From Candidatus Woesearchaeota archaeon (GTDB lineage: Archaea > Nanobdellota > Nanobdellia > Woesearchaeales > ARS49), in NCBI GenBank assembly GCA_019322895.1, contig JAHWHZ010000001.1, forward strand, positions 459,528 to 523,527: DNA of 64,000 bases, read 5' to 3'. A program made the position numbers and the translations under genes. Positions 1 through 64,000 of this stretch are shown here, one piece after another (positions within the stretch are counted from its first letter, which is position 1; each line of letters starts with the position of its first letter). Below the pieces are notes generated by a model. That model saw only the letters and a list, made by a program, of their open reading frames with translations. It made no database searches and was not told the origin of the DNA.

Positions 1-95
1 TTGATAATAAATTTAATCTTAGTGGCTGTGCTCGTGGCGCTTTATTTCCTTTTTAAATAACAAGCTTTTTAAATGCGTTCTTTTTAAAATAGGAT

Positions 96-629
96 ATGGC
101 AAAAAAATTAGTTCAAGCAGAATTTGCAAAAGAAAGAGTAATTACAGAGAACTCAAATGAAGCTAGAGATTTGTATAATACTAATAGGTTTGGCTCTCTG
201 CTGGACTCTGGAAGGGTTCAGTTGTCTTTGCTTGAAGCCTTGTACTTGATTGAAAAAAAGCGCTTAGAGGTTCTTGACGGCAGGAACAAGCCTATTCCTT
301 CTGAGAAGTTCATGAAAAAAGCAGCTAAGATAGAGCCTAATTTCTGGACAAGGTACGTTGTTTTCAAGGATTTGAGGAGCAGGGGGTATATTGTGAAGAC
401 TGCTCTTAAATTTGGGGCTGACTTCAGGGTTTATGAGCGCGGAGTTAAGCCTGGGGAAGACCATGCCAAGTGGGTTGTGTTTCCTGTTCATGAGATAACC
501 GGCTTGACCTGGCACGAATTTGCTGCAAAAAACAGGGTCGCCCACAGCACAAAGAAACGCCTCATGATAGGTGTTGTTGATGACGAGGGCGACGTGAGCT
601 ACTGGGAAGTCAGGTGGCTTAGACCATAA
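96..629 (+). CDS. endA: tRNA-splicing (intron) endonuclease, short homotetrameric type
   Basis: 177 aa. The C-terminal catalytic region KFGADFRVYERG...HAKWVV is typical of archaeal EndA. ATG start at 96. Confidence 0.75.
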   Translation: MAKKLVQAEFAKERVITENSNEARDLYNTNRFGSLLDSGRVQLSLLEALYLIEKKRLEVLDGRNKPIPSEKFMKKAAKIEPNFWTRYVVFKDLRSRGYIVKTALKFGADFRVYERGVKPGEDHAKWVVFPVHEITGLTWHEFAAKNRVAHSTKKRLMIGVVDDEGDVSYWEVRWLRP

Positions 630-671
630 TTCTATAGCACCATAATCTATTTATACAACGCGTGCTTTTCT

Positions 672-1637
672 GTGATTATGGAATTCCAGGATAAAATTCT
701 TGCAATGGCCCATCACAAGCCTTTATTGCCTACAGAGGTTGGCAAGGCTTTGGGCAAGGATTCTTTGATTGCTTCTGCAATGCTCTCTGCAATGGTGGAA
801 AAAGGCCTGTTAAAGATATCTCATATAAAAGTCGGAAGCTCTCCATTATATTATGATCCAAAGCATGGCGAGCAGCTTCAGAATTATGTCTCTTACTTGA
901 ATGAAAAAGATAGGAGAATCTATGAAATTCTTAAAGAAAAAAAGATTTTAAGAGAGGCAGCTCTTGATCCCTTGTCAAGGGTGTGCGTGAAAAATCTCAA
1001 GGATTTTGCAAGGCCTTTAGAGGTTTCTTTTGGAGAAAAGAAAGAGATTTTTTGGAAATGGTATATGCTTCCTGATACAGAGGCAGCTCCTTTGATTAAG
1101 CAGCTGCTTAATTTGCAGCCAGAATCAGAGCCAGCTCCCCCGCCGCAGCCCTCTCCTGAGCCAGAGCCGCAGCCAGAATCAGAGCCAGCTCCTGAACCAA
1201 AACCAGAGCTTACTCCAGTTGAAAAACCAAAATCAAAATCCAAGCCAAAATCTAAAAAGAAAGAGACTCAAAAGAAGATTGTTGATAAAATAAAGGAAAT
1301 TATTAAAAAACCCAAGACAATTAAGGGTTCTGATGCGTTTTATAAGCATCTCAGCAAGTATTTTGACAAGAACAAGATACGCATTATTGAGAAACTTAAT
1401 CAGAAAAGAAAGTCTGAATTCGAGTTTATAATTGATATACAGACTGAAATAGGCGCATTGACATACTATTGTCATGCAAAAGACAAAAAAAGAGTTGGTG
1501 AGGCTGACTTAAGCAATGCTTTTGTGCAGGGCCAGTTGATGAAACTGCCTGTGCTTTTCCTGACTACAGGAAATCTTACAAAACAAGCAGAGAAAATGAC
1601 TGAAAAATTCAAGGGTGTTGCTGTCAGAAAGATATAA
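672..1637 (+). CDS. hypothetical DNA-binding-like protein: N-terminal winged-helix-like region, Pro/Glu/Ser-rich PEPEP linker with Lys-rich stretch, C-terminal possible PD-(D/E)xK-like fold
   Basis: 321-aa ORF with a GTG start at 672 (ATG at 678). The low-complexity linker is PESEPAPPPQPSPEPEPQPESEPAPEPKPE...KSKSKPKSKKKE. The C-terminus reads EFEFIIDIQTEIGALTYYCHAKDKK. No confident family match from the sequence alone. Confidence 0.4.
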   Translation: MIMEFQDKILAMAHHKPLLPTEVGKALGKDSLIASAMLSAMVEKGLLKISHIKVGSSPLYYDPKHGEQLQNYVSYLNEKDRRIYEILKEKKILREAALDPLSRVCVKNLKDFARPLEVSFGEKKEIFWKWYMLPDTEAAPLIKQLLNLQPESEPAPPPQPSPEPEPQPESEPAPEPKPELTPVEKPKSKSKPKSKKKETQKKIVDKIKEIIKKPKTIKGSDAFYKHLSKYFDKNKIRIIEKLNQKRKSEFEFIIDIQTEIGALTYYCHAKDKKRVGEADLSNAFVQGQLMKLPVLFLTTGNLTKQAEKMTEKFKGVAVRKI

Positions 1638-2665
1638 TGGGTGTTAATTTAAGGGATCTTTTGATTAAAGAAGTAATAAGTTTAGATGATTTAAAGGGGA
1701 GGATTGTTGCAGTTGACAGCTTTAACATGCTGTATCAGTTCCTTACAACCATACGAACTCCTGACGGCAAGCCTCTGACAGACAGCTCAGGCAATGTTAC
1801 TTCTCATTTGATCGGATTATTCAACAGAACTACTAAATTTATGGCTAAAGGCATCAAGCCTGCATTTGTTTTTGATGGTGAGAAGCCCGAGCTTAAGACA
1901 GCTGAATTAGAGAAGCGCAAGAAGCTCAAGATAGAGGCAAAGATGAAATACAGGGAAGCCTTATCTAAGGAAGATGTTGCAGCCATGCGAAAATACGGCG
2001 GAAGGTTTGCATATCTGACAAAAGACATGGTTGACCAGGCAAAAGACCTGATAAAGGCCCTTGGTTTGCCTGTTATCCAGGCTCCTTCTGAAGGAGAGGC
2101 TCAGGCAGCGCATATTGTCAAGCAGAATAAGGCATGGGCAGTTATAAGCCAGGATTTCGACAGCCTTGTTCATGGTGCAGACAAGCTTGTGAGAAATCTT
2201 TCTATTGCAGGAAGAAGGAAAAAGATTGGCGCAATGGCTTACCAGACCATAAAGCCAGAGATTATTGATTTGGCCAAGAACCTAAATAATCTAGGAATTG
2301 ACCAGGATAAGTTGATTGCCTTGTCAATGCTTGTCGGCACAGATTATAATCCCGCAGGAATAAAAGGCATTGGCCCCAAAACTGCTATTAAGTTAGTTAA
2401 GGAATATGATGATTTTGATAAGTTGTTTGAGCATGTCAAGTGGGATGAGCATTATGATCTTCCTTGGACAGATATTTTTTATTTATTCAAGAAGATGAAA
2501 GTTACAAATAAGTATGAAATAAAATTCAAGACTCCTGACAAGCAAAAAATAGTTAAATTATTAGTTGATAAGCATGATTTTAATGTTGAAAGGGTTGAAA
2601 AGACTCTTCAGCCCGTATTAAAAGAAAGAGCAAAAAAACAGCAAAAAAAGTTAGGTGATTTTTAA
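1637..2665 (+). CDS. fen: flap endonuclease 1 (FEN1)
   Basis: 342 aa with XPG N- and I-domain motifs (GEAEAQAA, helix-hairpin-helix GIKGIGPKTA). The C-terminal PIP-like box is QQKKLGDF. The ATG overlaps the upstream stop (TAATG). Confidence 0.85.
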   Translation: MGVNLRDLLIKEVISLDDLKGRIVAVDSFNMLYQFLTTIRTPDGKPLTDSSGNVTSHLIGLFNRTTKFMAKGIKPAFVFDGEKPELKTAELEKRKKLKIEAKMKYREALSKEDVAAMRKYGGRFAYLTKDMVDQAKDLIKALGLPVIQAPSEGEAQAAHIVKQNKAWAVISQDFDSLVHGADKLVRNLSIAGRRKKIGAMAYQTIKPEIIDLAKNLNNLGIDQDKLIALSMLVGTDYNPAGIKGIGPKTAIKLVKEYDDFDKLFEHVKWDEHYDLPWTDIFYLFKKMKVTNKYEIKFKTPDKQKIVKLLVDKHDFNVERVEKTLQPVLKERAKKQQKKLGDF

Positions 2666-2667
2666 TA

Positions 2668-3537
2668 ATGGAGTTATGGATACTGTTAGTATTGGTATCA
2701 GCAGTGTTAGGAGCGATAAGCCTTCTGTTCAAGAAAAAGGCATTGAAGAATGAGCATACTTCAGAATACTTGTCTTCTTTCAAGATATTAGAGCTTCTGA
2801 TTGTATTGCTGTTTGCTCCTTTTATTGTTTTTAAGATTCCCTTGACTGTTGCTGCATTCATATTTTTGATTTCATTGACAACTTCAGTTGCCTTGACATA
2901 TATCTCAAGATCCTACAGGCATGTTGATTTGTCTGTTGTCGCTCCATTAAGCAATCTTACTCCTTTATTTCTTGTGGTGCTTGCTTTTTTCTTGTTGGGC
3001 GAGCATGTAACATCAAAACACATGATAGGCATAGGCTTGCTTCTTTTTGGAACATATTACTTGGAGTCAGAGCACAGCGCAGGACACTGGCTCTCCCCGA
3101 TTATCACATTATTTCGAACAAGAAACATTGCATTCCTTTTGTTTGGTTTTTTCTTGTCGGCAATAATTGCAATAGGCGAGAAATTCCTCATAGGAATCAT
3201 ATCACCATTCACCCTTCTCTTTTATCATTACTGCTTCCAGACATTCTGTTTCCTGGCAATCACCCTGTTCTTTTACGGAGGATTCAAGGATATTGTCCAC
3301 AGCTATAAGACATCTTGGAAATGGCTGTTAGGCAATGCCTTTTTTGCCAATCTTTCTAACCTGACTTATTTTTTCGCTATTTCTATGACTTTTGTCAGCC
3401 TTGCTGCTCCAGTAAAAAAGATATCCACTTTATTTGCAGTGGTTTTAAGTGGCAAGTTTTTTAAGGAACAAAGGATATTCCACAAGGCATTGGCATGCGG
3501 TATCATGCTTGCAGGTGTTTTTGTTATCGCGATATAA
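2668..3537 (+). CDS. polytopic membrane protein, EamA/DMT-superfamily-like transporter
   Basis: 289 aa with about 10 predicted hydrophobic helices arranged as a duplicated 5-TM pattern. Confidence 0.45.
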   Translation: MELWILLVLVSAVLGAISLLFKKKALKNEHTSEYLSSFKILELLIVLLFAPFIVFKIPLTVAAFIFLISLTTSVALTYISRSYRHVDLSVVAPLSNLTPLFLVVLAFFLLGEHVTSKHMIGIGLLLFGTYYLESEHSAGHWLSPIITLFRTRNIAFLLFGFFLSAIIAIGEKFLIGIISPFTLLFYHYCFQTFCFLAITLFFYGGFKDIVHSYKTSWKWLLGNAFFANLSNLTYFFAISMTFVSLAAPVKKISTLFAVVLSGKFFKEQRIFHKALACGIMLAGVFVIAI

Positions 3538-3538
3538 A

Positions 3539-4366
3539 ATGGCATCTTTAAAACAAGCACTAAAGAAAAAATTGACAAAGAAAGAGCTGTCTGCAATGCA
3601 CTCCAGCTTTGATGTAGTTGGAAGCATAGCGATTATAGAGATTCCTGATGAACTAAAGAAAAAAGAGAAGATAATTGCCCAGACAATGATTGGTTTGTTC
3701 AAGCCTGTCAAGACAGTTGTCAAGAAAAGCGGCATTCATTATGGAAAATACAGGAGGCAGAAGTTAAAGGTTCTTGCAGGTGAAAAGAAAAAAGTTGCTG
3801 AATACAAGGAATCTGGTGTTCAGATGAAAGTTGACTTGGAAAAATGTTATTTCAGTTCAAGATTAGGCACAGAAAGACTGCGGATCGCAAAGCAAGTCAA
3901 GCCAAAAGAAAAGATTTTAGTGATGTTTTCAGGCGTTGCTCCTTATCCTTTGGTTTTAGCAAGGAATTCAAAGCCAGAAATCATCTGCGGCATTGAACTT
4001 AATCCAGTTGCGCACAAATTTGCTGAGGAGAATGTCAAGCTTAACAAGATGCAGGATAAGATAAAGCTGTACAAGGGCGATGTTGTCAAGGTTGTTCCTA
4101 AGCTAAAGAAGAAGTTTGACAGGATTCTTATGCCAATGCCAAAGACATCAATTACATTTCTGGAAACTGCTTTCAAGGCAGCGAAAAGAGGCGCAATCAT
4201 TCATTTCTATACTTTTGGAAGGGAGAAAGAGTTCAAGGAAATAAGGGACAAGATTAAAGCAGAGTGCAAGAAACACAAAAAGAAGTGCAGGATTCTTAGA
4301 ACAGTAAAGGCAGGCCATTATGCCCCAGGCGTTTATAGGGTGTGTGTGGATTTCAAATTGCAATGA
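3539..4366 (+). CDS. Trm5/Taw2 (Met-10+) family tRNA methyltransferase
   Basis: SAM-binding motif MFSGVAPYPL and an NLPK-like motif LMPMPK. The start is set at ATG 3539, immediately after the upstream stop. The tracker's 3449 start would overlap the previous gene by 89 nt. Confidence 0.6.
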   Translation: MASLKQALKKKLTKKELSAMHSSFDVVGSIAIIEIPDELKKKEKIIAQTMIGLFKPVKTVVKKSGIHYGKYRRQKLKVLAGEKKKVAEYKESGVQMKVDLEKCYFSSRLGTERLRIAKQVKPKEKILVMFSGVAPYPLVLARNSKPEIICGIELNPVAHKFAEENVKLNKMQDKIKLYKGDVVKVVPKLKKKFDRILMPMPKTSITFLETAFKAAKRGAIIHFYTFGREKEFKEIRDKIKAECKKHKKKCRILRTVKAGHYAPGVYRVCVDFKLQ

Positions 4367-4581
4367 CGCGCTTTGTCTGCTTCTTTAATTGCTTGTTTCT
4401 CAGATTTATCAGATACTGTTCAGCAACTGAAGACTCCGCCAGGCGTCATTGATATTTCCGATTACTTTAAATACTCTTATTCTATACAATATTCCAGTGC
4501 AAAGCGCAATGACGAGGTGAATCCCAATCGAGGCCTAGAAATAGGTCAGTGAGATATTTTGGAAGACCGAGCGCGCACAAA

Positions 4582-5769
4582 TTATCCAAACATTTCTTTG
4601 TATTCTATGTCTTCTTTTTCAGCAACTTTCTCAATTGCGTGATAGAAATCTTCTTCTTTTACCTTGGTCCTGTTCTCGCGGATTGCAAAATATCCTGCTT
4701 CTGTTACCGCTGCTTTTATCTGCGCTCCGCTGAAGCCATTCATTGCTTTTGCGATTTTGTCTGCATCAATCTTGCAAAGGCTCATTGTAGAAGCATGTAT
4801 CTTGAATATTTCTTTTATTGCCTCTTCTGATGGCAATGGGACTTCTGTTAGCCTGTCCAGTCTTCCTGGCCTTGTTATTGCAGGGTCAAGGATGTCAATC
4901 CTGTTTGTGCACCCGATTATTTTTACATTGTCCAGCGGCTTGAAGCCGTCTATCTCAGCAAGAAGCTGCATGAATGTCCTTTGCACCTCTCTTTCGCCAG
5001 AGGTTCCGACATCCATTCTTGTTGCTGCTATTGCATCTAGTTCGTCTATGAATATGATTGACGGTGCTTTTTCTCTAGCCAGTTCAAATATTTCTTTCAC
5101 TAGCTTTGCTCCTTCGCCGATAAATTTCTGGACCAATTCTGAGCCGACAACTTCAATGAATGTTGAGTTTGTTGAGGCAGCCACTGCTTTTGCCAGCAAT
5201 GTCTTTCCTGTTCCAGGGTGGCCGTGCAATAGAATTCCTTTTGGCGGGTTTATTCCTACCTTTGTGAATAGTTTTGGTTTTAATAAAGGAAGCTCTATCA
5301 CTTCTTTTATTTCCTGCTCTTGGTCTCTAAGCCCACCTATGTCTGTCCATTGTGTGTTGGGCTTTTCAATTATGACAAATTTTTCAACATCAAATCTTTT
5401 TGTTTTAGATATTTTCTTCACTACCGTAAGATTTTTTTGTTCTGCAAGAACAGTATCTCCTGAAAGTACTTTTTCGCAGTCGTCTGCTATGTCAACAAGA
5501 AATTCATTTCCGTTAGGAAGCCTTACAAGAACCTTATCTTCAATCATTTCTTTTACTTCGCAAGAAATCAAGGGCGTTTTCCTGTATTTGCTCAATTCCT
5601 GCTCAAGGCTTGATACTGTTTCTTTTAAGACCCTATTTTCTTCCTCTAGATAATCGTGCTCTGTCGAATAGCCGTATACTATTTTTTTGACTTCATCATC
5701 TTTGCTTGTCATGGCGTTTTCTAGAGGTGGAAGCTTTATAAACTTTATGGTAAATTTTCCTCGCAACAT
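4582..5769 (-). CDS. pan: proteasome-activating nucleotidase (AAA+ ATPase)
   Basis: 395 aa with an N-terminal coiled coil, Walker A GHPGTGKTLLAKAVA, Walker B IIFIDELD and an AAA second region of homology. Confidence 0.85.
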   Translation of the reverse strand: MLRGKFTIKFIKLPPLENAMTSKDDEVKKIVYGYSTEHDYLEEENRVLKETVSSLEQELSKYRKTPLISCEVKEMIEDKVLVRLPNGNEFLVDIADDCEKVLSGDTVLAEQKNLTVVKKISKTKRFDVEKFVIIEKPNTQWTDIGGLRDQEQEIKEVIELPLLKPKLFTKVGINPPKGILLHGHPGTGKTLLAKAVAASTNSTFIEVVGSELVQKFIGEGAKLVKEIFELAREKAPSIIFIDELDAIAATRMDVGTSGEREVQRTFMQLLAEIDGFKPLDNVKIIGCTNRIDILDPAITRPGRLDRLTEVPLPSEEAIKEIFKIHASTMSLCKIDADKIAKAMNGFSGAQIKAAVTEAGYFAIRENRTKVKEEDFYHAIEKVAEKEDIEYKEMFG

Positions 5770-5799
5770 TTATATATCATTATTCAAAAATTATTTACA

Positions 5800-6867
5800 A
5801 TGACCACTGTGCGCATTAAAAAAGCTGCTAAAGTCCTGGTTGACTATTGCACCAAAGTGAAGGAAGGGGAAAGGGTTGTCATAACAGCTCCGCCTGTTGC
5901 TCAGCCGCTGGTTCTTGAGATTTATAAGATGTGTCTGCAAAGAGGAGCACACCCTGTAATAAGGACTCCTTTGCCAGGTGCTGCTTATTTGTTTTACAAA
6001 TATGCAAAAGGCCAGCAGCTCACGCGTTTTCCTAAGACTGCAATGTATGAGATGAAAAACACAGATGCTTATATCGCAATAAGAGCGCCTAGAAACACAA
6101 GCGAGTTTGCAAGTATTGATCCTAAGAAGATTGCAGAGCGAGCAAAGATTCTGAGGCCTATATCAAAATATCGTTTGCAGAATGTCAAATGGGTTGCTTT
6201 TGATTATCCTACGCCTGCTTATGCCCAGAATGCGGGCATGTCTTTGCATGATTATGAGGGTTTTGCTTTTAATGCAATAAACCTTAACTGGAAAAACCTG
6301 AACACGCGCCTGCAAAAGATTGCAGATAAAGTGAACCAGGCAAAAGAGGTTCATATCGTAGGCTCTGGGACTGATTTGTCTTTTACTGTAAAGACGACTA
6401 ACTGTGTTTTAGGAAACGGCACTAATAATATGCCCGGTGGCGAGGTTTTTACTGCTCCTGACAAATATTCTGTTAATGGATACATAACTTTCAATTATCC
6501 TGCTATCTACAGGAGCAATGAAGTCCGGGGAGTCTATCTGGAATTCAAGAAAGGCAAGGTTGTGAAAGAAGAAGCGCAGTCTGGCCTTGATTTCTTGAAG
6601 GCAATGCTTGACCTTGATGCTGGCTCTAGATATGTGGGCGAGTGGGGCATAGGCTGTAATTATAATATAAAGCAGTTTACAAAGAACACATTGTTTGATG
6701 AGAAGATTGGCGGAACAATCCATCTTGCCCTTGGGCACGGCTATAAAGAGTGCAATGCAAAAAACAGGTCTGCCTTGCATTGGGATTTAGTAAAGGACTT
6801 AAGAAGAAATGGAGCGATTTATCTGGACGGCAAATTGTTCCAGAAGAATGGAAGGTTCAGGCTTTAG
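5800..6867 (+). CDS. M29-family aminopeptidase (AmpS/PepS-like)
   Basis: 355 aa. The motifs NMPGGEVFTAPD and GTIHLALGHGY match the thermophilic-metalloprotease (M29) family. Confidence 0.6.
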   Translation: MTTVRIKKAAKVLVDYCTKVKEGERVVITAPPVAQPLVLEIYKMCLQRGAHPVIRTPLPGAAYLFYKYAKGQQLTRFPKTAMYEMKNTDAYIAIRAPRNTSEFASIDPKKIAERAKILRPISKYRLQNVKWVAFDYPTPAYAQNAGMSLHDYEGFAFNAINLNWKNLNTRLQKIADKVNQAKEVHIVGSGTDLSFTVKTTNCVLGNGTNNMPGGEVFTAPDKYSVNGYITFNYPAIYRSNEVRGVYLEFKKGKVVKEEAQSGLDFLKAMLDLDAGSRYVGEWGIGCNYNIKQFTKNTLFDEKIGGTIHLALGHGYKECNAKNRSALHWDLVKDLRRNGAIYLDGKLFQKNGRFRL

Positions 6868-7880
6868 TATGCTTCTTTTGCCAGTTTTTCAATCTCTTTT
6901 TTCTCTTTTCTGAAAGGCTCCAGCAGATTATTTATCTCTTTTGCAAGGGCGTTCTTCAGGTCAAGAGGATGGAGTTCTTTTGCAGCATATGCTTTTTCTA
7001 TCTCTTCATATGTCTTGAATTCTTTGTTGCCTCCGAATTTTTCAGGCCTCTCTACCACAAATGATTCTTTTTTGTCTTTTTTGATTACCATTATTACATA
7101 TTTCAGGAATGCAAGCACTCCATTGTCTTCTATAACGCCAGGTTCGCAATATGCGCTTTTTAGCTTGTCCATCACTGTTTTTTCATCGTCTGCAAGGCCT
7201 ATCTTGCTTCTTGGATCAGAGGCGCTCATCTTCTTGCCTATCAATCCAGGAATCATGGGTGTCATTACTTCTATTCGTGCCTTGTATCCTATCTTTGGAA
7301 GGAATTCGCGTGCAAACATGAGTATCTTTCTCTGGTCTACTCCGCCGTATTGTATGTCTACTTTCAGGTATTCTTCATCCAGTGCCTGCATTATTGGATA
7401 AATAAGGCCGCAAAGCTTTGGATTCTCGCCGAATTTTACAACTTCTGCCGCAGCCCTCTTGCAGTCATTTATGCTTGCCTCTGTTGACATCTTGAGCATG
7501 TCAAAGTAAAAATCTTTTTTCATCTGAAAGTCAGAGCCTTTCACTATCTCAAAATCTTTTATGTCTGCGCCTATTGCCTTGAACATCAAAGGCATCACTT
7601 TTGCGTAATATTTGTATCTTTTTTCCAGCACATCCCACGGCGTACCGTCTAATGCGCCGTGCAAATTTGCTAATAGCAGCTTTACCTTGAATCCTGCTCT
7701 CAAAAAGTCTGCAAGCTTGATTACAGGAAGAAAATATCCTATGTGAGGTTTTCCTGTGACTGCAGTTCCCAGATATACAGCAGGCTTTTTCTTTTTCTTC
7801 AGAAGTTCTTTTAGTTCTTTCTCTGTGACAATCTCTTGCGTGTTTCTTTTGATTAATTCAAGTTTCTCTTCTGCATTCAT
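6864..7880 (-). CDS. tyrS: tyrosyl-tRNA synthetase, archaeal type
   Basis: 338 aa with a class I HIGH-type motif (PHIGY), KMSAS (KMSKS) and strong similarity in layout to archaeal TyrRS (IKRNT...ELKELL N-terminus). Confidence 0.85.
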   Translation of the reverse strand: MNAEEKLELIKRNTQEIVTEKELKELLKKKKKPAVYLGTAVTGKPHIGYFLPVIKLADFLRAGFKVKLLLANLHGALDGTPWDVLEKRYKYYAKVMPLMFKAIGADIKDFEIVKGSDFQMKKDFYFDMLKMSTEASINDCKRAAAEVVKFGENPKLCGLIYPIMQALDEEYLKVDIQYGGVDQRKILMFAREFLPKIGYKARIEVMTPMIPGLIGKKMSASDPRSKIGLADDEKTVMDKLKSAYCEPGVIEDNGVLAFLKYVIMVIKKDKKESFVVERPEKFGGNKEFKTYEEIEKAYAAKELHPLDLKNALAKEINNLLEPFRKEKKEIEKLAKEAY

Positions 7881-7949
7881 ACTTATTGGCTTCTTTGTTT
7901 TAGTATAAAAAGGTTTCTGAGAAAATATATAAACTCACAGGGATTATGT

Positions 7950-8801
7950 TTGCTTATGCTTGCTGTAACATCTTTGACTGCATATCTATTCTGTTCTAGA
8001 AAGCTTTTTCTTGAAAAAGTGATGGGATATTCTGAGATTCCAAAAGCTCTGCTTGTAAAAGGGGCAATAAAGCACAAGGTATTTGAAGAGATGGAGAAAT
8101 ATGAGGCAGATATTGTTTCTTCTTTTCAAAAAGGCGTCACAAAAGAGCAGATTCTTGAGAAATACACTTCTATTTATTCTGAGGTTCTTCGCAGGGCAAT
8201 TTTGAACAGCAGGAAGCAGCTGGCACTGGCAAAACTTCTTCCTGTCGCAGCATTCAAGCAGTTTCATCCTTTATTTATTAAAGAAGCTGAGGCAAGAACA
8301 GAGAGTATCTTTAACTTCATCAAGGAAAAAAATATTTATGGCTTGGAATTGTGGGAGACTCTCATCCCAAAAATAAAGTCAGAATACAAGATTTCTGCAG
8401 AAGAATTAGGCATATCAGGAAAGATTGATCAGGTATTGGTTTATCAGGACGGCGTGGTCCCTATTGAGCTAAAGACTGGAAAAGCCCCGAAAGAAGGCGC
8501 CTGGGAAAACCACAAGATCCAGCTTGCTGCTTATGCATTGCTGCTTGAAGACAGGTTTAACGTGCCGATTACGTCTGGCTACGTTAAATATATTGATGAG
8601 AATATTTCCAGGAGAATTGATATAAATCCTTTTCTTAAAGATCAGGTAAAGGATTTAATCAAGAAAGTCAGGGAGCTGCTTGATTCAAAAAAACTGCCTA
8701 AAAAATGCACTAACACAAATAAATGCGAAAAGTGTGGTCTGAAAAAGATATGTTACAGTGATGATATCGCCGAAAAAGCGCAACATTTAAATAATAAATG
8801 A
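7950..8801 (+). CDS. Cas4-like PD-(D/E)xK nuclease with Fe-S cysteine cluster (DUF83 family), stand-alone
   Basis: N-terminal YLFCSRKLF (Cas4/RecB-like YxxCxRK motif), a central ELKTGK/QLAAY nuclease core and C-terminal CTNTNKCEKCGLKKIC. TTG start at 7950 (ATG at 7956). No CRISPR array or cas genes in the window. Confidence 0.6.
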   Translation: MLMLAVTSLTAYLFCSRKLFLEKVMGYSEIPKALLVKGAIKHKVFEEMEKYEADIVSSFQKGVTKEQILEKYTSIYSEVLRRAILNSRKQLALAKLLPVAAFKQFHPLFIKEAEARTESIFNFIKEKNIYGLELWETLIPKIKSEYKISAEELGISGKIDQVLVYQDGVVPIELKTGKAPKEGAWENHKIQLAAYALLLEDRFNVPITSGYVKYIDENISRRIDINPFLKDQVKDLIKKVRELLDSKKLPKKCTNTNKCEKCGLKKICYSDDIAEKAQHLNNK

Positions 8802-8845
8802 CCTATTCAAAACTCATAAAAAGAAAAGTTTGAGGGTGAAAAAAC

Positions 8846-9109
8846 ATGGCTGAAAATGATAAGCAATTCTCAAAGAAACTGATTGGCAAAACAGTAGTTA
8901 GCAAGGCAGGAAAGCGTTTTGGAGAAGTGGGGGACATAATTTTTGAGACCAAATCTGGTGAATTAATCAATCTCGTATTGAAAAGCCCTACAAGCTATAC
9001 TGAAAAGCTGGAACTGGAAAAAAACAAGGAAGGAAAGCTATTGATACCTTTTTCTGCAGTGATTGCCATGGGCGATTTCATGGTCATTTCTGAAGAAGAC
9101 ATCATTTAA
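8846..9109 (+). CDS. PRC-barrel domain protein
   Basis: 87-aa small archaeal PRC-barrel pattern (LIGKTVVSKAGKRFGEVGDIIFE). SD-like GAGGGTGA lies 6 nt upstream. Confidence 0.55.
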   Translation: MAENDKQFSKKLIGKTVVSKAGKRFGEVGDIIFETKSGELINLVLKSPTSYTEKLELEKNKEGKLLIPFSAVIAMGDFMVISEEDII

Positions 9110-9188
9110 ACCTTAGTTTTGCCTTTTTATTCGCAAACCAAAACTATTTAAATCAGTCTATGCTAGCTTATTTTCATAGGGGGAAATC

Positions 9189-10145
9189 ATGAATCAAAGT
9201 GTTATCTGGACAGAGAAATACAGGCCTTCTGTTTTTGAGGAGATAAAAGGCCAGAAAGAGATAGTATCCAAAGTTAAGGCTTTTGTTGAGCAGAAAAATC
9301 TTCCGCATCTATTGTTTGCAGGACCTGCAGGCATTGGCAAGAGCACGCTGGCATTAGTTACCGCCAGGCAGATGTTTGGCGAGGGATGGAAGCAGAATTT
9401 TCTTGAGCTTAATGCTTCTGATGAAAGAGGAATAGATGTTGTAAGGGTTAAGGTAAAGGATTTTGCAAGGACAAAGGCAATCGGCGATGTTCCTTTCAAG
9501 ATAATCTTTCTAGATGAATGTGATGCTTTGACAAGAGATGCACAGCAGGCCTTGAGGAGAACCATGGAGAATTATGCTTCTACCTGCAGATTTATTCTTG
9601 CGTGCAATTATTCTTCAAAGATAATTGACCCTATACAGTCAAGGTGCGCCATGTTCCGCTTCAGGCCTCTTGAAAAAGAGCACATGCTCGCGCTGGTTAA
9701 TTTTATTGTTGAAAAAGAGAAGCTGAAGGTTGATGATGATGCCAAATCTGCTTTGATTGAGGTCTCAGGAGGAGACTGCAGGAAATTAGAGAATGTTCTG
9801 CAGAGCTGTGCTTCTGTGACAGACAAGATCACGCACGAAGTTGTTTATTCCATGGCTTCGACTGCGCAGCCACAGGAAATCAAGGAATTATTGAGCATTG
9901 CAGTCAAAGGAGATTTTCTTGCGTCAAGAAAGCAGTTGTTGGATATCATGCTTCGCTATGGTCTTTCTGGCCTGGATGTCATAAAGCAGATACAGAAAGA
10001 GATATGGGAATTAGATATTGATGCCAGGCAAAAGGTTGCTTTAGTCGACAAGTGCGGAGAGATTGAGTTCAGGCTGGTTGAAGGCTCTGATGAATACCTG
10101 CAGTTAGAGGCATTGCTTGCTCAGATCTGTGCTGTCAAGAATTAG
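9189..10145 (+). CDS. rfcS: replication factor C small subunit
   Basis: Walker A GPAGIGKST, DEAD-box-like LDECD, SRC motif (SRCAMFRF) and a clamp-loader fold arrangement. Confidence 0.85.
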   Translation: MNQSVIWTEKYRPSVFEEIKGQKEIVSKVKAFVEQKNLPHLLFAGPAGIGKSTLALVTARQMFGEGWKQNFLELNASDERGIDVVRVKVKDFARTKAIGDVPFKIIFLDECDALTRDAQQALRRTMENYASTCRFILACNYSSKIIDPIQSRCAMFRFRPLEKEHMLALVNFIVEKEKLKVDDDAKSALIEVSGGDCRKLENVLQSCASVTDKITHEVVYSMASTAQPQEIKELLSIAVKGDFLASRKQLLDIMLRYGLSGLDVIKQIQKEIWELDIDARQKVALVDKCGEIEFRLVEGSDEYLQLEALLAQICAVKN

Positions 10146-11074
10146 TCTGCTAAAAGCCATTTATAATATTCTTTTGTCATGTTTGTATATTGTTTCTTCA
10201 CTTCGTCATGCCCAAGATCTATGTTTAAAGATAATCTTGTAAAATCCAGGACAGTCTCTCTTACAAGGCCAGACATCGGTTTATCATCATCTTGTTGGAT
10301 CTTTTCAGAAGCCGCATAAAATTCAAAAACAAGAGGTTTTTCACTGTCATATTTATCAGCATCAACTATGCATACTGCAATGCAGGGTTTTGCACCGTGC
10401 TGTGTTCTTGCATACTCGCGGTAATCCATCAGGCTCATGCCTTTAGCAGTTCTATGAGTATCTCTTAATTCTCTTAAAAGAGCAATGTCAAATCTATTAT
10501 CTTCAGTAACAGGTGCAATATGTATGTGTGCGTGCCCGGCATTTTGATATGTGTCGGGCATTCCTCTTTGATAAGTTGGTTTTTCTTTTCCATTTAATCT
10601 TGTTCCCCGAACATGGCCGTATCTGTCTTTTAAGACACCGTCTTCTTTGCCATAATCACTTGCTGTCTTTCCAATACCATTATTGGCCCATACAGCCACT
10701 TTTTTATAATCTGCATTCAGAAGCTTTTCAACAATAGTTTTCAGGCTTTTTTCCCTGTTTTCAAAGACAAGTTCTGCTAAAGGCGAAGGATCAAGCGCAT
10801 GGTCTGGCGCTGCTGCAAAAGCATTTTTATCCCTGAAAATACTTTCAATCTTGTCTTTTGTATCAAAATCTTCTGTTCTTAGTATTGAGGATTTTCCCCT
10901 CTTGCGCATTATCGGTCTTGAGATATAGAGAATATGAAGCATTGTTGCAATGCCTGCCATTGGAACTATGACTGCTTCTGGAAATTCATGTATGATATCC
11001 AGTCCAAAGCATTCATACCTGCCTTTGAAATTTTTTGGCAGGCAGAGTTTCCCGCAAACATTAAGCAAATGCAT
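10142..11074 (-). CDS. HIT-superfamily-like protein (HxHxHxx motif) with N-terminal extension, GalT/Apa2/DcpS-like architecture
   Basis: Central HAHIHIAP histidine-triad motif with about 120 aa downstream. The N-terminal 40-60 aa may be caller over-extension. Confidence 0.35.
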   Translation of the reverse strand: MHLLNVCGKLCLPKNFKGRYECFGLDIIHEFPEAVIVPMAGIATMLHILYISRPIMRKRGKSSILRTEDFDTKDKIESIFRDKNAFAAAPDHALDPSPLAELVFENREKSLKTIVEKLLNADYKKVAVWANNGIGKTASDYGKEDGVLKDRYGHVRGTRLNGKEKPTYQRGMPDTYQNAGHAHIHIAPVTEDNRFDIALLRELRDTHRTAKGMSLMDYREYARTQHGAKPCIAVCIVDADKYDSEKPLVFEFYAASEKIQQDDDKPMSGLVRETVLDFTRLSLNIDLGHDEVKKQYTNMTKEYYKWLLAD

Positions 11075-11122
11075 GTTTAAGAATAAGAGGGGATTCTATA
11101 AAAAGATTAGGAAAAAAAATAA

Positions 11123-12103
11123 TTATTCAGAAGCATTTCCTGCTTCTGTTGGTGTTTCTGGAGCAGTCGGACCTTCTCCAGAGCTTTTGACTGTTATCGT
11201 TGTCTGCTGGTATTCCTCATAATCATATTCTGCATCTATTGTGATCAGCTGCTCAAAGTCTGTTCTTGTGTCAACTGTCTGCGTGCAAGTGATTATCTTT
11301 GACCCGTCAAAAAGAGTTACGTATCCTTCTGCTGTTTTTCCTGAGGTCTCAAGTCCTGTGCAGCTCAGTCCTGGAAGGTTTGTATCAACTTTTATATAGA
11401 CGCTATCCTTGTTTTTTCTTTGTGTCTTGTCGCACAAGGTTCTTTTTGCAAACACGTCTCCTCCGCCGACATTCTTTACTTCAAAGCTGAATCCTATCTT
11501 GTTTCTTGCACGCGCGCTTTCCTTGAAATCAGAGAACTGTATCGGGCCTCCTGAATTAAATGCTGGTTTGGCGCCTGTGATTTCGCAGATTCCTTCTGGT
11601 GCAGGATTAAGTATGTTTTCGCGCACACAAATCTTGCTTACTGCTTTTGTTCCATATAGATAGCACACTTCTGCTCTTAATGGCAGGTCAATCTGCGTGC
11701 CTGCTATTGGGGATATATGGTTCAGTTCCTTGAATTCAACAAAGACAGGAGCTCCTGGAAGTATGTTGCCTTGGGCATCTTTCATTGTCTCTGGAAGGTC
11801 ATCTTCAGGGCTTGCTGTCAGCTGCTCTTCAAGCTTGCCAAACTCTGCAGGGTTTATTCCAGATATCTTTACCCGCACATCTTCTTTTTGTACAGGAACT
11901 TCGCCTTTGTTTTCAAGCTTTAGAATAATATCAAAAGGGTCTCTTCCGCCATCAAAGATCTCTGCCCTGAAATCAACAAATTCTGATACAACGCCTGTGG
12001 TGCCGCCGATAAAAGGCGATACAATCTCTATCTGTTCTCCGCCTTGGCACCCAATCACAAAAATTAACAGCATTATTATTGCAAAGAAGCTTATTTTTTT
12101 CAT
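11123..12103 (-). CDS. secreted lipoprotein, paralog 3 of a 3-member tandem family
   Basis: Signal peptide plus lipobox-like VIGC. Shared family motifs are ACYxYxT, CID, SGGQGAP, NVGGGDVF and C-terminal YGY. Acidic Thr/Pro-rich C-terminal tail. Confidence 0.6.
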   Translation of the reverse strand: MKKISFFAIIMLLIFVIGCQGGEQIEIVSPFIGGTTGVVSEFVDFRAEIFDGGRDPFDIILKLENKGEVPVQKEDVRVKISGINPAEFGKLEEQLTASPEDDLPETMKDAQGNILPGAPVFVEFKELNHISPIAGTQIDLPLRAEVCYLYGTKAVSKICVRENILNPAPEGICEITGAKPAFNSGGPIQFSDFKESARARNKIGFSFEVKNVGGGDVFAKRTLCDKTQRKNKDSVYIKVDTNLPGLSCTGLETSGKTAEGYVTLFDGSKIITCTQTVDTRTDFEQLITIDAEYDYEEYQQTTITVKSSGEGPTAPETPTEAGNASE

Positions 12104-12170
12104 TTTATCAATCCTCGTAAATTATAAAGAAATCTTTGCCTCTCAATTATATAAATTTTTCTATTATTAA

Positions 12171-13127
12171 TTAATATACGGAAACAATTTCTATGTCTTT
12201 AAATATGCTGTTTTTATAGCCGTATGCAAGTGTTATGCTCATCGGAGTTGTATATGCATCTTGTCCTCTTGTCATGAATTCGCAGAAAACTGTTCCTTTG
12301 CCATTTGTCAGCCTTATATGATTGTTGTCTAATGGCTTGCAGGTTGGCTTTATTGACATGCCTGATATCATAACATCCCTTAATTCAACATAATCAATCT
12401 CATCAAAGCCTAATCCTGCTGTAAAAGGGCTGCATTTCTGGAGATACTGCGCTCCTGACCTGAATACATCGCCTCCGCCTACATTACTGACATGTATCTT
12501 GAATCTTGTCCTGCCCGGGCTTGGCTCAACTTCTATTGTAGAAACTGAAATCGGCGCCCCCTGGCCTCCACTTAATGAGATTGATGTTGGAGTGCAGATT
12601 TTTGCTCTTGTGGTTGGCGAGTAAGGATCAGGATCGATGCATATCGGTGCTGTTGCAATTGTTTCATAAGCATAGCACGCTGTTGCAAGAAGCCGTACAG
12701 GATATTTGTCAATGTTTTTTGGAGCCAACGGAGCAATAGTTCCTTTGAATCCCACTACATCCAGCCCCCCTTCTGTAACGAATTGTGTCTTTCCTTCTAT
12801 GTAAGGTATGTTTTCCCCCCACTCAAGTATTCCTGTAATTATAGACGGGTCAAACCCTGAAAGGTATATCTTGTCTCCTGGGCCGCCGACAGTATATGCT
12901 CCTCTGTTTTCTATCTCAACTAGCGCACTGAACTGTTCTGTGTCAAACAGCCTGTTTGGTGGAAGGTTTGGTGCAAAATTAAGGTTAAGCCCTTGTGTTC
13001 CTGTCCTGTATTGTGTCATAAGACTTGTTTCTTTGTCAGGCGCTCTAGGAGCGCACGCGCTTATTAAAACTCCAAGAACCAATAATATGAGGATGATTTT
13101 CTTCATTTTTACTCTTGTTTGATTCAA
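12171..13127 (-). CDS. secreted lipoprotein, paralog 2
   Basis: Signal peptide (possible internal start MKKIILILL at 13106) and lipobox LISAC. Carries the same conserved motifs as its neighbours (ATACYAYETIATAPICIDPDP, SGGQGAPISV, NVGGGDVF, LAYGY). Confidence 0.6.
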   Translation of the reverse strand: MNQTRVKMKKIILILLVLGVLISACAPRAPDKETSLMTQYRTGTQGLNLNFAPNLPPNRLFDTEQFSALVEIENRGAYTVGGPGDKIYLSGFDPSIITGILEWGENIPYIEGKTQFVTEGGLDVVGFKGTIAPLAPKNIDKYPVRLLATACYAYETIATAPICIDPDPYSPTTRAKICTPTSISLSGGQGAPISVSTIEVEPSPGRTRFKIHVSNVGGGDVFRSGAQYLQKCSPFTAGLGFDEIDYVELRDVMISGMSIKPTCKPLDNNHIRLTNGKGTVFCEFMTRGQDAYTTPMSITLAYGYKNSIFKDIEIVSVY

Positions 13128-13143
13128 GTTTTTAAATACTTTT

Positions 13144-14064
13144 TTATTTTATTTCTATTTTCTTGATTTCAAGCCCTTTTACCATCCGGTCCATGTAGCC
13201 GTAATTTACCTCAATTGATAATGGCGCAAGGTATGTTCCTTCTTCCTTGTAAATTCCGCCTTCAAGTGTGCATACAATCCTTTGGTCTTTTGTTAGCTTG
13301 ATTTTTTCTGGCCTGCAGTTCAGCTCAACATCAGATAATGCTGCTCTTAATTCAACCTTGTTCCAGGTCTCTTCACCAAGTGGCTTGCCTGTACATGCAT
13401 CAAAAACCTTGTCTTTCACCATTGCCTGTCCTTTTCCTAAATTTTCAAGCTTGATTATGAACTCGGGCTGTATTCTTTCAGGATCCTCATGCACCAGCAT
13501 TTTAGGCTCTACAGATGTGACTGCCACAGGAGCGCCCTGCCCTCCTGAGAATGTTATTTTTTGTGTTTTACAGGGCTTTGTTCTTACAATGTTTGTTATG
13601 TCCGTATCAATGCACACAAGCGCAGTTGCTTCTGTCTTGTAGGGATAGCATGCGCTGGCAACTATTGCTGTCTCAAAGTGCTCGAATTGCGGAGGCAGCA
13701 TTCGTGCCTGTGCCCTGAAGCTTTTTGTTGTTTCAGTTCCTTCAGGATAAAAGACAGATTTTCCTGCTAAGTCAAACTTGTCATTGCTTTCTGAAGTAAA
13801 ATAAATCTGCTGCTCTTCATACCCTATTGAGATCATCCCATTTTGTATGTCTGCTGCTCCTTTGTTGTATATTTTTGGCATGATTTCAAAATAGCGCCCT
13901 TCATAGACTTCTGAAGGAGGCAGTTCAGGCAGGAATTCCATGACAACTCCTTGTGTTCCTTTGTGGATTTCAGGAACCTTTATTTCTTCTTTTTTTGTTT
14001 GCATGTACGTACAACTAGCTAAAATCGCAAGTATAATCATCATTGAAAAAATTATTTTTTTCAT
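13144..14064 (-). CDS. secreted lipoprotein, paralog 1
   Basis: Signal peptide plus ILASC lipobox. Motifs ASACYPYKTEATALVCIDTD, SGGQGAPVAV and VNYGY. Confidence 0.6.
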   Translation of the reverse strand: MKKIIFSMMIILAILASCTYMQTKKEEIKVPEIHKGTQGVVMEFLPELPPSEVYEGRYFEIMPKIYNKGAADIQNGMISIGYEEQQIYFTSESNDKFDLAGKSVFYPEGTETTKSFRAQARMLPPQFEHFETAIVASACYPYKTEATALVCIDTDITNIVRTKPCKTQKITFSGGQGAPVAVTSVEPKMLVHEDPERIQPEFIIKLENLGKGQAMVKDKVFDACTGKPLGEETWNKVELRAALSDVELNCRPEKIKLTKDQRIVCTLEGGIYKEEGTYLAPLSIEVNYGYMDRMVKGLEIKKIEIK

Positions 14065-15569
14065 GTTGTTGCTTCTTGTTTTTCTACTGTTATTGAGCGC
14101 TGTGTTGAATAACTGTAATCATATCTCGTGGTGACCTTTATGTTTCTGATTGATACAGGGTCCTCTCCCATTAAATCATCAAAGTCTGTTATTTTAGTAA
14201 ATGCCCTGAATGTGAAGCCAACAATGTCTTTTTCCTTGTTGACCTGGTCAAGCAGTTTCTTTGGAAGCAGATAAGCGGTTTCAACTCCGTCATCGCAGAA
14301 CTCTGCATCTTTTTCATCAAGTTCTTCGCATGGAGTTGCCTCGACTTCAATTCCATTTATGTTGTCTATTTCCATTCCTTTCGGAGTCAAAAGAATAAGG
14401 TATTCTATCTTTTTGAGCTCTCCTATCCACGCATTATCAATGGTTACACCGATTGTAGGTCCTTGCTCAGAGACTGTTGTATATGCTATCCCTACTGGCT
14501 GTGTTTCAACACCTGCTCCGACTCCAATCATGACAGGCCCTGCTGTGTAGATTGTTTTAGTCTGTTTTTGCGGGAAGTCAGCCAAGGGGTCGATGCCTTC
14601 TCTTCGGTACTCCCTTAACCTGTCTTTTTCAATCAAGTAAACACGTTTGTAAGCTCTTGTTGTGAATTCGAAGTTTGCAGCCAGCTTGAATACATAGCTT
14701 TTTGCTTTCAGGTCCTTGAATATGCAGTCAATTGCCTGTTCTTCTGTAGTGTAAACCTTGAATTCTTTTTTCGGGATGACTTGGTCTGCAGTTATCTTGT
14801 CTGCAGTGCACGTCAATTTGATATCCAGAGGATCTTCCATTGTTTCTGCTTTTAATGTTGAATAAACTGTTGCCGGCTCGCCTTCATAGAATGTCGGATG
14901 CGCTGCCTTCAGCGGCTCAATAAATACCCCGAGCATTTTCTTGGCGCCTTCGTCCACCTGGCCGGTATAATAGTCTCCCGACGCAATCTTGATGCTCCGC
15001 TCTACCTCTTTTTCAACAGTCTCTTTTATGCCTACAAGAGTATCCCAGACATGATAAGCTGCATCAACAGTTGCTCTTACTAGATATCTTATTGTTATTG
15101 CAGGCGAGATTGTGGGGATCGTGTATCCTTGCTGCCCTGCATATTCTTGTATCTGTGGCATGAATGAGAATGTGAGCAGCATGATCCAGAACAAAAGATA
15201 GATTGTGCTTATCCAGGGATATTCTTCTGAATGGAAAAACAGCAGATAGATGATCCACACTGGATTAAATACCATTATTATACCGGCAATTGCACTATAT
15301 TGTGCAAGAAGACTATACAGCAATGGCATGACAAGTGCGCTTAAGATAAAGCAGACTAATATCGGCTTCCAGTCATGATATTTTTGCTGGAGCCTGTATG
15401 CAATCACGGCATAAAGCGCAAAAAACAAGGCCCACGTGTATAAGTTGATTGCTCCTTTATAATAACGCGTGAACACGTCAAACAAATGCACTGCGCCCAC
15501 TATCAGGATAATTCCAATACCTAATGCTGTGCTTTGTATTTTTTCAGTGTCAACCATTTCATTTAGCAC
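14061..15569 (-). CDS. polytopic membrane protein with large extracytoplasmic C-terminal domain
   Basis: 502 aa with about 5 N-terminal TM helices and a roughly 330-aa soluble domain. The start overlaps the upstream gene by 11 nt and the stop overlaps the downstream start by 4 nt. Confidence 0.55.
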   Translation of the reverse strand: MLNEMVDTEKIQSTALGIGIILIVGAVHLFDVFTRYYKGAINLYTWALFFALYAVIAYRLQQKYHDWKPILVCFILSALVMPLLYSLLAQYSAIAGIIMVFNPVWIIYLLFFHSEEYPWISTIYLLFWIMLLTFSFMPQIQEYAGQQGYTIPTISPAITIRYLVRATVDAAYHVWDTLVGIKETVEKEVERSIKIASGDYYTGQVDEGAKKMLGVFIEPLKAAHPTFYEGEPATVYSTLKAETMEDPLDIKLTCTADKITADQVIPKKEFKVYTTEEQAIDCIFKDLKAKSYVFKLAANFEFTTRAYKRVYLIEKDRLREYRREGIDPLADFPQKQTKTIYTAGPVMIGVGAGVETQPVGIAYTTVSEQGPTIGVTIDNAWIGELKKIEYLILLTPKGMEIDNINGIEVEATPCEELDEKDAEFCDDGVETAYLLPKKLLDQVNKEKDIVGFTFRAFTKITDFDDLMGEDPVSIRNIKVTTRYDYSYSTQRSITVEKQEATT

Positions 15570-16725
15570 TTATCTCAAGTTTTACGATGTTGAGTTCTGT
15601 CAATGGCGTTAATTCCACATAATTGTTTCCTTCTTCAATTATGTTTGATATGTCTGCCCTGTACGTAGGAGTTCTCTGGTCTATCATGTATAATCTGCCA
15701 TTCACATTTAAGCGCGCATTTTTTAATTTATTGTCATCAATGAATTTTATTACCAGTTCTGCATCTTGTATGCCGTCTGCTATTTGTTCATAAAGCACGC
15801 TGTTAACATTGAAGTAATCCATGAAGCCTTTTGTAGGGTCTAATATTGTCTTTAGTCTTATCTGTTCAACAGACGCACTGCCAGATGACAGCATTATTTC
15901 AACCATATTCTTGCCTGCTTTAAGGTCTTCTTTGTAGATGTCTTTCCTGTTCAGGCTTTCGCAGTTAGGCACGCCTGAGAATATGCTCTTGTCATTTATG
16001 CTTATTGTCATTGTGCCTACAGATAGTTGGTCGCATAATGGATAAAAGTCCATCCAGGCCCTTTCAAGATTGTTGTGCTCAACCTGGCTTATTGGCAGGT
16101 CAATCATTCCAGAAAGCTTGCTTTTGTCAAGCACATCTCCGATTATCTTGACATCTGTCAATTCGTATTTCCTTGTAGGTATGCCGAATCCTTCTGCCTG
16201 GAAGCTTATTGTGTTCTTTTTCTGAAGGTAATTCTTGCTTATTGGTATTGGCGGAGGGTTTGTCTGTCTTATCTCTCCTTCAAACACATCCATATCATTG
16301 AATCGTACTTTTAATGCGCCTTCGTGAACTGGCGCTGCAAAGCTGACATACACATTTTGCGTGTTTGCAGGGTCTGCTATGCCGAATGTGTGAGCTTTTC
16401 GGTCTGTCTTGTAGATTGTTTTCTTTATTGTGAACGGATTTATTGTGGTCAGTATCTCTGCACCGCGAGATTCGTGCAAGTAAAGGTTTGGAAGATAGTG
16501 GTCAAACTCATTTTCAGCCACAAATTCAATTTTTCCTATCGGTGCTTGCAGCAATACTTTTTTTTCAATAACTTCTCCGGTCTCTGAAAGATTTTCATCT
16601 GCAAAAAGTGCAGCTCTTTCTCCTGGAGGTAAAAATATTATATAGAAAACTAACAGCAAGGCTATTATTCCTATGAGCGAGGCTGCAGTGGCGCCTACTG
16701 GTGCTCCATCAGCTCTTTTTTTCAT
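15559..16725 (-). CDS. signal-anchored secreted protein, first gene of surface operon
   Basis: 388 aa with one N-terminal hydrophobic helix (AASLIGIIALLLVFYIIFL) and no recognisable domain. Confidence 0.55.
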   Translation of the reverse strand: MKKRADGAPVGATAASLIGIIALLLVFYIIFLPPGERAALFADENLSETGEVIEKKVLLQAPIGKIEFVAENEFDHYLPNLYLHESRGAEILTTINPFTIKKTIYKTDRKAHTFGIADPANTQNVYVSFAAPVHEGALKVRFNDMDVFEGEIRQTNPPPIPISKNYLQKKNTISFQAEGFGIPTRKYELTDVKIIGDVLDKSKLSGMIDLPISQVEHNNLERAWMDFYPLCDQLSVGTMTISINDKSIFSGVPNCESLNRKDIYKEDLKAGKNMVEIMLSSGSASVEQIRLKTILDPTKGFMDYFNVNSVLYEQIADGIQDAELVIKFIDDNKLKNARLNVNGRLYMIDQRTPTYRADISNIIEEGNNYVELTPLTELNIVKLEISAK

Positions 16726-16834
16726 TGAATCACCCTTTTTTCTTTTGTTAGTATATTACTAACTAGAGTATATATAAATGTTTTTCTTTTTATAGGGGTA
16801 AGTTTTAAATGCTGATGTGGTTTTTATTTGTGTT

Positions 16835-17890
16835 ATGAAGATAATCAGTTCAAATTTCAAGAAAGGAGAAGCAAAGGTAAAAGTTGAGAACCTTGATGAT
16901 CTTTGGTATCTTAGCCAGGTGATTGATGCAGGCGATACTGTAAAAGGCAAGACCTTCCGCAAGATCAAGGTAGGCAGTGCTGAAAAAGAAGCTGTCAGGA
17001 AGACTGTTTTTATTGTTTTGCAAGTTGAGAAAGTTGAGTTTTCCAAGACAACAAACAGGCTGCGCGTCTTAGGCACGATATTAGAAGGGCCTGAAGATGT
17101 GCAAAAAGGAAGTTATCACACATTTAATATTGAAGTTGATACTATTATTACGATTATAAAGGAAGAGTGGCCTTCTTATCAGATAAACCGCCTGAAAGAA
17201 GCTGCACAGGCAAGGCTTTTGAAGATATTGATTTGTGTTTTTGACAGGGAAGATGCTTATTTTGCCTTGATGAAGCGCGCAGGCTATGAGTTATTGACGC
17301 ACATCCATGGAGAGGTTGCAAAGAAAGCTGTGGACACTCCCGTCAAATCAACTTTTTATTCCCAGATAATAAAACAGCTTGAGGAGTATGACAAGCGCTA
17401 CAAGCTTGACAAGATTATTCTGGCAAGCCCGGCTTTCTGGAAAGAGGAATTGCTGAAGGTATTGCAGGACAAGGAGCTTAAAAGCAAGATTGTGCAGGCA
17501 ACATGTTCTTCTGCTGACGAGTCTGCAATTAATGAGGTGCTTAAGCGCGAAGAAGTGCAGAAAGCACTTAAAGAAGAAAGAGTGAGTGAGGAGCTTGCGC
17601 TTGTTGAGCAGGTGCTTGCAGAGATATCTAAACAAGGACTTGCTGCTTATGGCATGGAAGAGGTCGCAGAAGCAGTCAATGCAGGGGCTGTCAAGGATTT
17701 GCTTGTTACAGACGCATTGATAATGAAATTAAGGGATGAAGACAAGTTCAAGCATTTAGATGCACTGATGAAGCTTGCAGACAAGAGCAAGGCAAAGATC
17801 CATATCATTTCTATAGAGCATGCAGGCGGCAAGAAACTAGAGGGTCTTGGCGGTATTGCAGCACTGCTGAGATTTAAATTATCCTATTAA
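16835..17890 (+). CDS. pelA: Pelota/Dom34 (mRNA surveillance, aRF1-like)
   Basis: N-terminal MKIISSNFKKGEAKVKVENLDDLWYLSQVI is a Pelota hallmark, with a three-domain eRF1-like layout. The start is set at ATG 16835 rather than the tracker's 16817. Confidence 0.8.
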   Translation: MKIISSNFKKGEAKVKVENLDDLWYLSQVIDAGDTVKGKTFRKIKVGSAEKEAVRKTVFIVLQVEKVEFSKTTNRLRVLGTILEGPEDVQKGSYHTFNIEVDTIITIIKEEWPSYQINRLKEAAQARLLKILICVFDREDAYFALMKRAGYELLTHIHGEVAKKAVDTPVKSTFYSQIIKQLEEYDKRYKLDKIILASPAFWKEELLKVLQDKELKSKIVQATCSSADESAINEVLKREEVQKALKEERVSEELALVEQVLAEISKQGLAAYGMEEVAEAVNAGAVKDLLVTDALIMKLRDEDKFKHLDALMKLADKSKAKIHIISIEHAGGKKLEGLGGIAALLRFKLSY

Positions 17891-18096
17891 CTATCGAATA
17901 TAATTTTCAAAATCTATTCTAAATGACATAAATGTTTATATATATGCCATCATTTCTTTACTCCAGAATAGCAACGGACAAACAAGGGGTTTTGTTTGCG
18001 CTATTATTCCCCTCTTTGTAGTGCATCAAAACCGTAACATATAAATAGTGGTTCAGATTTACCTCAAGCAAATAATAAAAAAGGGGGGAGGTATAA

Positions 18097-18894
18097 ATGA
18101 TAGTAAAAGAAGAATTTTTAAGTAAATTACGTCGGTTTTTTTCTCTGAACTTGTATGAAGTGAAGATTTGGGCGTCATTGTTGTCCAGAGGTGTTGCGAC
18201 TGCTGGAGAGCTTTCTGATATCGCTAATGTTCCAAGATCAAGAAGCTATGATGTTCTTGAGAGCCTCGAGAAAAAAGGCTTTGTCATAATGAAGCTGGGC
18301 AAGCCGATAAAGTATATTGCTGTCCCTCCTACAGAGGTTATTGAGCGCGTCAAGAAGAACATGCACGAAGAGGCCCAGATGAAAGTAAAGAGGCTCGAGG
18401 ACTTGAAAAACACAGATGTTCTAGGCGAGCTTCAGACACTTCACAAGCAGGGCATTGAAGTGATTGAGCCGACTGACTTGAGCGGAAGCATCAAGGGAAG
18501 ACACAATCTATACAATCATTTAGAACTTACTATCAAGAATGCGCAAAAATCTGTTACAATAATGACTACTTCTCAAGGTCTTATGAGAAAAGTGGAAGGA
18601 TTAAAGCCAGTCTTTGAAAAATTGAAAAAGAAAGGAGTGAAGATAAAAATCGCTGCACCTTTGACAAGGGAGACAAAAAAGACTGTAAGCGAGATTGGTT
18701 CTGTGGCAGACGTGCGTAATGCAGATTCCAAGGCAAGATTCTGCATTGTTGACGGCAAAGAGATTGTCTTTATGGTATTGGACGATAAGGAGGTTCACCC
18801 GACATATGATGTTGGAATCTGGGTGAATTCCCCGTTTTTCGCCAAAGCCCTGGAGACCTTGTTTGATACAGCATGGAAGGGCCTAAAGAAATAA
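18097..18894 (+). CDS. TrmB-family transcriptional regulator
   Basis: N-terminal TrmB wHTH (LYEVKIWASLLSRGVATAGELSDIANVPRSRSYDVLESLEKKGFV) plus a TrmB C-terminal domain. Strong SD GGGGGAGG upstream. Confidence 0.6.
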   Translation: MIVKEEFLSKLRRFFSLNLYEVKIWASLLSRGVATAGELSDIANVPRSRSYDVLESLEKKGFVIMKLGKPIKYIAVPPTEVIERVKKNMHEEAQMKVKRLEDLKNTDVLGELQTLHKQGIEVIEPTDLSGSIKGRHNLYNHLELTIKNAQKSVTIMTTSQGLMRKVEGLKPVFEKLKKKGVKIKIAAPLTRETKKTVSEIGSVADVRNADSKARFCIVDGKEIVFMVLDDKEVHPTYDVGIWVNSPFFAKALETLFDTAWKGLKK

Positions 18895-18922
18895 AATTTC
18901 TTTTTTTCTTTTTTGAATTACT

Positions 18923-20446
18923 ATGGACTTGAAAAAACTAGCTGAGACGTTGCATCCTTTGGAAAGGAAGGTTTTGCCGGTTCTTAATAAATTCAAGACC
19001 CTTCCTCAGATTGTTTCTGCAACAGGATTAAAGGAAATAGAAGTCATGCGCGCATTGCAATGGCTGCAGAACAAGAAAGTAATCAAGATTGATACAGAAT
19101 TAAAGGAAGTAGTCAACCTTGACAAGAATGGCGAAAAATATCTGAAAGAAACACTTCCTGAAAGGCGTTTTATAGAAGTTTTAAAAGATAAGGAGATGAC
19201 AATCACCCGGCTTGAAAAGAGCAGCAAGCTGGCAAAGAACGAACTCAATACCTGCCTCGGCGCTTTAAGAAAAAAAGCGATGATTCTCATAATCAAGAAC
19301 AAGGAGCTGAGAGTAAAGCTGACAGACCAGGGAAAAAAATACCTGAAAAAAGAGTTTCCTGAAGAAATATTTTTGAAAAAGCCTTTTCCTGTTGAAATAA
19401 AAAAACTTGCTCCTGAAGACAAGTTTGCGCTGGACAACCTAAAGAAAAGAAAGAACATAGTGAAGGTTGAGCTTCAAAAAATCAAGAAAGTTGAGCTGCT
19501 GAAGCCAGGCCAGCAGTTGATTGATATGGGCATTAGCGATGAGAAAGTCATTGATACACTCACACCGCAGATGCTGCGCACAGGCGCATGGCGTGACAAG
19601 ACTTTTCGCAGGTATGATGTGCAAATTAATGTTCCTAAGATTTATTGCGGAAAAAAGCAGAACTATAGGCGTTTTCTTGATAATGTCCGCGAGAAATTCA
19701 TTGAACTGGGCTTTAAGGAGATGACAGGCCCTCTTGTTGAGTCAGAGTTCTGGGACATGGATGCTTTGTACATGCCGCAGTTTCATTCCGCAAGAGCAAT
19801 CCATGATGCATATTATGTTGAATCAAGAAAGCCTGCAAAGCTTGATGAATCCTTGGTCAAGAAAGTCAAGTCAGCCCATGAAAATGGCGGCAAGACAGGA
19901 AGCATAGGCTGGCAGTATGATTTTGATGTGAAAAGAACGCATAACCTGTTATTAAGGACGCAGGGAACAGCGTGTTCTGCGCGGATGCTTGCTTCAAAAG
20001 ACTTGAAGATTCCTGGAAAGTATTTTGGCATTGCGCGATGCTTCAGGCCAGATGTTGTTGATGCAACCCATGCAGTTGATTTTTATCAGACAGAAGGCAT
20101 TATCATTGAAGAGGGACTTAACATGAGGCATCTTTTTGCCCTGCTGAAGATGTTTGCAGAGGAATTTGCAGGCGCAGAAGAAGTAAAGCTTGTTCCTGGA
20201 TATTTTCCTTTTACAGAACCGAGTGTTGAATTGTTTGCAAAACATCCTGAAATGGGCTGGATAGAATTAGGCGGGGCAGGTATTTTCAGGCCAGAGGTTG
20301 TTGTGCCTTTGCTTGGAAAAAACATTCCGGTGCTTGCCTGGGGCATAGGCATTGACAGGATTGCCATGTTCAAGCTGGGAATAAAGGATATCAGAAAATT
20401 ATTTTCACACGATTTAGATTATTTGAGGAATGCAAAGGTGATTTAA
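18923..20446 (+). CDS. pheS: phenylalanyl-tRNA synthetase alpha subunit (archaeal)
   Basis: Class II motifs (FRPDVVDATHAVDFYQTEG, GAGIFRPEV) and an N-terminal wH repeat region. Confidence 0.85.
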   Translation: MDLKKLAETLHPLERKVLPVLNKFKTLPQIVSATGLKEIEVMRALQWLQNKKVIKIDTELKEVVNLDKNGEKYLKETLPERRFIEVLKDKEMTITRLEKSSKLAKNELNTCLGALRKKAMILIIKNKELRVKLTDQGKKYLKKEFPEEIFLKKPFPVEIKKLAPEDKFALDNLKKRKNIVKVELQKIKKVELLKPGQQLIDMGISDEKVIDTLTPQMLRTGAWRDKTFRRYDVQINVPKIYCGKKQNYRRFLDNVREKFIELGFKEMTGPLVESEFWDMDALYMPQFHSARAIHDAYYVESRKPAKLDESLVKKVKSAHENGGKTGSIGWQYDFDVKRTHNLLLRTQGTACSARMLASKDLKIPGKYFGIARCFRPDVVDATHAVDFYQTEGIIIEEGLNMRHLFALLKMFAEEFAGAEEVKLVPGYFPFTEPSVELFAKHPEMGWIELGGAGIFRPEVVVPLLGKNIPVLAWGIGIDRIAMFKLGIKDIRKLFSHDLDYLRNAKVI

Positions 20447-22095
20447 TGCCAACATGCACATTTTCATTAAAGGATTTGAACTCCCTGGTCAAAAAGACCT
20501 TGAAGAAGTCTGAGCTAAAAGATTTGCTGGCATATGCCAAGGCAGAGCTTGAGGATATTTCAGATGATGAGATGACTGTGCAGTTCAATGACACAAATCT
20601 TCCTTATCTCTGGTCTGTTGAAGGACTGGCCATCTTTTTGAGAGGTGTTGTAGGAAAAGAAAAAGGCATTCCAAAGATAAAGATTCATAAAAGTCCAGAA
20701 TATAAGGTGCAGGTTGATTCCTCTCTAAAGACAATAAGGCCTTATATTGCTGCTTTTGTTGCAAAAGGCAAAAAGATAAATGATCATTTCTTGAAGCAGC
20801 TTATCCAGATGCAAGAAAAATTCTGCGAAGCATATGGCAGGAGAAGAGAAAAGATTGCAATCGGCGTCTATCCTGCAAAGAAAATCACATTTCCTGTCTT
20901 TTACAAGGCTGTTCCGCCGAGGAGCGCGAGATTTGTTCCGCTGGACTTCATGAAAGAGCTGGATCTCGCGCAGATACTTGACCAGCATCCTACTGGAAAA
21001 GAGTATGCTTGGATTTTGAAGAATTGCAAGAAGTATCCTCTGCTGATTGATTACAAGAAAGAAGTGCTTAGCTTTCCTCCAATTATCAATTCAGAGACAA
21101 CAGGCAGGCTAAGCATGGAAGATGAAGAGGTTTTTTTCGAGGCAACTGGCACTGATCTGGATTCAGTGAATCTTGCTGCAAATATCTTTGCGCAGCTGTT
21201 CTTTGAAAGAGGATTTAATATTTCTTCTGTCAATATAGGATACGCCAGGAAGCCTACAACAACTCCTGATTTCAAGACAGAGGCAATGAAGATAAAGAAA
21301 GAGGATATCACAAATATCATCGGCATTGATTTCAAGGATTCTGAAATAAAGAAGCTGTTAGAGATGGCAAGATACGATTTTGCAAATTACAAGGTCACGG
21401 TTCCTGCTATCAGGCGTGATGTGATGCATCCTGTAGATATCATAGAGGATGTTGCCATAATGTACGGCTATGACAATATTGAGCCGCTTGATTTAAAAAC
21501 ATACACCCGGGGAGATACTTTTGATATCCAGCGCTTTATTGATACTGTTCGCGAGATAATGGTTGGAGAAGGTTATCAGGAGATTGCAAGCCCGATTCTT
21601 TCAAACAAGGAATTGCTGTTAAACAAGATGAATATAAAGGATTTTGGGTGTGTTGAGATAAAGAATTACACTTCATTGAACTATTCTGTCTTGCGTACAT
21701 GGCTCATTCCAGGGCTTATGGATGTATTGATGAGAAACAAGCACGTGGATTATCCTCAGAAGATGTTTGAGCAGGGAACAGTAACAGTCAATAAAGAAGG
21801 CAGTATCATGGATTATGAGAGGATTGCTGCCTTGTCCTGTCATGCAAGTGTTGATTATACTGAGATAAAGCAGGTTATTGATTACTTGTTCAAGATGCTT
21901 GGAATAGAATATGAGATTGAAGACGCTGAGCACAAGGCATTTATTTCAGGCAGAGTTGCAAGAATTTCTGTCAAGGGAAAGAAAGTTGCATTTATCGGAG
22001 AGATTAGTCCAATTGTATTGAACTCTTTTGGCGTGGATATGCCTGCAGCTGCTTTTGAGCTGAATCTCACAGAGTTATTTAATGCCTTGAAGTGA
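20446..22095 (+). CDS. pheT: phenylalanyl-tRNA synthetase beta subunit (archaeal)
   Basis: 549 aa with a B3/B4 and B5 layout. The start overlaps the pheS stop (ATGA-type coupling). Confidence 0.85.
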   Translation: MPTCTFSLKDLNSLVKKTLKKSELKDLLAYAKAELEDISDDEMTVQFNDTNLPYLWSVEGLAIFLRGVVGKEKGIPKIKIHKSPEYKVQVDSSLKTIRPYIAAFVAKGKKINDHFLKQLIQMQEKFCEAYGRRREKIAIGVYPAKKITFPVFYKAVPPRSARFVPLDFMKELDLAQILDQHPTGKEYAWILKNCKKYPLLIDYKKEVLSFPPIINSETTGRLSMEDEEVFFEATGTDLDSVNLAANIFAQLFFERGFNISSVNIGYARKPTTTPDFKTEAMKIKKEDITNIIGIDFKDSEIKKLLEMARYDFANYKVTVPAIRRDVMHPVDIIEDVAIMYGYDNIEPLDLKTYTRGDTFDIQRFIDTVREIMVGEGYQEIASPILSNKELLLNKMNIKDFGCVEIKNYTSLNYSVLRTWLIPGLMDVLMRNKHVDYPQKMFEQGTVTVNKEGSIMDYERIAALSCHASVDYTEIKQVIDYLFKMLGIEYEIEDAEHKAFISGRVARISVKGKKVAFIGEISPIVLNSFGVDMPAAAFELNLTELFNALK

Positions 22096-22500
22096 TTATT
22101 TCTTTTCTTCCTTTGTTTCAGCCTTTTTTGCAGTCTTTTTCTTTACAGCTTTTTTCTCTGTTTTTGCTGCTTTCTTGACTGATTTTTTCTCAGGCTCTGC
22201 AGCCGGCTTTGCCAGCTTGCTTCTTCTGAGTCTTCTTGGCCTTATTTTCTTTGCTTTTGGTTTTGTTTCCCTTGCTTCCAGGCCAATCTTCTTGAATGCA
22301 GCCTTGACATCAGCATGGCTTGCTTTTTTCTTGATGTCAATCTTTTCTTCTAAAGGCTCTAGATGTAGAACATTGCATTTTCTTCTTCTTGTCTCGCCGT
22401 CAATCATGACAAAAGTCTTATCAAGAACTTCAACAATAACACATTTTTTGCCAGAATCCCTTCCGGCAATCTTCACGCACAATCTTCCGGTTTCAATCAT
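22096..22500 (-). CDS. rpl14e: 50S ribosomal protein L14e with Lys/Ala-rich C-terminal extension
   Basis: KOW core MIETGRLCVKIAGRDSGKKCVIVEVLDKTFVMIDG. The start is set at the internal Met (22500). The tracker's 39-aa N-terminal extension is hydrophobic nonsense. Confidence 0.8.
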   Translation of the reverse strand: MIETGRLCVKIAGRDSGKKCVIVEVLDKTFVMIDGETRRRKCNVLHLEPLEEKIDIKKKASHADVKAAFKKIGLEARETKPKAKKIRPRRLRRSKLAKPAAEPEKKSVKKAAKTEKKAVKKKTAKKAETKEEKK

Positions 22501-22679
22501 TTTCTGCCTCCAAAACTTATTTTTGGAGACCAGCAGAATCTTTGATTCTGCGCTGCCTCCATTTCCAAGAGTAGCAGTCGCCTTAATAGCAAATTGCAGG
22601 CAAAACACCATCAGCATTTTTGCAATTTGCTATTTAGCGAATCTCACAAATGTTTAATACTTGCTGGGATTCGCTATAA

Positions 22680-22955
22680 CTACTTGGAGATTTTTCTTGT
22701 TTTTTCAACTATTTTCCTGCGAGCGCATCTGGTGCACAATACTCCGCCATATGCGCGCTCAGGCCTTTTCTTGGTCTTTGGCATATTCTTCATCTTTAGA
22801 GGAAGTTCTCTAGGCACACCTGCCAATACTTTCTTGCACTCAGCACATTTTGCTTTTGAAGGCTTTCGCCTCTTGTACTGGACTTTGGTATTTCCTCCAG
22901 GAGTCTTTACTTTGACTCTCCTGAATGTCCTTGATTTTTTTCTGCCTTCGACCAT
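22680..22955 (-). CDS. rpl34e: 50S ribosomal protein L34e
   Basis: MVEGRKKSRTFRRVKVKTPGG...CAECKK...CTRCARR (L34e Zn-ribbon). The start is set at 22955. The tracker's extension would cover a conserved intergenic repeat. Confidence 0.8.
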   Translation of the reverse strand: MVEGRKKSRTFRRVKVKTPGGNTKVQYKRRKPSKAKCAECKKVLAGVPRELPLKMKNMPKTKKRPERAYGGVLCTRCARRKIVEKTRKISK

Positions 22956-23014
22956 GCTCTTGAGAATTACTGGTTCATTTAAAAAGCTTTTGTATCTTTG
23001 TATGTTTAGCAATA

Positions 23015-23072
23015 TTTCCAATAGCGCCTTGCGAAGTCTTGTGGCATAAATGCGGAATAACATAAATCTGGA
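23015..23072. repeat. intergenic repeat element, copy B (core CCAATAgcGCCTTGCGAAGT...AATGCGGA...CATAAATCTGGAAT)
   Basis: Roughly 60-nt direct homology to 46237-46296. Shares the GCCTTGCGAAGT core with 29459-29476 and with the reverse complement of 52788-52805. Confidence 0.7.
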
Positions 23073-23178
23073 ATAAAAGCGATTAAAAAAGTAGATGTAG
23101 CGCGCTATTGGTTAGCACCTGGTGCAGTCTTTTTAAACATAAGGTTTATAAAGCCTCTGCATTGCTTTATTAACTAAA

Positions 23179-24321
23179 ATGAGAGTATATTTAGACAACG
23201 CAGCAACTACAAAAACAGCGCCTGAAGTAGTTGAGGCCATGCATCCTTATTTTACTGAAAAGTATGGCAATGCATCCAGCATACACTCTTTTGGAGAAGA
23301 AGCTAAAGAAGCATTGGAAAATGCAAGAGAACAGCTGGCTAAATATATTAATGCAGAGCCAGAAGAGATTATTTTCACAAGCGGCGGGACTGAAAGCGAT
23401 AACCTTGCTATTAAAGGAACTGCTTATGCCTTGAAAGACAAAGGAAAGCATATCATAACAAGCAAGTTTGAGCATCATGCTGTTTTAGAGACCTGTCAGG
23501 CCTTGGAAAAAGAAGGTTTTGAAGTTACATATATAGGCATAAGCAAGGACGGCTTTGTTGATATAGCTGCATTGAAGAATGCAATAAGGGATGACACAAT
23601 CCTTGCTACTATAATGCATGCTAATAATGAGATTGGAACAATACAAGACATTGAAAAAATCGGGGAAATCTGCAGGGAAAAAGGAATTATCTTTCACACA
23701 GATGCTGTCCAGTCATTAGGAAAAATTCCGATAGACGTAAAAAATATGCGCCTGGATCTTGCTTCTTTTTCAGCACACAAGCTTCATGGCCCAAAAGGCA
23801 TTGGTGCATTGTATGTCAGGAAAAAAGACAAGATAACAAAATTATTTTACGGCGGCGCACAGGAGTTCAATCTTCGCCCAGGGACAGAGAATGTTTCAGG
23901 TGCAGTTGGTTTTGCAAAAGCAATAGAGCTTATGTCTGAGCAGGATATCAAGAATATGACTGAATTTCAGGATTATTTGATTGATGCATTGCTGCAGATT
24001 CCAGAGGCCTGTCTTAATGGCTCTAGAGAAAAAAGGCTTTGCAATACTGTTAATGTTTCTTTTTCACATATTGAGGGGGAATCTGTATTGCTTGGCTTGG
24101 ATGACAAAGGTATTGCAGTCTCAACAGGTTCTGCATGCACTTCACAGAAGTTGGAGCCAAGCCATGTCTTGATTGCAATGGGCATTAAGCCAGAAGATGC
24201 GCACGGCAGCATAAGATTTTCATTGAGCAAATACACAACAAAAGAAGAATTAGATTATGCAATAAATGCAGTAAAAGCAGTTGTAGAAAACTTAAGAAAG
24301 ATTTCACCTTTAGGCAAATAA
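23179..24321 (+). CDS. iscS: cysteine desulfurase (IscS/NifS)
   Basis: 380 aa with the PLP-binding SAHKLHGPKG and active-site SSGSACTS loop. Confidence 0.85.
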   Translation: MRVYLDNAATTKTAPEVVEAMHPYFTEKYGNASSIHSFGEEAKEALENAREQLAKYINAEPEEIIFTSGGTESDNLAIKGTAYALKDKGKHIITSKFEHHAVLETCQALEKEGFEVTYIGISKDGFVDIAALKNAIRDDTILATIMHANNEIGTIQDIEKIGEICREKGIIFHTDAVQSLGKIPIDVKNMRLDLASFSAHKLHGPKGIGALYVRKKDKITKLFYGGAQEFNLRPGTENVSGAVGFAKAIELMSEQDIKNMTEFQDYLIDALLQIPEACLNGSREKRLCNTVNVSFSHIEGESVLLGLDDKGIAVSTGSACTSQKLEPSHVLIAMGIKPEDAHGSIRFSLSKYTTKEELDYAINAVKAVVENLRKISPLGK

Positions 24322-24322
24322 A

Positions 24323-24694
24323 ATGTATTCAGAAAAAGTGCTTAAGCATTTCAAGAAACCGCACAATGTAGGCAAGATTGAAGATGCTGACGGAATTGGA
24401 ACAGTAGGCAACAGGGCCTGCGGCGATGTCATGAAATTATACATCAAGGTAGAGGATAACAAGATTGTTGACATAAAGTTTGAGACAATGGGGTGTGCAG
24501 CTGCCATAAGTTCTTCTGATATGTTATGTGAAATGGCTAAGGGAAAAACTATCGAGGAGGCCTTAAAAATTACTAAAGACGATTTAATTAAGGAGTTAGA
24601 AGGATTGCCGCCAGTAAAAATTCATTGTTCCGTACTGGCTGTCGACGCATTACATGAAGCGATTAAAGAATACAAACAAAAACAAAAGAAATAA
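24323..24694 (+). CDS. iscU: Fe-S cluster scaffold IscU/NifU N-terminal domain
   Basis: 123 aa with three conserved Cys (GNRACGD, MGCAAAIS, KIHCSVLA). Confidence 0.85.
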   Translation: MYSEKVLKHFKKPHNVGKIEDADGIGTVGNRACGDVMKLYIKVEDNKIVDIKFETMGCAAAISSSDMLCEMAKGKTIEEALKITKDDLIKELEGLPPVKIHCSVLAVDALHEAIKEYKQKQKK

Positions 24695-24757
24695 TTTCTA
24701 CTAGCCACTGGACATTCTCTCGCAGTCTATTTAAAGACTAAATGCTCGAATATTATG

Positions 24758-24840
24758 AAAAGAGAATACGCAGAACTGCTAAATAATGTTTTTCGGTCTG
24801 CGACGCGAAAATCAATTACGCAGTTCTGCTCAGGCGTTCT
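24758..24840. repeat. long imperfect inverted repeat/hairpin upstream of the endonuclease gene
   Basis: AAAAGAGAATACGCAGAACTGC ... GCAGTTCTGCTCAGGCGTTCTCTTTT. Perfect 10-bp arms GCAGAACTGC/GCAGTTCTGC plus flanking AAAAGAGA/TCTCTTTT arms, with a loop of about 45 nt. Confidence 0.6.
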
Positions 24841-24915
24841 CTTTTCTCGAAAAAGTTGAGCTTTCCTATCAACTGCGGAAATCTCAACTACAAGATTGGG
24901 ATTTCGAGGTGTACT

Positions 24916-25785
24916 ATGGCTTTTAAAAAAGGAAACGTTCCTTGGAATAAAAATAAAAAAGGAGTTATGCCGATTCCTTGGAATAAAGGATTATCTAAAA
25001 ATAATTCTAAAATTGCTGAAATTTGTCAAAGAATCAGTCAAACTAAAAAATCACAATATCTGCATGGCGAACTTGTTGTTTGGAATAAAGGAAAAAATAA
25101 ATTTATTGATAAAAGATTAGCACAGCAAGGAAAAAAATCTTCTGAAACTAAGAAAAGAAGATACACAGCAGGTGACTTAGTTATTTGGAATAAAGGTAAG
25201 AAAAATGTACAAACTCCTTGGAATAAAGGCAGAGAAGGACTGCAAAAAGCATGGAATAAAGGATTAAATAAAGAAAATAATTCATTTATTCGTAAACAAG
25301 CAGAGTCTTTGAAAGGCAGCTGGGATGTAAAGTATGGAATACAGCATGCAGAGAAAAGAAAAGCAAAAGTTCGAGCGGCTCGTTTAAAGCAAACCTTTAA
25401 TAAAATCAGTAGCATAGAACTGACGACTAAAAAAATTCTTTTAAGTATAGGATGCAAAGAAAAACAAAGTATCAATAACTGCAAATCTTGGCTAGATTTT
25501 GCCTGTCAGCAATCTATTGAAGGAATTTGTGTGCCTGATTTCGTTTTTCCTCTGCAAAGTTTAATTATAAATTGTGATGGTGATTATTGGCATGGAAATC
25601 CTAAGCTCTTTAATGAATTAGATTACATTCAGAAAAAAACAAGAAAAAGAGATATTAGACAAAATGAACTACTTAAAGAAAAAGGCTGGCTTGTTCTGCG
25701 CTTCTGGGAACACTTCATTAAAGAAAACGAAGAAAGATACGCGAACGATTTAGCGAATATATTAGAGATACAATTAACTTTATAA
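24916..25785 (+). CDS. homing-endonuclease-like protein: six NUMOD3-type WNKG DNA-binding repeats fused to a Vsr/DUF559-type endonuclease domain
   Basis: Repeats VPWNKNKKG, IPWNKGLSK, VVWNKGKNK, VIWNKGKKN, TPWNKGREG, KAWNKGLNK. The C-terminus VPDFVFPLQSLIINCDGDYWHGN...RKRDIRQNELLKEKGWLVLRFWEHF matches the Vsr catalytic core. ATG 24916 has GAGGTG 4 nt upstream, and the tracker's TTG at 24856 is an alternative start. Confidence 0.6.
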   Translation: MAFKKGNVPWNKNKKGVMPIPWNKGLSKNNSKIAEICQRISQTKKSQYLHGELVVWNKGKNKFIDKRLAQQGKKSSETKKRRYTAGDLVIWNKGKKNVQTPWNKGREGLQKAWNKGLNKENNSFIRKQAESLKGSWDVKYGIQHAEKRKAKVRAARLKQTFNKISSIELTTKKILLSIGCKEKQSINNCKSWLDFACQQSIEGICVPDFVFPLQSLIINCDGDYWHGNPKLFNELDYIQKKTRKRDIRQNELLKEKGWLVLRFWEHFIKENEERYANDLANILEIQLTL

Positions 25786-25808
25786 ACTCGATTTCTTTTT
25801 CTAGCATT

Positions 25809-26654
25809 ATGATCATAATTCGCTTTGCTGAAATCGGCCTTAAAGGCAGGAACCGGGCTTTCTTTGAAAAAACTCTTGTGAATAACATAAAATCTTGCCT
25901 TGATGCTCATAAAATAATATACAAGAACATCAAAAGGCCCATGGGCAGGGTCTTGATTGCCACAGATGATTCTTGCAAATGCTTGGAATGTGTTTTTGGT
26001 ATTGCCTCTTTTTCAGATGCAGTCAATGCAGGCTTTAACATGGAGTCTGTAAAAAAAGAGGCTTTGAAATTAGCAAAAGATCTTACTCCGAAAAAATCTT
26101 TTAGGATAACCTGCCAAAGACTGGACAAGAGATTTCCCATGACTTCTCAGGAATTTGATGTAGAGCTTGGCGCTTTTATCCAGGAAAAGACAAATGCAAA
26201 AGTCAAGATGAAAGGGTTTGATTTGAATATCCGGGCAGAGATCATTGATAATTTTGTTTACTTGTTCACTGAGAAGATCAAAGGCCTTGGAGGCCTGCCA
26301 GTTGGTGTTGAAGGAAAAGTTATTGTTCTTCTTGAGAATGAAGCTTCCTTGCTTGCAGGATTGTTCATGATGAAGCGCGGATGCCATATAATTCCAGCAG
26401 CTTTTAAAGAGATGGATATCTCTTTGCTGCAGAAATATGCTTTTGGCACAAGGGTTGAACTGAAGATAATCAAAAATATTTCAGATATTGATGCATTGGC
26501 TAAAGAGCATAAGGCAAAAGCAGTGGCTGTCAGTGATTTATTGGACACGATGAAAGAATATGATATGAATACCAAGGTGTTCAGGCCTTTGATTGCTTAT
26601 GAACCTAAAGAGATTGCAGAGGAATTAAATGGTTTCAGACAAAGAGTTTGTTAA
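25809..26654 (+). CDS. ThiI-like THUMP-domain protein with degenerate PP-loop (predicted catalytically inactive tRNA-binding module)
   Basis: N-terminal ferredoxin-like plus THUMP. The region GKVIVLLENEASLLAGLFMMKRGCHII aligns to the ThiI [25 protein letters not shown], but SGGxDS is replaced by ENEAS. The protein is about 100 aa shorter than ThiI and has no rhodanese domain. Confidence 0.55.
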   Translation: MIIIRFAEIGLKGRNRAFFEKTLVNNIKSCLDAHKIIYKNIKRPMGRVLIATDDSCKCLECVFGIASFSDAVNAGFNMESVKKEALKLAKDLTPKKSFRITCQRLDKRFPMTSQEFDVELGAFIQEKTNAKVKMKGFDLNIRAEIIDNFVYLFTEKIKGLGGLPVGVEGKVIVLLENEASLLAGLFMMKRGCHIIPAAFKEMDISLLQKYAFGTRVELKIIKNISDIDALAKEHKAKAVAVSDLLDTMKEYDMNTKVFRPLIAYEPKEIAEELNGFRQRVC

Positions 26655-27495
26655 GAAGTTTGAGCAGAAAGTAAAAAATACAATAAAGAAATTCAAGCTG
26701 ATTAGTCCTAAGGACAAGATTCTTGTCGCGGTTTCAGGAGGAAAAGACAGCACAACTGTTTTGTATCTGTTAAATAAGTTTGGCTATGATATTGAGGCAG
26801 TGACAGTTGATGTTGGTGTGGGTGATTATTCTGAAGTTAATCTGAAAAATCTGAAGGCTTTTTGTGCAGAGAAAAATATCAAGCTGCATAAGCTGTCTTT
26901 TATAAAAAATTTTAATTGTTCTATTGATCAGATACAGCCCTTGCTGAAGAAAAAAGGAATTAATCTAAGATCCTGTGCTGTTTGCGGTGTTCTCAGAAGA
27001 TATTTAATCAACAAGTTTGTGAGAAAGGCCAAGGCAACAAAAGTTGCTACAGGCCACAATGCTTCTGATGAGGCTCAGGTTTACTTGATGAATGTTTTAA
27101 AGAACAAGCAGGAATTGAATTCACGATTAGGCCCTATGCCTGGCTTAATAAGAAGCAAATTGTTTGTTCCAAGAATAAAGCCATTGTATCTTATCACAGA
27201 AGATGATGTTGAGCGCTATTCAAAGATAATGAATTTTCCTGTCAAGTATGGAAGATGCCCCTGCGCTCATGATGCTTATAGGAATTATATCAGGAATTTC
27301 TTGAATGATTACAAGAAGACAAATCCAGATGTTCACTTGAATATTGTCAGGAATTTCTTGAAAGAATTGCCTGGATTAAAAAAAAGATTTGCAACAAAAA
27401 AAAAGCCGAATGTTTGTGCAAAGTGCGGAGAGCCTGCCAAAGAAAAGATATGCAGGACCTGCCAGATATTATCTCATCTTAAGAAATGCCTTTAA
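26629..27495 (+). CDS. TtuA/TtcA/NcsA-family PP-loop tRNA thiolase with C-terminal Zn ribbon
   Basis: PP-loop SGGKDS, Fe-S ligand candidates CAVCG and CPCAHD, C-terminal CAKCGEPAKEKICRTC. Overlaps the upstream THUMP gene by 26 nt. Confidence 0.65.
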   Translation: MVSDKEFVKKFEQKVKNTIKKFKLISPKDKILVAVSGGKDSTTVLYLLNKFGYDIEAVTVDVGVGDYSEVNLKNLKAFCAEKNIKLHKLSFIKNFNCSIDQIQPLLKKKGINLRSCAVCGVLRRYLINKFVRKAKATKVATGHNASDEAQVYLMNVLKNKQELNSRLGPMPGLIRSKLFVPRIKPLYLITEDDVERYSKIMNFPVKYGRCPCAHDAYRNYIRNFLNDYKKTNPDVHLNIVRNFLKELPGLKKRFATKKKPNVCAKCGEPAKEKICRTCQILSHLKKCL

Positions 27496-28158
27496 TTCTT
27501 TTAGTTCTTTTTTGCCTAATTGTCTCTTTTTTCCTGGGCGCAATCCTTTTAGTTTTATGTTGGCCACCTGAGTTCTTTTAAGTTCCTGGACCTTGTATCC
27601 TAGCTTTGCAAAGATTCTCTTGACTATGTGCTTTTTTCCTTCGTGTATTATTATCTCAATCCCTTTTGGCAGTGACCTGTATCTTTTTATCTTTACTTTC
27701 TTTCCGTCAAGGACTATTTTTTGCAATTTGCTGAAATCCTTGAATTTTTTGTCTAATACTGCGTGGTATGTCTTGAATGTCATATATCTTGGATGCATTA
27801 TCCTGTTTGCCAGTTCGCCGTCATTTGTAAGAATCAATAATCCTTCTGTATTCTCATCAAGCCTTCCTACTGGAAATACTTTTTCTTTTATCTTTATGAG
27901 CTCCATTATTGTTTTCTTGCCTTTTTGCTTGAGAGAAGTCACATATCCTTTTGGCTTGTTGAAGGCAAAATACACTTTTTCCTCTGGCTGGATTATTTCT
28001 CCATCTAGTGTAATTACATCCAGCACAGCATCTGCTTTATCTCCTAGTTTTATCTTCTTTCCATTTACCTTGACCCTGCCCTGCGCTATGAGTTCCTCGC
28101 TTTTTCTTCTTGAGGCAATCCCTGCAGCAGCAAGTATCTTTTGCACTCTTTCTTCCAT
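27469..28158 (-). CDS. RsuA/RluB-family pseudouridine synthase with S4 domain
   Basis: N-terminal S4 (RVQKILAAAGIASRRKSEELIAQGRVKVNG) and catalytic VGRLDENTEGLLILTNDGELANRIMHP. Confidence 0.75.
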   Translation of the reverse strand: MEERVQKILAAAGIASRRKSEELIAQGRVKVNGKKIKLGDKADAVLDVITLDGEIIQPEEKVYFAFNKPKGYVTSLKQKGKKTIMELIKIKEKVFPVGRLDENTEGLLILTNDGELANRIMHPRYMTFKTYHAVLDKKFKDFSKLQKIVLDGKKVKIKRYRSLPKGIEIIIHEGKKHIVKRIFAKLGYKVQELKRTQVANIKLKGLRPGKKRQLGKKELKELKAFLKMR

Positions 28159-28210
28159 AACACTAGGATATAACAGAAGATTTAAATAATTAACTCAATA
28201 AGGCGGTCTT

Positions 28211-28807
28211 ATGATTGATGTAGTGTTTCCAGATAAAAATGAGAAGGAATTTGTTGAGATAGCTGAAAAGCTGGGATATTCAGGATTGATATTTGTTTAT
28301 GAGCATAAATTTGAATCTGGTGCTGAAAAAATCAAGACAAAGCTAAAATTGCACGATGCCTTGTCAGTTCAGCACAAAAAAATCATTTCTGCAAAAAACA
28401 AGTCAAAGTTTGTATTTGCAAAAGCAATAGAAGATAATCGTTTTGCTTTTGAAAAAGCACGACCTGCAATGGTTTTTGCATTAGAAGAAGCACAGAAAAG
28501 GGATTTCATGCATCAGAGAGGCTCTGGACTCAATCATATATTTTGCAGGCTTGCAAAAGAAAACAATGTCAAGATAGGTTTTTCCTTTAATTCAATCCTT
28601 AATTCAAGAGGGATGTCAAGAGCGCAGATAATCGGCAGGATGCAGCAGAACATCATGCTCTGCAGGAAATACAAGTGTAAGATGGTTATTGCTTCTTTTG
28701 CAAAAGATCCTTATGAGATGCGCTCTCCAAAAGATTTGATTTCTTTTTTTACAGAGATAGGAATGCACCAGAAAGAAGCAAAAGACTCATTAAATATGTT
28801 TAAATGA
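28211..28807 (+). CDS. RNase P protein component Rpp30/Rnp3-like (TIM-barrel)
   Basis: 198 aa. The conserved C-terminal ASFAKDPYEMRSPKDLISF resembles the Rpp30 signature. Call is tentative. Confidence 0.45.
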   Translation: MIDVVFPDKNEKEFVEIAEKLGYSGLIFVYEHKFESGAEKIKTKLKLHDALSVQHKKIISAKNKSKFVFAKAIEDNRFAFEKARPAMVFALEEAQKRDFMHQRGSGLNHIFCRLAKENNVKIGFSFNSILNSRGMSRAQIIGRMQQNIMLCRKYKCKMVIASFAKDPYEMRSPKDLISFFTEIGMHQKEAKDSLNMFK

Positions 28808-29390
28808 TTAATTTAATACATCTTTGTTTTAATTGCGCATCAACTATGTTGTCGCAGAGAGGCTTGTGATTGAATTCCTGCGCAGCGATCATGTAAGAAG
28901 AATCTGCGCATTCTTGTTTAACTTGATTGTTCAGGAAATAATCTGCATTCCTGGTTGCCATTGCAATGCAGTCATCAATTATTTTTTGTGTATCACTTGA
29001 TTTCAGGCAGTAGCTTTGGTCTCCTGTTGTGTATGCCAAGCACATGTAATTATCTGGCCTACAGAGTGAGCTGTCTTTTGTTATTCCTGCAATGCATCTT
29101 TTTTTAGCATCTTCTGACAGGTCTTGACATACAGAAGGGTCTCTATTCACATTTGCAGCGCAGTATATCTTTGCCTCTCCTTTTAATTTATTGCAGTATC
29201 CTATATCCCCTGTTTTTTCTGCCAGGACAGTATAGTACACTTCACCTCTTTCACCAATGCATATGTCATAGTTTTCCTCAAAAACAACTTTATATGCTGG
29301 TTTTTTGACAAGCAAGGTGAACACTAGCGCAAGAATTACGATTAATAACAGCAATAAAAGCAATACAATGATTGTTTTTCTTCTTTCCAT
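28800..29390 (-). CDS. membrane-anchored Cys-rich extracellular protein
   Basis: N-terminal poly-Leu TM anchor followed by about 16 cysteines in a recurring xYCxK/xCxD pattern. Transcribed divergently from the large surface-protein cluster. Confidence 0.5.
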   Translation of the reverse strand: MERRKTIIVLLLLLLLIVILALVFTLLVKKPAYKVVFEENYDICIGERGEVYYTVLAEKTGDIGYCNKLKGEAKIYCAANVNRDPSVCQDLSEDAKKRCIAGITKDSSLCRPDNYMCLAYTTGDQSYCLKSSDTQKIIDDCIAMATRNADYFLNNQVKQECADSSYMIAAQEFNHKPLCDNIVDAQLKQRCIKLII

Positions 29391-29456
29391 CTTGCCTCTT
29401 TTTATAAGATTGTTTTTTGTCTTTGACTATTTAAAACTTTCTTTGCAAGGTAAGCG

Positions 29457-29556
29457 GCAATGCTGCCTGGCGAAGTTATCCAAATGACAAGCGGTTTCAG
29501 ATAAATCTGATGTATATGTGATTTAAGCAGCGTAACGTAGCGCAGTATTGCTGCAA
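29457..29556. repeat. intergenic repeat element, copy D (full-length, about 100 nt, terminal inverted repeats)
   Basis: The 5' end is GCAATGCTGCCTGGCGAAGT, the centre is GCGGTTTCAGATAAATCTGA (near-palindrome TCAGAT..ATCTGA) and the 3' end is AGCGCAGTATTGCTGC, the inverse of the 5' end. Homologous to the reverse complement of 52713-52806. Confidence 0.7.
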
Positions 29557-29635
29557 TACAATAAACTTAACTCAACTCTTTACCCAAAAGGTTTATATAT
29601 TAAATACTCGATATTAACGTTAAAAGAGGGTTTAT

Positions 29636-32600
29636 ATGGGAAGCAAACATACATTACTAGTTATTTTAGTGTTAATTCTGTTTTCTAGCACTGTTTATGC
29701 TGTTGATTTTGAGCTTGCATTTGGGTATCCAATGTATAATCTCTCTTATAGCAAACAGTTTTGGGGTGTTGCTGACACAACAGGCCCTTATTTTATCTTG
29801 GAAAATACAGGAATCTGGACTATTCATCCTACTGAAATCGAAGTGGAGGGTTTATTAGAGGTAGACCCGCCTTTTATTGCTGTAGAAGCCAGAGGGCACT
29901 ATACAGACAGATATGCTTGTGAAGGAAACAGGGGCGGCGGAGGATGTAATTCCCATTTGAAAGTTTTATTAGAATATAATCAAAAAGAGGTATGGGACAA
30001 TGTCCGGCGCGCAGACAATCCTCCTAACTGGTATGAAGATCCTATCAATGTTATTTCAGATTATGTAGAATATAAGAGAGTTTCTGGAAGAAAGGAGTGT
30101 ACTAATAGAGATCCTGATGTGAATTGCTGGCCTGACCAGGTAATTCAATTTTATTATGCTCCAATCATTGTAAAGGATTTTAACAATGTATTTGTTGAAG
30201 ATGAGACAAAATCTCTTGGAACTGTTGGAGAGATAATGGGAGAGGATTTTCCAGATGGTGTTAATGCAACTGTTTACACTGGAATTTTTTCAGAGAATAA
30301 ACAGGTTCTTTTCTGGATTGCTGATTATCCTGATTCTTCTGCAGATTATCCTGCGGAGCCTGAAAAAAATACTGCAGACAAGACAGATTATATACTTGCA
30401 TGCGCGGATTTTGACCAAAATAATAAATGCGATCACTTACAGTCTACTGTCCAGACCTGCTGGGATGAAGATGGTGCCTGGTTTGGCAGGAATTATCATG
30501 AAGGCCAGTTATATGGTGGAGGATTTGTGGAAGGATGTTGTGTTGATAATGACCCTCAAAAAATTGCGCGCCTGAATGCAGCAGGAATTGAAGCTTTTCA
30601 CTGCGGATATTATGATCACAGGCTCAAGGCATTGTGCGGTTATGATGAGCAGGGAAATCATCACTGGGCTTCCTTAGAGCAGGCAGGCAGTATTGCAGAT
30701 TTAAGAGGCTGTCCTGGTTTTAATATTGTATCAAATGGAAGAAGATTTTATGGATGTCGCGCCGGAAATTTAGGGTTTGCTACATTTGATACAAATGTTT
30801 CTGTTCAAAGGACATGGTATGACTGGGAAGGCAAGTGGCATGCAAAAGCTGAAAATGAAGACTTGTTTGAAGGCGCATTATATACTAATGCCAATGATTG
30901 GCTTAGAGATTATTTTGATGACAATGGAAAAACTGATTTATGTAGATTAACTGAGAGCATGTGCAATGCGGAGAATGCATATGAAAGCGCGTATAAGTGC
31001 GACTTTACTGATGATCCTAATACCGAAAGATATCAGGTTAATAGTGATGAAGCAACTGTTTATTGGGACTTATCTACAGATGACTGGCCTGATTTGTTTT
31101 GTCCATATAGGATAAGCATATATCCTCTGGAACACCAAACGAAGAGTATCTACAGTGCTTCTGGCACACACACTTATCTTTGTGATTCTACCACTGGAAA
31201 CTTGTTTGAATGTACAGGAGACCTGCCTTCTTTTACAAATCCTTATGAAAATCCTGGTGCAATTGCTGAGACAGGCAGGACAACTGTTGAGCTGGTTGGT
31301 GCAGGCGGCTGTCCTCCAGGAATATTGTCTTACTGGACTTTTGATGATACTGTGCAGGATTCTAAAGGAGATTTCAATGGATTGCTTTCTGGCGCAACTT
31401 ATGCAGAAGGCATTGTTAATAATGCCCTATTGTTTGATGGCAATGACAAGGTGACTGTTTCAGGAAATCTAACAACCCCTGCAAGTAATTTTACGATTGA
31501 GTCATGGATTTATCCTGAGCAGGTTGATGAAGGCACTTATTCAATATTAGAAAAGCCTGGCTCTTACAAGCTTGAGATAGTTGATAGAAGACTTAAGGCA
31601 GGAGTCAATATTGATGGAACCTGGGAAAACTTTGGACATGCATTAGTAAGCAAGAATGACTGGGCTCACATCGCTTTGATTTTTAATGGCAACACTGCGA
31701 GACTTTTCAAGAATGGCGACCCTGTCGGTCATGCTGACAAGACAGGAAGCATAACAAAAACAATCAATCCTTTGGTTATTGGCCAGAATTTCATAGGCAA
31801 GATTGATGAAGTCGCTCTTTATGATGAATCGCTTTCCTATACTCTCTTTAAGGCGCATAAGGATGCTGAAAGAAACTATTGCAATCTTTCCACCGGATTT
31901 ACACAAATAGAATATTGTGCATCAGATGGCTGGTGGACGTATGATTTAGATACAAAAGATGAAAGCTCTTGTGAAAAATCTGGATTCAAGTGGACAGGAC
32001 ATTTGTGCTGCTCAGAAGACAATGATGAAAATGAATTTTACAATGATTGGGATTCTCCTGCACTGCCTTTTGATTATAGCAGGAAATCTGCAAATGTAGA
32101 TTTATTGCCAGATTCAGATAATCCGACATTTATCACATTAAAACCTAGAAAATCAAGAATTACTATTTACGGTCCTGCAAGGTTTGAGATGCGCGTGTAT
32201 TCTTCTGAGAAATTCGGAACAACATATGATAGATGTGAAGAGATTGAAGATAAAACACGCATCATCGAAATAAAATCAGGAGAATCAAGAACATTCAGGG
32301 CAGAACAAGGGCCTGCAGAAGGAGGAGACAATTGCATTTACAGGGAGATAGAGCTTGAGTCAAAGCCATTTGAGGCTCTTGGCGGATGCTGGAACAAGAC
32401 TTTTGTGCCGATTGGGCATTTTGCAGAGCCGCACGTCATTAATTATCACGGCAAGTTTTACAGCTGCGGCATACCTGCATTAGATTTGATTGATACGCGT
32501 AATGGCAGCACGCTTGTTAAGTCTGTCAGTCCTACATGCAGTCACATAATGCTTCATGCAAGAGGGCCGTTACTGCACGCTGTCTGCAATCCTGGAAAGG

Positions 32601-32782
32601 ACTGGCAGTTCACAAACAATTCTGATGCAACAATGCAAAAAAGTGTTGCATGGGATATTGCAGGAACAAATGCAACTGAAATAGGGTGTTGCGGTCCTGA
32701 TGAGTGCTGGAATGGTTTTAATTGCGTTAAAATCGGCAGGTTCCAGGAAATAGATTCAGTCTCATATTTTTGCGGGGAATAA
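29636..32782 (+). CDS. large secreted Cys-rich surface protein with concanavalin-A-like/LamG domain
   Basis: 1048 aa with a signal peptide. The LamG_3-like segment is LSYWTFDDT...NGLLSGATY...LFDG...DWAHIALIFNGNTARLFKNGDPVG...KIDEVALYD. More than 50 Cys. Confidence 0.65.
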   Translation: MGSKHTLLVILVLILFSSTVYAVDFELAFGYPMYNLSYSKQFWGVADTTGPYFILENTGIWTIHPTEIEVEGLLEVDPPFIAVEARGHYTDRYACEGNRGGGGCNSHLKVLLEYNQKEVWDNVRRADNPPNWYEDPINVISDYVEYKRVSGRKECTNRDPDVNCWPDQVIQFYYAPIIVKDFNNVFVEDETKSLGTVGEIMGEDFPDGVNATVYTGIFSENKQVLFWIADYPDSSADYPAEPEKNTADKTDYILACADFDQNNKCDHLQSTVQTCWDEDGAWFGRNYHEGQLYGGGFVEGCCVDNDPQKIARLNAAGIEAFHCGYYDHRLKALCGYDEQGNHHWASLEQAGSIADLRGCPGFNIVSNGRRFYGCRAGNLGFATFDTNVSVQRTWYDWEGKWHAKAENEDLFEGALYTNANDWLRDYFDDNGKTDLCRLTESMCNAENAYESAYKCDFTDDPNTERYQVNSDEATVYWDLSTDDWPDLFCPYRISIYPLEHQTKSIYSASGTHTYLCDSTTGNLFECTGDLPSFTNPYENPGAIAETGRTTVELVGAGGCPPGILSYWTFDDTVQDSKGDFNGLLSGATYAEGIVNNALLFDGNDKVTVSGNLTTPASNFTIESWIYPEQVDEGTYSILEKPGSYKLEIVDRRLKAGVNIDGTWENFGHALVSKNDWAHIALIFNGNTARLFKNGDPVGHADKTGSITKTINPLVIGQNFIGKIDEVALYDESLSYTLFKAHKDAERNYCNLSTGFTQIEYCASDGWWTYDLDTKDESSCEKSGFKWTGHLCCSEDNDENEFYNDWDSPALPFDYSRKSANVDLLPDSDNPTFITLKPRKSRITIYGPARFEMRVYSSEKFGTTYDRCEEIEDKTRIIEIKSGESRTFRAEQGPAEGGDNCIYREIELESKPFEALGGCWNKTFVPIGHFAEPHVINYHGKFYSCGIPALDLIDTRNGSTLVKSVSPTCSHIMLHARGPLLHAVCNPGKDWQFTNNSDATMQKSVAWDIAGTNATEIGCCGPDECWNGFNCVKIGRFQEIDSVSYFCGE

Positions 32783-32797
32783 AAAAGAGGTGATTAG

Positions 32798-33922
32798 TTG
32801 AAAAAACCATTGATTTGGTTATGTATAATCATTTTGCTAGTTTTTGCTGTTTTTGCAGCAGACTGGTATGGGCCTCTTAGCTTAAAGCAAAATTGGGACA
32901 GGACAGAATCTGGCGTGTGTCCGAACATAAAGCAGTGTCTTGTGAGTGCAAGCCCGCAGGCAAAAGCCGAATATAATGACCAGCCAGGAAAATATTTTAC
33001 AGACCCTCCTGGCCCCAAATGCATTGCAGACAAGCAGCATATTCTTGATTATTACTGCGAAGAAGGCAGCTGGACAACAAGAACAAAACTTATTGCCTTG
33101 ACTTTGATGGATTTTGCAAGCACGCAGTCAAACAAGTTTGCCTTGTTCTGCGGAAATTACAAGGACGCTCTTAATCATTACCAGTATCTTGTGGGTTCTA
33201 ACACAGATACAAAATTAGTTGAAGACTTTCTGAAAGATTACAGATGCCCGCAATACAATACAACGACAAAAGAAGCATGCGTGAACAACATCTGTGTCTT
33301 GAAATACCAGGATGGAGTTGCAATAGGCACTAGCTTGAACACAAAAATAAATGATGACGAGCATTCGTTCCTGCTTGCATTGAATCATTCAAGTGATGCC
33401 TGCGACAATATAAATTCAGGCGAAAATTTTCAAAGATGCACAGACTGGAACAAAAGAGGAAGAGCATTTTATAACCCCGGCATAAATTCATTTATTTACT
33501 TGTCTACAGATGATACTCTTCCTTCTGCAAAATATTCTGCAGCATATAATGCATTCATCAAGAATAACCTGGAGTCAATAGAAGATTATGCAGCTAATAT
33601 CCAGGATTCAAATCTTAGTTTTGTCAAGAATACAAGATTATTCAATAATTTTTATTATTCCCAGCAAGGAAGCGGAAAAATAATTTTTGCATTTTTAGAA
33701 GAGGGTCAGGAACTTTTTGATTATGATTATGTCGGTGCAAGATACAAGGGTATTGACTTAGGTAATAATCCTTGCAGTGATGTGTTTGAGCAGTATGATG
33801 CCTGGTCATTTTGCGAAGAGACAAGCGGAGACATAAAGATAATCGCAAAGCAGACCCCTGACAAAAAAAGCCCGCTGGTTGAAGCATGGGCAGATTTGTC
33901 AGGAAAATTAAGGCCAAAATGA
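32798..33922 (+). CDS. secreted Cys-rich protein
   Basis: 374 aa. The TTG start at 32798 is preceded by AGAGGTGA at 5-nt spacing. Signal peptide MKKPLIWLCIIILLVFAVFA. Confidence 0.55.
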   Translation: MKKPLIWLCIIILLVFAVFAADWYGPLSLKQNWDRTESGVCPNIKQCLVSASPQAKAEYNDQPGKYFTDPPGPKCIADKQHILDYYCEEGSWTTRTKLIALTLMDFASTQSNKFALFCGNYKDALNHYQYLVGSNTDTKLVEDFLKDYRCPQYNTTTKEACVNNICVLKYQDGVAIGTSLNTKINDDEHSFLLALNHSSDACDNINSGENFQRCTDWNKRGRAFYNPGINSFIYLSTDDTLPSAKYSAAYNAFIKNNLESIEDYAANIQDSNLSFVKNTRLFNNFYYSQQGSGKIIFAFLEEGQELFDYDYVGARYKGIDLGNNPCSDVFEQYDAWSFCEETSGDIKIIAKQTPDKKSPLVEAWADLSGKLRPK

Positions 33923-35196
33923 GAAACGCACAGATAACATTGTTTTTGATTATTGGAATCGTTATTTTGCTGGGGGCTGGATTGTTGATTTACATGGTAT
34001 CAATAACACCTGAAAAAAAAGGAGAAGAAACAGTGGTTGGGCAGACTTTAAGGCAGCAGGCAGTGCAGCCTGTCAAGGATTACATAACTACTTGTCTTGA
34101 TATTGTTTCTTCAGATGCCCTTGAATTAGTTGGCAAGCAGGGCGGAAGATTGTATCAAGAGCAGGGAAGCATTATTCCTAATCCTTCTGTAGATAAGCTT
34201 GGAATTATTTTCATGGATTATGATGACTCGAAGCTATCGTATTCGATAGTTCCTCCAAAAGGCAATGTTGGCGCCTTGTTTTTTTCTGATGTTCCAGAAT
34301 ATCCTTGGCCCAGCTTCCCATATACAGCCAATGGAAACACCTCAGATCTTGGTTACTTTGGATTATCAAGGCTGCCGGCATTGTACAAGAATTTCAGCAC
34401 AGACTCTATACAACAGCAATTAGAGACATACATCTCAAACAATATCGCAAAATGCACTTTGTGGGATAATAAGTTCCCTGGCTTTAAGATTACAACAGGA
34501 ACACCTATGACAACAATGATTATTGCAGAGAATCTTACACACTTGCGGCAGGAAGAATATATTTCATTTGTGCTTGACTGGCCTGTTACAATAACAGAAG
34601 AAAGCAGTGGTGCCAGGATTACTTTAGATAGGTTCACGGTCAATTATCCTGTCGCATTTGGCAGGATGTATTATACAATCAAGAGCATAGTAGAAGCTGA
34701 AATATCTAACATGAGTTATGAGCCGATTACAACAGATGCTTATTTTATCACAATAAACAATAATGCTTACAACAAGGATGACATAATTGTTTACCAGGAC
34801 AAGAAATACAGTCTCAAGGGGGTTCCTTATGAATTCAGGATTGCAAGAAAGAACCGGGCTCCTGCACTTCATTTGATTGATCAGAAAGAGATAGACAAGT
34901 TTGCATATTGCGTGGATATTGTGAAGTTCTCTTTGCAGGGAAACAAGTTGTATGCAAGTCCTGACCTGGAAGACGGCGATCCTTTTCCATTAAACAGTAC
35001 AGCAATTGATCCAGACAATGATGTGATTTCCTTTAAGCTCAAGCCAACTACGCCAAAAGTGGATTCATATGCAGTTGCTTTGTACAAGGATAATCCTGCA
35101 AAAGGAGGATTGCTTTTCAAGGTCTATGCAGATGACGGCGAGCTTGAAGATTACCAGCAGATAAGGATAATTCCTAAAGGATGTGCAGAAGATTGA
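33919..35196 (+). CDS. membrane-anchored protein with class III (prepilin-like) signal-peptide-type N-terminus
   Basis: The start is set at ATG 33919 (MRNAQITLFLIIGIVILLGAGLL), which overlaps the upstream stop as ATGA. The tracker's start is 33886. Confidence 0.5.
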   Translation: MRNAQITLFLIIGIVILLGAGLLIYMVSITPEKKGEETVVGQTLRQQAVQPVKDYITTCLDIVSSDALELVGKQGGRLYQEQGSIIPNPSVDKLGIIFMDYDDSKLSYSIVPPKGNVGALFFSDVPEYPWPSFPYTANGNTSDLGYFGLSRLPALYKNFSTDSIQQQLETYISNNIAKCTLWDNKFPGFKITTGTPMTTMIIAENLTHLRQEEYISFVLDWPVTITEESSGARITLDRFTVNYPVAFGRMYYTIKSIVEAEISNMSYEPITTDAYFITINNNAYNKDDIIVYQDKKYSLKGVPYEFRIARKNRAPALHLIDQKEIDKFAYCVDIVKFSLQGNKLYASPDLEDGDPFPLNSTAIDPDNDVISFKLKPTTPKVDSYAVALYKDNPAKGGLLFKVYADDGELEDYQQIRIIPKGCAED

Positions 35197-38100
35197 ATAA
35201 AAAAATATTATTGATATCCATTATGATGATTTTAACAGCATTAGCTGCAGCTGTTTTTGCGCAGCAGTTTGGCTGCTGCTGTGATCCTATTGTCAGGACA
35301 GGCTCTATAATGAACCAGTCAGCATGCGTCTCCCCTTTTGTATTTGTTCCAATTCCTGCTTTTGGCTTTACTGGCTGCCCTGCTTTGTGCAATGCAACAA
35401 ACATAACTGCACCGCCTACAGTCCCGCCTAGCTGCACTGCTCCTGGATACAAGCCGCCTGTCTCAAATCTTTTTGTCTTGCCTGTTAAAGGCGAAAAAGC
35501 AGTCCAGATTGACTTTAATCTTCCCTGCCCTGTGAATCATGTCAAGATTTACCGCTGCCAAGGCTCTGGATGCACTAACTTTACCTTGTTGACAACCCTT
35601 GGCTCTTCTAATTCATACAAGGATGAGTCTGCTGACTTGCTATGGGACGAGGATTATAATTACAAGATTATTGCAAACTATAAAGTGTCTGGTGATTCAA
35701 CTCCAGCAACAGCAGAAGTAAATATAGGAGACTTGGAGTGCTGGTATCAGACAACAAATGACTTGTTTTGCATTGCTCCGTATTATTATGACCAGTTCAA
35801 GAGCTATCTTAAAAAATACGGCTACAAGATAGCTTCTGCAGATGATTTTAAGGCGGATTTTGATTCAGAAAGAGATTCTGTATTCAATGACTTTTATAGA
35901 AAATCCTGGCGCTGCAATGACATGAATCAATTGTCAAAGCCTTCTCCACAGGTTTCCTGCACAGAGGATGAAATATGCATCTCAGATGGAAGCACTGCAA
36001 AGTGTGTTGAGAGTGTTTCCTGCGATCTTGGAGGAGATTTTGGCCTGCAGTCTGATGTAGATGACTGCGAGGGAGAATATGGAGAAATCAAGTATTGCTT
36101 CTTGGACAAGTCAACTACTGTTGTAAACAAGTGCTATCCTTGCAATCCTCAGATGACTTGTTATGATTATCATTCAGAAGATGCCTGTCTTAGAGATAAT
36201 TGTGGCGCAGGCCAGTGTGCATGGACAGATGTGTTTCCTGATTTAGGAATAGGTGTTTGTTATGACGCGCGTTTTGATGCGTGCAGCTTGTGCCAGGCAA
36301 GGCCAAGCAGCAGTGCTTCAAACAAGGAAGGCTTTAATGAGGTGTTTGATGCTTGCACTGAGGAAAAAGCAAGAGCACTTTCTACAGATGAAATACCTTG
36401 CTTCTTCAATAAAAATACGCAGGAAGGCCAGAGCTGCGATTATGTTGATTGTACAGCTTATACGCAGACGCAGTGCAGTTCTCCTGCTGGAGGAATCCAG
36501 TTAAATTCAGACAATTCAATAAAAGTTGGCAGCAATGATGCCTGCCAGATAAATGTGTGCCAGTATTCCGTTGAGACAGGATGCGTGAAGAATGCAAATG
36601 GAGCATCAGGTGTTGGCTGGTCTGACTGCCTTGATGCAGAAGATCCTGAATTATGTGAAAAAGATTATTTTCCTCCTGAAACAATTGCTGTCTTGACTGG
36701 AGAAGCTCCTGGAAAGCACGATTATATTGACTTGATAATAAATGACATGACAAGCAGGACAGGCAAGACAAAAGAGATGCAGGGCGAGCCAGGATACAAG
36801 ACATACTTGTGCATTGTTTCAGCAAATAATTCCTGCAATATTGCTTCAGCATTTCCTATCACCACAACAAAATCAAGATTGATAATAAATGATTTGAACC
36901 TGCAGGACGGCCAGGATGTTGTTGGCAAATTCAGCGAGGGAAACAACAAGGTCAAGTTTTATTCTGTTGATCCTAACAAGAATCTGGAAGTCATAAAGGA
37001 AGTTATTGTTTTTGCATGTGACAAGTGTTCAGGCCCAAAAGCAATTAACATAACTGTTACAGGAGCAAATGAGGTTAATGGAAAGTTTTACACAAGGGTT
37101 TTGCAGCCTTCAATAAAGATTACTTTTGATGAGCCTGCAGAATTGATTGCCTCCAGCCTGGACAAGGCAGGTGTTTTGCAATCGCTAGCATCTTCTCCTA
37201 CTTCTGGATTGAATTACCAGTATACTTTCATGCCAAACAACCAGCTGTCAGAAGGAGTCTATAGGTTCTCAGTCAATGCAAAAGATGATAATGGTGTTTC
37301 AATGGATAATCCTGTTGTCTTTGACTTGTACATAGACACAACACCTCCGACTGTTGTGATTACTCCAGAGGATGGTGTAGAGTTTGAGACAAAAGATGTT
37401 GCAGTTGCCTTGAATTTCAGCGAGCCTGTCTTTTTCAACAAGACAACACTGGATGAGGTTGTCTTCATAAATGAGTTTGCAAAAGAATCATTTCCGATAT
37501 ATCTTTCAAGAGAGCTCAGCTCAGAAAACAGCAAGTATTTTTCAGGCATTGTAACAAATCTTAAGGCAGGATTAAAAATAGTCAATGTTGATGTCACTGA
37601 TTATGCAGGCAATGTCTTGAGAACAAAATCTTATTTCTCAGTTTTTGCAGGCCCTCCAAAAATCAGGATGGTACATCCGAGCTGGGGAATCTCGTCAGTA
37701 TTCTCTTTCAATGTAACAGTTGAATCGTCTACAAAAGCAAAGTGCAAGTATATCTATGATGTTCCTGCACCTCCGCCTGCAACACAGTTTGATAGTTTGA
37801 GTGATTTTGATTCAAGCGACGGCATATATCATGTAATCAATCAAGTCACGATTCCTTACGGCGATACTTCAACACATTCCCTGCACGTATACTGCAAAGC
37901 AGGAGAATTCAATATCTCAAGGCAGTCATTTAACTTGTTTATTGATTCAATAGCTCCAAAGATAGTTTCTGCTTACGCAAATCCAGACCCTATTGTTGAG
38001 CCAGTGGAAACAGGTGCAGAGATTTACTCAACAAGGCTGCAGGTGCAGACAGATGAAGAAGGATTCTGCAAGTACAGTGCAGACAAGCAGGACTTCAAGG

Positions 38101-39851
38101 AGATGGAAAGTTTCTTCCCTGGATTTGATGTGTATCCCAAGAAATCCCATTCAGTTGCAGTCAATGTTTCTGAAGTCAAGGGCTACACATATTATGTTGC
38201 CTGCAAAGACAAGGCAGAACTATTGTCATCATCAAAGCCGATCACATTCACTATTGACTTGACAGCCTTGTTTGCAATAAAGAGCACTACAGAGCCTTAT
38301 TCCAGCACAGAATTGTTTGACCTGCGTATTGAAAGCAATAAAAGGTCATTCTGCTTTTTTGGAGAAAATAAGAACAGCATCTCAAACTGCTTTGGGGCAT
38401 GTGAATTCACTAATGGCCATGCCCAGCCAATCACAAAGCCTGCTGGAACTTACACGTTCTTTGTTAAGTGCAATACCGGCTCTGGAGGGGAATCGAGCAA
38501 TGTGCTTAATATCACTGTGACAGTTGATACCAGCCCTCCTGTTATGGAGTATGTTGATGACAGCTCTACACTGCCTGGGGAGCCAGACATATCATGGTAT
38601 CCTGACAGGCTAAAGGTCAAGTTCAAGGGCAAGGATCCTGAGACAAAAGTCATAAAATATTATTATCTTTTAGAGACTGCATTTGCAAGAGAGCTTGTTG
38701 TGAACTGGACTCCAAGTCTTGAGCTAAATGGAACTTCTATCTTTGTAAAAGCAAACTTGTCTGACGGCCAGAGATATGTTTTTAGGGTAAGGCCTGTGAA
38801 TCTTGTCGGCCTGGTTGGAAATTTCAGTTCAAGTGACGGAGTGACAGTTGATTTGTCAAAAATGCCTCCTGTCTGTGCTAATGGAGAAAAAGATGCAAAT
38901 GAAACTGATATTGACTGCGGAGGCATGTGCGCAGGCTGTGCAGTAGGTAAAAATTGCCTGAAGAATAATGACTGTGAATCAGTGTATTGTGCAGAGAATG
39001 TTTGTGCAGAGCCTTCTTGTACAGATGGCGTAAGAAATGGCCAGGAGACTGATGTTGACTGCGGCGGTCCTGAGTGTCCGAAATGCATGCTTAACAAGAC
39101 ATGTGCAGAAAATACTGATTGTGATTCTGGCAGCTGCTTGTTTGGAAAATGTGCTGTTGATACCTGCAAAAATGGTGTTCTTGACAACACAGAGTCTGAT
39201 ATTGATTGCGGAGGTGCATGCCCATCAAGGTGCGGCAGTGGAATGAACTGCAACCTGCCAGGTGATTGCGCAGAAGAACTTGCCTGCATTGACAATACTT
39301 GTAGTGTTCCTCTTGACTTAGATGAAGATGGTGTTCCTGATTATCTTGATATCTGCCCTAATACTCTTCCAGGTGTTCCTGTTGATGCACAAGGATGCGA
39401 GATTGTTGAAGAGATTCCTGCTGCAGAAAAGCCTTCCTTCTTGTGGACTCTCATAAAGTTCTTGCTGATACTTGCAGTGCTTGGAGGCCTTGGATTTGGA
39501 GGATATTATGCTTACAAGAAAGGATATTTAGATAAAGTGATTGCAAAGTTCAAGAAAGCCCCTCCTGCTGCGCCTGAAATAAAGCCTGCTGCTGTAAAAG
39601 CAAGGCCAAAGCCTAAGCCAGTAGGGCCTACACCTGAAGAAAGGATTGCTGCCTTGCGAAAGTTTGCAAAAAAGAAGGAGCGGCCTGCAATAACAGAAGA
39701 GTTTGTTCCATTAGAGAAATTAAAAACTAAAAAAAGGCCTAAAACAAAGGCTTTTGAGAAGCTAAAGAAGCTTAAATCAAAGAAAAAAGCTTCTAAGAAA
39801 AAATCTAAAGAAGAGGCCATAGCAAAGCTGAGGAAGATAAGGAAAAAATGA
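35181..39851 (+). CDS. giant (1556 aa) type-I-membrane surface protein: Sec signal, Cys-rich modules, Ig-like regions, three or four novel 6-Cys tandem repeats, TSP-type-3-like Ca-binding motif, C-terminal TM and Lys-rich cytoplasmic tail
   Basis: Signal ...AAAVFAQQ. Repeats of the form CxxGxxNxxETD(I/V)DCGGxCxxC...C...DC.S..C....C at about 38866-39310. DLDEDGVPDYLDICPNT matches DxDxDGxxDxxDxCP. TM segment FLWTLIKFLLILAVLGGLGFGGYY. Tail KKAPPAAPEIKP...KKLKSKKKASKKKSKEE. Confidence 0.7.
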   Translation: MCRRLNKKILLISIMMILTALAAAVFAQQFGCCCDPIVRTGSIMNQSACVSPFVFVPIPAFGFTGCPALCNATNITAPPTVPPSCTAPGYKPPVSNLFVLPVKGEKAVQIDFNLPCPVNHVKIYRCQGSGCTNFTLLTTLGSSNSYKDESADLLWDEDYNYKIIANYKVSGDSTPATAEVNIGDLECWYQTTNDLFCIAPYYYDQFKSYLKKYGYKIASADDFKADFDSERDSVFNDFYRKSWRCNDMNQLSKPSPQVSCTEDEICISDGSTAKCVESVSCDLGGDFGLQSDVDDCEGEYGEIKYCFLDKSTTVVNKCYPCNPQMTCYDYHSEDACLRDNCGAGQCAWTDVFPDLGIGVCYDARFDACSLCQARPSSSASNKEGFNEVFDACTEEKARALSTDEIPCFFNKNTQEGQSCDYVDCTAYTQTQCSSPAGGIQLNSDNSIKVGSNDACQINVCQYSVETGCVKNANGASGVGWSDCLDAEDPELCEKDYFPPETIAVLTGEAPGKHDYIDLIINDMTSRTGKTKEMQGEPGYKTYLCIVSANNSCNIASAFPITTTKSRLIINDLNLQDGQDVVGKFSEGNNKVKFYSVDPNKNLEVIKEVIVFACDKCSGPKAINITVTGANEVNGKFYTRVLQPSIKITFDEPAELIASSLDKAGVLQSLASSPTSGLNYQYTFMPNNQLSEGVYRFSVNAKDDNGVSMDNPVVFDLYIDTTPPTVVITPEDGVEFETKDVAVALNFSEPVFFNKTTLDEVVFINEFAKESFPIYLSRELSSENSKYFSGIVTNLKAGLKIVNVDVTDYAGNVLRTKSYFSVFAGPPKIRMVHPSWGISSVFSFNVTVESSTKAKCKYIYDVPAPPPATQFDSLSDFDSSDGIYHVINQVTIPYGDTSTHSLHVYCKAGEFNISRQSFNLFIDSIAPKIVSAYANPDPIVEPVETGAEIYSTRLQVQTDEEGFCKYSADKQDFKEMESFFPGFDVYPKKSHSVAVNVSEVKGYTYYVACKDKAELLSSSKPITFTIDLTALFAIKSTTEPYSSTELFDLRIESNKRSFCFFGENKNSISNCFGACEFTNGHAQPITKPAGTYTFFVKCNTGSGGESSNVLNITVTVDTSPPVMEYVDDSSTLPGEPDISWYPDRLKVKFKGKDPETKVIKYYYLLETAFARELVVNWTPSLELNGTSIFVKANLSDGQRYVFRVRPVNLVGLVGNFSSSDGVTVDLSKMPPVCANGEKDANETDIDCGGMCAGCAVGKNCLKNNDCESVYCAENVCAEPSCTDGVRNGQETDVDCGGPECPKCMLNKTCAENTDCDSGSCLFGKCAVDTCKNGVLDNTESDIDCGGACPSRCGSGMNCNLPGDCAEELACIDNTCSVPLDLDEDGVPDYLDICPNTLPGVPVDAQGCEIVEEIPAAEKPSFLWTLIKFLLILAVLGGLGFGGYYAYKKGYLDKVIAKFKKAPPAAPEIKPAAVKARPKPKPVGPTPEERIAALRKFAKKKERPAITEEFVPLEKLKTKKRPKTKAFEKLKKLKSKKKASKKKSKEEAIAKLRKIRKK
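38866..39310 (+). repeat. tandem array of about 45-aa six-cysteine modules inside the giant surface protein
   Basis: PPVCANGEKDANETDIDCGGMCAGCAVGKNCLKNNDCESVYCAENVC / PSCTDGVRNGQETDVDCGGPECPKCMLNKTCAENTDCDSGSCLFGKC / DTCKNGVLDNTESDIDCGGACPSRCGSGMNCNLPGDCAEELACIDNTC. Confidence 0.6.
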
Positions 39852-40321
39852 AAAAAGCGCAGATGATAGGCCAGATATTTATTTTTGTAGTTGCTGCAAT
39901 AATTTTTATCCTTATCCTTATGTATGGGTATAAGGCAATCTCTAATTTTTTGCAGCGTTCTGAGCAGGTTGCATTGATTGATTTCAAGTCTGATTTAGAA
40001 TCTTCTGTAGAGGTCATCAAGAGGGATTATGGCAGTGTGAGAAAGCTTGAATTAAAGCTGCCAAAAAGATATACAGAGCTCTGCATAATTGATATAAACA
40101 ATTGCGAGCCGCTAAAGAAACAGAGGCCTTTGATGTATTCGACGTGTATTGCAGGCAGTGAGAATGTCATACTTGTTCCTAAGCAGGAAACTCCTATCTT
40201 TCTTCCAGACATAACTGTTTTAGGCGGCTACACTTGTGTTGATGTTGCCCACGGCAATGTTGTACTGGGCCTTAAGGGTCTTGGCAAGTCAACACAGATT
40301 TCAGGGTGGCCTGTTCCATAA
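39848..40321 (+). CDS. pilin-like protein with archaeal class III signal peptide
   Basis: MKKAQMIGQIFIFVVAAIIFILILM... The ATG overlaps the upstream stop (ATGA). Confidence 0.55.
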   Translation: MKKAQMIGQIFIFVVAAIIFILILMYGYKAISNFLQRSEQVALIDFKSDLESSVEVIKRDYGSVRKLELKLPKRYTELCIIDINNCEPLKKQRPLMYSTCIAGSENVILVPKQETPIFLPDITVLGGYTCVDVAHGNVVLGLKGLGKSTQISGWPVP

Positions 40322-41358
40322 TGAAAAAACGCGGTTTTGAGATGCAGTTTCACTGGATTTTTATTCTGATAGCTGGCGCTGTAATCCTTGCTTTCTTTTT
40401 TTCTGTAGTTGCCAAGCAAAAATCGCTTTCTGAGCAAAAGCTTTCCATAACCCTCTCAGAGAATATTGAAGCGGTTTTTTCTGGCGCAATTGAAAGCAAG
40501 GGAACTGCCCAGTTGCTTGCAATGCCTAAAGGGGGACTGTCTTTTTCCTGCTCAGAGGCTTGTGACTGTAATTTTTGGATTGATGACAAGGCAACTTCTT
40601 TCAGCGATAAGATCCTGTTTGCTCCCTCCTTGATTGAAGGCCAGGATGCTGTGGCCTGGTCAAATGAATGGAAGATGCCTTTTAGGATAACTAATTTCCT
40701 GTACATCACAAATCCTAATATCAAGTATTATCTTGTTTATGAGGCTGGCAAGAATGACCGCTTGTTTGATAGGATAAATAAGTCATTTCCACCTGGATTG
40801 AATGTGGCTGTTTTGAGAGACCCGAATGAAGTAGAGGATGTTCCTTATGAAGGTTATCCGGAGACTAAGTTTATATTTTTAGATGTGGTCAATCCTGAGA
40901 TTAACCTGATGGGCATGGACAGTGATTTCAAGAGAGAAGAGGTTTCTGCAATAAATATCCAGCCAAATGCAAATTCAATCACTTTTTACGAGAAAACGCC
41001 TAAAGAGATTGAATTTACATCCAAATCATCTCCTTTTGCAGGCGAGCCGTGGATATTTGCCGCAATATTCGCTGCAGATAAGCAGATGTATGATTGTGGC
41101 TTGCGGGCAGCTTTCCTTAAGCTGAGTCATGTTGCGCAGGTAATTTATGGCAGGGCAAAGATGATACAGGCCAACATAACCCAAATAAAACCTGAATGCA
41201 CATATTTGCTTGACAGTTTTGACGTGCTTATTGAAAGCTCAAAAAGTTTTGTAAATCAATTGGATTTTTCAAGTATTTCAGGCATAGCCCAGGCTGCTGA
41301 TGATATTGAGAGAGAAAACAAGAACATAATATTGTTATCCTGCCCAGAGATTTATTAA
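40321..41358 (+). CDS. pilin-like protein (class III signal peptide, 345 aa)
   Basis: MKKRG|FEMQFHWIFILIAGAVILAFFF. The start is set at ATG 40321, overlapping the upstream TAA by 1 nt. Confidence 0.55.
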   Translation: MKKRGFEMQFHWIFILIAGAVILAFFFSVVAKQKSLSEQKLSITLSENIEAVFSGAIESKGTAQLLAMPKGGLSFSCSEACDCNFWIDDKATSFSDKILFAPSLIEGQDAVAWSNEWKMPFRITNFLYITNPNIKYYLVYEAGKNDRLFDRINKSFPPGLNVAVLRDPNEVEDVPYEGYPETKFIFLDVVNPEINLMGMDSDFKREEVSAINIQPNANSITFYEKTPKEIEFTSKSSPFAGEPWIFAAIFAADKQMYDCGLRAAFLKLSHVAQVIYGRAKMIQANITQIKPECTYLLDSFDVLIESSKSFVNQLDFSSISGIAQAADDIERENKNIILLSCPEIY

Positions 41359-41359
41359 A

Positions 41360-41851
41360 ATGAGGCGAGCACAGATAAAGATGTTTGAAACAATGGCTGT
41401 GTTAGTGATATTCTTCTTTTTATTGGTCGGCGGTGCTGCTTTTTATTTTCAGATACAGAAAAGCAGCATAAAAAGAGATTTGGAGAGGCAGGAGCAGCTG
41501 CGTGCGTTTCAGGTTGTGCAGAAAGCGTTGTTTTTGCCAGAGCTTGACTGTTCTTTTGTGAGCATACAGAAAGATAATTGCTTTGATAAATTAAAAGTGA
41601 TTAATCTCCAAGAGCTTTTGAAGCAGGAAAAGTTTATGATTGATTATTTTAATGTGTTTGGTTTTTCCGAGATAAAGATAATGCAGCTTTATCCTGTTAA
41701 TGATACCTTTTCATATACTCTTTACCAGAACATTCCTGAAAAATATAAGTCCGTGATAAGCACGCAAAGCCCGATACTGCTGTTTGATGCAGTGCAGAAC
41801 AGGTATAATTTTGGTGTTGTTGAGGTTGATGTTTATGCAGAAGAGCAATAA
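41360..41851 (+). CDS. pilin-like protein (class III signal peptide)
   Basis: MRRAQIKMFETMAVLVIFFFLLVGG. Confidence 0.5.
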   Translation: MRRAQIKMFETMAVLVIFFFLLVGGAAFYFQIQKSSIKRDLERQEQLRAFQVVQKALFLPELDCSFVSIQKDNCFDKLKVINLQELLKQEKFMIDYFNVFGFSEIKIMQLYPVNDTFSYTLYQNIPEKYKSVISTQSPILLFDAVQNRYNFGVVEVDVYAEEQ

Positions 41852-42320
41852 GTCCCAGATGGAGATAATGGGTCTGGTAATTATAGTGATACTTGTTGCT
41901 ATTGGAATGCTTTTTGCAGTGCAGTTTTTGCTGAAAAAGCCTGCTGGAAGAGAGACTGCAGCTGTAAAGGAAAGCACGATTGCGGCAAATTTCCTTAACG
42001 CGATGCTTTCCACCACAACTGACTGCTATAACAGGAACATTCGCGAATTATTGCAGGACTGTGCTCTTACTGGCGGCACCACAAGATGCCCTGGCCAGAG
42101 AAACTCTTGTGATTATGCTGCAGACCAGATAAGAATAATGCTTGACAAGACATTGAGCACCTGGAACAAGGATTATTATTTCAGCATAAAAGGCGCTCCT
42201 GGTGTTGAGGCAATCTCTTTTGGCAATTCCTGCCCTGAATGTGAGAGAGAGGCAAAGATACATCCTGTTCCTGTCCGGCCTGGCTTTGAGATACAGCTTA
42301 CGCTTGAGATTTATAGTTAA
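41835..42320 (+). CDS. pilin-like protein (class III signal peptide), Cys-containing
   Basis: The start is set at ATG 41835 (MQKSNKSQMEIMGLVIIVILVAIGMLF). Four Cys in the globular part. Confidence 0.5.
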   Translation: MQKSNKSQMEIMGLVIIVILVAIGMLFAVQFLLKKPAGRETAAVKESTIAANFLNAMLSTTTDCYNRNIRELLQDCALTGGTTRCPGQRNSCDYAADQIRIMLDKTLSTWNKDYYFSIKGAPGVEAISFGNSCPECEREAKIHPVPVRPGFEIQLTLEIYS

Positions 42321-42350
42321 TCTTTATATATCGCTTTTTCTTTATATCTA

Positions 42351-44207
42351 ATGATGGGGGACAGCAGGATTAAAAGAGCATATAATTGGCTAGTGAAAAA
42401 GCCTTTGCGCACAGCAGGCATTGCAGGACTTATTGCATTGCCTTACAGTTTGTACAATGTTTTGAACTGGAAGATTTCTTTTATTGATTCAGAGGCGTCT
42501 GAGCTTTTTCAGGATCTTTTTGCAATAACCACTCCTGTATGGACAGCAGCCAGCACAGGCTTTTTTGCAGAATTGCTCAATACTTTTACTTATGAAGATA
42601 AATATCATCCAAGAACAAGATTAAGTGATTTCAAGAAGAGAAGGAAAATAAAAAAAGAACTTGCAAAAACTGATTTTGAGTCATTAATTGACAAGGAGTT
42701 TAAGTTGTTGAAGGCAGATAATGTCTTGAAGACGCTTTATGATGAAGGAATTAAAAGGCCAGGTATCACAGGAACTCCTGAAGGCACAGACAAGCTTGCT
42801 GAGCTGGCTGAAAAAGAAAAAAATCCAGCAATGCATTTTGATGCTGCATTTAATTATTTTGACCAGGATAAACATGATGAAGCTTTTATCCAGATGAGCA
42901 AGTTTCTTCAGCTTAATAAGGATATTTCTTTGCTTCATAAGCTTGATTTGACAATAAAAGACTTTTGCAACAGAACAGAAACTTTCTTGAATACCAGGAA
43001 TTCATTTCCCTTGTTTTATGCAGCCTTGATAGAGATATTGAAAAGAAATTATGACAGCGCCCTTTATTATTCTTCTTTTGCAAGAAAAACAGCTGAAGAA
43101 TTTGACAGTCCGATCAAGAAAGAAATATTTTGCCTTGACTCATTGATTCATCATGCACTGAATGCAAAGAATTCAAGCGAAATCTGGGCCAATTTTGTGA
43201 TAGAGACAAGAAAACAGCAGGCTCTTGAAAGGATTGCTGAAACAAAGAATCTTGTGAGGCAGGTGAAAGACAGCAGGTTCTTGTCAAAGACAATTGTGTT
43301 AAAAGACAAGCATGATAGAAAAGATCTTGAGGCAGAGGCAGAGATGACAAATTACATTAAAGGCATTCTTCCTACTAGAGATGAGCTCAAGAAGATAATC
43401 GGCGATGATATTGGAATAACATTTGATACTCCAGAGATGTTTTATCTTTCAGAAAAACCTGTCAATAATATGTATCCATTGGTCATGCGCCATGCTCCTG
43501 GAGAGACCTTGCTTGAGCAGTTTAAGAAAGAAAAATATTCTATGTTTCCTTTTATTGCTGTATGCCTGGCAAAGATTCATGCAGATGTCCCTGCTGAAAA
43601 AGTCAGGAAAAAGCAGCTTGAGATTATTCCTAAGTTAATGCGCAAGCTGACAGATCCTGATCTAAAGCTCTCAAAGGACCTGACTGAAAGAGTCCTTCGC
43701 AATTACAAGCCTGTGTTGAATCTTTTTAAGGACGCAACGTATGTCTATAATAAGGATGCGCATCCAGAAAACTGGCTGATACATGACAAGACAGTTATTG
43801 TTCTTGACTGCGAGAATAATTTCTTGGTCCCGCAGCAGTTTGACTTGGTTAATTTGCTTGAGTATTCAGATTACCTTACTGATATGCAGAAAGATTATGC
43901 AATAAAGCTGTATATTGATGCATATGAGGAATTCACAAATACCTTGATTGACAGGGAAAAGTTCAAGCTTACGTATTTAAATTCAGTGATTCAAAGAGCC
44001 ATCTCCTTGTGTACTGCCTGGTCTTCTGAATACAGGAAGTCAATGCATGCTGAAAGGCCTAAAGTAATTGCAAATGCCATTCACGCGATAGACAGGATGC
44101 AGAAAGAGCATAAAACATATTATTACAGGCATAAATTTAATTATTTGAATTTGCAGAGAGCTTTAGAAGAAATAAAGGAATTAGTCAGTGTTCAAGGCAA
44201 TCATTGA
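42351..44207 (+). CDS. hypothetical 618-aa protein; C-terminal region with protein-kinase-like (APH/ChoK-type) signature
   Basis: NKDAHPENWLIHDKTVIVLDCENNFLVPQQFDLVNLL resembles the HxDxxxxN ... DxE ... DL motifs of aminoglycoside/choline kinase-like folds. There is one N-terminal hydrophobic segment. Call is tentative. Confidence 0.3.
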   Translation: MMGDSRIKRAYNWLVKKPLRTAGIAGLIALPYSLYNVLNWKISFIDSEASELFQDLFAITTPVWTAASTGFFAELLNTFTYEDKYHPRTRLSDFKKRRKIKKELAKTDFESLIDKEFKLLKADNVLKTLYDEGIKRPGITGTPEGTDKLAELAEKEKNPAMHFDAAFNYFDQDKHDEAFIQMSKFLQLNKDISLLHKLDLTIKDFCNRTETFLNTRNSFPLFYAALIEILKRNYDSALYYSSFARKTAEEFDSPIKKEIFCLDSLIHHALNAKNSSEIWANFVIETRKQQALERIAETKNLVRQVKDSRFLSKTIVLKDKHDRKDLEAEAEMTNYIKGILPTRDELKKIIGDDIGITFDTPEMFYLSEKPVNNMYPLVMRHAPGETLLEQFKKEKYSMFPFIAVCLAKIHADVPAEKVRKKQLEIIPKLMRKLTDPDLKLSKDLTERVLRNYKPVLNLFKDATYVYNKDAHPENWLIHDKTVIVLDCENNFLVPQQFDLVNLLEYSDYLTDMQKDYAIKLYIDAYEEFTNTLIDREKFKLTYLNSVIQRAISLCTAWSSEYRKSMHAERPKVIANAIHAIDRMQKEHKTYYYRHKFNYLNLQRALEEIKELVSVQGNH

Positions 44208-45095
44208 TGCAGAGAAATCAACTATTTTCAGGACAGCGTTATTTAAGTAGTTAAGCATTCCTGCTTCTGCTCCTTTTTTTATGCTCACTGCCTTGTGCCC
44301 TTTTTCAAGCAGTTCTTTTTTCTTTTCATTCAGTTTATTTAACTGCTTTAAGTCAAATGAATAAAATAATTCGTAATATCTTCTCAGCAGGTCATTTGTT
44401 TCCTTGAATAAAGAAATGCTTTCTTTTGAAAGTTTTGCATTGCTTTCTGAGAGCAGTTTGCAGATATACTTGTAATCATCGCATACTTTTTCAAGGTTCC
44501 ATGCGATTACATAATAAAAGCAGGTTTTTGCATAATCAAGATGCCCTTTCTTGTTGAGTGTTCTTTGGCAGAAATTTGTTAATTGATTGTTTGTTTTTTC
44601 AAGTGCAAGAAGCTCTTTCAATTGCTTTTGCTGTCCCTGCTTGATGTATTCTATTGCACTGTCGCCCATTGATATTGTCACAAGCCACGCTCTTCTCAGG
44701 ATGTTGTCAAACTCCTGCTCTCTTTCCTGTGATATTGCTCGTAATACGCATCTTTTATTGCTTTGGTGCACAATTGCAAATCCAACAAAGAGGTCTTTCA
44801 CAAGCTCTTGTATGACTGCTGTCTTTTTCGGGTTTTCATAGAATAATTCTATCTCATCATAGCCTTTCTTGTGCAGGCTTGATAACAGCCATCTAAGGGT
44901 TCTTTCGTCTGTCTTTGTTATGTTGATGCTTGTCTTTTTTGTGTCTATTTCTTTTTTTGTTGAGAATATGATGTTTGTTGCCCTGTCTTTTACTTCCAGT
45001 TCATCTCCTTTTTTGATGCCGTACTTTTTTACCCACTTGCTTGGCAAACTCACCACAAAGGTTCTTCCTGCAAGCTGTATCACTTTTCTCTTCAT
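44181..45095 (-). CDS. transcription regulator: AbrB/SpoVT swapped-hairpin N-domain fused to PhoU-like domain
   Basis: MKRKVIQLAGRTFVVSLPSKWVKKYGIKKGDELEV (AbrB/MazE-type) plus a helical PhoU-like repeat region. Confidence 0.6.
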   Translation of the reverse strand: MKRKVIQLAGRTFVVSLPSKWVKKYGIKKGDELEVKDRATNIIFSTKKEIDTKKTSINITKTDERTLRWLLSSLHKKGYDEIELFYENPKKTAVIQELVKDLFVGFAIVHQSNKRCVLRAISQEREQEFDNILRRAWLVTISMGDSAIEYIKQGQQKQLKELLALEKTNNQLTNFCQRTLNKKGHLDYAKTCFYYVIAWNLEKVCDDYKYICKLLSESNAKLSKESISLFKETNDLLRRYYELFYSFDLKQLNKLNEKKKELLEKGHKAVSIKKGAEAGMLNYLNNAVLKIVDFSASMIALNTD

Positions 45096-45227
45096 ATTAC
45101 TTGCTTAAACTTTGGAATATATAAGTTTTTCTATATTATATAACTATAAGGCAATATATAAGACTTAAGAAAAAAGTATATAATAATCAAAGCTTATAGT
45201 ATTATATTGTTTAGGAGGTGATATATA

Positions 45228-45692
45228 ATGCTTAAGAAAAAAGATCTGGTATTAACAGCTTACTTAAGGCAGAATTCGCGGGCATCCTTGACAATATTAT
45301 CACGCAAGACAGGGGTTCCTGTAAGCACAATATTTGACAGGCTCAAGACAAATAAGATAATTGTAAAAAACACTGCCTTGCTGGACTTCAGTAAGATGGG
45401 ATATGGCGCGCGGGCCACTATACTATTGCGCGCAAAAAAGAATGAAAAGCAGAATCTTAAAGATTTTTTGATGGCATCCTTTAATGTAAACTCTTTGTAT
45501 AAGGTAAATAATGGCTTTGATTTCATGTTTGAGTGTATTTTCAGGGATATAAAAGAGCTTGAGGAGTTTGTGGATGCTATTGATGAGAAATTCTCTATCA
45601 GGTCCAAGGAAATTCATTATATAATCGATGAAATCAAGAAAGAGACTTTTCTCAGCCAGCCAGAGCTTGTAGAGCTGGTATATGCCCAATAA
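45228..45692 (+). CDS. Lrp/AsnC-family transcription regulator
   Basis: 154 aa with an HTH (SRASLTILSRKTGVPVSTIFDRLK) plus a RAM domain. GGAGGTGA SD upstream. Confidence 0.75.
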   Translation: MLKKKDLVLTAYLRQNSRASLTILSRKTGVPVSTIFDRLKTNKIIVKNTALLDFSKMGYGARATILLRAKKNEKQNLKDFLMASFNVNSLYKVNNGFDFMFECIFRDIKELEEFVDAIDEKFSIRSKEIHYIIDEIKKETFLSQPELVELVYAQ

Positions 45693-45754
45693 TCCCAAAA
45701 AGTTTATATATAACCAATTACAAATACAGTGTAAAGCTAGCAAGAGGTGTACTA

Positions 45755-46081
45755 ATGAGAAAAGCACAAGGATTGCCTATCACTACTATTATCATTGCTG
45801 CATTAGCACTAGTTGTGCTTGTAGTATTGTTTGCCATATTTACAGGCAGACTATCTATTTTTGGAAGAGGCATTTCCGAATGCCCTGGAATTTGTGTTGC
45901 CAAATATTCTGAAAGCGGTGCAACCACTAGTGGCGTGAAAACAGCAGATGCAACAGCTGCATGTCCTAATCCGCAACTGCAAAGGCCGCTGACAGGAACA
46001 TATATTGAAGTAGGACAGCCAGCTAACAGAAAAGCAGAAGATTTGGTTTTCTGCTCTAAGTGCTGCGTCTCCACAGTCTGA
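45755..46081 (+). CDS. small disulfide-rich pilin-like protein (candidate major pilin), paralog 1
   Basis: MRKAQG|LPITTIIIAALALVVLVVL class III signal, with an approximately 80-aa mature part containing 6 Cys. Confidence 0.55.
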   Translation: MRKAQGLPITTIIIAALALVVLVVLFAIFTGRLSIFGRGISECPGICVAKYSESGATTSGVKTADATAACPNPQLQRPLTGTYIEVGQPANRKAEDLVFCSKCCVSTV

Positions 46082-46236
46082 TGGTAGAGCTGAAGATTCC
46101 TTATTTGCAGGGCGTCACTCCTGCAAGACTTTTTACTTTATTGACTTTGATTGTTCTTTTGGTTATACTCATAACTAAATTCTTTGTTTTGAAAGAGCAT
46201 ATGAGCTTGATTCCGCCTTCTGTATTGCCTTAGGTT

Positions 46237-46296
46237 GCCAATACTGCCTTGCGAAGTTCTCAGATGAATATGCGGATTCTGATACCTCGGGAATAC
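46237..46296. repeat. intergenic repeat element, copy 46(+)
   Basis: GCCAATACTGCCTTGCGAAGTTCTCAGATGAATATGCGGATTCTGATACC. Collinear with copy B at 23015-23072. Confidence 0.7.
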
Positions 46297-46325
46297 TTCT
46301 TAATTATTTGTATGTGAAGTATTCC
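46290..46325. other. perfect 10-bp stem-loop (GGAATACTTC ... GAAGTATTCC) with 16-nt AT-rich loop
   Basis: Read directly: GGAATACTTCttaattatttgtatgtGAAGTATTCC. Confidence 0.7.
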
Positions 46326-46390
46326 GGATGGTGCTCAAGAACCCTTGGTTCTTGACAAATCTGGTTTGCAGGAGGCATCTAGTGCATAAC

Positions 46391-46505
46391 ACAGCGCAGC
46401 ATTGGCTTATGCATAGCACGCTTCGTTCTGCTTCTATTATCGCTTATGTCCAGATTTATGATAAGTGGAATATTGCTTAGATAACTTCGCTAGGTGCTAT
46501 GCATG
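46391..46505. repeat. intergenic repeat element, copy 46(-), inverted relative to the 46(+) copy
   Basis: AGCGCAGCATTGG...CGCTTCGTTCT...CCAGATTTATGATAAG...AACTTCGCTAGGTGC is collinear with 52713-52806. Together with 46237-46296 it forms about 25-bp imperfect terminal inverted repeats (GCGAAGTTCTCAGATGAATATGCGG vs the reverse complement GCGAAGTTATCTAAGCAATATTCC). Confidence 0.65.
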
Positions 46506-46553
46506 TATGTTCTGCCATAAAGTTTATATATGAGAATTAGATTTTATATCAGC

Positions 46554-46895
46554 ATGAAGAAAAGAGGCCAAGGATTGCCAATAACCACCATAATCATAGC
46601 TGCTCTTGCACTGATAGTTCTCGTGGTTCTTATTTTCATATTTTCAGGCAAAATAAGGGTTTTTAGCGGAGAGATGGTTAGCTGCACAAGCAAGGGGGGT
46701 TTTTGTACTTCAAAAGCTTGCGTATTTGGCTATCAATCAGAAATCAAGAATACAGATTGTCCTTCTGGCCAGAAATGTTGCCTTACAATTCTTGGCGCTC
46801 CTGCAGATTCTCCTTGCGCTAATGATGATGACTGTGCAAAAGGTTTAGAGTGTAAAAATAACAAGTGCACCGCAAAGACTGCAGCTAAAAAATAG
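46554..46895 (+). CDS. small disulfide-rich pilin-like protein (candidate major pilin), paralog 2
   Basis: MKKRGQG|LPITTIIIAALALIVLVVL has an N-terminus nearly identical to 45755. The mature part has 10 Cys (knottin-like spacing). The start is set at ATG 46554. Confidence 0.55.
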   Translation: MKKRGQGLPITTIIIAALALIVLVVLIFIFSGKIRVFSGEMVSCTSKGGFCTSKACVFGYQSEIKNTDCPSGQKCCLTILGAPADSPCANDDDCAKGLECKNNKCTAKTAAKK

Positions 46896-46952
46896 ACAAT
46901 ATTTCTTTTTTCACCAAAAACCTTTTATATATAATTCTTATTTTCTGAAGTA

Positions 46953-47060
46953 ATGAAAAAAAGAGGCGTGATTGAGCCAGAGATATTGATAGCAATAGTT
47001 TTGTCAGTCATTTTTCTCATAATCGCAATCTTGGTCTTGACAAGGAAGGGCATCATATGA
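46953..47060 (+). CDS. micro-ORF (35 aa) consisting only of a class III signal peptide plus TM helix
   Basis: MKKRGVIEPEILIAIVLSVIFLIIAILVLTRKGII. Its stop overlaps the next start (ATGA). Missed by the more than 60-aa ORF track. Confidence 0.3.
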   Translation: MKKRGVIEPEILIAIVLSVIFLIIAILVLTRKGII

Positions 47061-48025
47061 ACAAGAAAAGCCAGGCAGGAATCCCCACAAGCGTGCGTAT
47101 AATAGGCCTTGCAATAGCACTGTTAGCGCTTATACTTGTTTCAGGAGTGTTTGTTCAGTATATTTTTGGAGCTGTAAAGACAGGGGAATGCCAGTGGGAC
47201 CTGCTGTTCTCAGCCATCTCAACAGTGGCTGGCGGAGGCGCGATGGATATTCCTCCTGAATGCAAGGCAGAATACATCACCATAACAAAAAAAGATCTTG
47301 AAAAAGAGCTTGATACTGCTGCAGCAAGAATAAAAACATATGATTCAAATCCAGAAAAATATAAGAAGATACGCGCCGCAGGATTCCAGTATTACAAAAA
47401 TGAGCCAGAAAAGAATTACAGGGTTCAGATGGAATGGGCCTTGAACAAGATAGTTGCAGATAAGCTGCTTTCCTGCTGGAAAAAGGTATGGAAAGGAAGC
47501 CTGCCAATGTTTGATTATTGGTGGAAGCTTGTTGACTGGACCTGGTTTGGATTGAGTGAAGAAGATTATACCAAAAAGCAGTTAGAATATATTGATGAAC
47601 AATTTAATGCAGGAGTTTTAAAGATCTACGGCCCTCCTGCTTTCTGCATTATATGCTATCACTTGAATTTTGATAAGGATGTCAGGGGATTATTTCAAGA
47701 AGATATCAAATCCTTGAAGGTATGGATGGCAGGCAACAAGGCCCCGAATTCAGATAAAAGCTATCTTGAAGAACTGCTTGAAGGACAGACTTTTGAAAGC
47801 CCGCTGTATATCCCCCCATATGAATATAACATTCAAAAGCCAGTAGGGATTGTTTACAAAAGGCTTAATCCTCAGGCATTAAACGTGGTTAAAGACTGGA
47901 TTCTTAGCAACTTGGCTGGATATGAGAAAGCAAAGGCAGTGAATATTCTTGCTCTTGCAGATTATGATGTGGTAACTACTCCAGCTGGTAAAAATGGATT
48001 AGGGTGTTTTTATGTCATTGATTAA
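47057..48025 (+). CDS. pilin-like protein (class III signal peptide, 322 aa)
   Basis: MNKKSQAG|IPTSVRIIGLAIALLALILV. Confidence 0.5.
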   Translation: MNKKSQAGIPTSVRIIGLAIALLALILVSGVFVQYIFGAVKTGECQWDLLFSAISTVAGGGAMDIPPECKAEYITITKKDLEKELDTAAARIKTYDSNPEKYKKIRAAGFQYYKNEPEKNYRVQMEWALNKIVADKLLSCWKKVWKGSLPMFDYWWKLVDWTWFGLSEEDYTKKQLEYIDEQFNAGVLKIYGPPAFCIICYHLNFDKDVRGLFQEDIKSLKVWMAGNKAPNSDKSYLEELLEGQTFESPLYIPPYEYNIQKPVGIVYKRLNPQALNVVKDWILSNLAGYEKAKAVNILALADYDVVTTPAGKNGLGCFYVID

Positions 48026-48179
48026 GATGCAAAACAAGAAAGCAATGGAAATACCTGGATGGATTTATGTTGTAGGCTTGATAATCGGCTTGCTGGTCAT
48101 ATTGTTGATAATCTGGATTTCTGCAAAATCCGGCCAAAAGGCAACTGGTTTGCTGGATACCATCAAAGGATTACTATGA
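48012..48179 (+). CDS. micro-ORF (55 aa) with class III signal-peptide-like N-terminus
   Basis: MSLIKMQNKKA|MEIPGWIYVVGLIIGLLVILLIIW. Translationally coupled at both ends (14-nt overlap upstream, ATGA downstream). Confidence 0.3.
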   Translation: MSLIKMQNKKAMEIPGWIYVVGLIIGLLVILLIIWISAKSGQKATGLLDTIKGLL

Positions 48180-51100
48180 AAAAAAGAGGTGTAAGTGGGG
48201 CTTTTATGTGGGTTTCTATAGTTATAGGGCTCATTGTTATCTTGTCCATTGGAACAGTCCTTTACCAGGGAAGAGATTATCTCTCAGAAAAAATATTTGG
48301 AAAAAAATACATCTCTGCTGAAGAAAAAGAATTTGTTCCTTACGAAGTGGAGTTAGAAGGAGAAGTAAAGACAGCAGATGATTCTATGAAAGCTCTTGTT
48401 TGCGCTTTCAACAGTTTGGCTATTGAGAAAAAAGGCTGGCTCATTGAAGGAGTGTGTCCAGAAGGGTTTTATTCAAAAGAAGTAGAAGAGAAAAAGAAAA
48501 AAGAGGCAGAAGAGAAGAAAGCAGCAGAAGAAAAGAAAAAAGCAGAGGAAAAGAAAACAGAACCCACGCCTGCTCCAACAGGAGCAATGGTTTCAATAAC
48601 AGGCGCCGCAACTAAAGAGGATTGCGATGGTGCCTTGTATGGCCAGACTTGTGTTGAGTGCCGTGAAAGCGAGTTTGGCATGAAAACAATTACTTTGCCA
48701 GACAGCGAATATGATGCTACAAAAATGTTAGCTAAAGCTGCAGTTCAGTGCTGGAATGATTTTAAAGGTCCAAAAGGCAATAAAGGCGAAAAAAATATTC
48801 TTTGCAATAAGGTTGTCATACCAGGGACTGCACCTGGCTGGGTAATAACAAAAGAAGAGTTTAGAGAACGTCTAGAAAAATTTGAAGGAGAAGTAGGTTC
48901 TGACTTGGCAGGTCTTGGTACTGGAACACAGAATGTTGATTGGAAATTTGGCGAGGCAATTGTCTTAAATATTAAACAAGAATTTTATATCTGCGCTAAC
49001 GATGCTTACGATGCCAATCCGTTTGACGCAGATGAGATTTTCTTCACGCGAAATCTAAATGATTGTGAAGTTGAAACAAGAGGGCTTGCCGAAAAAGAAT
49101 TTACCTGCGAAATTAAAACTTTTGAGTTGCCGCAGGAGATTGGCAGCGACATCAGTCTTTTTAATTGGGCAGAAGAGTTCATTAACAAGTATAATGACCC
49201 GGAATATCTTGCGTATTACGAGTCTTTTCCAAGAGGAGAGGAAGCAGCATGGCATTTAGAAGAAGGCGATTTTATTGTTGATGTTATACTGTTCGGTGCA
49301 GTCATGAATACGTTGCCTGTGCTTGGAAAAGGTGTGCGCCAAGCTGGCGGATTATTTAGAAGAATATTCACTAAAAAAATTCTTGTGGAAGTGCCTGAAG
49401 ATATTGTTAAGAAAGCTTCTAAAAAAACCATAACAACAGTATTAGGGAAAACAGGCAAAGAGATTGGAACAGAACTCGGCGAACAAACTATAAAAGAACT
49501 GACAGATATGTTTGGCAAAGGCATGGAGCGCCAGCTAAAATCACAGATACTCTATGATAATATACTTAAAGAAGTGGGGGAAGATGCTGCAGAAACAGCC
49601 CGCCAGGCATTTCTCTCAAAATATTCTATCTATAAAGGAATGGGAAAGACAGACGACCAGATTGCAACTCTTCTGAAAAAAGAGATCCCAGAAGCAATTG
49701 GAAAGACACCTGATGAAGTCAGCGGACTAATCAAGAATGTGGATGACGTGATTAAGAAATCCCTGGCAGAGCTTAGCGAATCCGCTAGGAATAAGCAGAC
49801 TGCCAGGCAGTTTTTTACAAAATATCTCTTGAAAGAAGGCGGTGAAAGCCTCAATAAAGAAGCTATGGAAAATATATTAGCTACAGCCTTGACTAAAGAG
49901 ACATATGATAAGCTTGGCCCAGAAGCAGCAGAACAAATAATGCAGCGTTCCCTTTCATATACTGATGAAATTATTGATGTCACTAAAGGCACCGATGAAT
50001 TGTTAAAAACCCAGTCATTGATAGGCCGAACTTATGGTGCAGTTGTTGGCCAAGTTAATAAAGAATTCAACCTTTTTGCAAATATATTGAGCCAGCCAAA
50101 TAAAGATACCTTATCAAGATTTTTATTAGGAGTAACTCCCAAAGAAATTGGCGAAGCTGTTGCGCAAAAAGGAGGGGCATTAGGTGCTATCGGAGCAGCT
50201 GCAGCGCGTTATAATCCTATTCATATTTCAATAGGAACAGGAAAAATTGTTCCAATTCCTAGACCTTTGTTGGTACGTTCACTTGTTGGAACTGCATATA
50301 AGACTACGCGTACAGGCATTCGTTTTACCTCTGATGCTGCAGGGGCTGCATGGCATTCCAGGGCTGCGCGTTACACACTGGCATATCTCCTTGCAACGCA
50401 GATAGCTGAATCAGATGCAAAGAATGATAAATTAGGTTATAATGAGGAAAATACGCTTATCCTGCAAAAGCCTTATGATTTTGATGCTAAGGCAAAATAT
50501 TTTTTGTCAGATGAAACTAATAAGTATTACTTGAACTTGCACAAGTATCAGTATGGTGATGCGCGGTTCTTCCTTGCAAGTCCCTGCAAAGCAGACTTGA
50601 CAATACCTAAAACAGATTGTGATTGTAATATCTATTCTGGAGATTACATCTTGAAATCCAATAATCAGCCATTTGACCCTGCTTCTGTAAAATTCAAGAG
50701 CGATGACGCGATTCATACTGTGTATAAATATGATGAACTTTCAAAAGATGGTAAAAGAGCTGCAATGGATTATTGTTTAGTAAAAGACCAGGAGTTTGGT
50801 GTTTTATGCAACATATTTGTTATGAAGGATCCTGAAGCTTATGAAAAGTTTACAAAATATGTTTATAAGAATGTTTATAGCCCTGCAATTGATTTCATGC
50901 AAAAATATAAAGTAGATGAAGAAAAGATTGCTGATATCATTGAAAGAAAAGAAGGGGATGTATCGCTTACAATAGGCCACATAATTTCAGATGCTGGCGA
51001 AGAATTAAGGCCGCATTATGAATTTGGTGCTTTCTGCTTTTTTGCAGAAGGCGGTATTGGTCCTTGCTCAGTCAATATTCCTGGTGCGCTCACTGAGATG

Positions 51101-51700
51101 CTTGTAGAAACAAGAGCTCCTGAGCTTACATTAAGAAAAACTCCTTTGTCTTATGAAGAATTCAAAAAAGAGTTTGATAAGGTTATTGCAAGTGGTTATT
51201 ATGAGAATATTGCATTTTCAGTTTATCATAAACTGGGAGCGATTAGGAAAGGCGAAGGTATGTATTTCATGGATATGTATGACCCAAATGGATTCTTAGA
51301 TATTGCTACAAGACACACTTACTTAAATTACAATGTTGTTGAAGACAGCAAGATTGACAAAAAGAAGATTGCAAAGCTTTGTAATACTAGATTAGATGAG
51401 CGGGAGCCACACATAAAAAGTATGCTCGCAACAAAAGTATCTATTGCTTGTTTTAATGCCCAGCCAAGCATAGAAGGATATCCTGATTATAATAATGGCC
51501 ATAATTATTGCTTCAGCAGCGAGCATGCTGGAATTGAGACTGCCAAAGATATTGCCACAGGCATTTCTATTGCAATTGACTTTGGTGCAGGAATCATAAG
51601 TGGCGGCTTGGCAGAAGCGCCTGTAGCAGCTCTTACTGGCCTTGGTTCTGCATGGTTTGCTCATGAAATGGATAAAAAGAAATTCTGGCCAAATCATTAA
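48176..51700 (+). CDS. giant (1175 aa) pilin-like surface protein with Lys/Glu-rich repeat
   Basis: The start is set at ATG 48176 (MKKRG|VSGAFMWVSIVIGLIVILSIG). EKKKKEAEEKKAAEEKKKAEEKK is encoded by an approximately 85-nt pure polypurine tract. The remainder has no recognisable domain. Confidence 0.55.
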   Translation: MKKRGVSGAFMWVSIVIGLIVILSIGTVLYQGRDYLSEKIFGKKYISAEEKEFVPYEVELEGEVKTADDSMKALVCAFNSLAIEKKGWLIEGVCPEGFYSKEVEEKKKKEAEEKKAAEEKKKAEEKKTEPTPAPTGAMVSITGAATKEDCDGALYGQTCVECRESEFGMKTITLPDSEYDATKMLAKAAVQCWNDFKGPKGNKGEKNILCNKVVIPGTAPGWVITKEEFRERLEKFEGEVGSDLAGLGTGTQNVDWKFGEAIVLNIKQEFYICANDAYDANPFDADEIFFTRNLNDCEVETRGLAEKEFTCEIKTFELPQEIGSDISLFNWAEEFINKYNDPEYLAYYESFPRGEEAAWHLEEGDFIVDVILFGAVMNTLPVLGKGVRQAGGLFRRIFTKKILVEVPEDIVKKASKKTITTVLGKTGKEIGTELGEQTIKELTDMFGKGMERQLKSQILYDNILKEVGEDAAETARQAFLSKYSIYKGMGKTDDQIATLLKKEIPEAIGKTPDEVSGLIKNVDDVIKKSLAELSESARNKQTARQFFTKYLLKEGGESLNKEAMENILATALTKETYDKLGPEAAEQIMQRSLSYTDEIIDVTKGTDELLKTQSLIGRTYGAVVGQVNKEFNLFANILSQPNKDTLSRFLLGVTPKEIGEAVAQKGGALGAIGAAAARYNPIHISIGTGKIVPIPRPLLVRSLVGTAYKTTRTGIRFTSDAAGAAWHSRAARYTLAYLLATQIAESDAKNDKLGYNEENTLILQKPYDFDAKAKYFLSDETNKYYLNLHKYQYGDARFFLASPCKADLTIPKTDCDCNIYSGDYILKSNNQPFDPASVKFKSDDAIHTVYKYDELSKDGKRAAMDYCLVKDQEFGVLCNIFVMKDPEAYEKFTKYVYKNVYSPAIDFMQKYKVDEEKIADIIERKEGDVSLTIGHIISDAGEELRPHYEFGAFCFFAEGGIGPCSVNIPGALTEMLVETRAPELTLRKTPLSYEEFKKEFDKVIASGYYENIAFSVYHKLGAIRKGEGMYFMDMYDPNGFLDIATRHTYLNYNVVEDSKIDKKKIAKLCNTRLDEREPHIKSMLATKVSIACFNAQPSIEGYPDYNNGHNYCFSSEHAGIETAKDIATGISIAIDFGAGIISGGLAEAPVAALTGLGSAWFAHEMDKKKFWPNH

Positions 51701-52308
51701 CTTAATGACATCATCGTTCTTCCAGGAGCATGTTCTTTAGTTACATCTCCTACAAGTATTCCAAATGTTCTTATTCTTGCATCATCTGAAAATCTTTCTG
51801 CATCATCTATTATCTGGTCATGATACATTCCTGAATCTATCTCTTTGAATTCAAAAGGTCGCATCTTTGTGTACATCACTCCCCATTGAATGTTTGTGAA
51901 ATTCATTTGCTCTTTCCAGTCCTCATCAAGAAATATGTCAACAATCCACTGGCCGTCCTCTCTTTTCTCTGTCATGAAGCCTTCCATAATGCCGTCATCT
52001 GGGGTCATTTCAGTTGTTATTCTTATTTTGACTTCACCATCTTCAACAAATTGGTTTGTGAATTGCTGGCCTTTGTAATATCCTTCTAATTCAAATACAG
52101 TGCTTATCTCTGTATCTCTGTATTGCAGTCCCATGGAATCCATGAACATTCTTCTGCCTGTCGCTTTATCTATGTCTATTGTGCTGTCCTCCACCCAGGT
52201 CTCTGGCTCTTCAGGAGAATATGGCTTTGGCCTGGTTGATATATAGATTGATACTAAAAGAAGTATGAGTGTGATTATTATTCCTATTATCACCACTTTT
52301 TTTTCCAT
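51697..52308 (-). CDS. membrane-anchored hypothetical protein
   Basis: 203 aa with an N-terminal TM (VVIIGIIITLILLLVSIYI). It is the only minus-strand gene inside the pilin-like cluster and is convergent with the giant gene. Confidence 0.45.
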   Translation of the reverse strand: MEKKVVIIGIIITLILLLVSIYISTRPKPYSPEEPETWVEDSTIDIDKATGRRMFMDSMGLQYRDTEISTVFELEGYYKGQQFTNQFVEDGEVKIRITTEMTPDDGIMEGFMTEKREDGQWIVDIFLDEDWKEQMNFTNIQWGVMYTKMRPFEFKEIDSGMYHDQIIDDAERFSDDARIRTFGILVGDVTKEHAPGRTMMSLS

Positions 52309-52381
52309 GCCTTGCTTTATCTTATATGTTTATTTAAACTTTTTGGAAATATTTATATAGGTGTAAGCTTCTTTTATTTTT

Positions 52382-52711
52382 ATGAAAAAAAGAGCTGTTC
52401 AATTGTCTGTGCAGACAATGATTATTGTAGCTCTTGGCTTGATTGTTTTGCTTGTCTTGATTTTTCTTATCAGAGGCCAGATTCAGAAAGGTGCTGGACA
52501 GTATTTTGATATTGGCACGAAAATCGGCAAAGAGGCAGAGCTTGAGAAATGCCAGGGCGGATTCTTTACTACAAAACAATGTGCCACAAACTGCATAAAG
52601 GATCCTAAGCTGGATGAGAATTATTATTGGGAGGATATTGGCCCAAAAGACTGCAAGGCTCCTACGCCGGTATGCTGCCAAAGAGGAGATAAAAAAGCTT
52701 CTATAAAATGA
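52382..52711 (+). CDS. small Cys-containing pilin-like protein
   Basis: MKKRA|VQLSVQTMIIVALGLIVLLVLIFLI, with 6 Cys in the mature part. Confidence 0.5.
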   Translation: MKKRAVQLSVQTMIIVALGLIVLLVLIFLIRGQIQKGAGQYFDIGTKIGKEAELEKCQGGFFTTKQCATNCIKDPKLDENYYWEDIGPKDCKAPTPVCCQRGDKKASIK

Positions 52712-52712
52712 T

Positions 52713-52806
52713 GCAATGCTGCGCTTCGTTCTTATGCTGAAACCGCCTGTTACCTAGATTTATCAGAAATCACTCTTAACATTAAAGACTTCGCAAGGCA
52801 GCATTT
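52713..52806. repeat. intergenic repeat element, copy 52 (minus orientation relative to copy D)
   Basis: GCAATGCTGCGCTTCGTTCT...CTAGATTTATCAGAAATC...GACTTCGCAAGGCAGCATTTGC. Its reverse complement begins AAATGCTGCCTTGCGAAGT. It starts 1 nt after the upstream stop and ends 6 nt before a TATA-like TTTAAAAAT. Confidence 0.7.
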
Positions 52807-52858
52807 GCACGTTTAAAAATAAGAAACTTTTAAATAACAATTATGCTAATTCTTTATT

Positions 52859-53380
52859 ATGTCAAAAAAAGGGGCAGTAGCATTAGAATACTTGGTTGAT
52901 TTAATTCCAAGAATAATAATATTTGTAGGGCTTCTGGCTGCATTGGCTGTTTTGTTTAATGTTATAGTAAAGCAATCAGCAACAACTCCTGCTGAAGATG
53001 ACTTGAACAGGGTTTTTGAAAAAATAAAGCAATTGCAGCCATACAGAGCAGAAAAAGTGTTTACAACAGGCGATGATTATACATTAGTCTTGTACGGACA
53101 GGAGCATATTGATCTTCCTGAGCAGTGCAGCAAAGCAGCATGCTTGTGTGTTACAGATGCAAAAGGAAAAACATCATGTAAAAGACTTACTGATGTGAGC
53201 AAGCAGTGCGCCACCTCAAAATGCGCCGCAAGCCCGATGTGTTTTGATCCTATAAGCTCAAATAAAGTTTATATCAGGGGAACCGGCACGGTCCGAGAGC
53301 CAATTTACATTTGCAGGCACTGCACAGAATTAATGATTACAGATTCAGAAGCATTATGTAAAGGACATGCAGCAAAATGA
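52859..53380 (+). CDS. pilin-like protein, Cys-rich
   Basis: MSKKG|AVALEYLVDLIPRIIIFVGLLAALAVLF is a classic archaeal prepilin N-terminus, with 12 Cys. Confidence 0.55.
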   Translation: MSKKGAVALEYLVDLIPRIIIFVGLLAALAVLFNVIVKQSATTPAEDDLNRVFEKIKQLQPYRAEKVFTTGDDYTLVLYGQEHIDLPEQCSKAACLCVTDAKGKTSCKRLTDVSKQCATSKCAASPMCFDPISSNKVYIRGTGTVREPIYICRHCTELMITDSEALCKGHAAK

Positions 53381-54480
53381 TTTCTAAAAAAGGAACAATA
53401 GTGGACCTTGTCTTAATGCCTACTTTCACGACAATAATTGTTCTTGGCTTTATTTTGCTGAGCATCCTTGCTACAATCAAAGGCCTGCATGGTGATTTGC
53501 AGCCGGAAAAAGCATCAACTGCAATAAATTCAGGACTGCTAACAATAGGATTGCATGATCTTACAGGAAATATTGATTATATCTACGGCAACAGGAAGAA
53601 TTTCAGCTTTGATTTCCAGGACAATAAAATATTGGTTTACACAAAGAAAAAAGACAAGTCAGATGCAGTAACTTATGCTTTTGCAGAAGACGGCTCTTTA
53701 GGCAGGCTTACATTCATTCCAAAAACCCTTAATTTCACCAAAAAAACAATACGTGAGCTTCATTTTGTCAAGCAGGGCAATGTTGTTTTTGTGGACAGCC
53801 CTATTGTTAATGATAAATTCCGGGCAAATCTTGATTTGCTGGAGTGCTCAAGAGAAAAGACAACAGCACTAAAAAAAGATATAATTATAGATCCATCTCT
53901 TGGCTGGGACGCAAACCTTGAGAAAGAGGGTGTTCCTGCCGGCGAAAAAGGTTATATGAATCACAGACTGCAGATAACAGAGTCTGATGTTAATAGGATT
54001 ATTGCAGCAAGGCTTTTTGGCTATGGCAAGGACTTTTTTGCTGAAAAAGCACAGCACACAAGAAGCTTATCGCAGGATTCAAAGGTTGACTTAAATGAAA
54101 AAATAAACAAGGTACAGAAAAGCAAGGGAAACGCAGTAATCTCACTGCGCCTTGGCAGCTATGCTGATACAGATTTCAATCCAGTTATTGCTTATATCAA
54201 TGGAGAATCAAATGACATTAAGGCAAGCAGGAAACTTGCCTGCCTTATCCTTAATGCACTCTCAAGCAAGCTTCCTGAAATCACTGATATTGCGATTGTT
54301 CCTGTCAGCATAAGCCAGCTTGATAGATTTTCAGGAAATGACCCAAAAAGAGTGCTGCTAAAGGAGAAGATAGGATTGCAGTTAGTCATAGGCAATGTCC
54401 AGATAGAAAATAAGAATATGATTGTTGAAAAACAAGATGACATTGCAAGAGCAATATACGATGGCATTAAGGCTTATTAA
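53377..54480 (+). CDS. pilin-like protein (367 aa)
   Basis: MISKKG|TIVDLVLMPTFTTIIVLGFILLSIL. ATGA overlap with the upstream gene. Confidence 0.5.
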   Translation: MISKKGTIVDLVLMPTFTTIIVLGFILLSILATIKGLHGDLQPEKASTAINSGLLTIGLHDLTGNIDYIYGNRKNFSFDFQDNKILVYTKKKDKSDAVTYAFAEDGSLGRLTFIPKTLNFTKKTIRELHFVKQGNVVFVDSPIVNDKFRANLDLLECSREKTTALKKDIIIDPSLGWDANLEKEGVPAGEKGYMNHRLQITESDVNRIIAARLFGYGKDFFAEKAQHTRSLSQDSKVDLNEKINKVQKSKGNAVISLRLGSYADTDFNPVIAYINGESNDIKASRKLACLILNALSSKLPEITDIAIVPVSISQLDRFSGNDPKRVLLKEKIGLQLVIGNVQIENKNMIVEKQDDIARAIYDGIKAY

Positions 54481-54943
54481 AAACAAGAAAGGCGCGAAGC
54501 TTCATAATTTTCTGTATTTGATACTTTATGTAATCCTTACTTTTATTGTGGTTCTTTTGCTGGTGCAGATTCCTGAGAAAATGTTTAAAGCAAGGATGGA
54601 GCAGGGATATTTTCCTCAAACTGTAAACCAGGACAGGATAAGCACCATGTTTGCTTACAAAAATCCCTATTCTGGAAGATTAGACTTGCTAAAAGTTTCT
54701 TCAGCCAACATGATTCAAAACAAGACAGCAAAGAATCTTCTCAGCTTTCCTGAAGAAGAGGAAGTGGCATTATTTGTTTCATTAGACAATAAAAAGTCTT
54801 ATTATGACAGGAAATTTTACAAAAGAGCCAAGCCATTGGTTCCTGTAAGATATGTCAGCTTGCTAAATACGCGCAAGGTCCAGGCGCAGGATGACAAGTC
54901 CTGGAAAACATTAACAATAGAGCAGGTTTTCAGGAGAACATGA
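54461..54943 (+). CDS. pilin-like protein
   Basis: The start is set at ATG 54461 (MALRLIKNKKG|AKLHNFLYLILYVILTFIVVLLLV). Confidence 0.45.
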   Translation: MALRLIKNKKGAKLHNFLYLILYVILTFIVVLLLVQIPEKMFKARMEQGYFPQTVNQDRISTMFAYKNPYSGRLDLLKVSSANMIQNKTAKNLLSFPEEEEVALFVSLDNKKSYYDRKFYKRAKPLVPVRYVSLLNTRKVQAQDDKSWKTLTIEQVFRRT

Positions 54944-55338
54944 ATAAAAAAGGAGATATCAGGCCGGCACTTTACTTGTTTGCAATAATTGGCATTGGAT
55001 TTCTTTTTATCTTGTTTTATATCTGGCAGGGCGCTGCGTATGAGGCAGGCAAGGAAATAATAATTATCTCAGAAGAAGTGCACAAGAATCCGATGCTTAC
55101 AAAACTGCTTAGTTACAATGTAGATTCTGGCCGGACAATAGGTGATGCAATTGCATACGATGAATTAAGCAAAGCCTGCGTAGCTGCTAAAAAAATAATG
55201 GACAAGGAGAAATTCATCCTTTCCTTGGATGGAGTTGATTTTTGCTCTAGTGAGAAAGGGCCTGAAAAGCCTGCAAAGATAAAAGCACTTATCCCTGCTG
55301 AAGATAATCAGATAAAAGAGGTTGTTTTAGAAATATGA
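54940..55338 (+). CDS. pilin-like protein
   Basis: MNKKG|DIRPALYLFAIIGIGFLFILF. ATGA overlap. Confidence 0.5.
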   Translation: MNKKGDIRPALYLFAIIGIGFLFILFYIWQGAAYEAGKEIIIISEEVHKNPMLTKLLSYNVDSGRTIGDAIAYDELSKACVAAKKIMDKEKFILSLDGVDFCSSEKGPEKPAKIKALIPAEDNQIKEVVLEI

Positions 55339-56168
55339 GAAGATTATTGAAGAACAAGAAAGGGTTTAACTGGGCCTTCTTGATGCTGGGCGTAGTGTTG
55401 ATCTGCCTTGTTTACTTGTTTTTCCAGCTTAATTCAAAACTAGCAAGCTTATCAATTATAGGTCCAAATCAGATGCAGGTAATCAATGCAAAAAAGCAGT
55501 CAAGTGATGTATTCTTCTATCTCGATCAAGCAAGCAGGCTTTCTGCCTGCAATGCAATATATGATTTAGGTGAAAAAGGAGGGTTTGCAAGCAATATTGC
55601 GTGCAACAAGCCGCCTTTCATAGGCGTGATAGATACGCCGCACACATACTGGAATGCAGGAGATGAGAAATGCTATGAAAACATAAATTTCTATGCAGAA
55701 TTTGAAAAGTTGTTCAAGCAGCATTTCATTAATTATCTCAGGATTTACAATGCTTTTCCTGCTGCAGACATAGATATTGATCCTTTTAATTATGAATTCA
55801 TGATTACAGATGACTTGATTGTTGGTTCTGCAATAAAGAATGCAGAAATGTCATTTGTTTCTTTGGATGCAGGATCATTAAGCAAGTATGTTTTCAAGCC
55901 TTCTTTTGCAATTGATTTTAAGACAGGAATAAATGATTATTTCAAGACAGGCGAGGCAGTTGACAAGTTGCTTGACTGTGACAAGCCAATGGCACAATGC
56001 ATCAATGATTTGAATACTCCTGGCCTGTCCTGGCATTTTACGCAGTCCAGCATGCCTGGCATTTATTTGTTTGAAGTGACGCAGAACAGTATAAACTGCA
56101 GGTTTGCCGGGGCAAAGCCTAAAATCAAGTTTGCTTTGCAGAAGATGCCGCCTGTTCCAGGGCCTTGA
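55335..56168 (+). CDS. pilin-like protein
   Basis: MRRLLKNKKG|FNWAFLMLGVVLICLVYLFF. ATGA overlap. Confidence 0.5.
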   Translation: MRRLLKNKKGFNWAFLMLGVVLICLVYLFFQLNSKLASLSIIGPNQMQVINAKKQSSDVFFYLDQASRLSACNAIYDLGEKGGFASNIACNKPPFIGVIDTPHTYWNAGDEKCYENINFYAEFEKLFKQHFINYLRIYNAFPAADIDIDPFNYEFMITDDLIVGSAIKNAEMSFVSLDAGSLSKYVFKPSFAIDFKTGINDYFKTGEAVDKLLDCDKPMAQCINDLNTPGLSWHFTQSSMPGIYLFEVTQNSINCRFAGAKPKIKFALQKMPPVPGP

Positions 56169-56236
56169 AACAGTATTCTCTAAAATACAAAAGTATATAA
56201 ATAATTAGTTAACCATTTAATTAAGGGTGGATTTAG

Positions 56237-57226
56237 ATGATTAGAATTCCTTATGCAGAGATGATTGCTAAATTAAAAGAAAAAACAGGCATGTCTCAAG
56301 AGGAAGTAGAAGCTAAGATTAATGACAAGCTTAAGCAGCTTTCTGGCCTTATAAGCAAAGAAGGAGCAGCTCACATAATTGCAAATGAGCTTGGAGTAAA
56401 GCTGGTTGAGCCAGGAGGAAAGATAAAGGATATCTATGCTGGAATGCGCAATGTTGAGGTCAACGGCAAGATCCAGCAGGTTTATGAGATTAGGGAATTT
56501 ACAAGGCAGGATGGAAGCGCGGGAAAAGTAGGTAATTTCTTGATGGGTGATGAGACCGGAGTCATGCGCGTTGTCTGCTGGGGAGACAAGGCAGACGTTC
56601 TCTCTAAACTGAATGAAGGTGATATTGTTAGGGTCACCTGCGGCCTTTGCAGGGAAAACCAGGGCAGGTGCGAGATTCATCTTGGCGACAACAGCCAGGT
56701 TATCATTAATCCTAACGGCGTGTCTATAGGAGAGGTTCAAAACAAGAGAGCAGCTTCTATCAGGAAGCCCATTAAAGATCTTGCAGAAAATGACGAGAAC
56801 ATAGAGGTTCTTGGCACGATTGTTCAGGTTTTTGATCCAAAATTCTATGAAGTGTGTCCTGACTGCAATGCAAGAATAAAAGAAAACAATGGAGAATTTG
56901 CCTGCTTAAAGCACGGCAAGGTGAATCCAGATTATGCTTATGTCGTGAATGTATTCTTAGATGACGGGACAGAAAACATAAGATGCGTTCTTTTCAGAAA
57001 ACAGGCAGAGATGCTGTTAGGCAAGAAACCTGAAGATATGCTTACCTTCAGGACATCGCCTGAATCTTTTGAGTCCTTGAAGACAGAGATGCTTGGCAAT
57101 ATTGTCAAGTTTGTCGGCAGAGTGAGGAAAAATGATTTTTTTGACAGGCTGGAATTCATGGTTCAGCTGGTTTTTCCAGAACCAGATCCTGAAGAAGAGA
57201 TTCAAAGATTGAAAGTAGAACAATGA
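56237..57226 (+). CDS. rpa: replication protein A-like ssDNA-binding protein (OB folds plus Zn ribbon)
   Basis: RPA-type N-terminus (LSGLISKEGAAHIIANELGVKL), OB-fold segments and C4 Zn ribbon CPDCNARIKENNGEFACLKHG. Confidence 0.65.
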   Translation: MIRIPYAEMIAKLKEKTGMSQEEVEAKINDKLKQLSGLISKEGAAHIIANELGVKLVEPGGKIKDIYAGMRNVEVNGKIQQVYEIREFTRQDGSAGKVGNFLMGDETGVMRVVCWGDKADVLSKLNEGDIVRVTCGLCRENQGRCEIHLGDNSQVIINPNGVSIGEVQNKRAASIRKPIKDLAENDENIEVLGTIVQVFDPKFYEVCPDCNARIKENNGEFACLKHGKVNPDYAYVVNVFLDDGTENIRCVLFRKQAEMLLGKKPEDMLTFRTSPESFESLKTEMLGNIVKFVGRVRKNDFFDRLEFMVQLVFPEPDPEEEIQRLKVEQ

Positions 57227-57678
57227 TGGCCCACACTCACCTGGCTTTTGGACTGCTTTTCGGATTGTTGTCCTTGTCTTTTATTCATCCTGCAAACAAG
57301 TATGTGTTTCTTGGCATCGCGATTTTTTCTTCATTGCTTCCTGACCTTGACCATCCGCAGTCCAAGCTTGGAAGAAAACTGTTTGTCTCAAAAATATTCA
57401 ATGTATTCTTCGGCCACAGGGGTTTTTTTCATGCAGTGTGGATTCCTATTGCAGCATGGCTTATCTTGAGCTTGGGCTTTGGAATTTCATACGGCTCAGC
57501 AGTATTTGTGGGGTATTTTGCTCACCTGTTCTCAGACGGCCTCACAAAGGCAGGAGTAAATCTCATACATCCTTTAAAGCAGCTCAGGATGCAGGGATTC
57601 ATTGAAACAGGCGGCATTGCAGAGCATCTGACCTTTTTTGCAGTGGTGGTAGTGTCTATAATATTGATAGTCAGCTAG
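57223..57678 (+). CDS. membrane-bound metal-dependent hydrolase (DUF457/YdjM-like)
   Basis: 151 aa with 4 TM segments and conserved His/Asp (LPDLDHPQS, GHRGFFHA, HLFSDG). Confidence 0.55.
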   Translation: MMAHTHLAFGLLFGLLSLSFIHPANKYVFLGIAIFSSLLPDLDHPQSKLGRKLFVSKIFNVFFGHRGFFHAVWIPIAAWLILSLGFGISYGSAVFVGYFAHLFSDGLTKAGVNLIHPLKQLRMQGFIETGGIAEHLTFFAVVVVSIILIVS

Positions 57679-57818
57679 TCCACTGGTCACTGGACATCTT
57701 CTCGTAGCGTATTTAAACAATTTTAGCCACCCTTATTCTATCGCAAACCTCATCTCCTGGTTTAATCTTTCTTTTTCCAGGGGATTGAAACAAGATGCGA
57801 AAGCAAGAGGTGAAAAAA

Positions 57819-58085
57819 ATGAACAAACCTGAAAAAAAATACAAGGCAGGGGCAATAAGCGCAACTGTCTGGAAAAATGAAGGGCAAAAAAATGGAAAAA
57901 CTTTTGCTTTTCATACAATCTCGATTGGAAGAAACTATAAAGACAAGGATGGTGAGTGGAAGAACTCTTCTTCTTTGAGGCCTGCTGATTTGCCAAAAGC
58001 TGCACTGGTGCTTAACAAGGCTTATGAGTATCTGATAATGAGCTCAGCTGAAGAAGGAGTGGTGGAAGAGGAGCTTGCTGCATGA
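57819..58085 (+). CDS. PC4/Sub1-like small ssDNA-binding protein, paralog 1
   Basis: KKYKAGAISATVWKNEG...KDKDGEWKNSSSLRPADLPKAALVLNKAYEYL fits the PC4 C-terminal domain pattern. The start is set at ATG 57819, with AGAGGTGA 5 nt upstream. Confidence 0.45.
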   Translation: MNKPEKKYKAGAISATVWKNEGQKNGKTFAFHTISIGRNYKDKDGEWKNSSSLRPADLPKAALVLNKAYEYLIMSSAEEGVVEEELAA

Positions 58086-58243
58086 TTTCCGAAAAAAGAA
58101 CCGGATTTTTCGGTTATCCCTGTTTTTTAGGCAGGTATTTCGAAATAATTCCAGATTCTGTATTGCTTTTTCCGGAAAAATCTCAGCAAGGCATAATTAA
58201 AATGCCAGCCACCTGTTTTACAAAAATAAAAAAGGTGGTTTGC

Positions 58244-58474
58244 ATGGAAAAAAATACACCAGAAAAAAAGTTCAGGGCAGGAGCAATAAGCGCTACTGTC
58301 TGGAAAAACCAAAGCAAGGAAGGAAACGAGTTCAGCAGCGTATCTTTTGAAAAAGGATACAAGGATGCTGCAGGCGAGTGGAAATCAACCAACCACTTGA
58401 ACGTGAATGACCTGCCAAAGGCTTTGGTTGTGATCGGCAAGGCATTTGAGCACTTGTCACTTAAAGAGGCTTAA
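58244..58474 (+). CDS. PC4/Sub1-like small ssDNA-binding protein, paralog 2
   Basis: MEKNTPEKKFRAGAISATVWKNQSKEGNEFSSVSFEKGYKDAAGEWKSTNHLNVNDLPKALVVIGKAFEHL. The start is set at the internal ATG 58244 after GGTGG. Confidence 0.45.
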   Translation: MEKNTPEKKFRAGAISATVWKNQSKEGNEFSSVSFEKGYKDAAGEWKSTNHLNVNDLPKALVVIGKAFEHLSLKEA

Positions 58475-58497
58475 AGCCTCTTATTTTAATTTTTTAA
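58464..58497 (+). terminator. terminator-like palindrome plus T-tract after the second PC4-like gene
   Basis: AAGAGGCTTaAAGCCTCTT (9-nt perfect inverted arms spanning the stop codon) followed by ATTTTAATTTTTT. Confidence 0.4.
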
Positions 58498-58509
58498 GGT
58501 GGTGGTAAT

Positions 58510-59526
58510 ATGACAAAAAAACAAAAAGGTGATAATATGGAGCAAGAACTTGAACAGCCAGAAGTAGTTGAAAAGAAAGTACAATCCTTGGACCAGCTTC
58601 CAGGAGTAGGTCCTGCAACAATTGAAAAGCTTAACAATGCAGGATATTCTGACTTGATGAGCATTGCGGTAGCGACACCAGGCGAGCTTGTGGGCGCTGC
58701 TGAGATGTCAGAAGCAACTGCAAAGAAAGTTATTGCAATCGCAAGGGCAAATCTTGAGATGAATTTTGAGAGCGGAGATGATTTGCTGCAGAAAAGAGAG
58801 CAGATAACCAAGCTGAGCACTGGAAGCGAAGAGCTGGATAAATTATTTGGCGGTGGTGTTGAGTCAGCTGCAATCACAGAGGCTTTTGGACAGTATGGTT
58901 CTGGAAAAAGCCAGATAGCCCACGTTCTTGCTACAAGATGCGTGCTTCCTGTTGATAAGGGAGGTGCTGGCGGTGTTGCAGTATTCATTGATACAGAAGG
59001 AACTTTCAGGCCAGAGCGTATTGTTCAGATGGTCAAAGGTGTTGATAAGGATGCAGATCCCCAGGAATTCTTGAGAAACATAAAGGTGGCAAGGGCCCTT
59101 AATTCAGACCATCAGATGCTTCTTGCAGACAAGATTGCAGATTTGATCAAGAATAAAGGAGTGGATGTAAAATTAGTCATTGTTGATTCCTTGACATCGC
59201 ATTTCAGGGCAGAGTATATTGGCAGAGGAACCTTGGCAGAAAGGCAGCAGAAGCTTAACAAGCACATGCATACCTTGATTAGGCTTGCAGACAGGCATAA
59301 TGTTGCTGTTTATGTGACAAATCAGGTGATGTCAAAGCCAGACATGTTTTTCGGAGACCCTACACAGGCAATTGGAGGCCATGTAGTTGGCCACAACTCA
59401 ACTTACAGGGTTTATCTCAGGAGAGGGAAAAAAGGCACGCGGGTTGCCAAGATGATTGACGCCCCAAATCTTGCAGAAGATGAGGCAGTATTCATGATAG
59501 ACGAAGCAGGCATAAGAAATGCCTGA
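58510..59526 (+). CDS. radA: DNA repair and recombination protein RadA
   Basis: N-terminal HhH (LPGVGPATIEKLNNAGY), Walker A GQYGSGKSQ and an RecA/Rad51 core. An oligo-T tract follows directly after the stop. Confidence 0.85.
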   Translation: MTKKQKGDNMEQELEQPEVVEKKVQSLDQLPGVGPATIEKLNNAGYSDLMSIAVATPGELVGAAEMSEATAKKVIAIARANLEMNFESGDDLLQKREQITKLSTGSEELDKLFGGGVESAAITEAFGQYGSGKSQIAHVLATRCVLPVDKGGAGGVAVFIDTEGTFRPERIVQMVKGVDKDADPQEFLRNIKVARALNSDHQMLLADKIADLIKNKGVDVKLVIVDSLTSHFRAEYIGRGTLAERQQKLNKHMHTLIRLADRHNVAVYVTNQVMSKPDMFFGDPTQAIGGHVVGHNSTYRVYLRRGKKGTRVAKMIDAPNLAEDEAVFMIDEAGIRNA

Positions 59527-59623
59527 TTTTTTTGTTCTACAGATACCTTTATATATCTCATTCATATCTTGAGAGCTATTGTGCAGTGCACAAGATTAAA
59601 TAAATTAATAGGTGAAAAGAAAT

Positions 59624-60103
59624 ATGGAAAGAAGAAGTTATTCAGGATCCCGTAGAGGATTTGGATCCAGACCGCCTGTAAATCAGGGCGATGTATTAGA
59701 AGTAACCATAGAAGCTGTCGGCGAAAAAGGCGACGGAATTGCCAGGAAAGACGGATTTGTCTTGTTCATTCCTGGTGTCAAGGAAGGAGACCGCGTGAAA
59801 GTCAAGGTGACGCGCGTTCTAAGAAAGGTGGGATTTGCAGAAGTTGTTGGAGAAGGTGAAGCACCTGCTGAGGAAGCTCCTGCTCCAGAAGCAGAGATGC
59901 CTGCTGAAGAGCCTGAAGCAGAGCCAGAAACTCCTGTAGAAGACACAGAAGATTTTGGCGAAGAAGTCGCAGAAGAGGTGTCTGTGGAAGAAGCTCCTGC
60001 AGAAGAGGTTCCTGCTGAGGAAGCTCCAGAAGAACCTGAAGCTCCAGAAGAGCCTGCAGAAGAGGCTCCTGAAGAACCTGCTGAAGAAAAGCCTGCTGAA
60101 TAA
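59624..60103 (+). CDS. TRAM-domain protein with acidic Pro/Glu/Ala-rich tail
   Basis: TRAM core GDVLEVTIEAVGEKGDGIARKDGFVLFIPGVKEGDRVKVKVTRV. The tail is (PEE/AEE)n. ATG 59624 follows AGGTGA (the tracker's GTG 59612 lies inside the SD). Confidence 0.6.
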   Translation: MERRSYSGSRRGFGSRPPVNQGDVLEVTIEAVGEKGDGIARKDGFVLFIPGVKEGDRVKVKVTRVLRKVGFAEVVGEGEAPAEEAPAPEAEMPAEEPEAEPETPVEDTEDFGEEVAEEVSVEEAPAEEVPAEEAPEEPEAPEEPAEEAPEEPAEEKPAE

Positions 60104-60131
60104 GCAGTTAATTTTTTTTATCTTTTTTAAA

Positions 60132-60674
60132 ATGAGATTATTTATTGCATTTGATGTTTCTGAAGAAGTGAAAGATTATTTATCTGGCCTGCAAAAGCAG
60201 ATTCCTGAGGATTCTAAGGTCAATCTTGTCAAAGAATTTCATCAGACTATGAAATTTCTTGGCGATGTTGATGAAAACAAGGTTGACAAGATAAAGGCAT
60301 TGCTTTCTAATGTGGATTTCACTAAATTCACAGCAAAGACAGCTGAGCTGGGTGTTTTTCCTGATGAAAAGATGGTTCGTGTTGTTTGGATTGGCCTTGA
60401 GCCAAAGGATATAATAATTGGCTTGCAGCAAGAGATTGAATCTGCTCTTATGGACTTGTTTCCTAAAGACAAGCGCTTTCACCCGCATCTCACTCTAGCA
60501 AGAGTCAAGTTTGTCAAGGACAAGAAAAATTTCATGGAAAAGCTCAAGAAGATTTCTGTAAAAGAGATAGAGTTTCCAGTAAATTCTTTCAAGCTTATCA
60601 AGAGTACCCTCACAAGAGAAGGAGCTGTTTACGAGGATGTTGCTGAGTTTGCTTTGAAACCAAGAGAGAAATAA
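60132..60674 (+). CDS. RNA 2',3'-cyclic phosphodiesterase / 2'-5' RNA ligase family (ThpR/LigT, 2H)
   Basis: Two HxT motifs (FHQTMKF, HPHLTLAR). The start is set at ATG 60132 (MRLFIAFDV). The tracker's 59955 start adds a Lys/Leu-rich artefact overlapping the TRAM gene. Confidence 0.65.
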   Translation: MRLFIAFDVSEEVKDYLSGLQKQIPEDSKVNLVKEFHQTMKFLGDVDENKVDKIKALLSNVDFTKFTAKTAELGVFPDEKMVRVVWIGLEPKDIIIGLQQEIESALMDLFPKDKRFHPHLTLARVKFVKDKKNFMEKLKKISVKEIEFPVNSFKLIKSTLTREGAVYEDVAEFALKPREK

Positions 60675-61172
60675 TCACTGCCCTGCTGATAGGATTGCTT
60701 TTACTTCTCTTATTGAAAGGCCTTCGTCCTTGTAATGGTCAAATCCTTTTTCCTGGCTGTATTCTAAGAAAGCTAATAATTGAGGGCCAAATCCTCTGAC
60801 GATTGCCTGCAGATCTGTGTTTCTCTCATCTAAAGTCCTGTATCTTTTTGAGATTCTTCGCGCCAATCTGTCTCTTAATCTAAAAGAATATTCCTGCCCA
60901 ATATCTGTTAATATGTGGGAGAGTTCATGAGCAAAACCACCTTCTATAACATCAGTCGGCGCGTCTTTCATGGAATTATCAACTTCAATGCAATACCCTT
61001 CTGAAGTTAATCCGCAATATTCCAACAAAGCATCATCTAAGTCTTTGTATTCCACTTGAATATCTTCATCCATTAATTCAAGGAAACCTTTCTGTATTAT
61101 TCTATCCCGTATTTCATCTAAGTTTTGCATGTTAAATTTTAATTTTGATTTATATTTAAAGATTAACCGCAA
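60675..61172 (-). CDS. putative HExxH zinc metallopeptidase-like protein
   Basis: FAHELSHIL motif in an approximately 150-aa soluble protein. True start possibly at internal Met (61130). Confidence 0.35.
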   Translation of the reverse strand: MRLIFKYKSKLKFNMQNLDEIRDRIIQKGFLELMDEDIQVEYKDLDDALLEYCGLTSEGYCIEVDNSMKDAPTDVIEGGFAHELSHILTDIGQEYSFRLRDRLARRISKRYRTLDERNTDLQAIVRGFGPQLLAFLEYSQEKGFDHYKDEGLSIREVKAILSAGQ

Positions 61173-61282
61173 TCTTTATAAACAAACTCTGAATCCTTTA
61201 CTCTATTACCAAAGGCATTCAGTGGCTATATTGAATGCAAAAGACTGTTGAGGTTATAAAAATACGGTCGGAGGAAAATAAC

Positions 61283-61882
61283 ATGGCAGAACAATCATTT
61301 TTAGTACCGCAGGAAAAATACTTGAAGTCAGGAATACATATAGGTACAAAATTCAAGACTAAATATATGGCTCCTTTTATTTACAAGACAAGGCCAGACG
61401 GCCTCTCAGTTCTGAATCTTCAAAAGATTGATGAAAGAATAAAGGTTGCTGCTAACTTATTGTCTGCTTACGAGCCTGAGGACATATTGATTTCCTGCAG
61501 GCGTGAAAACGGCTGGAAAGCTGTCAAGGCATTTGGAAAGGCAACAGGAGTGAATGTTTTTGCAGGCAGGTATCCTCCAGGAATCTTGACTAATCCTGCT
61601 TTGGATAATTATATGGAAGTCAAGATTATTCTTGTGACAGATGCATGGCCTGACAGGAATGTAATCAAGGATGCAAAGGCAACAGGAATTCCTGTAATTG
61701 CATTATGCGATACAAACAACCAGGCAAATGACATAGACTTGGTTGTTCCATGCAATAACAAGGGAAAGAAATCCTTGGGATTGTTCTTTTACATCCTTGC
61801 AAGAGAATTCTTAAGGAACAAGAGCCTATTAGGAAGTTCAGAAGAGCCTAAGTTTACAGTAGATGATTTTACTGAAGAATAA
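61283..61882 (+). CDS. rps2: 30S ribosomal protein S2 (uS2)
   Basis: Core LKSGIHIGTKFKTKYMAPFIYKTRPDGLSVLNL...GIPVIALCDTNN. ATG 61283 follows GGAGG. Confidence 0.8.
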   Translation: MAEQSFLVPQEKYLKSGIHIGTKFKTKYMAPFIYKTRPDGLSVLNLQKIDERIKVAANLLSAYEPEDILISCRRENGWKAVKAFGKATGVNVFAGRYPPGILTNPALDNYMEVKIILVTDAWPDRNVIKDAKATGIPVIALCDTNNQANDIDLVVPCNNKGKKSLGLFFYILAREFLRNKSLLGSSEEPKFTVDDFTEE

Positions 61883-61884
61883 GC

Positions 61885-62556
61885 TTAGATTTTTTCAATT
61901 CCTTTTTTTACTATTCTGAATATTGCTTCTTTTTCTCCTGCTACTGAGCGGTGCTTTCTTAAGATTGCCTTTCGCAGCCCTTTTGATCCTGCTTGAAGCT
62001 CTATCAGGCACTTGCTGCCGTATTTCATTATGTCTCCGCCCACCATGTTCACCTTGTTTTTTTCTTCAAATGGAGTATATACGTGGTTTGATATCAGCAC
62101 AGGAATGTTTTTCTTGCGTGCAATCTCTGTCAAGCAGCACATCTGAACGCCAAGCTCCCTGTTTATCTCTTTGGCATCTTCATTTGACCTCTCAAGCCGG
62201 TAAAGCATGGATATTGTGTCAACAATTATCAGCCCTATCTTAGAATTGACAGCATCTTTTAGTTTTTCAAACACTTTTTTTTGCTCTTCAAATGTTGTTG
62301 GCTTGAAAAAGATGATGTTGTTGAGTATCTTCTCGTGTTTTGAAACCACTTGTTTAAGTCTTGCAATTGAGAATCCGCCTTCTGTATCTATGTATATCAC
62401 TTTTTTGCCGCTTTTTGCAGTCTCTACTGCAGCAAGCAATAACAGGTTGGTTTTTCCGCTTCCTGCAGGGCCGTAGATAGTGGTGATTGCGTCTTTTTCA
62501 TAGCCACCCTCAAGAAGCTCATCTAATATTCTTGTTCCGCAGGATATCTTTTCCAT
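61885..62556 (-). CDS. radB: RadB (archaeal RadA paralog)
   Basis: 223 aa with Walker A GPAGSGKTNL and a KaiC/RecA-like core without N-terminal HhH. Size typical for RadB. Confidence 0.7.
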   Translation of the reverse strand: MEKISCGTRILDELLEGGYEKDAITTIYGPAGSGKTNLLLLAAVETAKSGKKVIYIDTEGGFSIARLKQVVSKHEKILNNIIFFKPTTFEEQKKVFEKLKDAVNSKIGLIIVDTISMLYRLERSNEDAKEINRELGVQMCCLTEIARKKNIPVLISNHVYTPFEEKNKVNMVGGDIMKYGSKCLIELQAGSKGLRKAILRKHRSVAGEKEAIFRIVKKGIEKI

Positions 62557-62655
62557 GCATTTTGTGATGTTTTCTTTGTTTAAATACTTTGTGCCTTTAA
62601 AACCGGAACATTTGCGACCAAAACCTATTTAAACCGCGCTTTTTTAAGAAAATGT

Positions 62656-64000
62656 ATGGGGAGGCGTGCTAATACAGCAATCTTGATAATATTATTTTTA
62701 ATAGTACTTGCCACAAGATTGTATTTGGCATACAGCACTCCTGTATTCAGTTCAGATGACTCTTATTTTCATTTAAGGCAGATAGAGCACATCAAGGAGA
62801 CAGGAGCGCCTATTTTTCATGATGATTTAAGCTTTTCAGGGCGCACTAATATATTCAGCCCGGCATTTCATTATTTTATTGCAGTTTTTGCATTGTTTTT
62901 GCCCACCATGCTTGTTGCAAAGCTTATACTTAACATATTTGCAGCATCATTGATATTTTTTGTCTACCTGATTGCCAAAAAAATTACAAATAATTCATTT
63001 GTCTCTCTTTTTACTGCATTTTTATCTGGCTTTGTGCCTGTGTTTTTTGCAGAGACAATAACTGAATTAAATCCAGTGTGCATCGTGATTCCCTTGATGT
63101 TCCTTTTGATATATGCGTTCATGAACATACAAGACCAGAGATGGCTGTATTGCTATCTGGTGCTGCTGGTTTTCCTGTCTTTGATACATCCAATAATTCT
63201 TTTGTTTATCTTGGGCTTGATTATTTACTTGATTTTGATCTTGATAGAACGCCTCAAGCAAAACAGAGAAGAGCTGGAAATCTCGCTTTTTTCAATATTC
63301 TTTGTCCTTTGGGCACAGTTCATTCTTTACAAGAAGCTGATTGTTTTTCACGGTCCTGCTGTTATCTGGCAGAACATTCCTGCCCCCATCTTGAATAATT
63401 ACTTTGCCCACATAACTGTTCTTGAAGCAATATATAACATAGGGATTGTCCCGCTTATAGTTGGGCTTTATGTGATTTATCTTTTTTCTTTCAAGAAGAA
63501 AAATAGGCAGATATACCTGATAATTGCTTTTGCTGCTTCTGCAGGGCTGCTGCTCTGGCTAAGACTGATAAATGTCAATGTCGGCTTGATGATGTTTGGA
63601 ATTGTCCTGGTCATACTTTTTGCGCAGTGGCTGAATAAGTTTATAGTCTATGTAAAACAATCAAGGGCATCTAATTTTTTAAGCTTGTTTCTTGTCTTGA
63701 TTTTTGCAGGCCTGCTTGTTTTGTCAGTTTATCCTTCTATTGAGATGGCAAAGATTTCTTTGAGCGAGATAACGCCTGCTGAGATAACTGCGCTGGAATG
63801 GATTGAAGAACATACTCCTGAAGATGCAGTCATAATTGCAGCGCCGCAAGAAGGCAATCTTATAACAGCGATAGCAAAACGAAAAAATATTCTTGATACT
63901 TTTTTTCTGCTGCAGCCTGATGCCAAGCAAAGGTTTGATGATGTTAAGAGAGTTTATTCTGCTTGTCTTGAGATAGAGGTTGTTGAGATAATGGACAAGT
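62656..64000 (+). CDS. aglB: oligosaccharyltransferase AglB/STT3-like polytopic membrane protein (N-terminal part; continues beyond window)
   Basis: Found by manual translation. It is absent from the ORF track because no stop occurs before the window end. MGRRANTAILIILFLIVLATRLYLAYSTPVFSSDDSYFHLRQIEH matches the first-loop DxD...YxHxR signature of STT3/AglB, followed by multiple TM helices. Confidence 0.55.
   Translation, partial: MGRRANTAILIILFLIVLATRLYLAYSTPVFSSDDSYFHLRQIEHIKETGAPIFHDDLSFSGRTNIFSPAFHYFIAVFALFLPTMLVAKLILNIFAASLIFFVYLIAKKITNNSFVSLFTAFLSGFVPVFFAETITELNPVCIVIPLMFLLIYAFMNIQDQRWLYCYLVLLVFLSLIHPIILLFILGLIIYLILILIERLKQNREELEISLFSIFFVLWAQFILYKKLIVFHGPAVIWQNIPAPILNNYFAHITVLEAIYNIGIVPLIVGLYVIYLFSFKKKNRQIYLIIAFAASAGLLLWLRLINVNVGLMMFGIVLVILFAQWLNKFIVYVKQSRASNFLSLFLVLIFAGLLVLSVYPSIEMAKISLSEITPAEITALEWIEEHTPEDAVIIAAPQEGNLITAIAKRKNILDTFFLLQPDAKQRFDDVKRVYSACLEIEVVEIMDK

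What the first reader, a model, noticed from the sequence alone, without database searches (positions are those of the whole stretch)
29457..29556. Unannotated intergenic repeat family (at least 5 loci) with conserved cores and terminal inverted repeats
Copies or fragments occur at 4360-4520 (diverged), 23015-23072, 29457-29556, 46237-46296, 46391-46505 and 52713-52806 (the last matching the reverse complement of copy D), and a core-only hit lies near 18045. The shared blocks are (A)ATGCTGCCTTGCGAAGT, GCGGTTTCAG / CAGAT(T/A)(T/A)AT(C/G) and AGCGCAGCATTGC. The first and last blocks are mutually complementary, so each full copy can fold into a long-range stem. All copies sit in intergenic spacers, often immediately after a stop codon and just upstream of a TATA-like box. 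Candidates are a small structured ncRNA family, a MITE-like mobile element, or a shared operator-bearing regulatory cassette.
Basis: seen in the sequence. Interest (0 to 1): 0.75.

Follow-up and report, generated by a model that had tools for sequence, protein, structure and literature searches.

The report
Hairpin-shaped mini-transposon family in Woesearchaeota
The repeats are real: they are copies of a roughly 105-base, non-coding mobile DNA element (a MITE) that litters the spaces between genes in Woesearchaeota archaea, which is an ordinary kind of thing but with an unusual, structure-preserving hairpin design.

Summary
The repeat family exists. The window holds six copies: A 4355-4457(-), B 23013-23116(+), C 46233-46410(+, with a 69-nt internal insert), D 29452-29556(+), E 46405-46508(-) and F 52708-52812(-). 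The hit near 18045 is chance. The window comes from a Candidatus Woesearchaeota MAG, and the family turned up only in Woesearchaeota genomes and metagenomes (114 distinct copies collected).

Each copy has 10-17 bp complementary arms, an asymmetric junction (5' CC-TNG-CGNAG-T, 3' AAC-RNA-GCG) and a central ATAAATCTG block. The best reading is a MITE-like non-autonomous DNA transposon:
- Flanking 8-bp direct repeats are enriched (26% vs 4% in a control).
- Three filled/empty site pairs show one target copy in the empty allele.
- Copies B and D are missing from the closest relative (89% identical DNA).
- Occupancy in syntenic relatives is patchy.
- Nested and truncated copies occur.

RNA-gene signatures are absent: only the arms covary, G·T equals A·C, there is no orientation bias and no Rfam match. 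Gene promoters are the same with or without the element.

Several points remain unexplained. The arms covary across at least 8 subfamilies while non-complementary junction features are kept. No transposase partner was found. One orthologous copy is inverted. Arms and blocks are conserved at orthologous sites.

The parts
29452..29556 (+). Copy D (the flagged copy). 5' arm 29455-29466 CGGCAATGCTGC. Bulge CTG 29467-29469. GC-GAA-GTT 29470-29477. Core GATAAATCTG 29500-29509. AAC-GTA-GC 29534-29541. 3' arm 29542-29553 GCAGTATTGCTG (12 bp with two G·T).
   Evidence: CM hit of 88 bits, E 6e-22; sequence; fold.
29445..29576 (+). 132-nt block containing D that is absent from the closest relative, L156. 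It is bounded by TCTTTGCA on the left and TCTTTACC on the right; L156 has a single TCTTTACC.
   Evidence: BLAST breakpoints; alignment A7.
4355..4457 (-). Copy A (arms CAATGACGC/GCGTCATTG). It lies between the convergent TYW2-like and PAN-like genes. Its interior is inverted relative to the orthologous copy in L054.
   Evidence: CM hit of 81.5 bits; Pfam; inversion.
23013..23116 (+). Copy B (arms CCAATAGCGC/GCGCTATTGG), upstream of the NifS promoter.
   Evidence: CM hit of 85 bits; ortholog in L159.
23000..23130 (+). 131-nt block containing B that is absent from L156, bounded by a TCTTT direct repeat.
46233..46410 (+). Copy C (arms CCAATACTGC/GCAGCATTGG, one A·C mismatch), with a 69-nt insert (46285-46353) of two perfect small hairpins beside the core.
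   Evidence: CM hit of 45 bits across the whole model; folds.
46405..46508 (-). Copy E (arms CATGCATAGCAC/GTGCTATGCATG), tail-to-tail with C. It belongs to the same GCATAGCAC subfamily that shows clean TSDs in other genomes.
   Evidence: CM hit of 95.9 bits.
52708..52812 (-). Copy F (arms GCAAATGCTGC/GCAGCATTGC).
   Evidence: CM hit of 75.5 bits.

Best explanation
The repeats are copies of a non-autonomous DNA transposon of the MITE type, confined as far as seen to Candidatus Woesearchaeota (DPANN archaea).

A copy is about 105 nt long, or 124-178 nt with extra tails or inserts. Its parts, in order:
- a 10-17 bp 5' arm;
- a junction CC-T-N-G-C-G-N-A-G-T;
- a variable spacer;
- an ATAAATCTG block;
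- a second spacer;
- A-A-C-R-N-A-G-C-G;
- a 3' arm that is the reverse complement of the 5' arm.

Shown: copies insert into AT-rich intergenic DNA and duplicate about 8 bp of the target. They are present or absent at the same site in related genomes, they nest into or abut each other, and they get truncated.

Inferred: an enzyme encoded elsewhere, most simply a DDE-type transposase making 8-bp staggered cuts, mobilises them in trans. The arms, junction and central block are the cis-acting sites.

The arms vary freely but stay complementary, while a 3-nt bulge and a GNA-opposite-RNA loop are conserved. I therefore think the ends are recognised, at least partly, as a folded hairpin or cruciform rather than as a fixed double-stranded sequence. 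This last step is inference only.
For: Family and host:
- 29 of 37 pattern hits in 185,579 species genomes are in Woesearchaeota MAGs; the rest match the chance expectation.
- 114 further metagenome loci were found.
- The window's proteins are annotated Candidatus Woesearchaeota.

Target-site duplications:
- The best flanking 8-mer match is >=7/8 in 22 of 84 copies, against 4% for shuffled left/right flank pairs.
- Perfect examples are TAAGAGAG, GATAATTA and CAAATGTA.

Filled/empty pairs:
- L004 (filled) vs L132 (single TAAGAGAG).
- L026:6052 vs L032/L085.
- L006:3839 vs L032/L085.

Patchy occupancy:
- L102 and L157:1977 are filled where the window is empty.
- Window copies B and D sit in 131- and 132-nt blocks missing from L156, which is 89% identical over 21 kb.
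- 155 kb of syntenic relatives fetched through NifS hold only 3 copies.

Other mobile-element traits:
- Nested, tandem and truncated copies occur.
- Only 3 of 95 copies lie inside ORFs.
- A published census reports about 105 MITEs/Mb in a Woesearchaeal genome (PMC11602168). The window has 6 in 64 kb, about 94/Mb.
Against: - No autonomous partner with the same ends was found in 1.1 Mb of loci or in the window.
- The window's own copies lack clean 8-bp duplications. D has 6/8, and B has only TCTTT.
- The most similar pair within one MAG is 89.5% identical, so there is no sign of a very recent burst.
- Arms differ between at least 8 subfamilies that coexist in one genome yet remain 95% paired. 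That is not expected if one transposase reads a fixed double-stranded end.
- At two orthologous sites not chosen by my search pattern, arms differ at 2 of 36 sites and blocks at about 10%, while spacers differ by 30-50%. This hints at constraint after insertion, which a purely selfish fixed copy should not show.
- Absence of B and D in L156 looks like deletion between short direct repeats rather than a never-occupied site.
Confidence: 0.75

Rival explanations
1. A mobile element that the host has co-opted. The hairpin, as DNA cruciform, single-stranded DNA or RNA, together with the ATAAATCTG block, serves a host function such as a protein-binding site or transcript end-protection. On this reading the copies are kept by selection after insertion.
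For: - Orthologous copies keep arms and blocks while spacers diverge. D vs L157:15126 and B vs L159:9849 differ at 2 of 36 arm sites, about 10% of block sites and 30-50% of spacer sites.
- One copy is kept at the stop codon of a 147-aa ORF in five genomes, with its arm supplying the TGA.
- Compensatory changes are seen between orthologs (L010 vs L033).
Against: - The five-genome set was fetched with a pattern that requires the blocks, so its invariance is partly by construction.
- There is no orientation bias relative to genes: 23 co-oriented vs 30 anti-oriented in tandem contexts.
- Relatives lacking the copy keep the same promoters and genes.
- Only two unbiased ortholog pairs are available.
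Confidence: 0.25
2. A family of paralogous structured non-coding RNA genes (not mobile), with a long terminal stem closing conserved loops.
For: - The terminal stem covaries strongly: 95.2% of cells paired vs 79.4% in shuffles, with 107 double-change cells.
- Conserved unpaired blocks are present.
- Three copies carry extra hairpins, like expansion segments.
Against: - Target-site duplications and empty sites are found.
- Occupancy is patchy.
- There is no covariation outside the arms, and alifold energy is equal on both strands.
- G·T vs A·C counts are 19 vs 15 to 58 vs 53 under symmetric scoring.
- No Rfam family matches even at E<=10, and ARAGORN finds no tRNA.
- No promoter travels with the element.
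- K-turn and bulge-helix-bulge consensus are not met on inspection of the junction.
Confidence: 0.05
3. An invertible or portable promoter/operator cassette. On this reading the AT-rich palindromic core (TCAGATAAATCTGA) acts as a TATA-like or operator site, and the arms let the segment flip.
For: - The core is AT-rich and partly palindromic.
- Copy A is inverted relative to its ortholog in L054, with collinear flanks.
Against: - Three independent assemblies of the window strain all have the same orientation.
- All 65 near-identical duplicate loci are co-oriented.
- The downstream gene's BRE/TATA is conserved with or without the element.
- The core lacks the AAAG-type BRE seen at this genome's promoters.
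- The core motif outside the copies occurs at chance level.
- No recombinase gene was seen nearby.
Confidence: 0.05
4. A hairpin-dependent single-stranded-DNA mobile element, comparable to REPINs moved by RAYT/HUH enzymes or to integron attC sites. It would be recognised by shape and by extrahelical bases rather than by sequence.
For: - Free covariation of the arms, with a conserved 3-nt bulge and a GNA/RNA internal loop.
- A recurrent 'full copy plus 5' partial copy' arrangement.
- One flipped ortholog.
Against: - Regular 8-bp target duplications are typical of staggered double-strand target cuts, not of known HUH or integron reactions.
- No HUH, RAYT or IntI gene was seen.
- The elements are scattered in both orientations among housekeeping genes, not in arrays.
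Confidence: 0.15

Closest known systems
Prokaryotic MITEs in general (e.g. Neisseria Correia/NEMIS, enterobacterial ERIC/IRU, pneumococcal RUP, Sulfolobus SM elements). Named from my own knowledge; general definition in PMC3184786.
   Same: About 100-nt non-coding units, terminal inverted repeats, flanking target-site duplications, intergenic location, many copies, presence/absence between relatives, and the ability to fold into one long stem-loop.
   Different: No related insertion sequence is known. The arm sequence is not fixed but covaries among subfamilies. The most conserved parts are an asymmetric junction and a central block. The host is a DPANN archaeon.
bcr1 repeats of the Bacillus cereus group (about 155 bp, 5-bp direct repeats), as summarised in PMC3184786.
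   Same: A MITE-like repeat with flanking direct repeats and non-conserved genomic distribution. Compensatory base changes keep a long double-stranded structure.
   Different: bcr1 is bacterial and is reported to be transcribed. Here transcription is untested, and the mismatch spectrum shows no RNA-strand asymmetry. The TSD is 8 bp rather than 5.
REPINs / REP doublets moved by RAYT transposases (own knowledge).
   Same: About 100-nt hairpins made of two inverted halves, intergenic, evolving as populations with maintained pairing.
   Different: REPINs lack regular 8-bp target duplications and co-occur with a single-copy RAYT gene. Neither holds here, and none is known in archaea.
Integron attC sites (own knowledge).
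   Same: Recognition by folded structure with extrahelical bases while the stem sequence varies. They often lie right after a stop codon.
   Different: No R/L box consensus (GTTRRRY). No integrase and no cassette array in a single orientation. The neighbours here are syntenic housekeeping genes.

Membership tests
MITE (non-autonomous DNA transposon) | Short (<~300 bp), non-coding unit | tested here: met
   Core of 103-106 nt, up to 178 nt with inserts; no ORF fits.
MITE (non-autonomous DNA transposon) | Terminal inverted repeats | tested here: met
   Arms of 10-17 bp, up to about 25 bp; 95% of cells paired.
MITE (non-autonomous DNA transposon) | Target-site duplication of constant length | tested here: met
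   >=7/8 flank match in 26% of copies vs 4% in the control. A single target copy is present in three empty alleles. The signal is weak for the window's own copies.
MITE (non-autonomous DNA transposon) | Insertion polymorphism between related genomes | tested here: met
   Filled/empty pairs are found at seven sites; 0-2 copies per 21 kb in eight syntenic relatives.
MITE (non-autonomous DNA transposon) | A related autonomous IS with the same ends encoding the transposase | tested here: inconclusive
   None was found in 1.1 Mb of loci or in the window. Whole genomes could not be scanned.
Structured ncRNA gene family | Covariation supporting helices beyond a terminal inverted repeat | tested here: not met
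   Only arm columns covary among 91 copies.
Structured ncRNA gene family | Strand-specific signature (G·U tolerated, A·C not) | tested here: not met
   G·T 19-58 vs A·C 15-53 under symmetric scoring.
Structured ncRNA gene family | Match to a curated family | tested here: not met
   Rfam at gathering threshold and at E<=10 returned nothing meaningful.
Structured ncRNA gene family | Transcription as a discrete RNA | not testable with these tools
   No transcriptome data are available.
Inverton (phase-variable invertible segment) | Both orientations present within one population; a recombinase nearby | tested here: not met
   Three independent assemblies of the strain and 65 duplicate loci are all co-oriented. 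One inversion is seen between genomes about 77% identical. Reads were not available.
Integron attC | R''/R' boxes (RYYYAAC/GTTRRRY) at the stem base; arrays next to intI | tested here: not met
   The stem base is variable. Copies are scattered in both orientations among syntenic housekeeping genes.
REP/REPIN-RAYT | No target duplication; single-copy RAYT gene in the genome | tested here: not met
   8-bp duplications are present. A RAYT gene could not be searched genome-wide.
Archaeal K-turn (C/D-type) or bulge-helix-bulge RNA motif | 3-nt bulge directly followed by tandem G·A/A·G; or two 3-nt bulges on opposite strands 4 bp apart | tested here: not met
   Read from the consensus: the bulge is followed by two Watson-Crick pairs and then a 3x3 GNA/RNA loop. 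No C/D boxes are present.

The most novel reading that the evidence does not exclude
The element may be moved, and perhaps flipped, by an enzyme that recognises a folded single strand. The features read would be a stem of any sequence, a 3-nt bulge and a GNA/RNA loop that mark the strand, and the ATAAATCTG block. Insertion would still create 8-bp duplications. That would be a mode of mobilisation not described for archaeal elements. Some copies may also have been co-opted by these tiny-genome hosts.
Probability: 0.2. Interest if true: 0.6.

Novelty: new member of a known kind. Interest (0 to 1): 0.35.

Why it matters
It explains an unannotated repeat at about 94 copies/Mb in a very small, gene-dense DPANN genome. 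It also gives a covariance model and exact boundaries for masking or annotating such repeats in Woesearchaeota MAGs.

The element supplies stop codons to genes and comes and goes between close relatives, so it is a useful marker of strain-level genome dynamics.

The combination of freely covarying arms with conserved non-complementary features is a concrete lead. It could point to a structure-reading transposase or to a co-opted hairpin in archaea that cannot be cultured.

Tried and rejected
- Rfam at gathering threshold on the whole window, and at E<=10 on copies A, D and L004: nothing.
- ARAGORN: no tRNA.
- K-turn, bulge-helix-bulge, hammerhead/twister-type cores and H/ACA layout were compared by eye with the consensus. 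None fits.
- Internal helices: a column-pair scan and RNAalifold on 91 copies, both strands, found only the arms.
- Autonomous partner: I searched for matching 5' and 3' ends 0.2-8 kb apart, and for orphan arms. Only neighbouring short copies or truncated fragments turned up.
- Pfam on 20 window ORFs found no transposase. One DUF559 endonuclease gene was found.
- Viral contigs: one hit, also seen in the metagenome scan and short enough to be chance.
- Literature: nothing on Woesearchaeota MITE families beyond a census figure; its supplements are not held.
- Homologs of the 196-aa neighbour of D: none, so NifS was used instead.
- An apparent G·U excess (42 vs 15) in my first stem scan was an artefact of scoring G·T more leniently. 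It vanished with symmetric scoring.
- Block invariance in the five-genome ortholog set (p = 9e-9) is discounted, because all five were fetched with a pattern that requires the blocks.

Full report
OBSERVATION. ATGCTGCCTTGCGAAGT with up to 3 mismatches occurs 5 times against 0.27 expected. A three-block pattern occurs 5 times against 0.00 expected. Five copies align over about 105 nt with few gaps.

A covariance model built from 36 copies finds exactly these five in the window at E 1e-18 to 1e-24. It finds a sixth, copy C, once its internal insert is allowed. The copies are:
- A 4355-4457(-)
- B 23013-23116(+)
- C 46233-46410(+)
- D 29452-29556(+)
- E 46405-46508(-)
- F 52708-52812(-)

The hit near 18045 is at chance level. 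All copies are intergenic. Neighbours are ordinary archaeal genes: TYW2, a PAN-type AAA ATPase, a KOW protein, NifS and a Laminin_G surface protein.

HOST AND SPREAD. The window's proteins are annotated Candidatus Woesearchaeota, on contigs up to 705 kb. A pattern scan of one genome per species gave 37 loci. Twenty-nine are in Woesearchaeota MAGs; one MAG labelled Methanosarcinales is syntenic with them. The other 8 are in bacteria, about the number expected by chance.

ANATOMY. Each copy has a 5' arm of 10-17 bp, up to about 25 bp in one MAG. Then follow CC-T-N-G-C-G-N-A-G-T, a spacer of about 24 nt, ATAAATCTG, a second spacer of about 24 nt, A-A-C-R-N-A-G-C-G, and a 3' arm complementary to the 5' arm.

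When folded, the junction is a 3-nt bulge on the 5' side. Next come two G-C pairs, a 3x3 loop of GNA opposite RNA with the middle base free, and then GTT/AAC. The arms differ between at least eight subfamilies, for example CAATGCTGC, CAATGACGC, CAATAGCGC, GCATAGCAC, TTTAGCAC and CGCTACTGC. Four of these occur in this window. Pairing is nevertheless kept: 95.2% of cells are paired against 79.4% in shuffles, and 107 cells are changed on both sides.

MOBILITY. In the GCATAGC[AG]C subfamily the 17-bp arms are flanked by perfect 8-bp direct repeats (TAAGAGAG, GATAATTA, CAAATGTA). Over 84 copies, the best flanking 8-mer match is >=7/8 in 26%, against 4% when left and right flanks of different copies are paired.

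Three filled sites have an empty counterpart in a related contig that carries the target once: L004 vs L132, L026:6052 vs L032/L085, and L006:3839 vs L032/L085. Elsewhere a relative is filled where the window is empty (L102; L157:1977).

To test the window's own copies, I fetched eight syntenic relatives through NifS homologs, which is independent of the repeat. The closest relative, L156, is 89% identical over 21 kb. It lacks a 131-nt block holding B and a 132-nt block holding D. Each block is bounded by TCTTT; for D the boundaries are TCTTTGCA and TCTTTACC, against a single TCTTTACC in L156. The D site is also filled in L157 and the B site in L159, and both sites are empty in the other relatives. 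In total, 155 kb of these unbiased loci hold three copies.

Copies also nest, abut or are truncated. Within one MAG the closest pair is 89.5% identical and the median is 78%. The family is therefore old and slowly active rather than a recent burst. A published census reports about 105 MITEs/Mb for a Woesearchaeal genome (PMC11602168). The window has about 94/Mb.

RNA TESTS. There is no Rfam match at any threshold and no tRNA. Among 91 copies only the arm columns covary, and the consensus fold is equally good on either strand. An initial excess of G·T over A·C came from my asymmetric scoring. With symmetric scoring the counts are 19 vs 15 up to 58 vs 53. In tandem gene contexts, 23 copies are co-oriented with the genes and 30 are anti-oriented; only 3 of 95 lie in ORFs. 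No promoter travels with the element. A self-standing structured RNA gene family is therefore unlikely.

REGULATORY CASSETTE AND INVERSION. The BRE/TATA box after D (AAAGGTTTATATAT) is conserved in all relatives, with or without the element, so it belongs to the gene. The core motif is not enriched outside the copies.

One orthologous pair is flipped. The flanks of window copy A and L054:6019-6121 are collinear (93% and 82% identical), but everything between and including the arms is inverted. However, three independent assemblies of the window strain agree with the window, and all near-identical duplicate loci are co-oriented. This looks like a rare event, either recombination between the arms or re-insertion, and not a switch.

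WHAT REMAINS ODD.
- (i) Arms covary freely while non-complementary features are kept. That fits recognition of a folded strand, or arm-to-arm conversion, better than one transposase reading a fixed double-stranded end.
- (ii) In the two ortholog pairs not selected by my pattern (D vs L157, B vs L159), arms differ at 2 of 36 sites and blocks at about 10%, but spacers differ by 30-50%. This hints at constraint after insertion.
- (iii) One copy has kept its place at a stop codon, supplying the TGA, in five genomes.
- (iv) A 'full copy plus 5' partial copy' layout recurs.
- (v) Three copies carry two-hairpin inserts beside the core.

CAVEAT. Most collected copies were fetched with a pattern that requires CCTNGCGRAGT, AYAAATCT and AGCG. 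Invariance of those blocks in my alignments, including the p = 9e-9 contrast, is therefore partly by construction. The nine non-pattern copies, and the three copies from unbiased loci, show single changes in these blocks. The arm, TSD, orientation and empty-site results do not depend on the pattern.

COMPARISON AND VERDICT. By definition-level features the family is a MITE: small, non-coding, with TIRs, TSDs and insertion polymorphism. The partner transposase is unidentified. The nearest described analogues are bacterial MITE-like repeats with structure-preserving changes, such as bcr1 (PMC3184786), and, from my own knowledge, ERIC, Correia and RUP elements. REPINs and attC sites resemble it in shape-based logic but fail on TSDs, partner genes and arrangement.

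It is a new member of a known kind. The reading that it uses a structure-dependent mobilisation or has been co-opted is not excluded (about 0.2).

Noticed in passing
window 4470-4556 (read on the minus strand: GTGCGCGCTCGG...CGTCATTGCGCTTTGCAC): This intergenic block next to copy A is 100% identical over about 83 nt to L054, whose coding DNA is only about 77% identical. Rfam and tRNA searches found nothing, and the predicted fold is not unusually stable. It may be an unknown small RNA or a protein-binding site. It contains an arm-like CAAAGCGCAATGACG string.
   Followed up: partly
window 24688-25808 (ORF 24856-25785): This 1.1-kb segment between NifU and ThiI is absent from six of the eight syntenic relatives fetched through NifS (L157-L163 bar none of L156/window). 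Its ORF ends in a DUF559/Vsr-like endonuclease domain. L156 has a shorter DUF559 gene at the same spot. It looks like a selfish endonuclease gene insertion.
   Followed up: partly
window 46285-46353; L018:1290-1355; L113 (within 150-323): Three independent copies carry 60-75 nt inserts beside the ATAAATCTG block. Each insert is made of two perfect 8-11 bp hairpins of unrelated sequence. Their origin is unknown; they could be another tiny palindromic element or local expansion.
   Followed up: partly
window 17968-18012: A hairpin, GAATAGCAACGGACAAAC...GTTTGCGCTATTATTC, lies between a promoter-like box (17931-17945) and the TrmB-like gene at 18097. Its ends resemble the element's arms, but the model does not call it a family member.
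   Followed up: no
window 9110-9140 vs L102:428-533: Where L102 carries a copy, the window has only a short hairpin-like remnant (AGTTTTGCC...CGCAAAC). This could be an internally deleted copy or an excision footprint.
   Followed up: no
L010:2844-2990 and L033 (orthologous loci): The 5' arm, the 3' arm and the arm of the adjacent partial copy all differ between the two genomes in the same way (AATGCTGC vs AATGATGC). This suggests concerted change of three arms at one locus.
   Followed up: no
window 59842-60107, 1067-1192, 48480-48557, 38874-39214: Coding-region repeats. There are E/P/A- and K/E-rich low-complexity tracts, and three repeats of about 145 nt inside the 1556-aa surface protein. 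They are unrelated to the family.
   Followed up: no

What the first reader, a model, noticed from the sequence alone, without database searches (positions are those of the whole stretch)
29636..44207. Co-directional 11-gene surface module joining giant Cys-rich secreted proteins to pilin-like genes
From 29636 to 44207 all genes lie on the plus strand with gaps of 30 nt or less, or with overlaps. They are a 1048-aa LamG protein, a 374-aa Cys-rich protein, a 425-aa protein with a pilin-like N-terminus, a 1556-aa giant, four pilin-like proteins and a 618-aa kinase-like protein. The giant's stop overlaps the first pilin-like start (ATGA), which argues for co-transcription of adhesin-like and pilin-like components. 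The only minus-strand neighbour upstream is a Cys-rich membrane-anchored protein (28800-29390), transcribed divergently from a shared spacer that also contains a repeat-element copy.
Basis: partly seen in the sequence, partly recalled or inferred. Interest (0 to 1): 0.7.

Follow-up and report, generated by a model that had tools for sequence, protein, structure and literature searches.

The report
Conserved Woesearchaeal pilin and adhesin operon
This is the first half of a ~26-kb gene block, conserved across Woesearchaeota (tiny, probably host-dependent archaea), that links giant adhesin-like surface proteins to a fixed set of pilin-like proteins found in no curated family; it is the best candidate for their cell-attachment apparatus, but the general kind of system (type IV pilus genes plus adhesins) is already known.

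Summary
They lie at 29636-44207, with junctions from -17 to +30 nt. The D/E ATGA overlap is real.

The window comes from a Candidatus Woesearchaeota MAG (KY346_02990 and neighbours). Order D-E-F-G-H recurs across the 82 fetched loci, down to about 27% identity. F-G-H are adjacent in 68/68 loci that have room. D is adjacent to E in 42/43.

C, E, F, G and H each carry a conserved K-[GA]-Q class-III (prepilin-like) N-terminus followed by a hydrophobic helix. None matches a Pfam, NCBIfam or PDB pilin. A and B have Sec-type signal peptides. D adds Ig/fn3/TSP3 domains, a C-terminal membrane anchor and a basic tail.

Two corrections:
- The kinase-like gene has its own TATA box, varies in position and strand, and belongs to a regulator insertion (kinase, AbrB, Lrp/AsnC) absent from distant relatives.
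- The module does not end at 44207. It continues to about 56.2 kb with three small pilins and about nine more class-III proteins.

No assembly ATPase or platform gene lies nearby.

Best reading: A-H is one operon for minor-pilin-like subunits and adhesins of a type IV filament assembled in trans. This is a new variant of a known kind.

The parts
29583..29600 (+). BRE/TATA-like promoter element (TTTATATA at 29592-29599), 44 nt before the A start
   Evidence: TTTATATA occurs 14 times in the window against 3.0 expected, almost all intergenic. The 18-mer is 17/18 identical to 45694-45711, upstream of the first small pilin. TATA-like motifs precede A in 5/15 related loci against a 1.2% background.
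29636..32782 (+). A: 1048-aa protein with a Sec-type signal peptide, Cys-rich (36 Cys), with a LamG/ConA-like domain (residues 601-734)
   Evidence: Pfam PF13385, E=3e-19. Weak PDB hit to an S-layer-domain LamG protein, 4qvs, E=0.0026. Sec-type signal peptide and no C-terminal TM. Fastest-evolving member of the operon, 32% identity where F is 43%.
32798..33922 (+). B: 374-aa Cys-rich protein with a Sec-type signal peptide (13 Cys); TTG start with a GAGGTGA ribosome-binding site
   Evidence: No Pfam or NCBIfam family. Present in most related loci but missing in some, e.g. L002/L029, L033, L039.
33919..35196 (+). C: 425-aa class-III-signal (prepilin-like) protein with a large globular domain of unknown fold
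   Evidence: Family N-terminal consensus is MKKAQITLFIIIG plus a hydrophobic helix. ATGA overlap with B. No Pfam or PDB relatives even with a 26-sequence profile. Single copy in the window.
35181..39851 (+). D: 1556-aa giant type-I membrane protein. Order of parts: signal peptide, invariant GCCCDP, Cys-rich N-terminal region, Ig/fn3-like array, three Cys-rich repeats, TSP3-like Ca-binding repeat, TM (1418-1436), ~120-aa Lys-rich cytoplasmic tail
   Evidence: Big_13, Big_3_3 and Y_Y_Y hits. TSP3_bac in 13/21 and Big_13 in 8/21 orthologues. 77 Cys, about 70 invariant. C-terminal TM plus a 110-340-aa tail of 22-37% K/R in nearly all orthologues. No PDB sequence relative.
39848..40321 (+). E: 157-aa class-III-signal pilin-like protein, translationally coupled to D (ATGA)
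   Evidence: Consensus KKAQIIGQVFIFILA. D/E gap has a median of -4 nt in 62 loci, and D is adjacent to E in 42/43. No Pfam, NCBIfam or PDB relatives.
40321..41358 (+). F: 345-aa class-III-signal protein (KY346_02990) with a 53-residue N-terminal helix and a globular head not matched in the PDB
41360..41851 (+). G: 163-aa class-III-signal pilin-like protein
   Evidence: Consensus KKAQIKMFETIAVL with invariant Q5 and E10. Adjacent to F in 68/68 loci. No PDB relatives.
41835..42320 (+). H: 161-aa class-III-signal pilin-like protein (KY346_03000); helix 8-33, a linker, then an alpha/beta head
42323..42330 (+). TATA-like box in the 30-nt H/K spacer, followed by a T5 run (probable end of the A-H unit) and separated from the K start (probable leaderless start)
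   Evidence: TATA-like motif before K in 4/28 related loci against a 1.2% background.
42351..44207 (+). K: 618-aa APH-fold kinase-like protein; a neighbour and candidate regulator, not a core member
   Evidence: APH E=8.4e-5 in the window copy; 11/25 orthologues match, best 2.5e-10. NKDAHPENW and the downstream Asp are conserved. Position and strand vary, and it is replaced by a Hanks-type Pkinase on the minus strand in L002. Lowest conservation in the block, 26%.
44181..45095 (-). AbrB/SpoVT-domain regulator (304 aa), convergent with K
   Evidence: PF04014, E=3e-7. Found in 34 related loci and always minus-strand, except in L037, where the whole downstream block is inverted. Absent where H abuts the pilins.
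45228..45692 (+). Lrp/AsnC-type regulator (154 aa)
   Evidence: PF01037/PF13412. Found in 34 related loci.
45755..46081 (+). Small pilin (108 aa), major-pilin candidate, with its own TATA box
   Evidence: MRKA|QGLPITTIIIAALALVVLVVL. TATA at 45703. The 'pil' HMM family has 178 hits in 58 loci. TATA-like motif found before 23/76 and 44/86 'pil' genes in relatives.
46551..46895 (+). Small pilin paralogue (114 aa) with a Cys-rich C-terminus and its own TATA box (46523)
47057..51700 (+). N (322 aa) and O (about 1174 aa from the start at 48176): two further class-III-signal proteins
   Evidence: N occurs in 51 loci and O in 15. No Pfam hits.
52382..56168 (+). Third small pilin (109 aa; TATA at 52352) plus five more class-III-like proteins: 173 aa, 367 aa (Amidase_3 fold), 160 aa, 132 aa and 277 aa
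   Evidence: The 173-aa protein at 52859 was judged class-III-like by eye only and is not returned by the scan. Orthologous families were found downstream in related loci. The profile of the 367-aa family hits LytH/AmiC-type amidases at E=1.3e-11.
28800..29390 (-). Divergent 196-aa membrane-anchored Cys-rich protein; not a conserved member
   Evidence: A homologue was found in only 1 of 82 loci, L019.
29447..29559 (+). Copy of a ~95-nt hairpin-forming intergenic repeat, in the shared spacer
   Evidence: Five copies in the window. The closing stem has 3 compensatory pairs. MFE -35.3 kcal/mol, z=-3.0. No Rfam family.

Best explanation
Genes A-H (29636-42320) form one operon. It is the 5' half of a structural-gene supercluster, about 29.6-56.2 kb, for a type IV filament (pilus-like) surface apparatus of Woesearchaeota.

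Five products (C, E, F, G, H) are made with class-III (prepilin-type) signal peptides. Inferred steps:
- a prepilin peptidase cleaves them after the K-[G/A] motif;
- their hydrophobic N-terminal helices are then taken up by a secretion ATPase/platform pair encoded elsewhere in the genome.

These five are single-copy, low-expression, mutually unrelated subunits in a fixed order. I infer that they act like minor pilins: a priming or tip/base complex that carries special head domains. The filament shaft would come from the small, multi-copy, separately promoted pilins downstream (45755, 46551, 52382).

The co-transcribed Sec-exported Cys-rich proteins would supply the binding function. These are A (LamG lectin-like), B, and the giant D (membrane-anchored, Ig/fn3/TSP3). 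D is translationally coupled to E, which suggests a D-E partnership in the membrane.

The APH-fold kinase K, the AbrB-type protein and the Lrp/AsnC protein are a lineage-specific regulatory insertion between the two halves. They are not part of the operon.

Shown: gene structure, conservation of order and spacing, N-terminal motifs, domain content, promoter-motif distribution.
Inferred: peptidase cleavage, filament assembly, minor-pilin role, adhesion, regulation.
For: Gene structure and origin:
- Layout and overlaps.
- Woesearchaeal origin.

Conservation:
- The order A-B-C-D-E-F-G-H recurs across the 82 fetched loci, down to about 27% F identity. 123 species genomes carry an F relative.
- F-G-H are adjacent in 68/68 loci. 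E is adjacent to F in 43/58. D is adjacent to E in 42/43. Median gaps are -4, -4, +1 and -8 nt.
- E, G and H are the most conserved members; A, B and K are the least.

Pilin-like character:
- N-termini are conserved as K-K-[A/G]-Q followed by a hydrophobic helix in C, E, F, G, H, the small pilins, N and O.
- Of 15 such N-termini in the window, 14 lie between 33.9 and 56.2 kb.
- The families resemble each other only in the first 25-80 residues, which is the type IV pilin hallmark.
- The F model has a 53-residue N-terminal helix at pLDDT 92.8.

Transcription units:
- TATA-like motifs occur before A, K and the small pilins, and never before C or E-H, in the window and across relatives.

Adhesin-like content:
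- LamG in A.
- Ig/fn3/TSP3 domains plus a conserved TM and basic tail in D.

Larger block:
- In distant loci H abuts the small pilins directly, so the two halves are one block.

Literature:
- Archaeal TFF loci commonly combine several pilins with large adhesin-like proteins, and system 1 (Epd-type) occurs in DPANN (bioRxiv 10.64898/2026.04.22.720090).
- Pilin loci in archaea can be separate from the ATPase/TadC loci (PMC4858521).
Against: - No secretion ATPase, platform protein or prepilin peptidase is in the 64-kb window. None appears among the families conserved within +/-10 kb in related loci.
- No Pfam or NCBIfam pilin or archaellin model matches any member, even at E<=10 and E<=1.
- Profiles of C, E, F and G find no pilin in PDB sequences.
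- The F head has no PDB fold match.
- H has a short helix, a linker and a PAS/Cache-like head rather than a canonical pilin alpha-beta roll.
- D is anchored by its own C-terminal TM helix, so it cannot simply ride on a pilus tip.
- There are no transcript, proteome or imaging data.
Confidence: 0.6

Rival explanations
1. Bindosome-like or pseudopilus display platform. The class-III proteins do not build an extended pilus. They form a short, membrane-proximal pseudopilus or raft, like the Sulfolobus bindosome or a type II secretion pseudopilus. This structure holds large functional heads at the cell surface next to the anchored giant D. The heads would be C, F, N, O and the amidase-fold protein.
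For: - An unusually high share of the class-III proteins are large (C 425, F 345, N 322, O about 1174, 367 and 277 aa), not small shaft pilins.
- One carries an enzyme fold, Amidase_3.
- H has a sensor-like PAS/Cache head on a flexible linker.
- D stays membrane-anchored.
- Class-III substrate-binding proteins assembled by a TFF machinery are known in Sulfolobales and beyond.
Against: - Three small (108-114 aa), separately promoted, multi-copy pilin genes are a conserved part of the block. These are typical shaft subunits.
- No ABC-transporter or substrate-binding domains were found in the block.
Confidence: 0.2
2. Cell-envelope module. D is the main envelope (S-layer-like) glycoprotein of Woesearchaeota. 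A-C and E-H are envelope assembly or anchoring factors that are merely N-terminally membrane-anchored. They are not filament subunits.
For: - D is large and rich in Ig-like domains. It has 18 N-glycosylation sequons, a C-terminal TM anchor, strong conservation, and presence in most loci (69 of 82).
- The TFF preprint notes that adhesin-like proteins in TFF loci resemble archaeal S-layer proteins.
- The LamG region of A has its only PDB sequence hit in an 'S-layer domain' protein.
Against: - D sits fourth in an operon, with an overlapping start and no promoter motif of its own (2/50 in relatives). That is unlike a very highly expressed S-layer gene.
- It has about 77 cysteines. That S-layer proteins are usually Cys-poor is from general knowledge, not tested here.
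- A subclade keeps F-G-H and the pilins at this locus without D and E.
- The conserved K-[GA]-Q motif in eight families is hard to explain for plain signal anchors.
Confidence: 0.12
3. No functional unit. These are unrelated surface-protein genes that sit together only because Woesearchaeal genomes are collinear around the RNase P p30 and Lrp/AsnC genes.
For: Flanking housekeeping or regulatory genes are also shared by a number of relatives: p30 upstream, AbrB and AsnC downstream.
Against: - The flanks change while D-E-F-G-H stays. Ribosomal-protein or other housekeeping genes lie upstream in L045, L049, L050, L057 and L061, and the regulators are absent in L044-L082.
- Start-stop overlaps are conserved.
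- The shared N-terminal motif marks eight different families as substrates of one pathway.
Confidence: 0.03

Closest known systems
Epd pilus locus of Methanococcus maripaludis / archaeal TFF 'system 1' (bioRxiv 10.64898/2026.04.22.720090; PMC3875500)
   Same: - A multi-gene, co-transcribed cluster with several different pilin-like proteins carrying K-G/A-Q-type class-III signals.
- Adhesin-like accessory proteins in the cluster.
- Small shaft pilins encoded separately.
- System 1 is reported in DPANN.
   Different: - The Epd cluster contains its ATPase, two platform genes and a dedicated peptidase. None is present here within 64 kb.
- No sequence relationship to Epd proteins could be tested.
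- No curated pilin model matches.
- Much larger adhesin-like proteins (1048 and 1556 aa) and about 15 class-III proteins.
Bacterial T4aP minor-pilin operon fimU-pilVWXY1E and the type II secretion GspH-I-J-K pseudopilin set
   Same: - Four distinct, single-copy pilin-like genes in fixed order, one of them much larger than the others (F, 345 aa).
- Co-transcribed with a >1000-aa non-pilin adhesin-like protein.
- The major pilin is expressed from its own promoter.
   Different: - D is anchored by a C-terminal TM helix and has no PilY1-type domain detected.
- The organism is an archaeon with a single membrane.
Modular pilins of Streptococcus sanguinis (PilB vWA module; PilC lectin module; PMC8179133, PMC9934059)
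   Same: - A pilin N-terminus grafted onto large functional heads (C, F, N, O, the amidase-fold protein).
- A ConA/LamG-type lectin module belongs to the system.
   Different: - Here the LamG module is on a separate Sec-exported protein (A), not fused to a pilin.
- The head folds are unrelated or unknown.
Sulfolobus bindosome (class-III-signal sugar-binding proteins assembled by BasEF with BasABC)
   Same: Many large globular proteins with class-III signals that are presumably held at the surface by a TFF-type assembly.
   Different: No substrate-binding-protein or ABC-transporter domains. Adhesin-type domains are present instead. No assembly genes lie in cis.

Membership tests
Type IV pilin-like (class-III signal peptide) proteins of archaea | Short basic N-terminal region ending in G/A at -1 (often Q at +1), followed directly by a ~20-residue hydrophobic helix | tested here: met
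   Family consensus N-termini for C, E, F, G, H, the small pilins, N and O. Window scan finds 15 such proteins, 14 of them in the block. F is an exception in having F-E rather than Q after the G.
Type IV pilin-like (class-III signal peptide) proteins of archaea | Match to a curated pilin or archaellin N-terminal model (Pfam or NCBIfam) | tested here: not met
   No pilin, archaellin or class-III model matched at E<=10 (Pfam) or E<=1 (NCBIfam). The only hint is TIGR02523 PilV for H, E=0.0088, 16.5 bits against a cutoff of 52.2.
Type IV pilin-like (class-III signal peptide) proteins of archaea | Long N-terminal alpha-helix projecting from a globular head in the structure | tested here: inconclusive
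   [not shown]
Type IV pilin-like (class-III signal peptide) proteins of archaea | Cleavage by a prepilin peptidase (PibD/FlaK/EppA) encoded in the same genome | not testable with these tools
   Only 64 kb of the 705-kb contig is available, and no peptidase is in the window.
Complete type IV filament (TFF) locus | Secretion ATPase and polytopic platform protein encoded with the pilins | tested here: not met
   No T2SSE- or T2SSF-type Pfam hit among the large window ORFs scanned. The families conserved within +/-10 kb of F in 82 loci are further class-III-like proteins or housekeeping genes. Separate pilin loci are known in archaea.
Bacterial minor-pilin/PilY1 or GspHIJK tip complex | Homology or fold similarity to FimU/PilV/W/X or GspH/I/J/K | tested here: not met
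   [not shown]
Bacterial minor-pilin/PilY1 or GspHIJK tip complex | Several distinct low-copy pilin genes in fixed order, co-transcribed with a large non-pilin adhesin and separate from the major pilin | tested here: met
LamG / concanavalin-A-like lectin superfamily (protein A) | Significant match to PF13385 above the curated cutoff | tested here: met
   70.1 bits against a cutoff of 27.6, E=3e-19, residues 601-734. Also present in the L001 orthologue.
APH / eukaryotic-like kinase fold (protein K) | Match to PF01636 and conservation of the catalytic HxDxxxxN-type loop and the metal-binding Asp | tested here: inconclusive
   The window copy scores 22.9 bits, just under the 23.2 cutoff. Eleven of 25 orthologues match, best E 2.5e-10. 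N-K-D-A-H-P-E-N-W is the consensus, and D469, D486 and D498 are >=90% conserved. No PDB sequence hit. The substrate is unknown.
Archaeal S-layer glycoprotein (protein D) | Most abundant envelope protein, forming a 2-D lattice | not testable with these tools
   Only indirect features are available: Ig-like array, sequons, C-terminal TM. Its position in the middle of an operon argues against it.
Amidase_3 N-acetylmuramoyl-L-alanine amidases (53377-54480, downstream half) | Catalytic-domain homology plus the Zn ligands (His, Glu, His) and catalytic Glu | tested here: inconclusive
   Fold homology is met: family profile against LytH 7tj4_B at E=1.3e-11 over the whole domain. Catalytic residues are kept in several orthologues. 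In the window copy they read L175, E202, R258 and V337, so 3 of 4 are lost.

The most novel reading that the evidence does not exclude
The invariant D-E-F-G-H core, with C and the downstream class-III proteins, is a DPANN-specific host-contact machine. It would be an archaeal, independently evolved counterpart of the bacterial minor-pilin/PilY1 tip complex. Four subunits with head folds not matched to any solved pilin (F unmatched in the PDB, H with a PAS/Cache-like head) would prime a pilus. They would couple it to a membrane-anchored giant whose conserved basic cytoplasmic tail signals inward. The filament would also carry enzymatic heads, such as pilin-fused peptidoglycan-amidase-fold proteins, to breach or remodel a bacterial host's wall.
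Probability: 0.25. Interest if true: 0.85.

Novelty: new variant of a known kind. Interest (0 to 1): 0.6.

Why it matters
Woesearchaeota are among the most widespread DPANN archaea. They are uncultured, and how they attach to or exploit partner cells is unknown.

This block is present in at least 123 species-level genomes. It is built almost entirely from families with no Pfam or NCBIfam model. The H family alone has more than 2,000 50%-identity clusters in public data. It therefore gives a concrete, conserved set of about 20 candidate genes for the Woesearchaeal surface and attachment apparatus.

It also provides clear handles for experiments:
- predicted cleavage sites;
- one operon start;
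- separately promoted shaft pilins;
- a regulator trio;
- a pilin-fused amidase-fold protein that hints at bacterial partners.

In addition, it would extend the principle of 'minor pilins plus a big adhesin in one operon' from bacteria to archaea, using unrelated proteins.

Tried and rejected
- Exact look-up of the giant D in the contig index found nothing on record.
- The AlphaFold-database fold library was unavailable, so fold comparison was limited to the PDB.
- My iterated A and B HMMs became mixed through fused A-B ORFs in some loci. A/B calls in the synteny table therefore mean 'A and/or B-like'.
- hhalign found no shared domain among A, B, C and D beyond the signal peptides, so the idea of one common Cys-rich module was dropped.
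- PDB sequence searches were empty: K and D as single sequences, and C, E, F and G as profiles.
- Rfam found no family in the window, and nothing significant in the spacer.
- The repeat element was not found in 82 related loci by pattern search.
- A long direct-repeat search did not pick up the spacer element. It was found only by short-word BLAST.
- A mobile-element or horizontally acquired island was considered and rejected. GC is flat at 0.37-0.42 across the region, and the block sits at the same chromosomal position in distant relatives.
- The built-in promoter/terminator scan was not used, because it models bacterial sigma-70 promoters and intrinsic terminators. An archaeal TATA-motif analysis was done instead.

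Full report
**1. What is in the sequence**

The window is archaeal. It encodes eRF1, RNase P p30, TrmB, archaeal PheRS, RFC, RadA and a tRNA-splicing endonuclease. It comes from a Candidatus Woesearchaeota MAG. The 345-aa protein is MBW2973333.1 (KY346_02990), on a 705-kb contig.

Between 29636 and 44207 all large ORFs are on the + strand. I name them as follows.

| Name | Coordinates | Size |
|---|---|---|
| A | 29636-32782 | 1048 aa |
| B | 32798-33922 | 374 aa |
| C | 33919-35196 | 425 aa |
| D | 35181-39851 | 1556 aa |
| E | 39848-40321 | 157 aa |
| F | 40321-41358 | 345 aa |
| G | 41360-41851 | 163 aa |
| H | 41835-42320 | 161 aa |
| K | 42351-44207 | 618 aa |

That makes nine genes, not the eleven in the finding's title. 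The junctions are +15, -4, -16, -4, -1, +1, -17 and +30 nt, and the D/E ATGA overlap is real. GC content is flat across the region.

**2. The proteins**

- **A** has a Sec-type signal peptide, 36 Cys and a LamG/ConA-like domain (PF13385, E=3e-19).
- **B** has a Sec-type signal peptide, is Cys-rich, and belongs to no known family.
- **D** has a signal peptide and an invariant G-C-C-C-D-P at the mature N-terminus. About 70 of its cysteines are invariant. It has Ig-like/fn3 domains (Big_13, Big_3_3), three Cys-rich repeats and TSP3-type Ca-binding repeats (13 of 21 orthologues). It ends in a C-terminal TM helix followed by a Lys/Arg-rich tail. That anchor-plus-tail layout is kept in nearly all orthologues.
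- **C, E, F, G and H** each start with a short basic stretch, then G/A(/S), usually Q, then a hydrophobic helix. These N-termini are the best-conserved part of each family: C is KKAQITLF, E is KKAQIIGQVF, F is KKG-FE-QFNWIFILIAGA, G is KKAQIKMFET, and H is KKGQMEIMGL. Profile-profile comparison shows the families resemble each other only over the first 25-80 residues. That is the hallmark of type IV pilin-like proteins.
- **K** has an APH-type kinase fold. The window copy falls just below the Pfam cutoff, 11 of 25 orthologues match, and the D-A-H-P-E-N loop and downstream Asp are conserved.

None of C, E, F, G or H matches any Pfam or NCBIfam model, even at permissive thresholds. Profiles of C, E, F and G find nothing in PDB sequences.

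**3. Predicted structures**

These are pilin-like by their N-termini, not by membership of any known pilin family.

**4.

The F family has 153 relatives in the protein database. All are hypothetical, and every one that carries an organism name is Woesearchaeota. A scan of one genome per species found relatives in 123 genomes, and 80 loci were fetched. Several record titles read 'Methanosarcinales' or 'Binatia'. These are evidently mislabelled MAG contigs, because their gene content is Woesearchaeal.

Local iterative HMM searches with the window proteins gave these counts out of 82 loci: D in 69, E in 67, F in 82, G in 79 and H in 76. Most misses are at contig ends.

- F-G-H are adjacent in 68 of 68 loci with room.
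- E is adjacent to F in 43 of 58.
- D is adjacent to E in 42 of 43.
- Median gaps are D/E -4, E/F -4, F/G +1 and G/H -8 nt.

A/B and C precede D in most loci that reach far enough.

The flanks change while the core stays. A subclade begins the block at F, with ribosomal or other housekeeping genes upstream. Elsewhere p30 lies upstream. General genome collinearity therefore does not explain the conservation.

E, G and H are the most conserved members (45-53% identity where F is 43%). D is about equal to F. A, B and K are the least conserved.

The H-family profile finds 2265 50%-identity cluster representatives at E<=1e-3 in 1.84 billion proteins, nearly all 150-190 aa. This is a very large family with no annotation.

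**5. Two corrections to the finding**

*(a) K is not part of the co-transcribed core.* A TTTATATA box lies in the 30-nt H/K spacer, 28 nt before the K start, and a T5 run follows it. K is poorly conserved. It lies before or after the AbrB gene, or on the other strand, in relatives. In L002 a Hanks-type kinase on the minus strand takes its place. It is missing from the more distant loci.

*(b) The module does not end at 44207.* Downstream of the AbrB-type (minus strand) and Lrp/AsnC regulators, the window continues with:
- three small pilins (45755, 46551, 52382), each with its own TATA box;
- N (322 aa) and O (about 1174 aa);
- five more class-III-like proteins, up to 56168.

Of 15 class-III-like N-termini in the window, 14 lie between 33.9 and 56.2 kb. 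In distant relatives H is followed directly by 'pilin, pilin, N...' with no K, AbrB or AsnC. The two halves are therefore one conserved block, and the three regulators are an insertion in one subclade.

**6. Transcription units (inferred from motifs only)**

TTTATATA occurs 14 times in the window against 3.0 expected, and almost always in intergenic DNA. There is one 44 nt before A, one before K, and one before each small pilin. There is none inside 29636-42320. The 18-mer around the A box is 17/18 identical to the one before the first small pilin.

Across the related loci, a TATA-like motif lies 12-75 nt upstream of the start at these rates (background 1.2%):

| Gene | Loci with motif |
|---|---|
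| A | 5/15 |
| K | 4/28 |
| small pilins | 23/76 and 44/86 |
| B | 1/22 |
| D | 2/50 |
| C | 0/41 |
| E | 0/63 |
| F | 0/80 |
| G | 0/77 |
| H | 0/75 |

Together with the conserved overlaps, this supports three inferences: A-H is one operon, K has its own promoter, and the small pilins are independently (probably highly) expressed.

**7. What is missing**

No secretion ATPase, platform protein or prepilin peptidase is present in the window. None appears among the families conserved within +/-10 kb of F in related loci.

Separate pilin loci served by ATPase/TadC pairs elsewhere are known in archaea (PMC4858521). Woesearchaeota are reported to express archaellin-type genes (PMC11606122). Assembly in trans is therefore plausible, but it is untested here.

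**8. Interpretation**

The best-supported reading is that A-H encodes the low-copy, specialised subunits and the adhesins of a type IV filament, and that the shaft pilins are the small downstream genes.

- C and E-H behave like minor pilins. They are single-copy, fixed in order, mutually unrelated beyond the N-terminus, and more conserved than the adhesins.
- The conserved translational coupling of D and E, and their joint absence in the subclade that starts at F, suggest that they work as a pair.
- A (a lectin-like LamG protein) and B evolve fastest, as expected for proteins that contact a partner.

The organisation parallels two known systems: the bacterial fimU-pilVWXY1E operon, and the M. 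maripaludis Epd locus with archaeal TFF system 1, which is reported in DPANN. There is no detectable homology to either, and the assembly genes are not in cis.

The rivals are:
- a bindosome-like, membrane-proximal display assembly (many of the class-III proteins are large, and one has an enzyme fold);
- an envelope module with D as an S-layer-like protein (argued against by its mid-operon position and the 77 cysteines);
- mere collinearity (argued against by the changing flanks and conserved overlaps).

**9. Novelty**

I found no paper in the searchable library that describes this block, or pilins in Woesearchaeota. The kind of system, type IV filament genes with adhesins, is well known. This is a new variant built from unannotated families, with an unusual separation from its machinery and an unusually large number of class-III proteins.

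**10. Limits**

- Everything about cleavage, assembly, adhesion and regulation is inference.
- Only two structures could be modelled.
- The AlphaFold-database fold library was unavailable.
- No multimer prediction, transcript data or whole-genome view of the source contig was possible.

Noticed in passing
window 53377-54480 (+); orthologues e.g. L016:19069-20124, L021:16054-17067, L028:18643-19614: A class-III-signal (pilin-like) protein carries an Amidase_3 (N-acetylmuramoyl-L-alanine amidase) fold. The family profile hits LytH 7tj4_B at E=1.3e-11. Several orthologues keep the His/Glu/His Zn ligands and the catalytic Glu. The window copy has lost 3 of the 4 (L175, R258, V337). A peptidoglycan-amidase fold on a pilin stem in an archaeon hints at bacterial partners.
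   Followed up: partly
window 4350-4462 (-), 23008-23120 (+), 29447-29559 (+), 46228-46340 (+), 52705-52817 (-): A ~95-nt intergenic repeat occurs in both orientations. Its core is AATGCTGCCTKGCGAAGT ... GATAAATCT ... GCGCAGTATTG. The 18-mer gives 6 hits against 0.24 expected. The closing stem has 3 compensatory pairs among the 5 copies. MFE is -35.3 kcal/mol (z=-3.0). There is no Rfam family, only a sub-threshold C/D-box hit at E=0.8. It was not found in 82 related loci. It could be a small RNA or a MITE-like element.
   Followed up: partly
window 10142-16725 (-): A second co-directional cluster of six genes with no Pfam hits lies on the minus strand. It holds a 388-aa protein with a class-III-like N-terminus (MKKRA|DGAPVG...), a 502-aa polytopic membrane protein, three paralogous proteins of 306-326 aa with lipobox-like signal peptides, and a 310-aa protein.
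   Followed up: no
window 35262-35279 (D residues 28-33) and orthologues: The mature N-terminus of the giant D carries an invariant G-C-C-C-(D-P) motif just after the predicted signal-peptide cleavage site (VFA|QQFGCCCDP). Three consecutive invariant cysteines at a mature N-terminus are unusual. They could mark a metal site, a lipid attachment or an intermolecular disulfide hub.
   Followed up: no
L048, L054, L055, L058, L062, L070, L071, L074, L081, L082 (upstream of E/F): In a distant subclade the giant D is represented by two adjacent genes: a ~1600-2150-aa protein without a C-terminal anchor, and a ~1000-1430-aa protein with the TM and basic tail. This indicates gene fission or fusion in the history of D.
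   Followed up: no
L002/L029 11971-13935 (-), L026 12030-13970 (-): Where the APH-fold K is absent, a Hanks-type Ser/Thr protein kinase (PF00069) of about 655 aa sits at the same place on the opposite strand. The association of 'a kinase next to the pilin block' therefore looks conserved even though the kinase family is not.
   Followed up: partly
window 48176-51700 (+): O is a ~1174-aa protein with a class-III-like N-terminus. It also has a Lys/Glu-rich low-complexity stretch (the KKKKEAEEKKAAEEKKKAEEKK region at about 48480-48557) and a second hydrophobic segment. It has no Pfam hit and is poorly conserved (23-25% identity).
   Followed up: no
record titles of L003, L007, L010, L012, L030 and others: Many public MAG contigs that carry this Woesearchaeal block are titled 'uncultured Methanosarcinales archaeon', and one 'Candidatus Binatia bacterium'. 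These are probably taxonomic mislabels or mis-binned contigs in the source assemblies.
   Followed up: no

What the first reader, a model, noticed from the sequence alone, without database searches (positions are those of the whole stretch)
39848..56168. Supercluster of at least 15 genes encoding class III (prepilin-like) signal-peptide proteins, without assembly machinery
Nearly every gene from 39.8 to 56.2 kb begins with M-(K/R)-(K/R)-(G/A/Q) followed within 3-8 residues by a 20-25 residue hydrophobic helix. Examples are MKKRGFEMQFHW..., MSKKGAVALEYLV..., MKKRGVSGAFMW..., MRKAQGLPITTIII... This is the archaeal type-IV-pilin/class III signal arrangement. Sizes range from 35 aa to 1175 aa. Many genes are coupled by ATGA start/stop overlaps, as in one long operon. 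No FlaI/PilB ATPase, FlaJ/PilC platform or PibD/FlaK peptidase is in the window. A low-GC, DPANN-like archaeon investing about 16 kb in pilin-like surface proteins suggests an undescribed pilus or 'bindosome'-like attachment structure, possibly for host-cell contact.
Basis: partly seen in the sequence, partly recalled or inferred. Interest (0 to 1): 0.85.

Follow-up and report, generated by a model that had tools for sequence, protein, structure and literature searches.

The report
Conserved pilin-like surface gene cluster, Woesearchaeota
A tiny, probably symbiotic archaeon (Woesearchaeota) devotes about 26 kb to a gene cluster, conserved in at least 50-60 of the 78 related species found, that encodes some 16 proteins with pilin-type signal sequences plus giant adhesins; in most relatives one of these proteins carries an enzyme that cuts bacterial cell wall, which suggests a surface apparatus for contacting bacteria.

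Summary
Of the 19 genes in 39848-56168, 15 start with a short basic leader ending in G/A/S, followed by a 20-25 residue hydrophobic helix. Only 1 of 43 genes elsewhere in the window does (p = 6e-10).

The motif is conserved, not just compositional. In five orthologous families sampled from about 17-58 species each, position -1 is always A/S/G and +1 is Q in 92-100%. This is the EppA-type class III signature of Methanococcus pilins. AlphaFold models of G3 (pLDDT 88) and G2 (pLDDT 93) show 53-56 residue N-terminal helices. G3 adds a four-stranded sheet, the pilin "lollipop" layout.

No Pfam or NCBIfam pilin model matched, and no solved pilin matched by sequence or fold.

The cluster is larger than reported (29636-56168). 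It is syntenic in Woesearchaeota from groundwater, ocean and brines and always ends at the RPA gene.

No ATPase, platform protein or prepilin peptidase lies in the window, its flanks or the 78 related loci. Pilin genes far from their machinery are known in Methanococcus and Haloferax.

New here: the last cluster gene (G19 family) carries interchangeable murein-hydrolase modules in relatives. In this window G19 lacks the module and the G16 amidase-like domain has lost its catalytic residues.

Verdict: an undescribed variant of a type IV filament subunit locus.

The parts
29636..32782 (+). U1: 1048-aa secreted surface protein with an ordinary Sec-type signal and a concanavalin/LamG lectin-like domain. 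First gene of the same-strand block.
   Evidence: Pfam Laminin_G_3, E = 3e-19. The N-terminus MGSKHTLLVILVLILFSSTVYA lacks the [KR][GAS] motif.
32798..33922 (+). U2: 374-aa Cys-rich secreted protein with a Sec-type signal.
   Evidence: No Pfam hit. Homologues sit at the same position in 8 related loci.
33919..35196 (+). U3: 425-aa class III-like protein (MRNA|QITLF...). Its start overlaps the stop of U2 (ATGA).
   Evidence: In the U3 family of relatives, -2 is K in 94%, -1 is S/A in 100% and +1 is Q in 100%. Found in 22 loci. No Pfam hit.
35181..39851 (+). U4: 1556-aa giant surface protein. It has a Sec signal, Ig-like domains, Cys-rich repeats, a C-terminal transmembrane segment and a Lys-rich tail. 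Probable adhesin.
   Evidence: Pfam Big_13 (E = 2.9e-7) and Big_3_3. Homologues of 1100-2660 aa lie directly upstream of G1 in 49 loci.
39848..40321 (+). G1: 157-aa pilin-like protein (MKKA|QMIGQIF...). First member of the conserved quartet.
   Evidence: Found in 52 loci. In the family, -1 is A/S/G in 100%, +1 is Q in 92% and +5 is Q in 90%. Alignment A5.
40321..41358 (+). G2: 345-aa large pilin-like protein (MKKRG|FEMQFHW...). Second member of the quartet.
   Evidence: Found in 55 loci. 153 homologues, all Woesearchaeota hypothetical proteins without Pfam domains. AlphaFold pLDDT 93, pTM 0.86: helix 6-58, a beta domain, an alpha/beta domain and a helical bundle. E at +2 in 94%, Q at +4 in 94%, W at +7 in 100%.
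41360..41851 (+). G3: 163-aa pilin-like protein (MRRA|QIKMFET...). Third member of the quartet.
   Evidence: Found in 57 loci. Q at +1 and E at +6 are invariant. AlphaFold pLDDT 88: helix 2-57, two short helices, then four consecutive strands at 103-161.
41835..42320 (+). G4: 161-aa pilin-like protein (MQKSNKS|QMEIMGL...). Fourth member of the quartet.
   Evidence: Found in 57 loci. Q at +1, E at +3, G at +6 and five Cys are invariant. Weak N-terminal resemblance to TIGR02523 PilV, E = 0.009, far below the cut-off.
42351..45692 (.). G5-G7: an insertion present in one clade only. G5 is an APH-like kinase (42351-44207, +). G6 is an AbrB/MazE-type DNA-binding protein (44181-45095, -). G7 is an Lrp/AsnC regulator (45228-45692, +), directly upstream of the small pilin-like gene. 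None is pilin-like; they are possible regulators.
   Evidence: Pfam APH (E = 8e-5), MazE_antitoxin (E = 3e-7) and AsnC_trans_reg. Present in only 11-19 of the loci and absent from L004 and L007.
45755..46081 (+). G8: 108-aa small Cys-rich pilin-like protein (MRKA|QGLPITTIIIAALALVVLVVLFAIFTGR). Candidate major subunit.
   Evidence: The N-terminal 30 residues are nearly invariant across the family (A1). There are 2-3 copies per locus in 78 loci. The profile finds 3743 cluster representatives at E <= 1e-3, nearly all 80-160 aa. No Pfam or NCBIfam hit.
46554..46895 (+). G9: 113-aa paralogue of G8 (MKKRG|QGLPITTIII...) with a Cys-rich tail.
   Evidence: 40% identical to G8. Hits in 79 loci including L004 and L007.
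46953..47060 (+). G10: 35-aa mini-protein consisting of a class III-like leader plus one helix (MKKRG|VIEPEILIAIVLSVIFLIIAILVLTRKGII). ATGA-coupled to G11.
   Evidence: Called in the public annotation. A 33-aa ORF of the same architecture lies at the same position in L010 and L011.
47057..48025 (+). G11: 322-aa class III-like protein (MNKKS|QAGIP...), function unknown.
   Evidence: Found in 21 loci. It belongs to the largest family of the variable region (40 members). No Pfam hit.
48176..51700 (+). G12: 1174-aa class III-like protein (MKKRG|VSGAF...) with a Lys/Glu-rich linker and a large unknown ectodomain.
   Evidence: Found in 11 loci, 935-1290 aa. No Pfam hit.
51697..52308 (-). G13: 203-aa N-terminally anchored protein without the [KR][GAS] motif. 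It is inverted here relative to the closest relatives.
   Evidence: Found in 12 loci, on the cluster strand in 9 and opposite in 3. No flanking inverted repeat.
52382..52711 (+). G14: 109-aa third small Cys-rich pilin-like paralogue (MKKRA|VQLSVQTMII...).
   Evidence: Aligns with the G8 family at 30% identity. Found in 38 loci.
52859..53380 (+). G15: 173-aa class III-like protein (MSKKG|AVALEYLV...) with E at +5.
   Evidence: Found in 8 loci.
53377..54480 (+). G16: 367-aa class III-like protein carrying a degenerate Amidase_3 (MurNAc-L-Ala amidase) fold. Probably non-catalytic here.
   Evidence: Pfam Amidase_3 E = 5.8e-5, 23.6 bits, below the 27-bit cut-off. In the family alignment, DPGHG, SLHAG and LEIGN are intact in L060, but the window has DPSLG, SLRLG and LVIGN.
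54461..54943 (+). G17: 160-aa class III-like protein (..KNKKG|AKLHNF...).
   Evidence: Found in 9 loci.
54940..55338 (+). G18: 132-aa class III-like protein (MNKKG|DIRPALY...).
   Evidence: Clear homologue only in L010.
55335..56168 (+). G19: 277-aa class III-like protein, the last gene of the cluster. It has only the family's conserved N-domain. In most relatives the same gene ends in a murein-hydrolase module.
   Evidence: Found in 40 loci, always just before RPA. Among 35 members: VanY 13, Peptidase_M15 11, Amidase_2 5, SLT 4, and M23, M15_3, M15_2 and Glucosaminidase 1 each. The window copy has no Pfam hit.

Best explanation
**What it is.** The block 29636-56168 is the structural-subunit locus of a type IV filament-like (pilus or pseudopilus) cell-surface apparatus that is conserved in Woesearchaeota.

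**Shown:**
- 16 proteins have a short basic leader ending in G/A/S, then a roughly 20-residue hydrophobic segment.
- The junction [KR][KR][ASG]|Q is conserved in orthologues from up to 58 loci per family.
- G3 and G2 are predicted with high confidence to have 53-56 residue N-terminal helices. G3 has a four-stranded sheet head.
- The gene order is conserved: U3, giant U4, G1-G4, 2-3 small G8-type genes, 5-9 variable class III-like genes, G19-type gene, RPA.

**Inferred mechanism:**
- The preproteins insert through Sec.
- A prepilin peptidase encoded elsewhere removes the leader before Q+1.
- An ATPase and platform protein encoded elsewhere polymerise the helices.
- The small, abundant, multi-copy G8/G9/G14 proteins form the shaft.
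- The larger class III-like proteins are 'modular pilins' that display effector domains.
- The Sec-dependent giants U1 and U4 are adhesins.

**Function.** In most relatives the effector on the last gene is a murein hydrolase of changing type. The ancestral job is therefore most likely to bind a bacterial cell wall and open it locally (host or prey contact, or harvesting of wall material). In this organism that module is missing from G19 and degenerate in G16, so adhesion or wall binding may be what remains.
For: **Enrichment of the motif.** 15 of 19 genes in the region versus 1 of 43 elsewhere, p = 6e-10.

**Conservation of the site.**
- In the G1, G3, G4, U3 and G8 families, -1 is only A/S/G and +1 is Q in 92-100%. 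Positions -3 and -2 are K/R in about 70-95% (about 46% at -3 in U3).
- An invariant or near-invariant acidic residue sits inside the hydrophobic segment: E+3 in G4, E+6 in G3, E+2 in G2.
- A plain membrane anchor would not need these features.

**Match to a known signal type.** M. maripaludis EppA substrates have leaders of 5-13 aa ending in G, with a conserved +1 Q (PMC3875500).

**Structure.**
- G3: pLDDT 88, helix 2-57, then four consecutive strands.
- G2: pLDDT 93, helix 6-58.
- Profile comparison of the G3, G4 and G1 families shows they share only the N-terminal 25-29 columns, as pilins do.

**Synteny.** G1-G4 occur in 52-57 of the related loci, U4 in 49 and G19 in 40, with 12-18 class III-like genes per locus.

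**Small subunit family.** It is large: 3743 representatives.

**Effector modules.** Among 35 G19-family members, hits are VanY 13, Peptidase_M15 11 (the two may overlap on the same members), Amidase_2 5, SLT 4, and single M23, M15_3, M15_2 and Glucosaminidase hits.

**Precedents.**
- Pilin genes apart from their machinery (PMC3875500).
- Modular pilins and four-pilin tip complexes in bacteria (PMC8179133).
- Type IV filament machineries in several DPANN lineages (preprint 10.64898/2026.04.22.720090; PMC8561730).
Against: - No member hits a pilin or class III model in Pfam or NCBIfam (PF04021, PF07790, TIGR02537), even at E <= 0.1-1.
- Family profiles find no solved structure.
- No ATPase, platform protein or A24 peptidase was found in the window, its flanks, or 78 related loci totalling 1.3 Mb. 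Their presence elsewhere in the genome is assumed, not shown.
- One groundwater study states that type IV pilus components are missing from DPANN genomes (preprint 10.1101/2020.05.14.094862).
- About half of the window's members (G2, G10, G12, G14-G19) lack Q at +1.
- In this window no intact murein hydrolase is present.
- No expression or processing data exist.
Confidence: 0.6

Rival explanations
1. The proteins are ordinary N-terminally anchored (type II, signal-anchor) ectoproteins that are never cleaved or polymerised. On this reading the locus is a co-regulated set of membrane-tethered surface proteins and wall-degrading ectoenzymes. These would sit in the space under the surface layer and scavenge peptidoglycan debris or mediate adhesion.
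For: - No pilin family or fold match was found.
- No assembly machinery was found anywhere it could be looked for.
- A basic N-terminus followed by a 20-25 residue helix is also what a signal anchor looks like.
- A statement in the literature says DPANN lack type IV pilus components.
Against: - A signal anchor does not need a strictly small residue followed by an invariant Q before the helix. It also does not need invariant E or G residues inside it.
- Eight other N-terminally hydrophobic proteins of the same window lack the motif, so it is not a genome-wide habit.
- The G3 helix extends about 30 residues beyond the membrane segment and is followed by a four-stranded sheet, as in pilins.
- The 35-aa G10 and the roughly 90-aa G8 family have almost nothing except the helix.
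Confidence: 0.22
2. A bindosome-like or pseudopilus-like assembly. The class III proteins are processed and held together by their N-terminal helices in a short, envelope-embedded structure rather than an extended pilus. That structure would position enzymes and binding proteins at the surface.
For: - Most members are large functional proteins rather than shaft subunits.
- In Sulfolobus, class III signal peptides on non-pilin ectoproteins are assembled by a minimal ATPase and platform pair encoded elsewhere (PMC3047682; preprint 10.64898/2026.04.22.720090).
Against: - The multi-copy, highly conserved, very small G8 family looks like a shaft subunit.
- No ABC transporter or substrate-binding domain is present in the cluster.
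- Sequence alone cannot separate a short assembly from a long one.
Confidence: 0.13
3. The locus serves the archaeon's own envelope, for example remodelling of a murein-like wall or anchoring of the surface layer, and not interaction with other cells.
For: - The locus is universal and sits at a fixed chromosomal position next to a housekeeping gene, RPA. That is typical of core envelope functions.
- In bacteria, wall hydrolases accompany trans-envelope machines.
Against: - Woesearchaeota are treated in the literature as lacking peptidoglycan, and their murein hydrolases are read as tools against bacteria (PMC9723730).
- The type of hydrolase is swapped freely between species, and the module is lost in this one. 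That does not fit an essential housekeeping enzyme.
- Giant lectin- and Ig-domain proteins point outward.
Confidence: 0.05

Closest known systems
Epd pili of Methanococcus maripaludis (archaeal type IV filament 'system 1', EppA-processed pilins)
   Same: - The leader has 5-13 residues ending in a small residue, with a conserved glutamine at +1.
- The major subunit is very small, and there are many minor pilin-like proteins of very different size.
- Pilin genes lie in loci separate from the ATPase and the two platform genes (PMC3875500; preprint 10.64898/2026.04.22.720090).
   Different: - No match to the DUF361/PF04021 model.
- A or S at -1 is as frequent as G.
- The +5 glutamate is not conserved; the acidic residue is at +2, +3 or +6 instead.
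- The heads are Cys-rich.
- 12-18 genes lie in one locus, with giant adhesins and murein-hydrolase modules.
- The peptidase was not identified.
[quoted passage not shown]
   Same: - A conserved, translationally coupled set of four pilin-like genes.
- One member is much larger and carries extra domains: G2, at 345 aa, has added alpha/beta and helical domains. GspK likewise has an inserted alpha-domain.
- The set lies next to a very large adhesin gene, U4 (PMC8179133).
   Different: - No sequence or fold similarity was detected.
- The context is archaeal.
- U4 is a Sec-dependent, C-terminally anchored protein, not a PilY1 beta-propeller.
- Complex formation is untested.
Modular type IV pilins (for example Streptococcus sanguinis PilB and PilC)
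   Same: A pilin-type N-terminal module is fused to a functional module for display. The modules are exchanged during evolution (PMC8179133).
   Different: - Here the modules are murein hydrolases: VanY/M15, Amidase_2, SLT, M23 and glucosaminidase.
- The carrier is a Woesearchaeota-specific domain of about 200 aa.
- Incorporation into a filament has not been shown.
Sulfolobus bindosome (class III signal peptides on sugar-binding proteins, Bas system)
   Same: Non-pilin functional surface proteins carry class III signals and are encoded away from the ATPase and platform pair (PMC3047682).
   Different: No substrate-binding proteins or ABC transporters are present. Dedicated small shaft-like subunits and a conserved quartet are present instead.
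Type IV pili of episymbiotic Saccharibacteria and other CPR bacteria
   Same: Ultra-small, genome-reduced symbionts that invest heavily in pilin genes, which are thought or shown to mediate host contact (PMC11623550; PMC6744442).
   Different: Those are bacterial systems with the machinery genes co-localised. There is no homology with the families described here.

Membership tests
Type IV pilin / type IV filament subunit (class III signal peptide proteins) | Short, positively charged leader ending in G/A/S, immediately followed by about 20 hydrophobic residues | tested here: met
   15 of 19 genes in the region plus U3 fit, versus 1 of 43 elsewhere.
Type IV pilin / type IV filament subunit (class III signal peptide proteins) | Cleavage-site residues under selection in orthologues | tested here: met
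   -1 is A/S/G in 100% and +1 is Q in 92-100% in five families (G1, G3, G4, U3, G8), each sampled from about 17-58 species.
Type IV pilin / type IV filament subunit (class III signal peptide proteins) | Extended N-terminal alpha-helix of about 50 residues packed on a beta-sheet head | tested here: met
   G3 has helix 2-57 plus four strands, pLDDT 88. G2 has helix 6-58 plus beta and alpha/beta domains, pLDDT 93. Only two of the 16 proteins were modelled, and helix-sheet packing could not be inspected.
Type IV pilin / type IV filament subunit (class III signal peptide proteins) | Structural similarity to solved pilins or archaellins | tested here: not met
Type IV pilin / type IV filament subunit (class III signal peptide proteins) | Match to curated pilin or class III models (PF04021 Class_IIIsignal/DUF361, PF07790 Pilin_N, TIGR02537) | tested here: not met
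   No such hit at E <= 0.1 in Pfam or E <= 1 in NCBIfam. The only related hit was a sub-threshold TIGR02523 PilV match for G4.
Type IV pilin / type IV filament subunit (class III signal peptide proteins) | A24-family prepilin peptidase in the same genome | not testable with these tools
   None was found in the window, its flanks or 78 loci. The rest of the 705-kb contig could not be read.
Type IV pilin / type IV filament subunit (class III signal peptide proteins) | Secretion ATPase (T2SSE/FlaI-type) and polytopic platform protein (T2SSF/FlaJ/TadC) in the same genome | not testable with these tools
   No T2SSE-like Walker A ORF and no T2SSF hit in the window or in 1.3 Mb of related loci. Genome-wide presence is unknown. 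The literature is divided for DPANN.
EppA-type (Epd, 'system 1') archaeal pilins | Glutamine at +1 | tested here: met
   Met for G1, G3, G4, G8, G9, G11 and U3. Not met for G2, G10, G12 and G14-G19.
EppA-type (Epd, 'system 1') archaeal pilins | Glutamate at +5 and the QxSxExxxL (DUF361) motif | tested here: not met
   The acidic residue is at +3 (G4), +6 (G3) or +2 (G2) and is absent in G8. Only G15 has E+5. There is no PF04021 hit.
N-acetylmuramoyl-L-alanine amidase, Amidase_3 (for G16) | Score above the Pfam gathering threshold, with zinc-binding and catalytic His/Glu residues present | tested here: not met
   The score is 23.6 bits against a cut-off of 27. H, H and E are replaced by L, R and V in the window, while a relative (L060) keeps DPGHG, SLHAG and LEIGN. 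G16 has the fold but is probably not an enzyme.
Murein hydrolase-bearing G19 family (relatives) | Recognised peptidoglycan-hydrolase domain at the C-terminus | tested here: not met
   Not met for the window's G19, which has no Pfam hit. Met for most of the 34 relatives: VanY 13, M15 11 (these two models are related and may hit the same members), Amidase_2 5 (best E = 1.5e-28), SLT 4, and M23, M15_3, M15_2 and Glucosaminidase 1 each.

The most novel reading that the evidence does not exclude
Woesearchaeota, one of the most widespread and diverse DPANN lineages, with no cultured member, share a dedicated pilus-like contact organelle. It would be built from lineage-specific pilin families in which pilin-type carriers present interchangeable murein hydrolases. 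That would imply that their partners or prey are wall-bearing bacteria rather than archaea, unlike every cultured DPANN. A bolder version is that the structure is assembled without a canonical type IV filament ATPase and platform pair.
Probability: 0.3. Interest if true: 0.85.

Novelty: new variant of a known kind. Interest (0 to 1): 0.68.

Why it matters
How DPANN archaea recognise and tap other cells is a central open question, and no Woesearchaeota has been cultured. This locus takes up about 26 kb of what is probably a genome of roughly 1 Mb (inferred from the 1.16-Mb complete AR15 genome).

Its core is present in more than 50 of the 78 loci from distinct species found in groundwater, ocean, sediment and brine. 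It consists almost entirely of families with no annotation.

The locus links three things that had been noted separately or not at all: pilin-type signals, giant adhesins and peptidoglycan hydrolases. That gives a concrete, testable candidate for the contact apparatus and a hint that the partners are bacteria.

It also provides several thousand unannotated small pilin-like proteins (3743 cluster representatives). Current pilin models and type IV filament censuses that start from the ATPase gene are likely to miss them.

The Woesearchaeota comparative-genomics papers in the searchable library do not mention pili at all.

Tried and rejected
1. **Pilin family models.** Pfam and NCBIfam scans of all cluster proteins for pilin models gave nothing.
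2. **Family profiles against solved structures.** Profiles of G1, G2, G3, G4 and the G19 N-domain were searched against all PDB sequences. Only chance hits came back.
5. **Fused query.** A fused G3+G4 query, meant to save a database search, returned only 24 over-long gene calls. The G3 model therefore rests on 17 sequences.
6. **Looking for the machinery.**
   - Window flanks.
   - Walker A and polytopic-protein scans of 78 loci and of the window.
   - Pfam scans of all polytopic proteins found, which turned out to be SpoIIM, MarC, CDP-OH transferase, VIT1, ferric reductase and DUF6541.
   - The long contigs of this genome were never served, so the genome-wide question stays open.
   - The supplements of the 2026 type IV filament census are not held.
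7. **Invertible segment.** I considered that G13 sits on an invertible segment. No flanking inverted repeats were found, so this was rejected.
8. **Mobile or viral origin.** Rejected because GC content is uniform and the chromosomal position next to RPA is fixed across species.
9. **RNA genes.** There are no rRNA, tRNA or Rfam hits in the window.
10. **Literature search.** One search was wasted on terms that were too broad.

Full report
**Source and gene models.**
- The window comes from a Candidatus Woesearchaeota MAG. G8 and G2 are identical to the NCBI proteins KY346_03020 (MBW2973339.1) and KY346_02990 (MBW2973333.1), which lie on a 705-kb contig.
- GC content is about 0.40 throughout, with no compositional break at the cluster.
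- There are no tRNA, rRNA or Rfam matches in the window.
- My gene models for 39.8-56.2 kb are G1 to G19. They agree with the public gene calls on an independent assembly, including the 35-aa gene.

**Checking the observation.**
- Fifteen of the 19 genes in 39848-56168 begin with a short basic leader ending in G, A or S. A strongly hydrophobic stretch follows within ten residues.
- Only one of 43 genes elsewhere in the window does the same (Fisher p = 6e-10).
- Eight other N-terminally hydrophobic proteins in the window have the usual Sec or lipoprotein arrangement, in which K/R runs straight into the hydrophobic core. The motif is therefore a property of this block and not of the proteome.
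- The four exceptions inside the region are an APH-like kinase (G5), an AbrB/MazE-type protein (G6), an Lrp/AsnC regulator (G7) and a plainly anchored protein on the opposite strand (G13).
- Upstream on the same strand lie four more genes of the block:
  - a 1048-aa LamG-domain protein;
  - a 374-aa Cys-rich protein;
  - a 425-aa protein with the variant leader MRNA|Q;
  - a 1556-aa Ig-domain protein with a C-terminal anchor.

**The locus is conserved.**
- Homologues of the small protein G8 led to contigs from groundwater and from the Tara Oceans survey with the same gene order.
- A scan of one genome per species then found 78 loci in Woesearchaeota/Nanoarchaeia, including the complete genome GW2011_AR15.
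- Searching the window proteins against all open reading frames of these loci gave G1 in 52 loci, G2 in 55, G3 in 57, G4 in 57, the giant U4 in 49, G19 in 40 and RPA in 32. Many loci are truncated by contig ends.
- The order is constant: (U2) U3, U4, G1-G4, two or three G8-type genes, five to nine variable class III-like genes, a G19-type gene, then RPA. Each locus has 12-18 class III-like genes on one strand.
- G5-G7 are an insertion found only in the clade nearest the window.

**Is the N-terminal motif functional?**
- Within each orthologous family the residues around the predicted cleavage site are conserved far beyond what a 'positive-inside' membrane anchor needs.
- In the G1, G3, G4, U3 and G8 families:
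  - -3 and -2 are K/R in about 70-95% (about 46% at -3 in U3);
  - -1 is only A, S or G;
  - +1 is Q in 92-100%.
- G4 adds invariant E+3 and G+6. G3 adds invariant E+6.
- The G2 family has KK[AG]|[FIVL]-E-x-Q-F-N-W, with W invariant.
- This corresponds to the class III signal peptides of the M. maripaludis pilins cleaved by EppA. Those have leaders of 5-13 residues ending in glycine and a conserved +1 glutamine (PMC3875500).
- The match is not complete. The +5 glutamate of that group is not conserved, and no protein hits the DUF361/PF04021, Pilin_N or TIGR02537 models.

**Structure.**
- With 113 homologues, AlphaFold2 models G2 at pLDDT 93 and pTM 0.86. Its parts are a continuous helix over residues 6-58, a beta domain (64-139), an alpha/beta domain (146-238) and a helical bundle (242-338).
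- With only 17 homologues, G3 is modelled at pLDDT 88. It has a helix over residues 2-57, two short helices, and four consecutive strands over 103-161. This is the classical pilin layout of a long helix, a connecting loop and a four-stranded sheet.
- Profile-profile comparison shows that the G3, G4 and G1 families share only the first 25-29 columns, as pilins typically do.
- I regard that test as failed but weak. The helix dominates the alignment, most crystal structures of pilins lack it, and the library of full-length predicted models was unavailable.
- Sequence profiles against the PDB were also negative.

**Machinery.**
- No secretion ATPase, platform protein or A24 peptidase is present in any of the following:
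  - the window;
  - the roughly 1 kb upstream and 7 kb downstream that could be fetched;
  - the 78 related loci, about 1.3 Mb.
- The absence is therefore a constant feature of the locus.
- It is not evidence against a filament. In M. maripaludis the pilin genes lie in at least four places, with the ATPase and two platform genes elsewhere. In Haloferax none of the six pilins is co-transcribed with the ATPase (PMC3875500).
- Type IV filament systems have been reported in several DPANN lineages (preprint 10.64898/2026.04.22.720090; PMC8561730). One paper says they are missing from DPANN.
- I could not read the rest of this genome, so this defining feature remains untested.

**What the cluster may do.**
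- I collected 109 class III-like proteins of at least 200 aa from the variable part of the loci and scanned them against Pfam.
- Nearly all recognisable domains were peptidoglycan hydrolases: VanY, Peptidase_M15, Amidase_2, SLT, Amidase_3, M23, M15_3, M15_2 and glucosaminidase.
- Apart from Amidase_3, all of them belong to one family, the G19 family, which is the last gene before RPA.
- Its members share the leader, the helix and a domain of about 200 aa, and then carry different hydrolase modules in different species.
- Swapping enzymes that cut different bonds of the same polymer, on a constant carrier, argues that murein is the target.
- Woesearchaeota are not thought to have murein. Isolated lytic transglycosylase genes have already been read as signs of attack on bacteria (PMC9723730). 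The link to a pilin-like locus appears to be new: the main Woesearchaeota comparative papers never mention pili.
- In the window itself the picture is reduced. G19 (277 aa) has only the carrier part. G16 has an Amidase_3-like fold below the Pfam threshold in which the zinc-binding and catalytic residues are replaced, whereas a relative keeps them.

**Interpretation.**
- I consider it most likely (0.6) that this is the subunit locus of a type IV filament-like apparatus.
  - The G8-type proteins would form the shaft. The family is very large: 3743 cluster representatives at 50% identity, nearly all 80-160 aa.
  - The G1-G4 quartet would be a priming or tip complex, analogous to the four minor pilins of bacterial systems.
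  - The larger members would be modular pilins (PMC8179133).
  - U1 and U4 would be adhesins.
- The steps from 'class III-like signal' to 'cleaved' and 'polymerised' are inferred.
- The main rival (0.22) is that these are uncleaved membrane-anchored ectoproteins.
- A short bindosome-like assembly (0.13) is a variant that sequence alone cannot separate from a pilus.
- A role in the archaeon's own wall seems unlikely (0.05).

**Verdict.**
- The absence of assembly machinery from the locus is ordinary.
- The finding gains interest from the conserved synteny and the hydrolase modules.
- It is a new variant of a known kind of system, made of families that current annotation does not recognise.

Noticed in passing
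window 11123-16725 (minus strand): A second block of surface genes with no Pfam hits. It holds three paralogous lipoprotein-like proteins of about 310 aa (signal ending in Cys; the first two share a GGGDVF motif). It also holds a 502-aa protein with an N-terminal multi-pass membrane domain, and a 388-aa protein with a class III-like start (MKKRA|DGAPVGATAASLIGIIALLL).
   Followed up: partly
window 51697-52308: G13 is on the opposite strand from the cluster here. It is on the cluster strand in the closest relatives (L010, L012, L014, L015) and reversed again in L019, L051 and L076. No flanking inverted repeats were found, so this looks like an evolutionary inversion and not a switch.
   Followed up: yes
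window 46953-47060; L010 11009-11107; L011 10895-10990: A 33-35 aa gene that encodes only a class III-like leader, one hydrophobic helix and a short basic tail. It is conserved in position, translationally coupled to G11, and is the most minimal pilin-like product in the cluster.
   Followed up: partly
window 42351-45692: An APH-like kinase, an AbrB/MazE-type protein and an Lrp/AsnC regulator are inserted between the quartet and the small pilin-like genes, in one clade only. The Lrp gene sits 63 bp upstream of G8 and may regulate it.
   Followed up: partly
window 53377-54480 versus L060 5428-6381: Within one family of class III-like Amidase_3 proteins, some members keep the zinc-binding and catalytic residues and others have lost them, including the window's copy. 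This suggests repeated conversion of an enzyme into a binding or structural module.
   Followed up: yes
loci L014, L018, L024, L030, L033, L034 and others: Many public MAG records that carry this Woesearchaeota-specific cluster are titled 'uncultured Methanosarcinales archaeon' (TPA assemblies). The label looks wrong for these contigs.
   Followed up: no
window 38700-39400 (C-terminal part of U4): Four tandem Cys-rich modules with the pattern D-x-DCGG-x-C-x(2)-C precede the C-terminal membrane anchor and a long Lys-rich cytoplasmic tail.
   Followed up: no
window 62584-64000 and L090 1-6845: A polytopic DUF6541 membrane protein with 11 predicted helices runs off the window end. Beyond the window come more membrane proteins and a PMT_2 glycosyltransferase. 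This may be a protein-glycosylation cluster.
   Followed up: partly
window 24856-25785: A 309-aa protein with a DUF559/Vsr-like endonuclease domain at the C-terminus and five or more WNKG-containing repeats at the N-terminus, in a local low-GC stretch (0.35).
   Followed up: no
L066 1183-2085; L026 3746-4663: A SpoIIM-family membrane protein lies upstream of the small pilin-like genes in two related loci. Its significance is unknown.
   Followed up: partly
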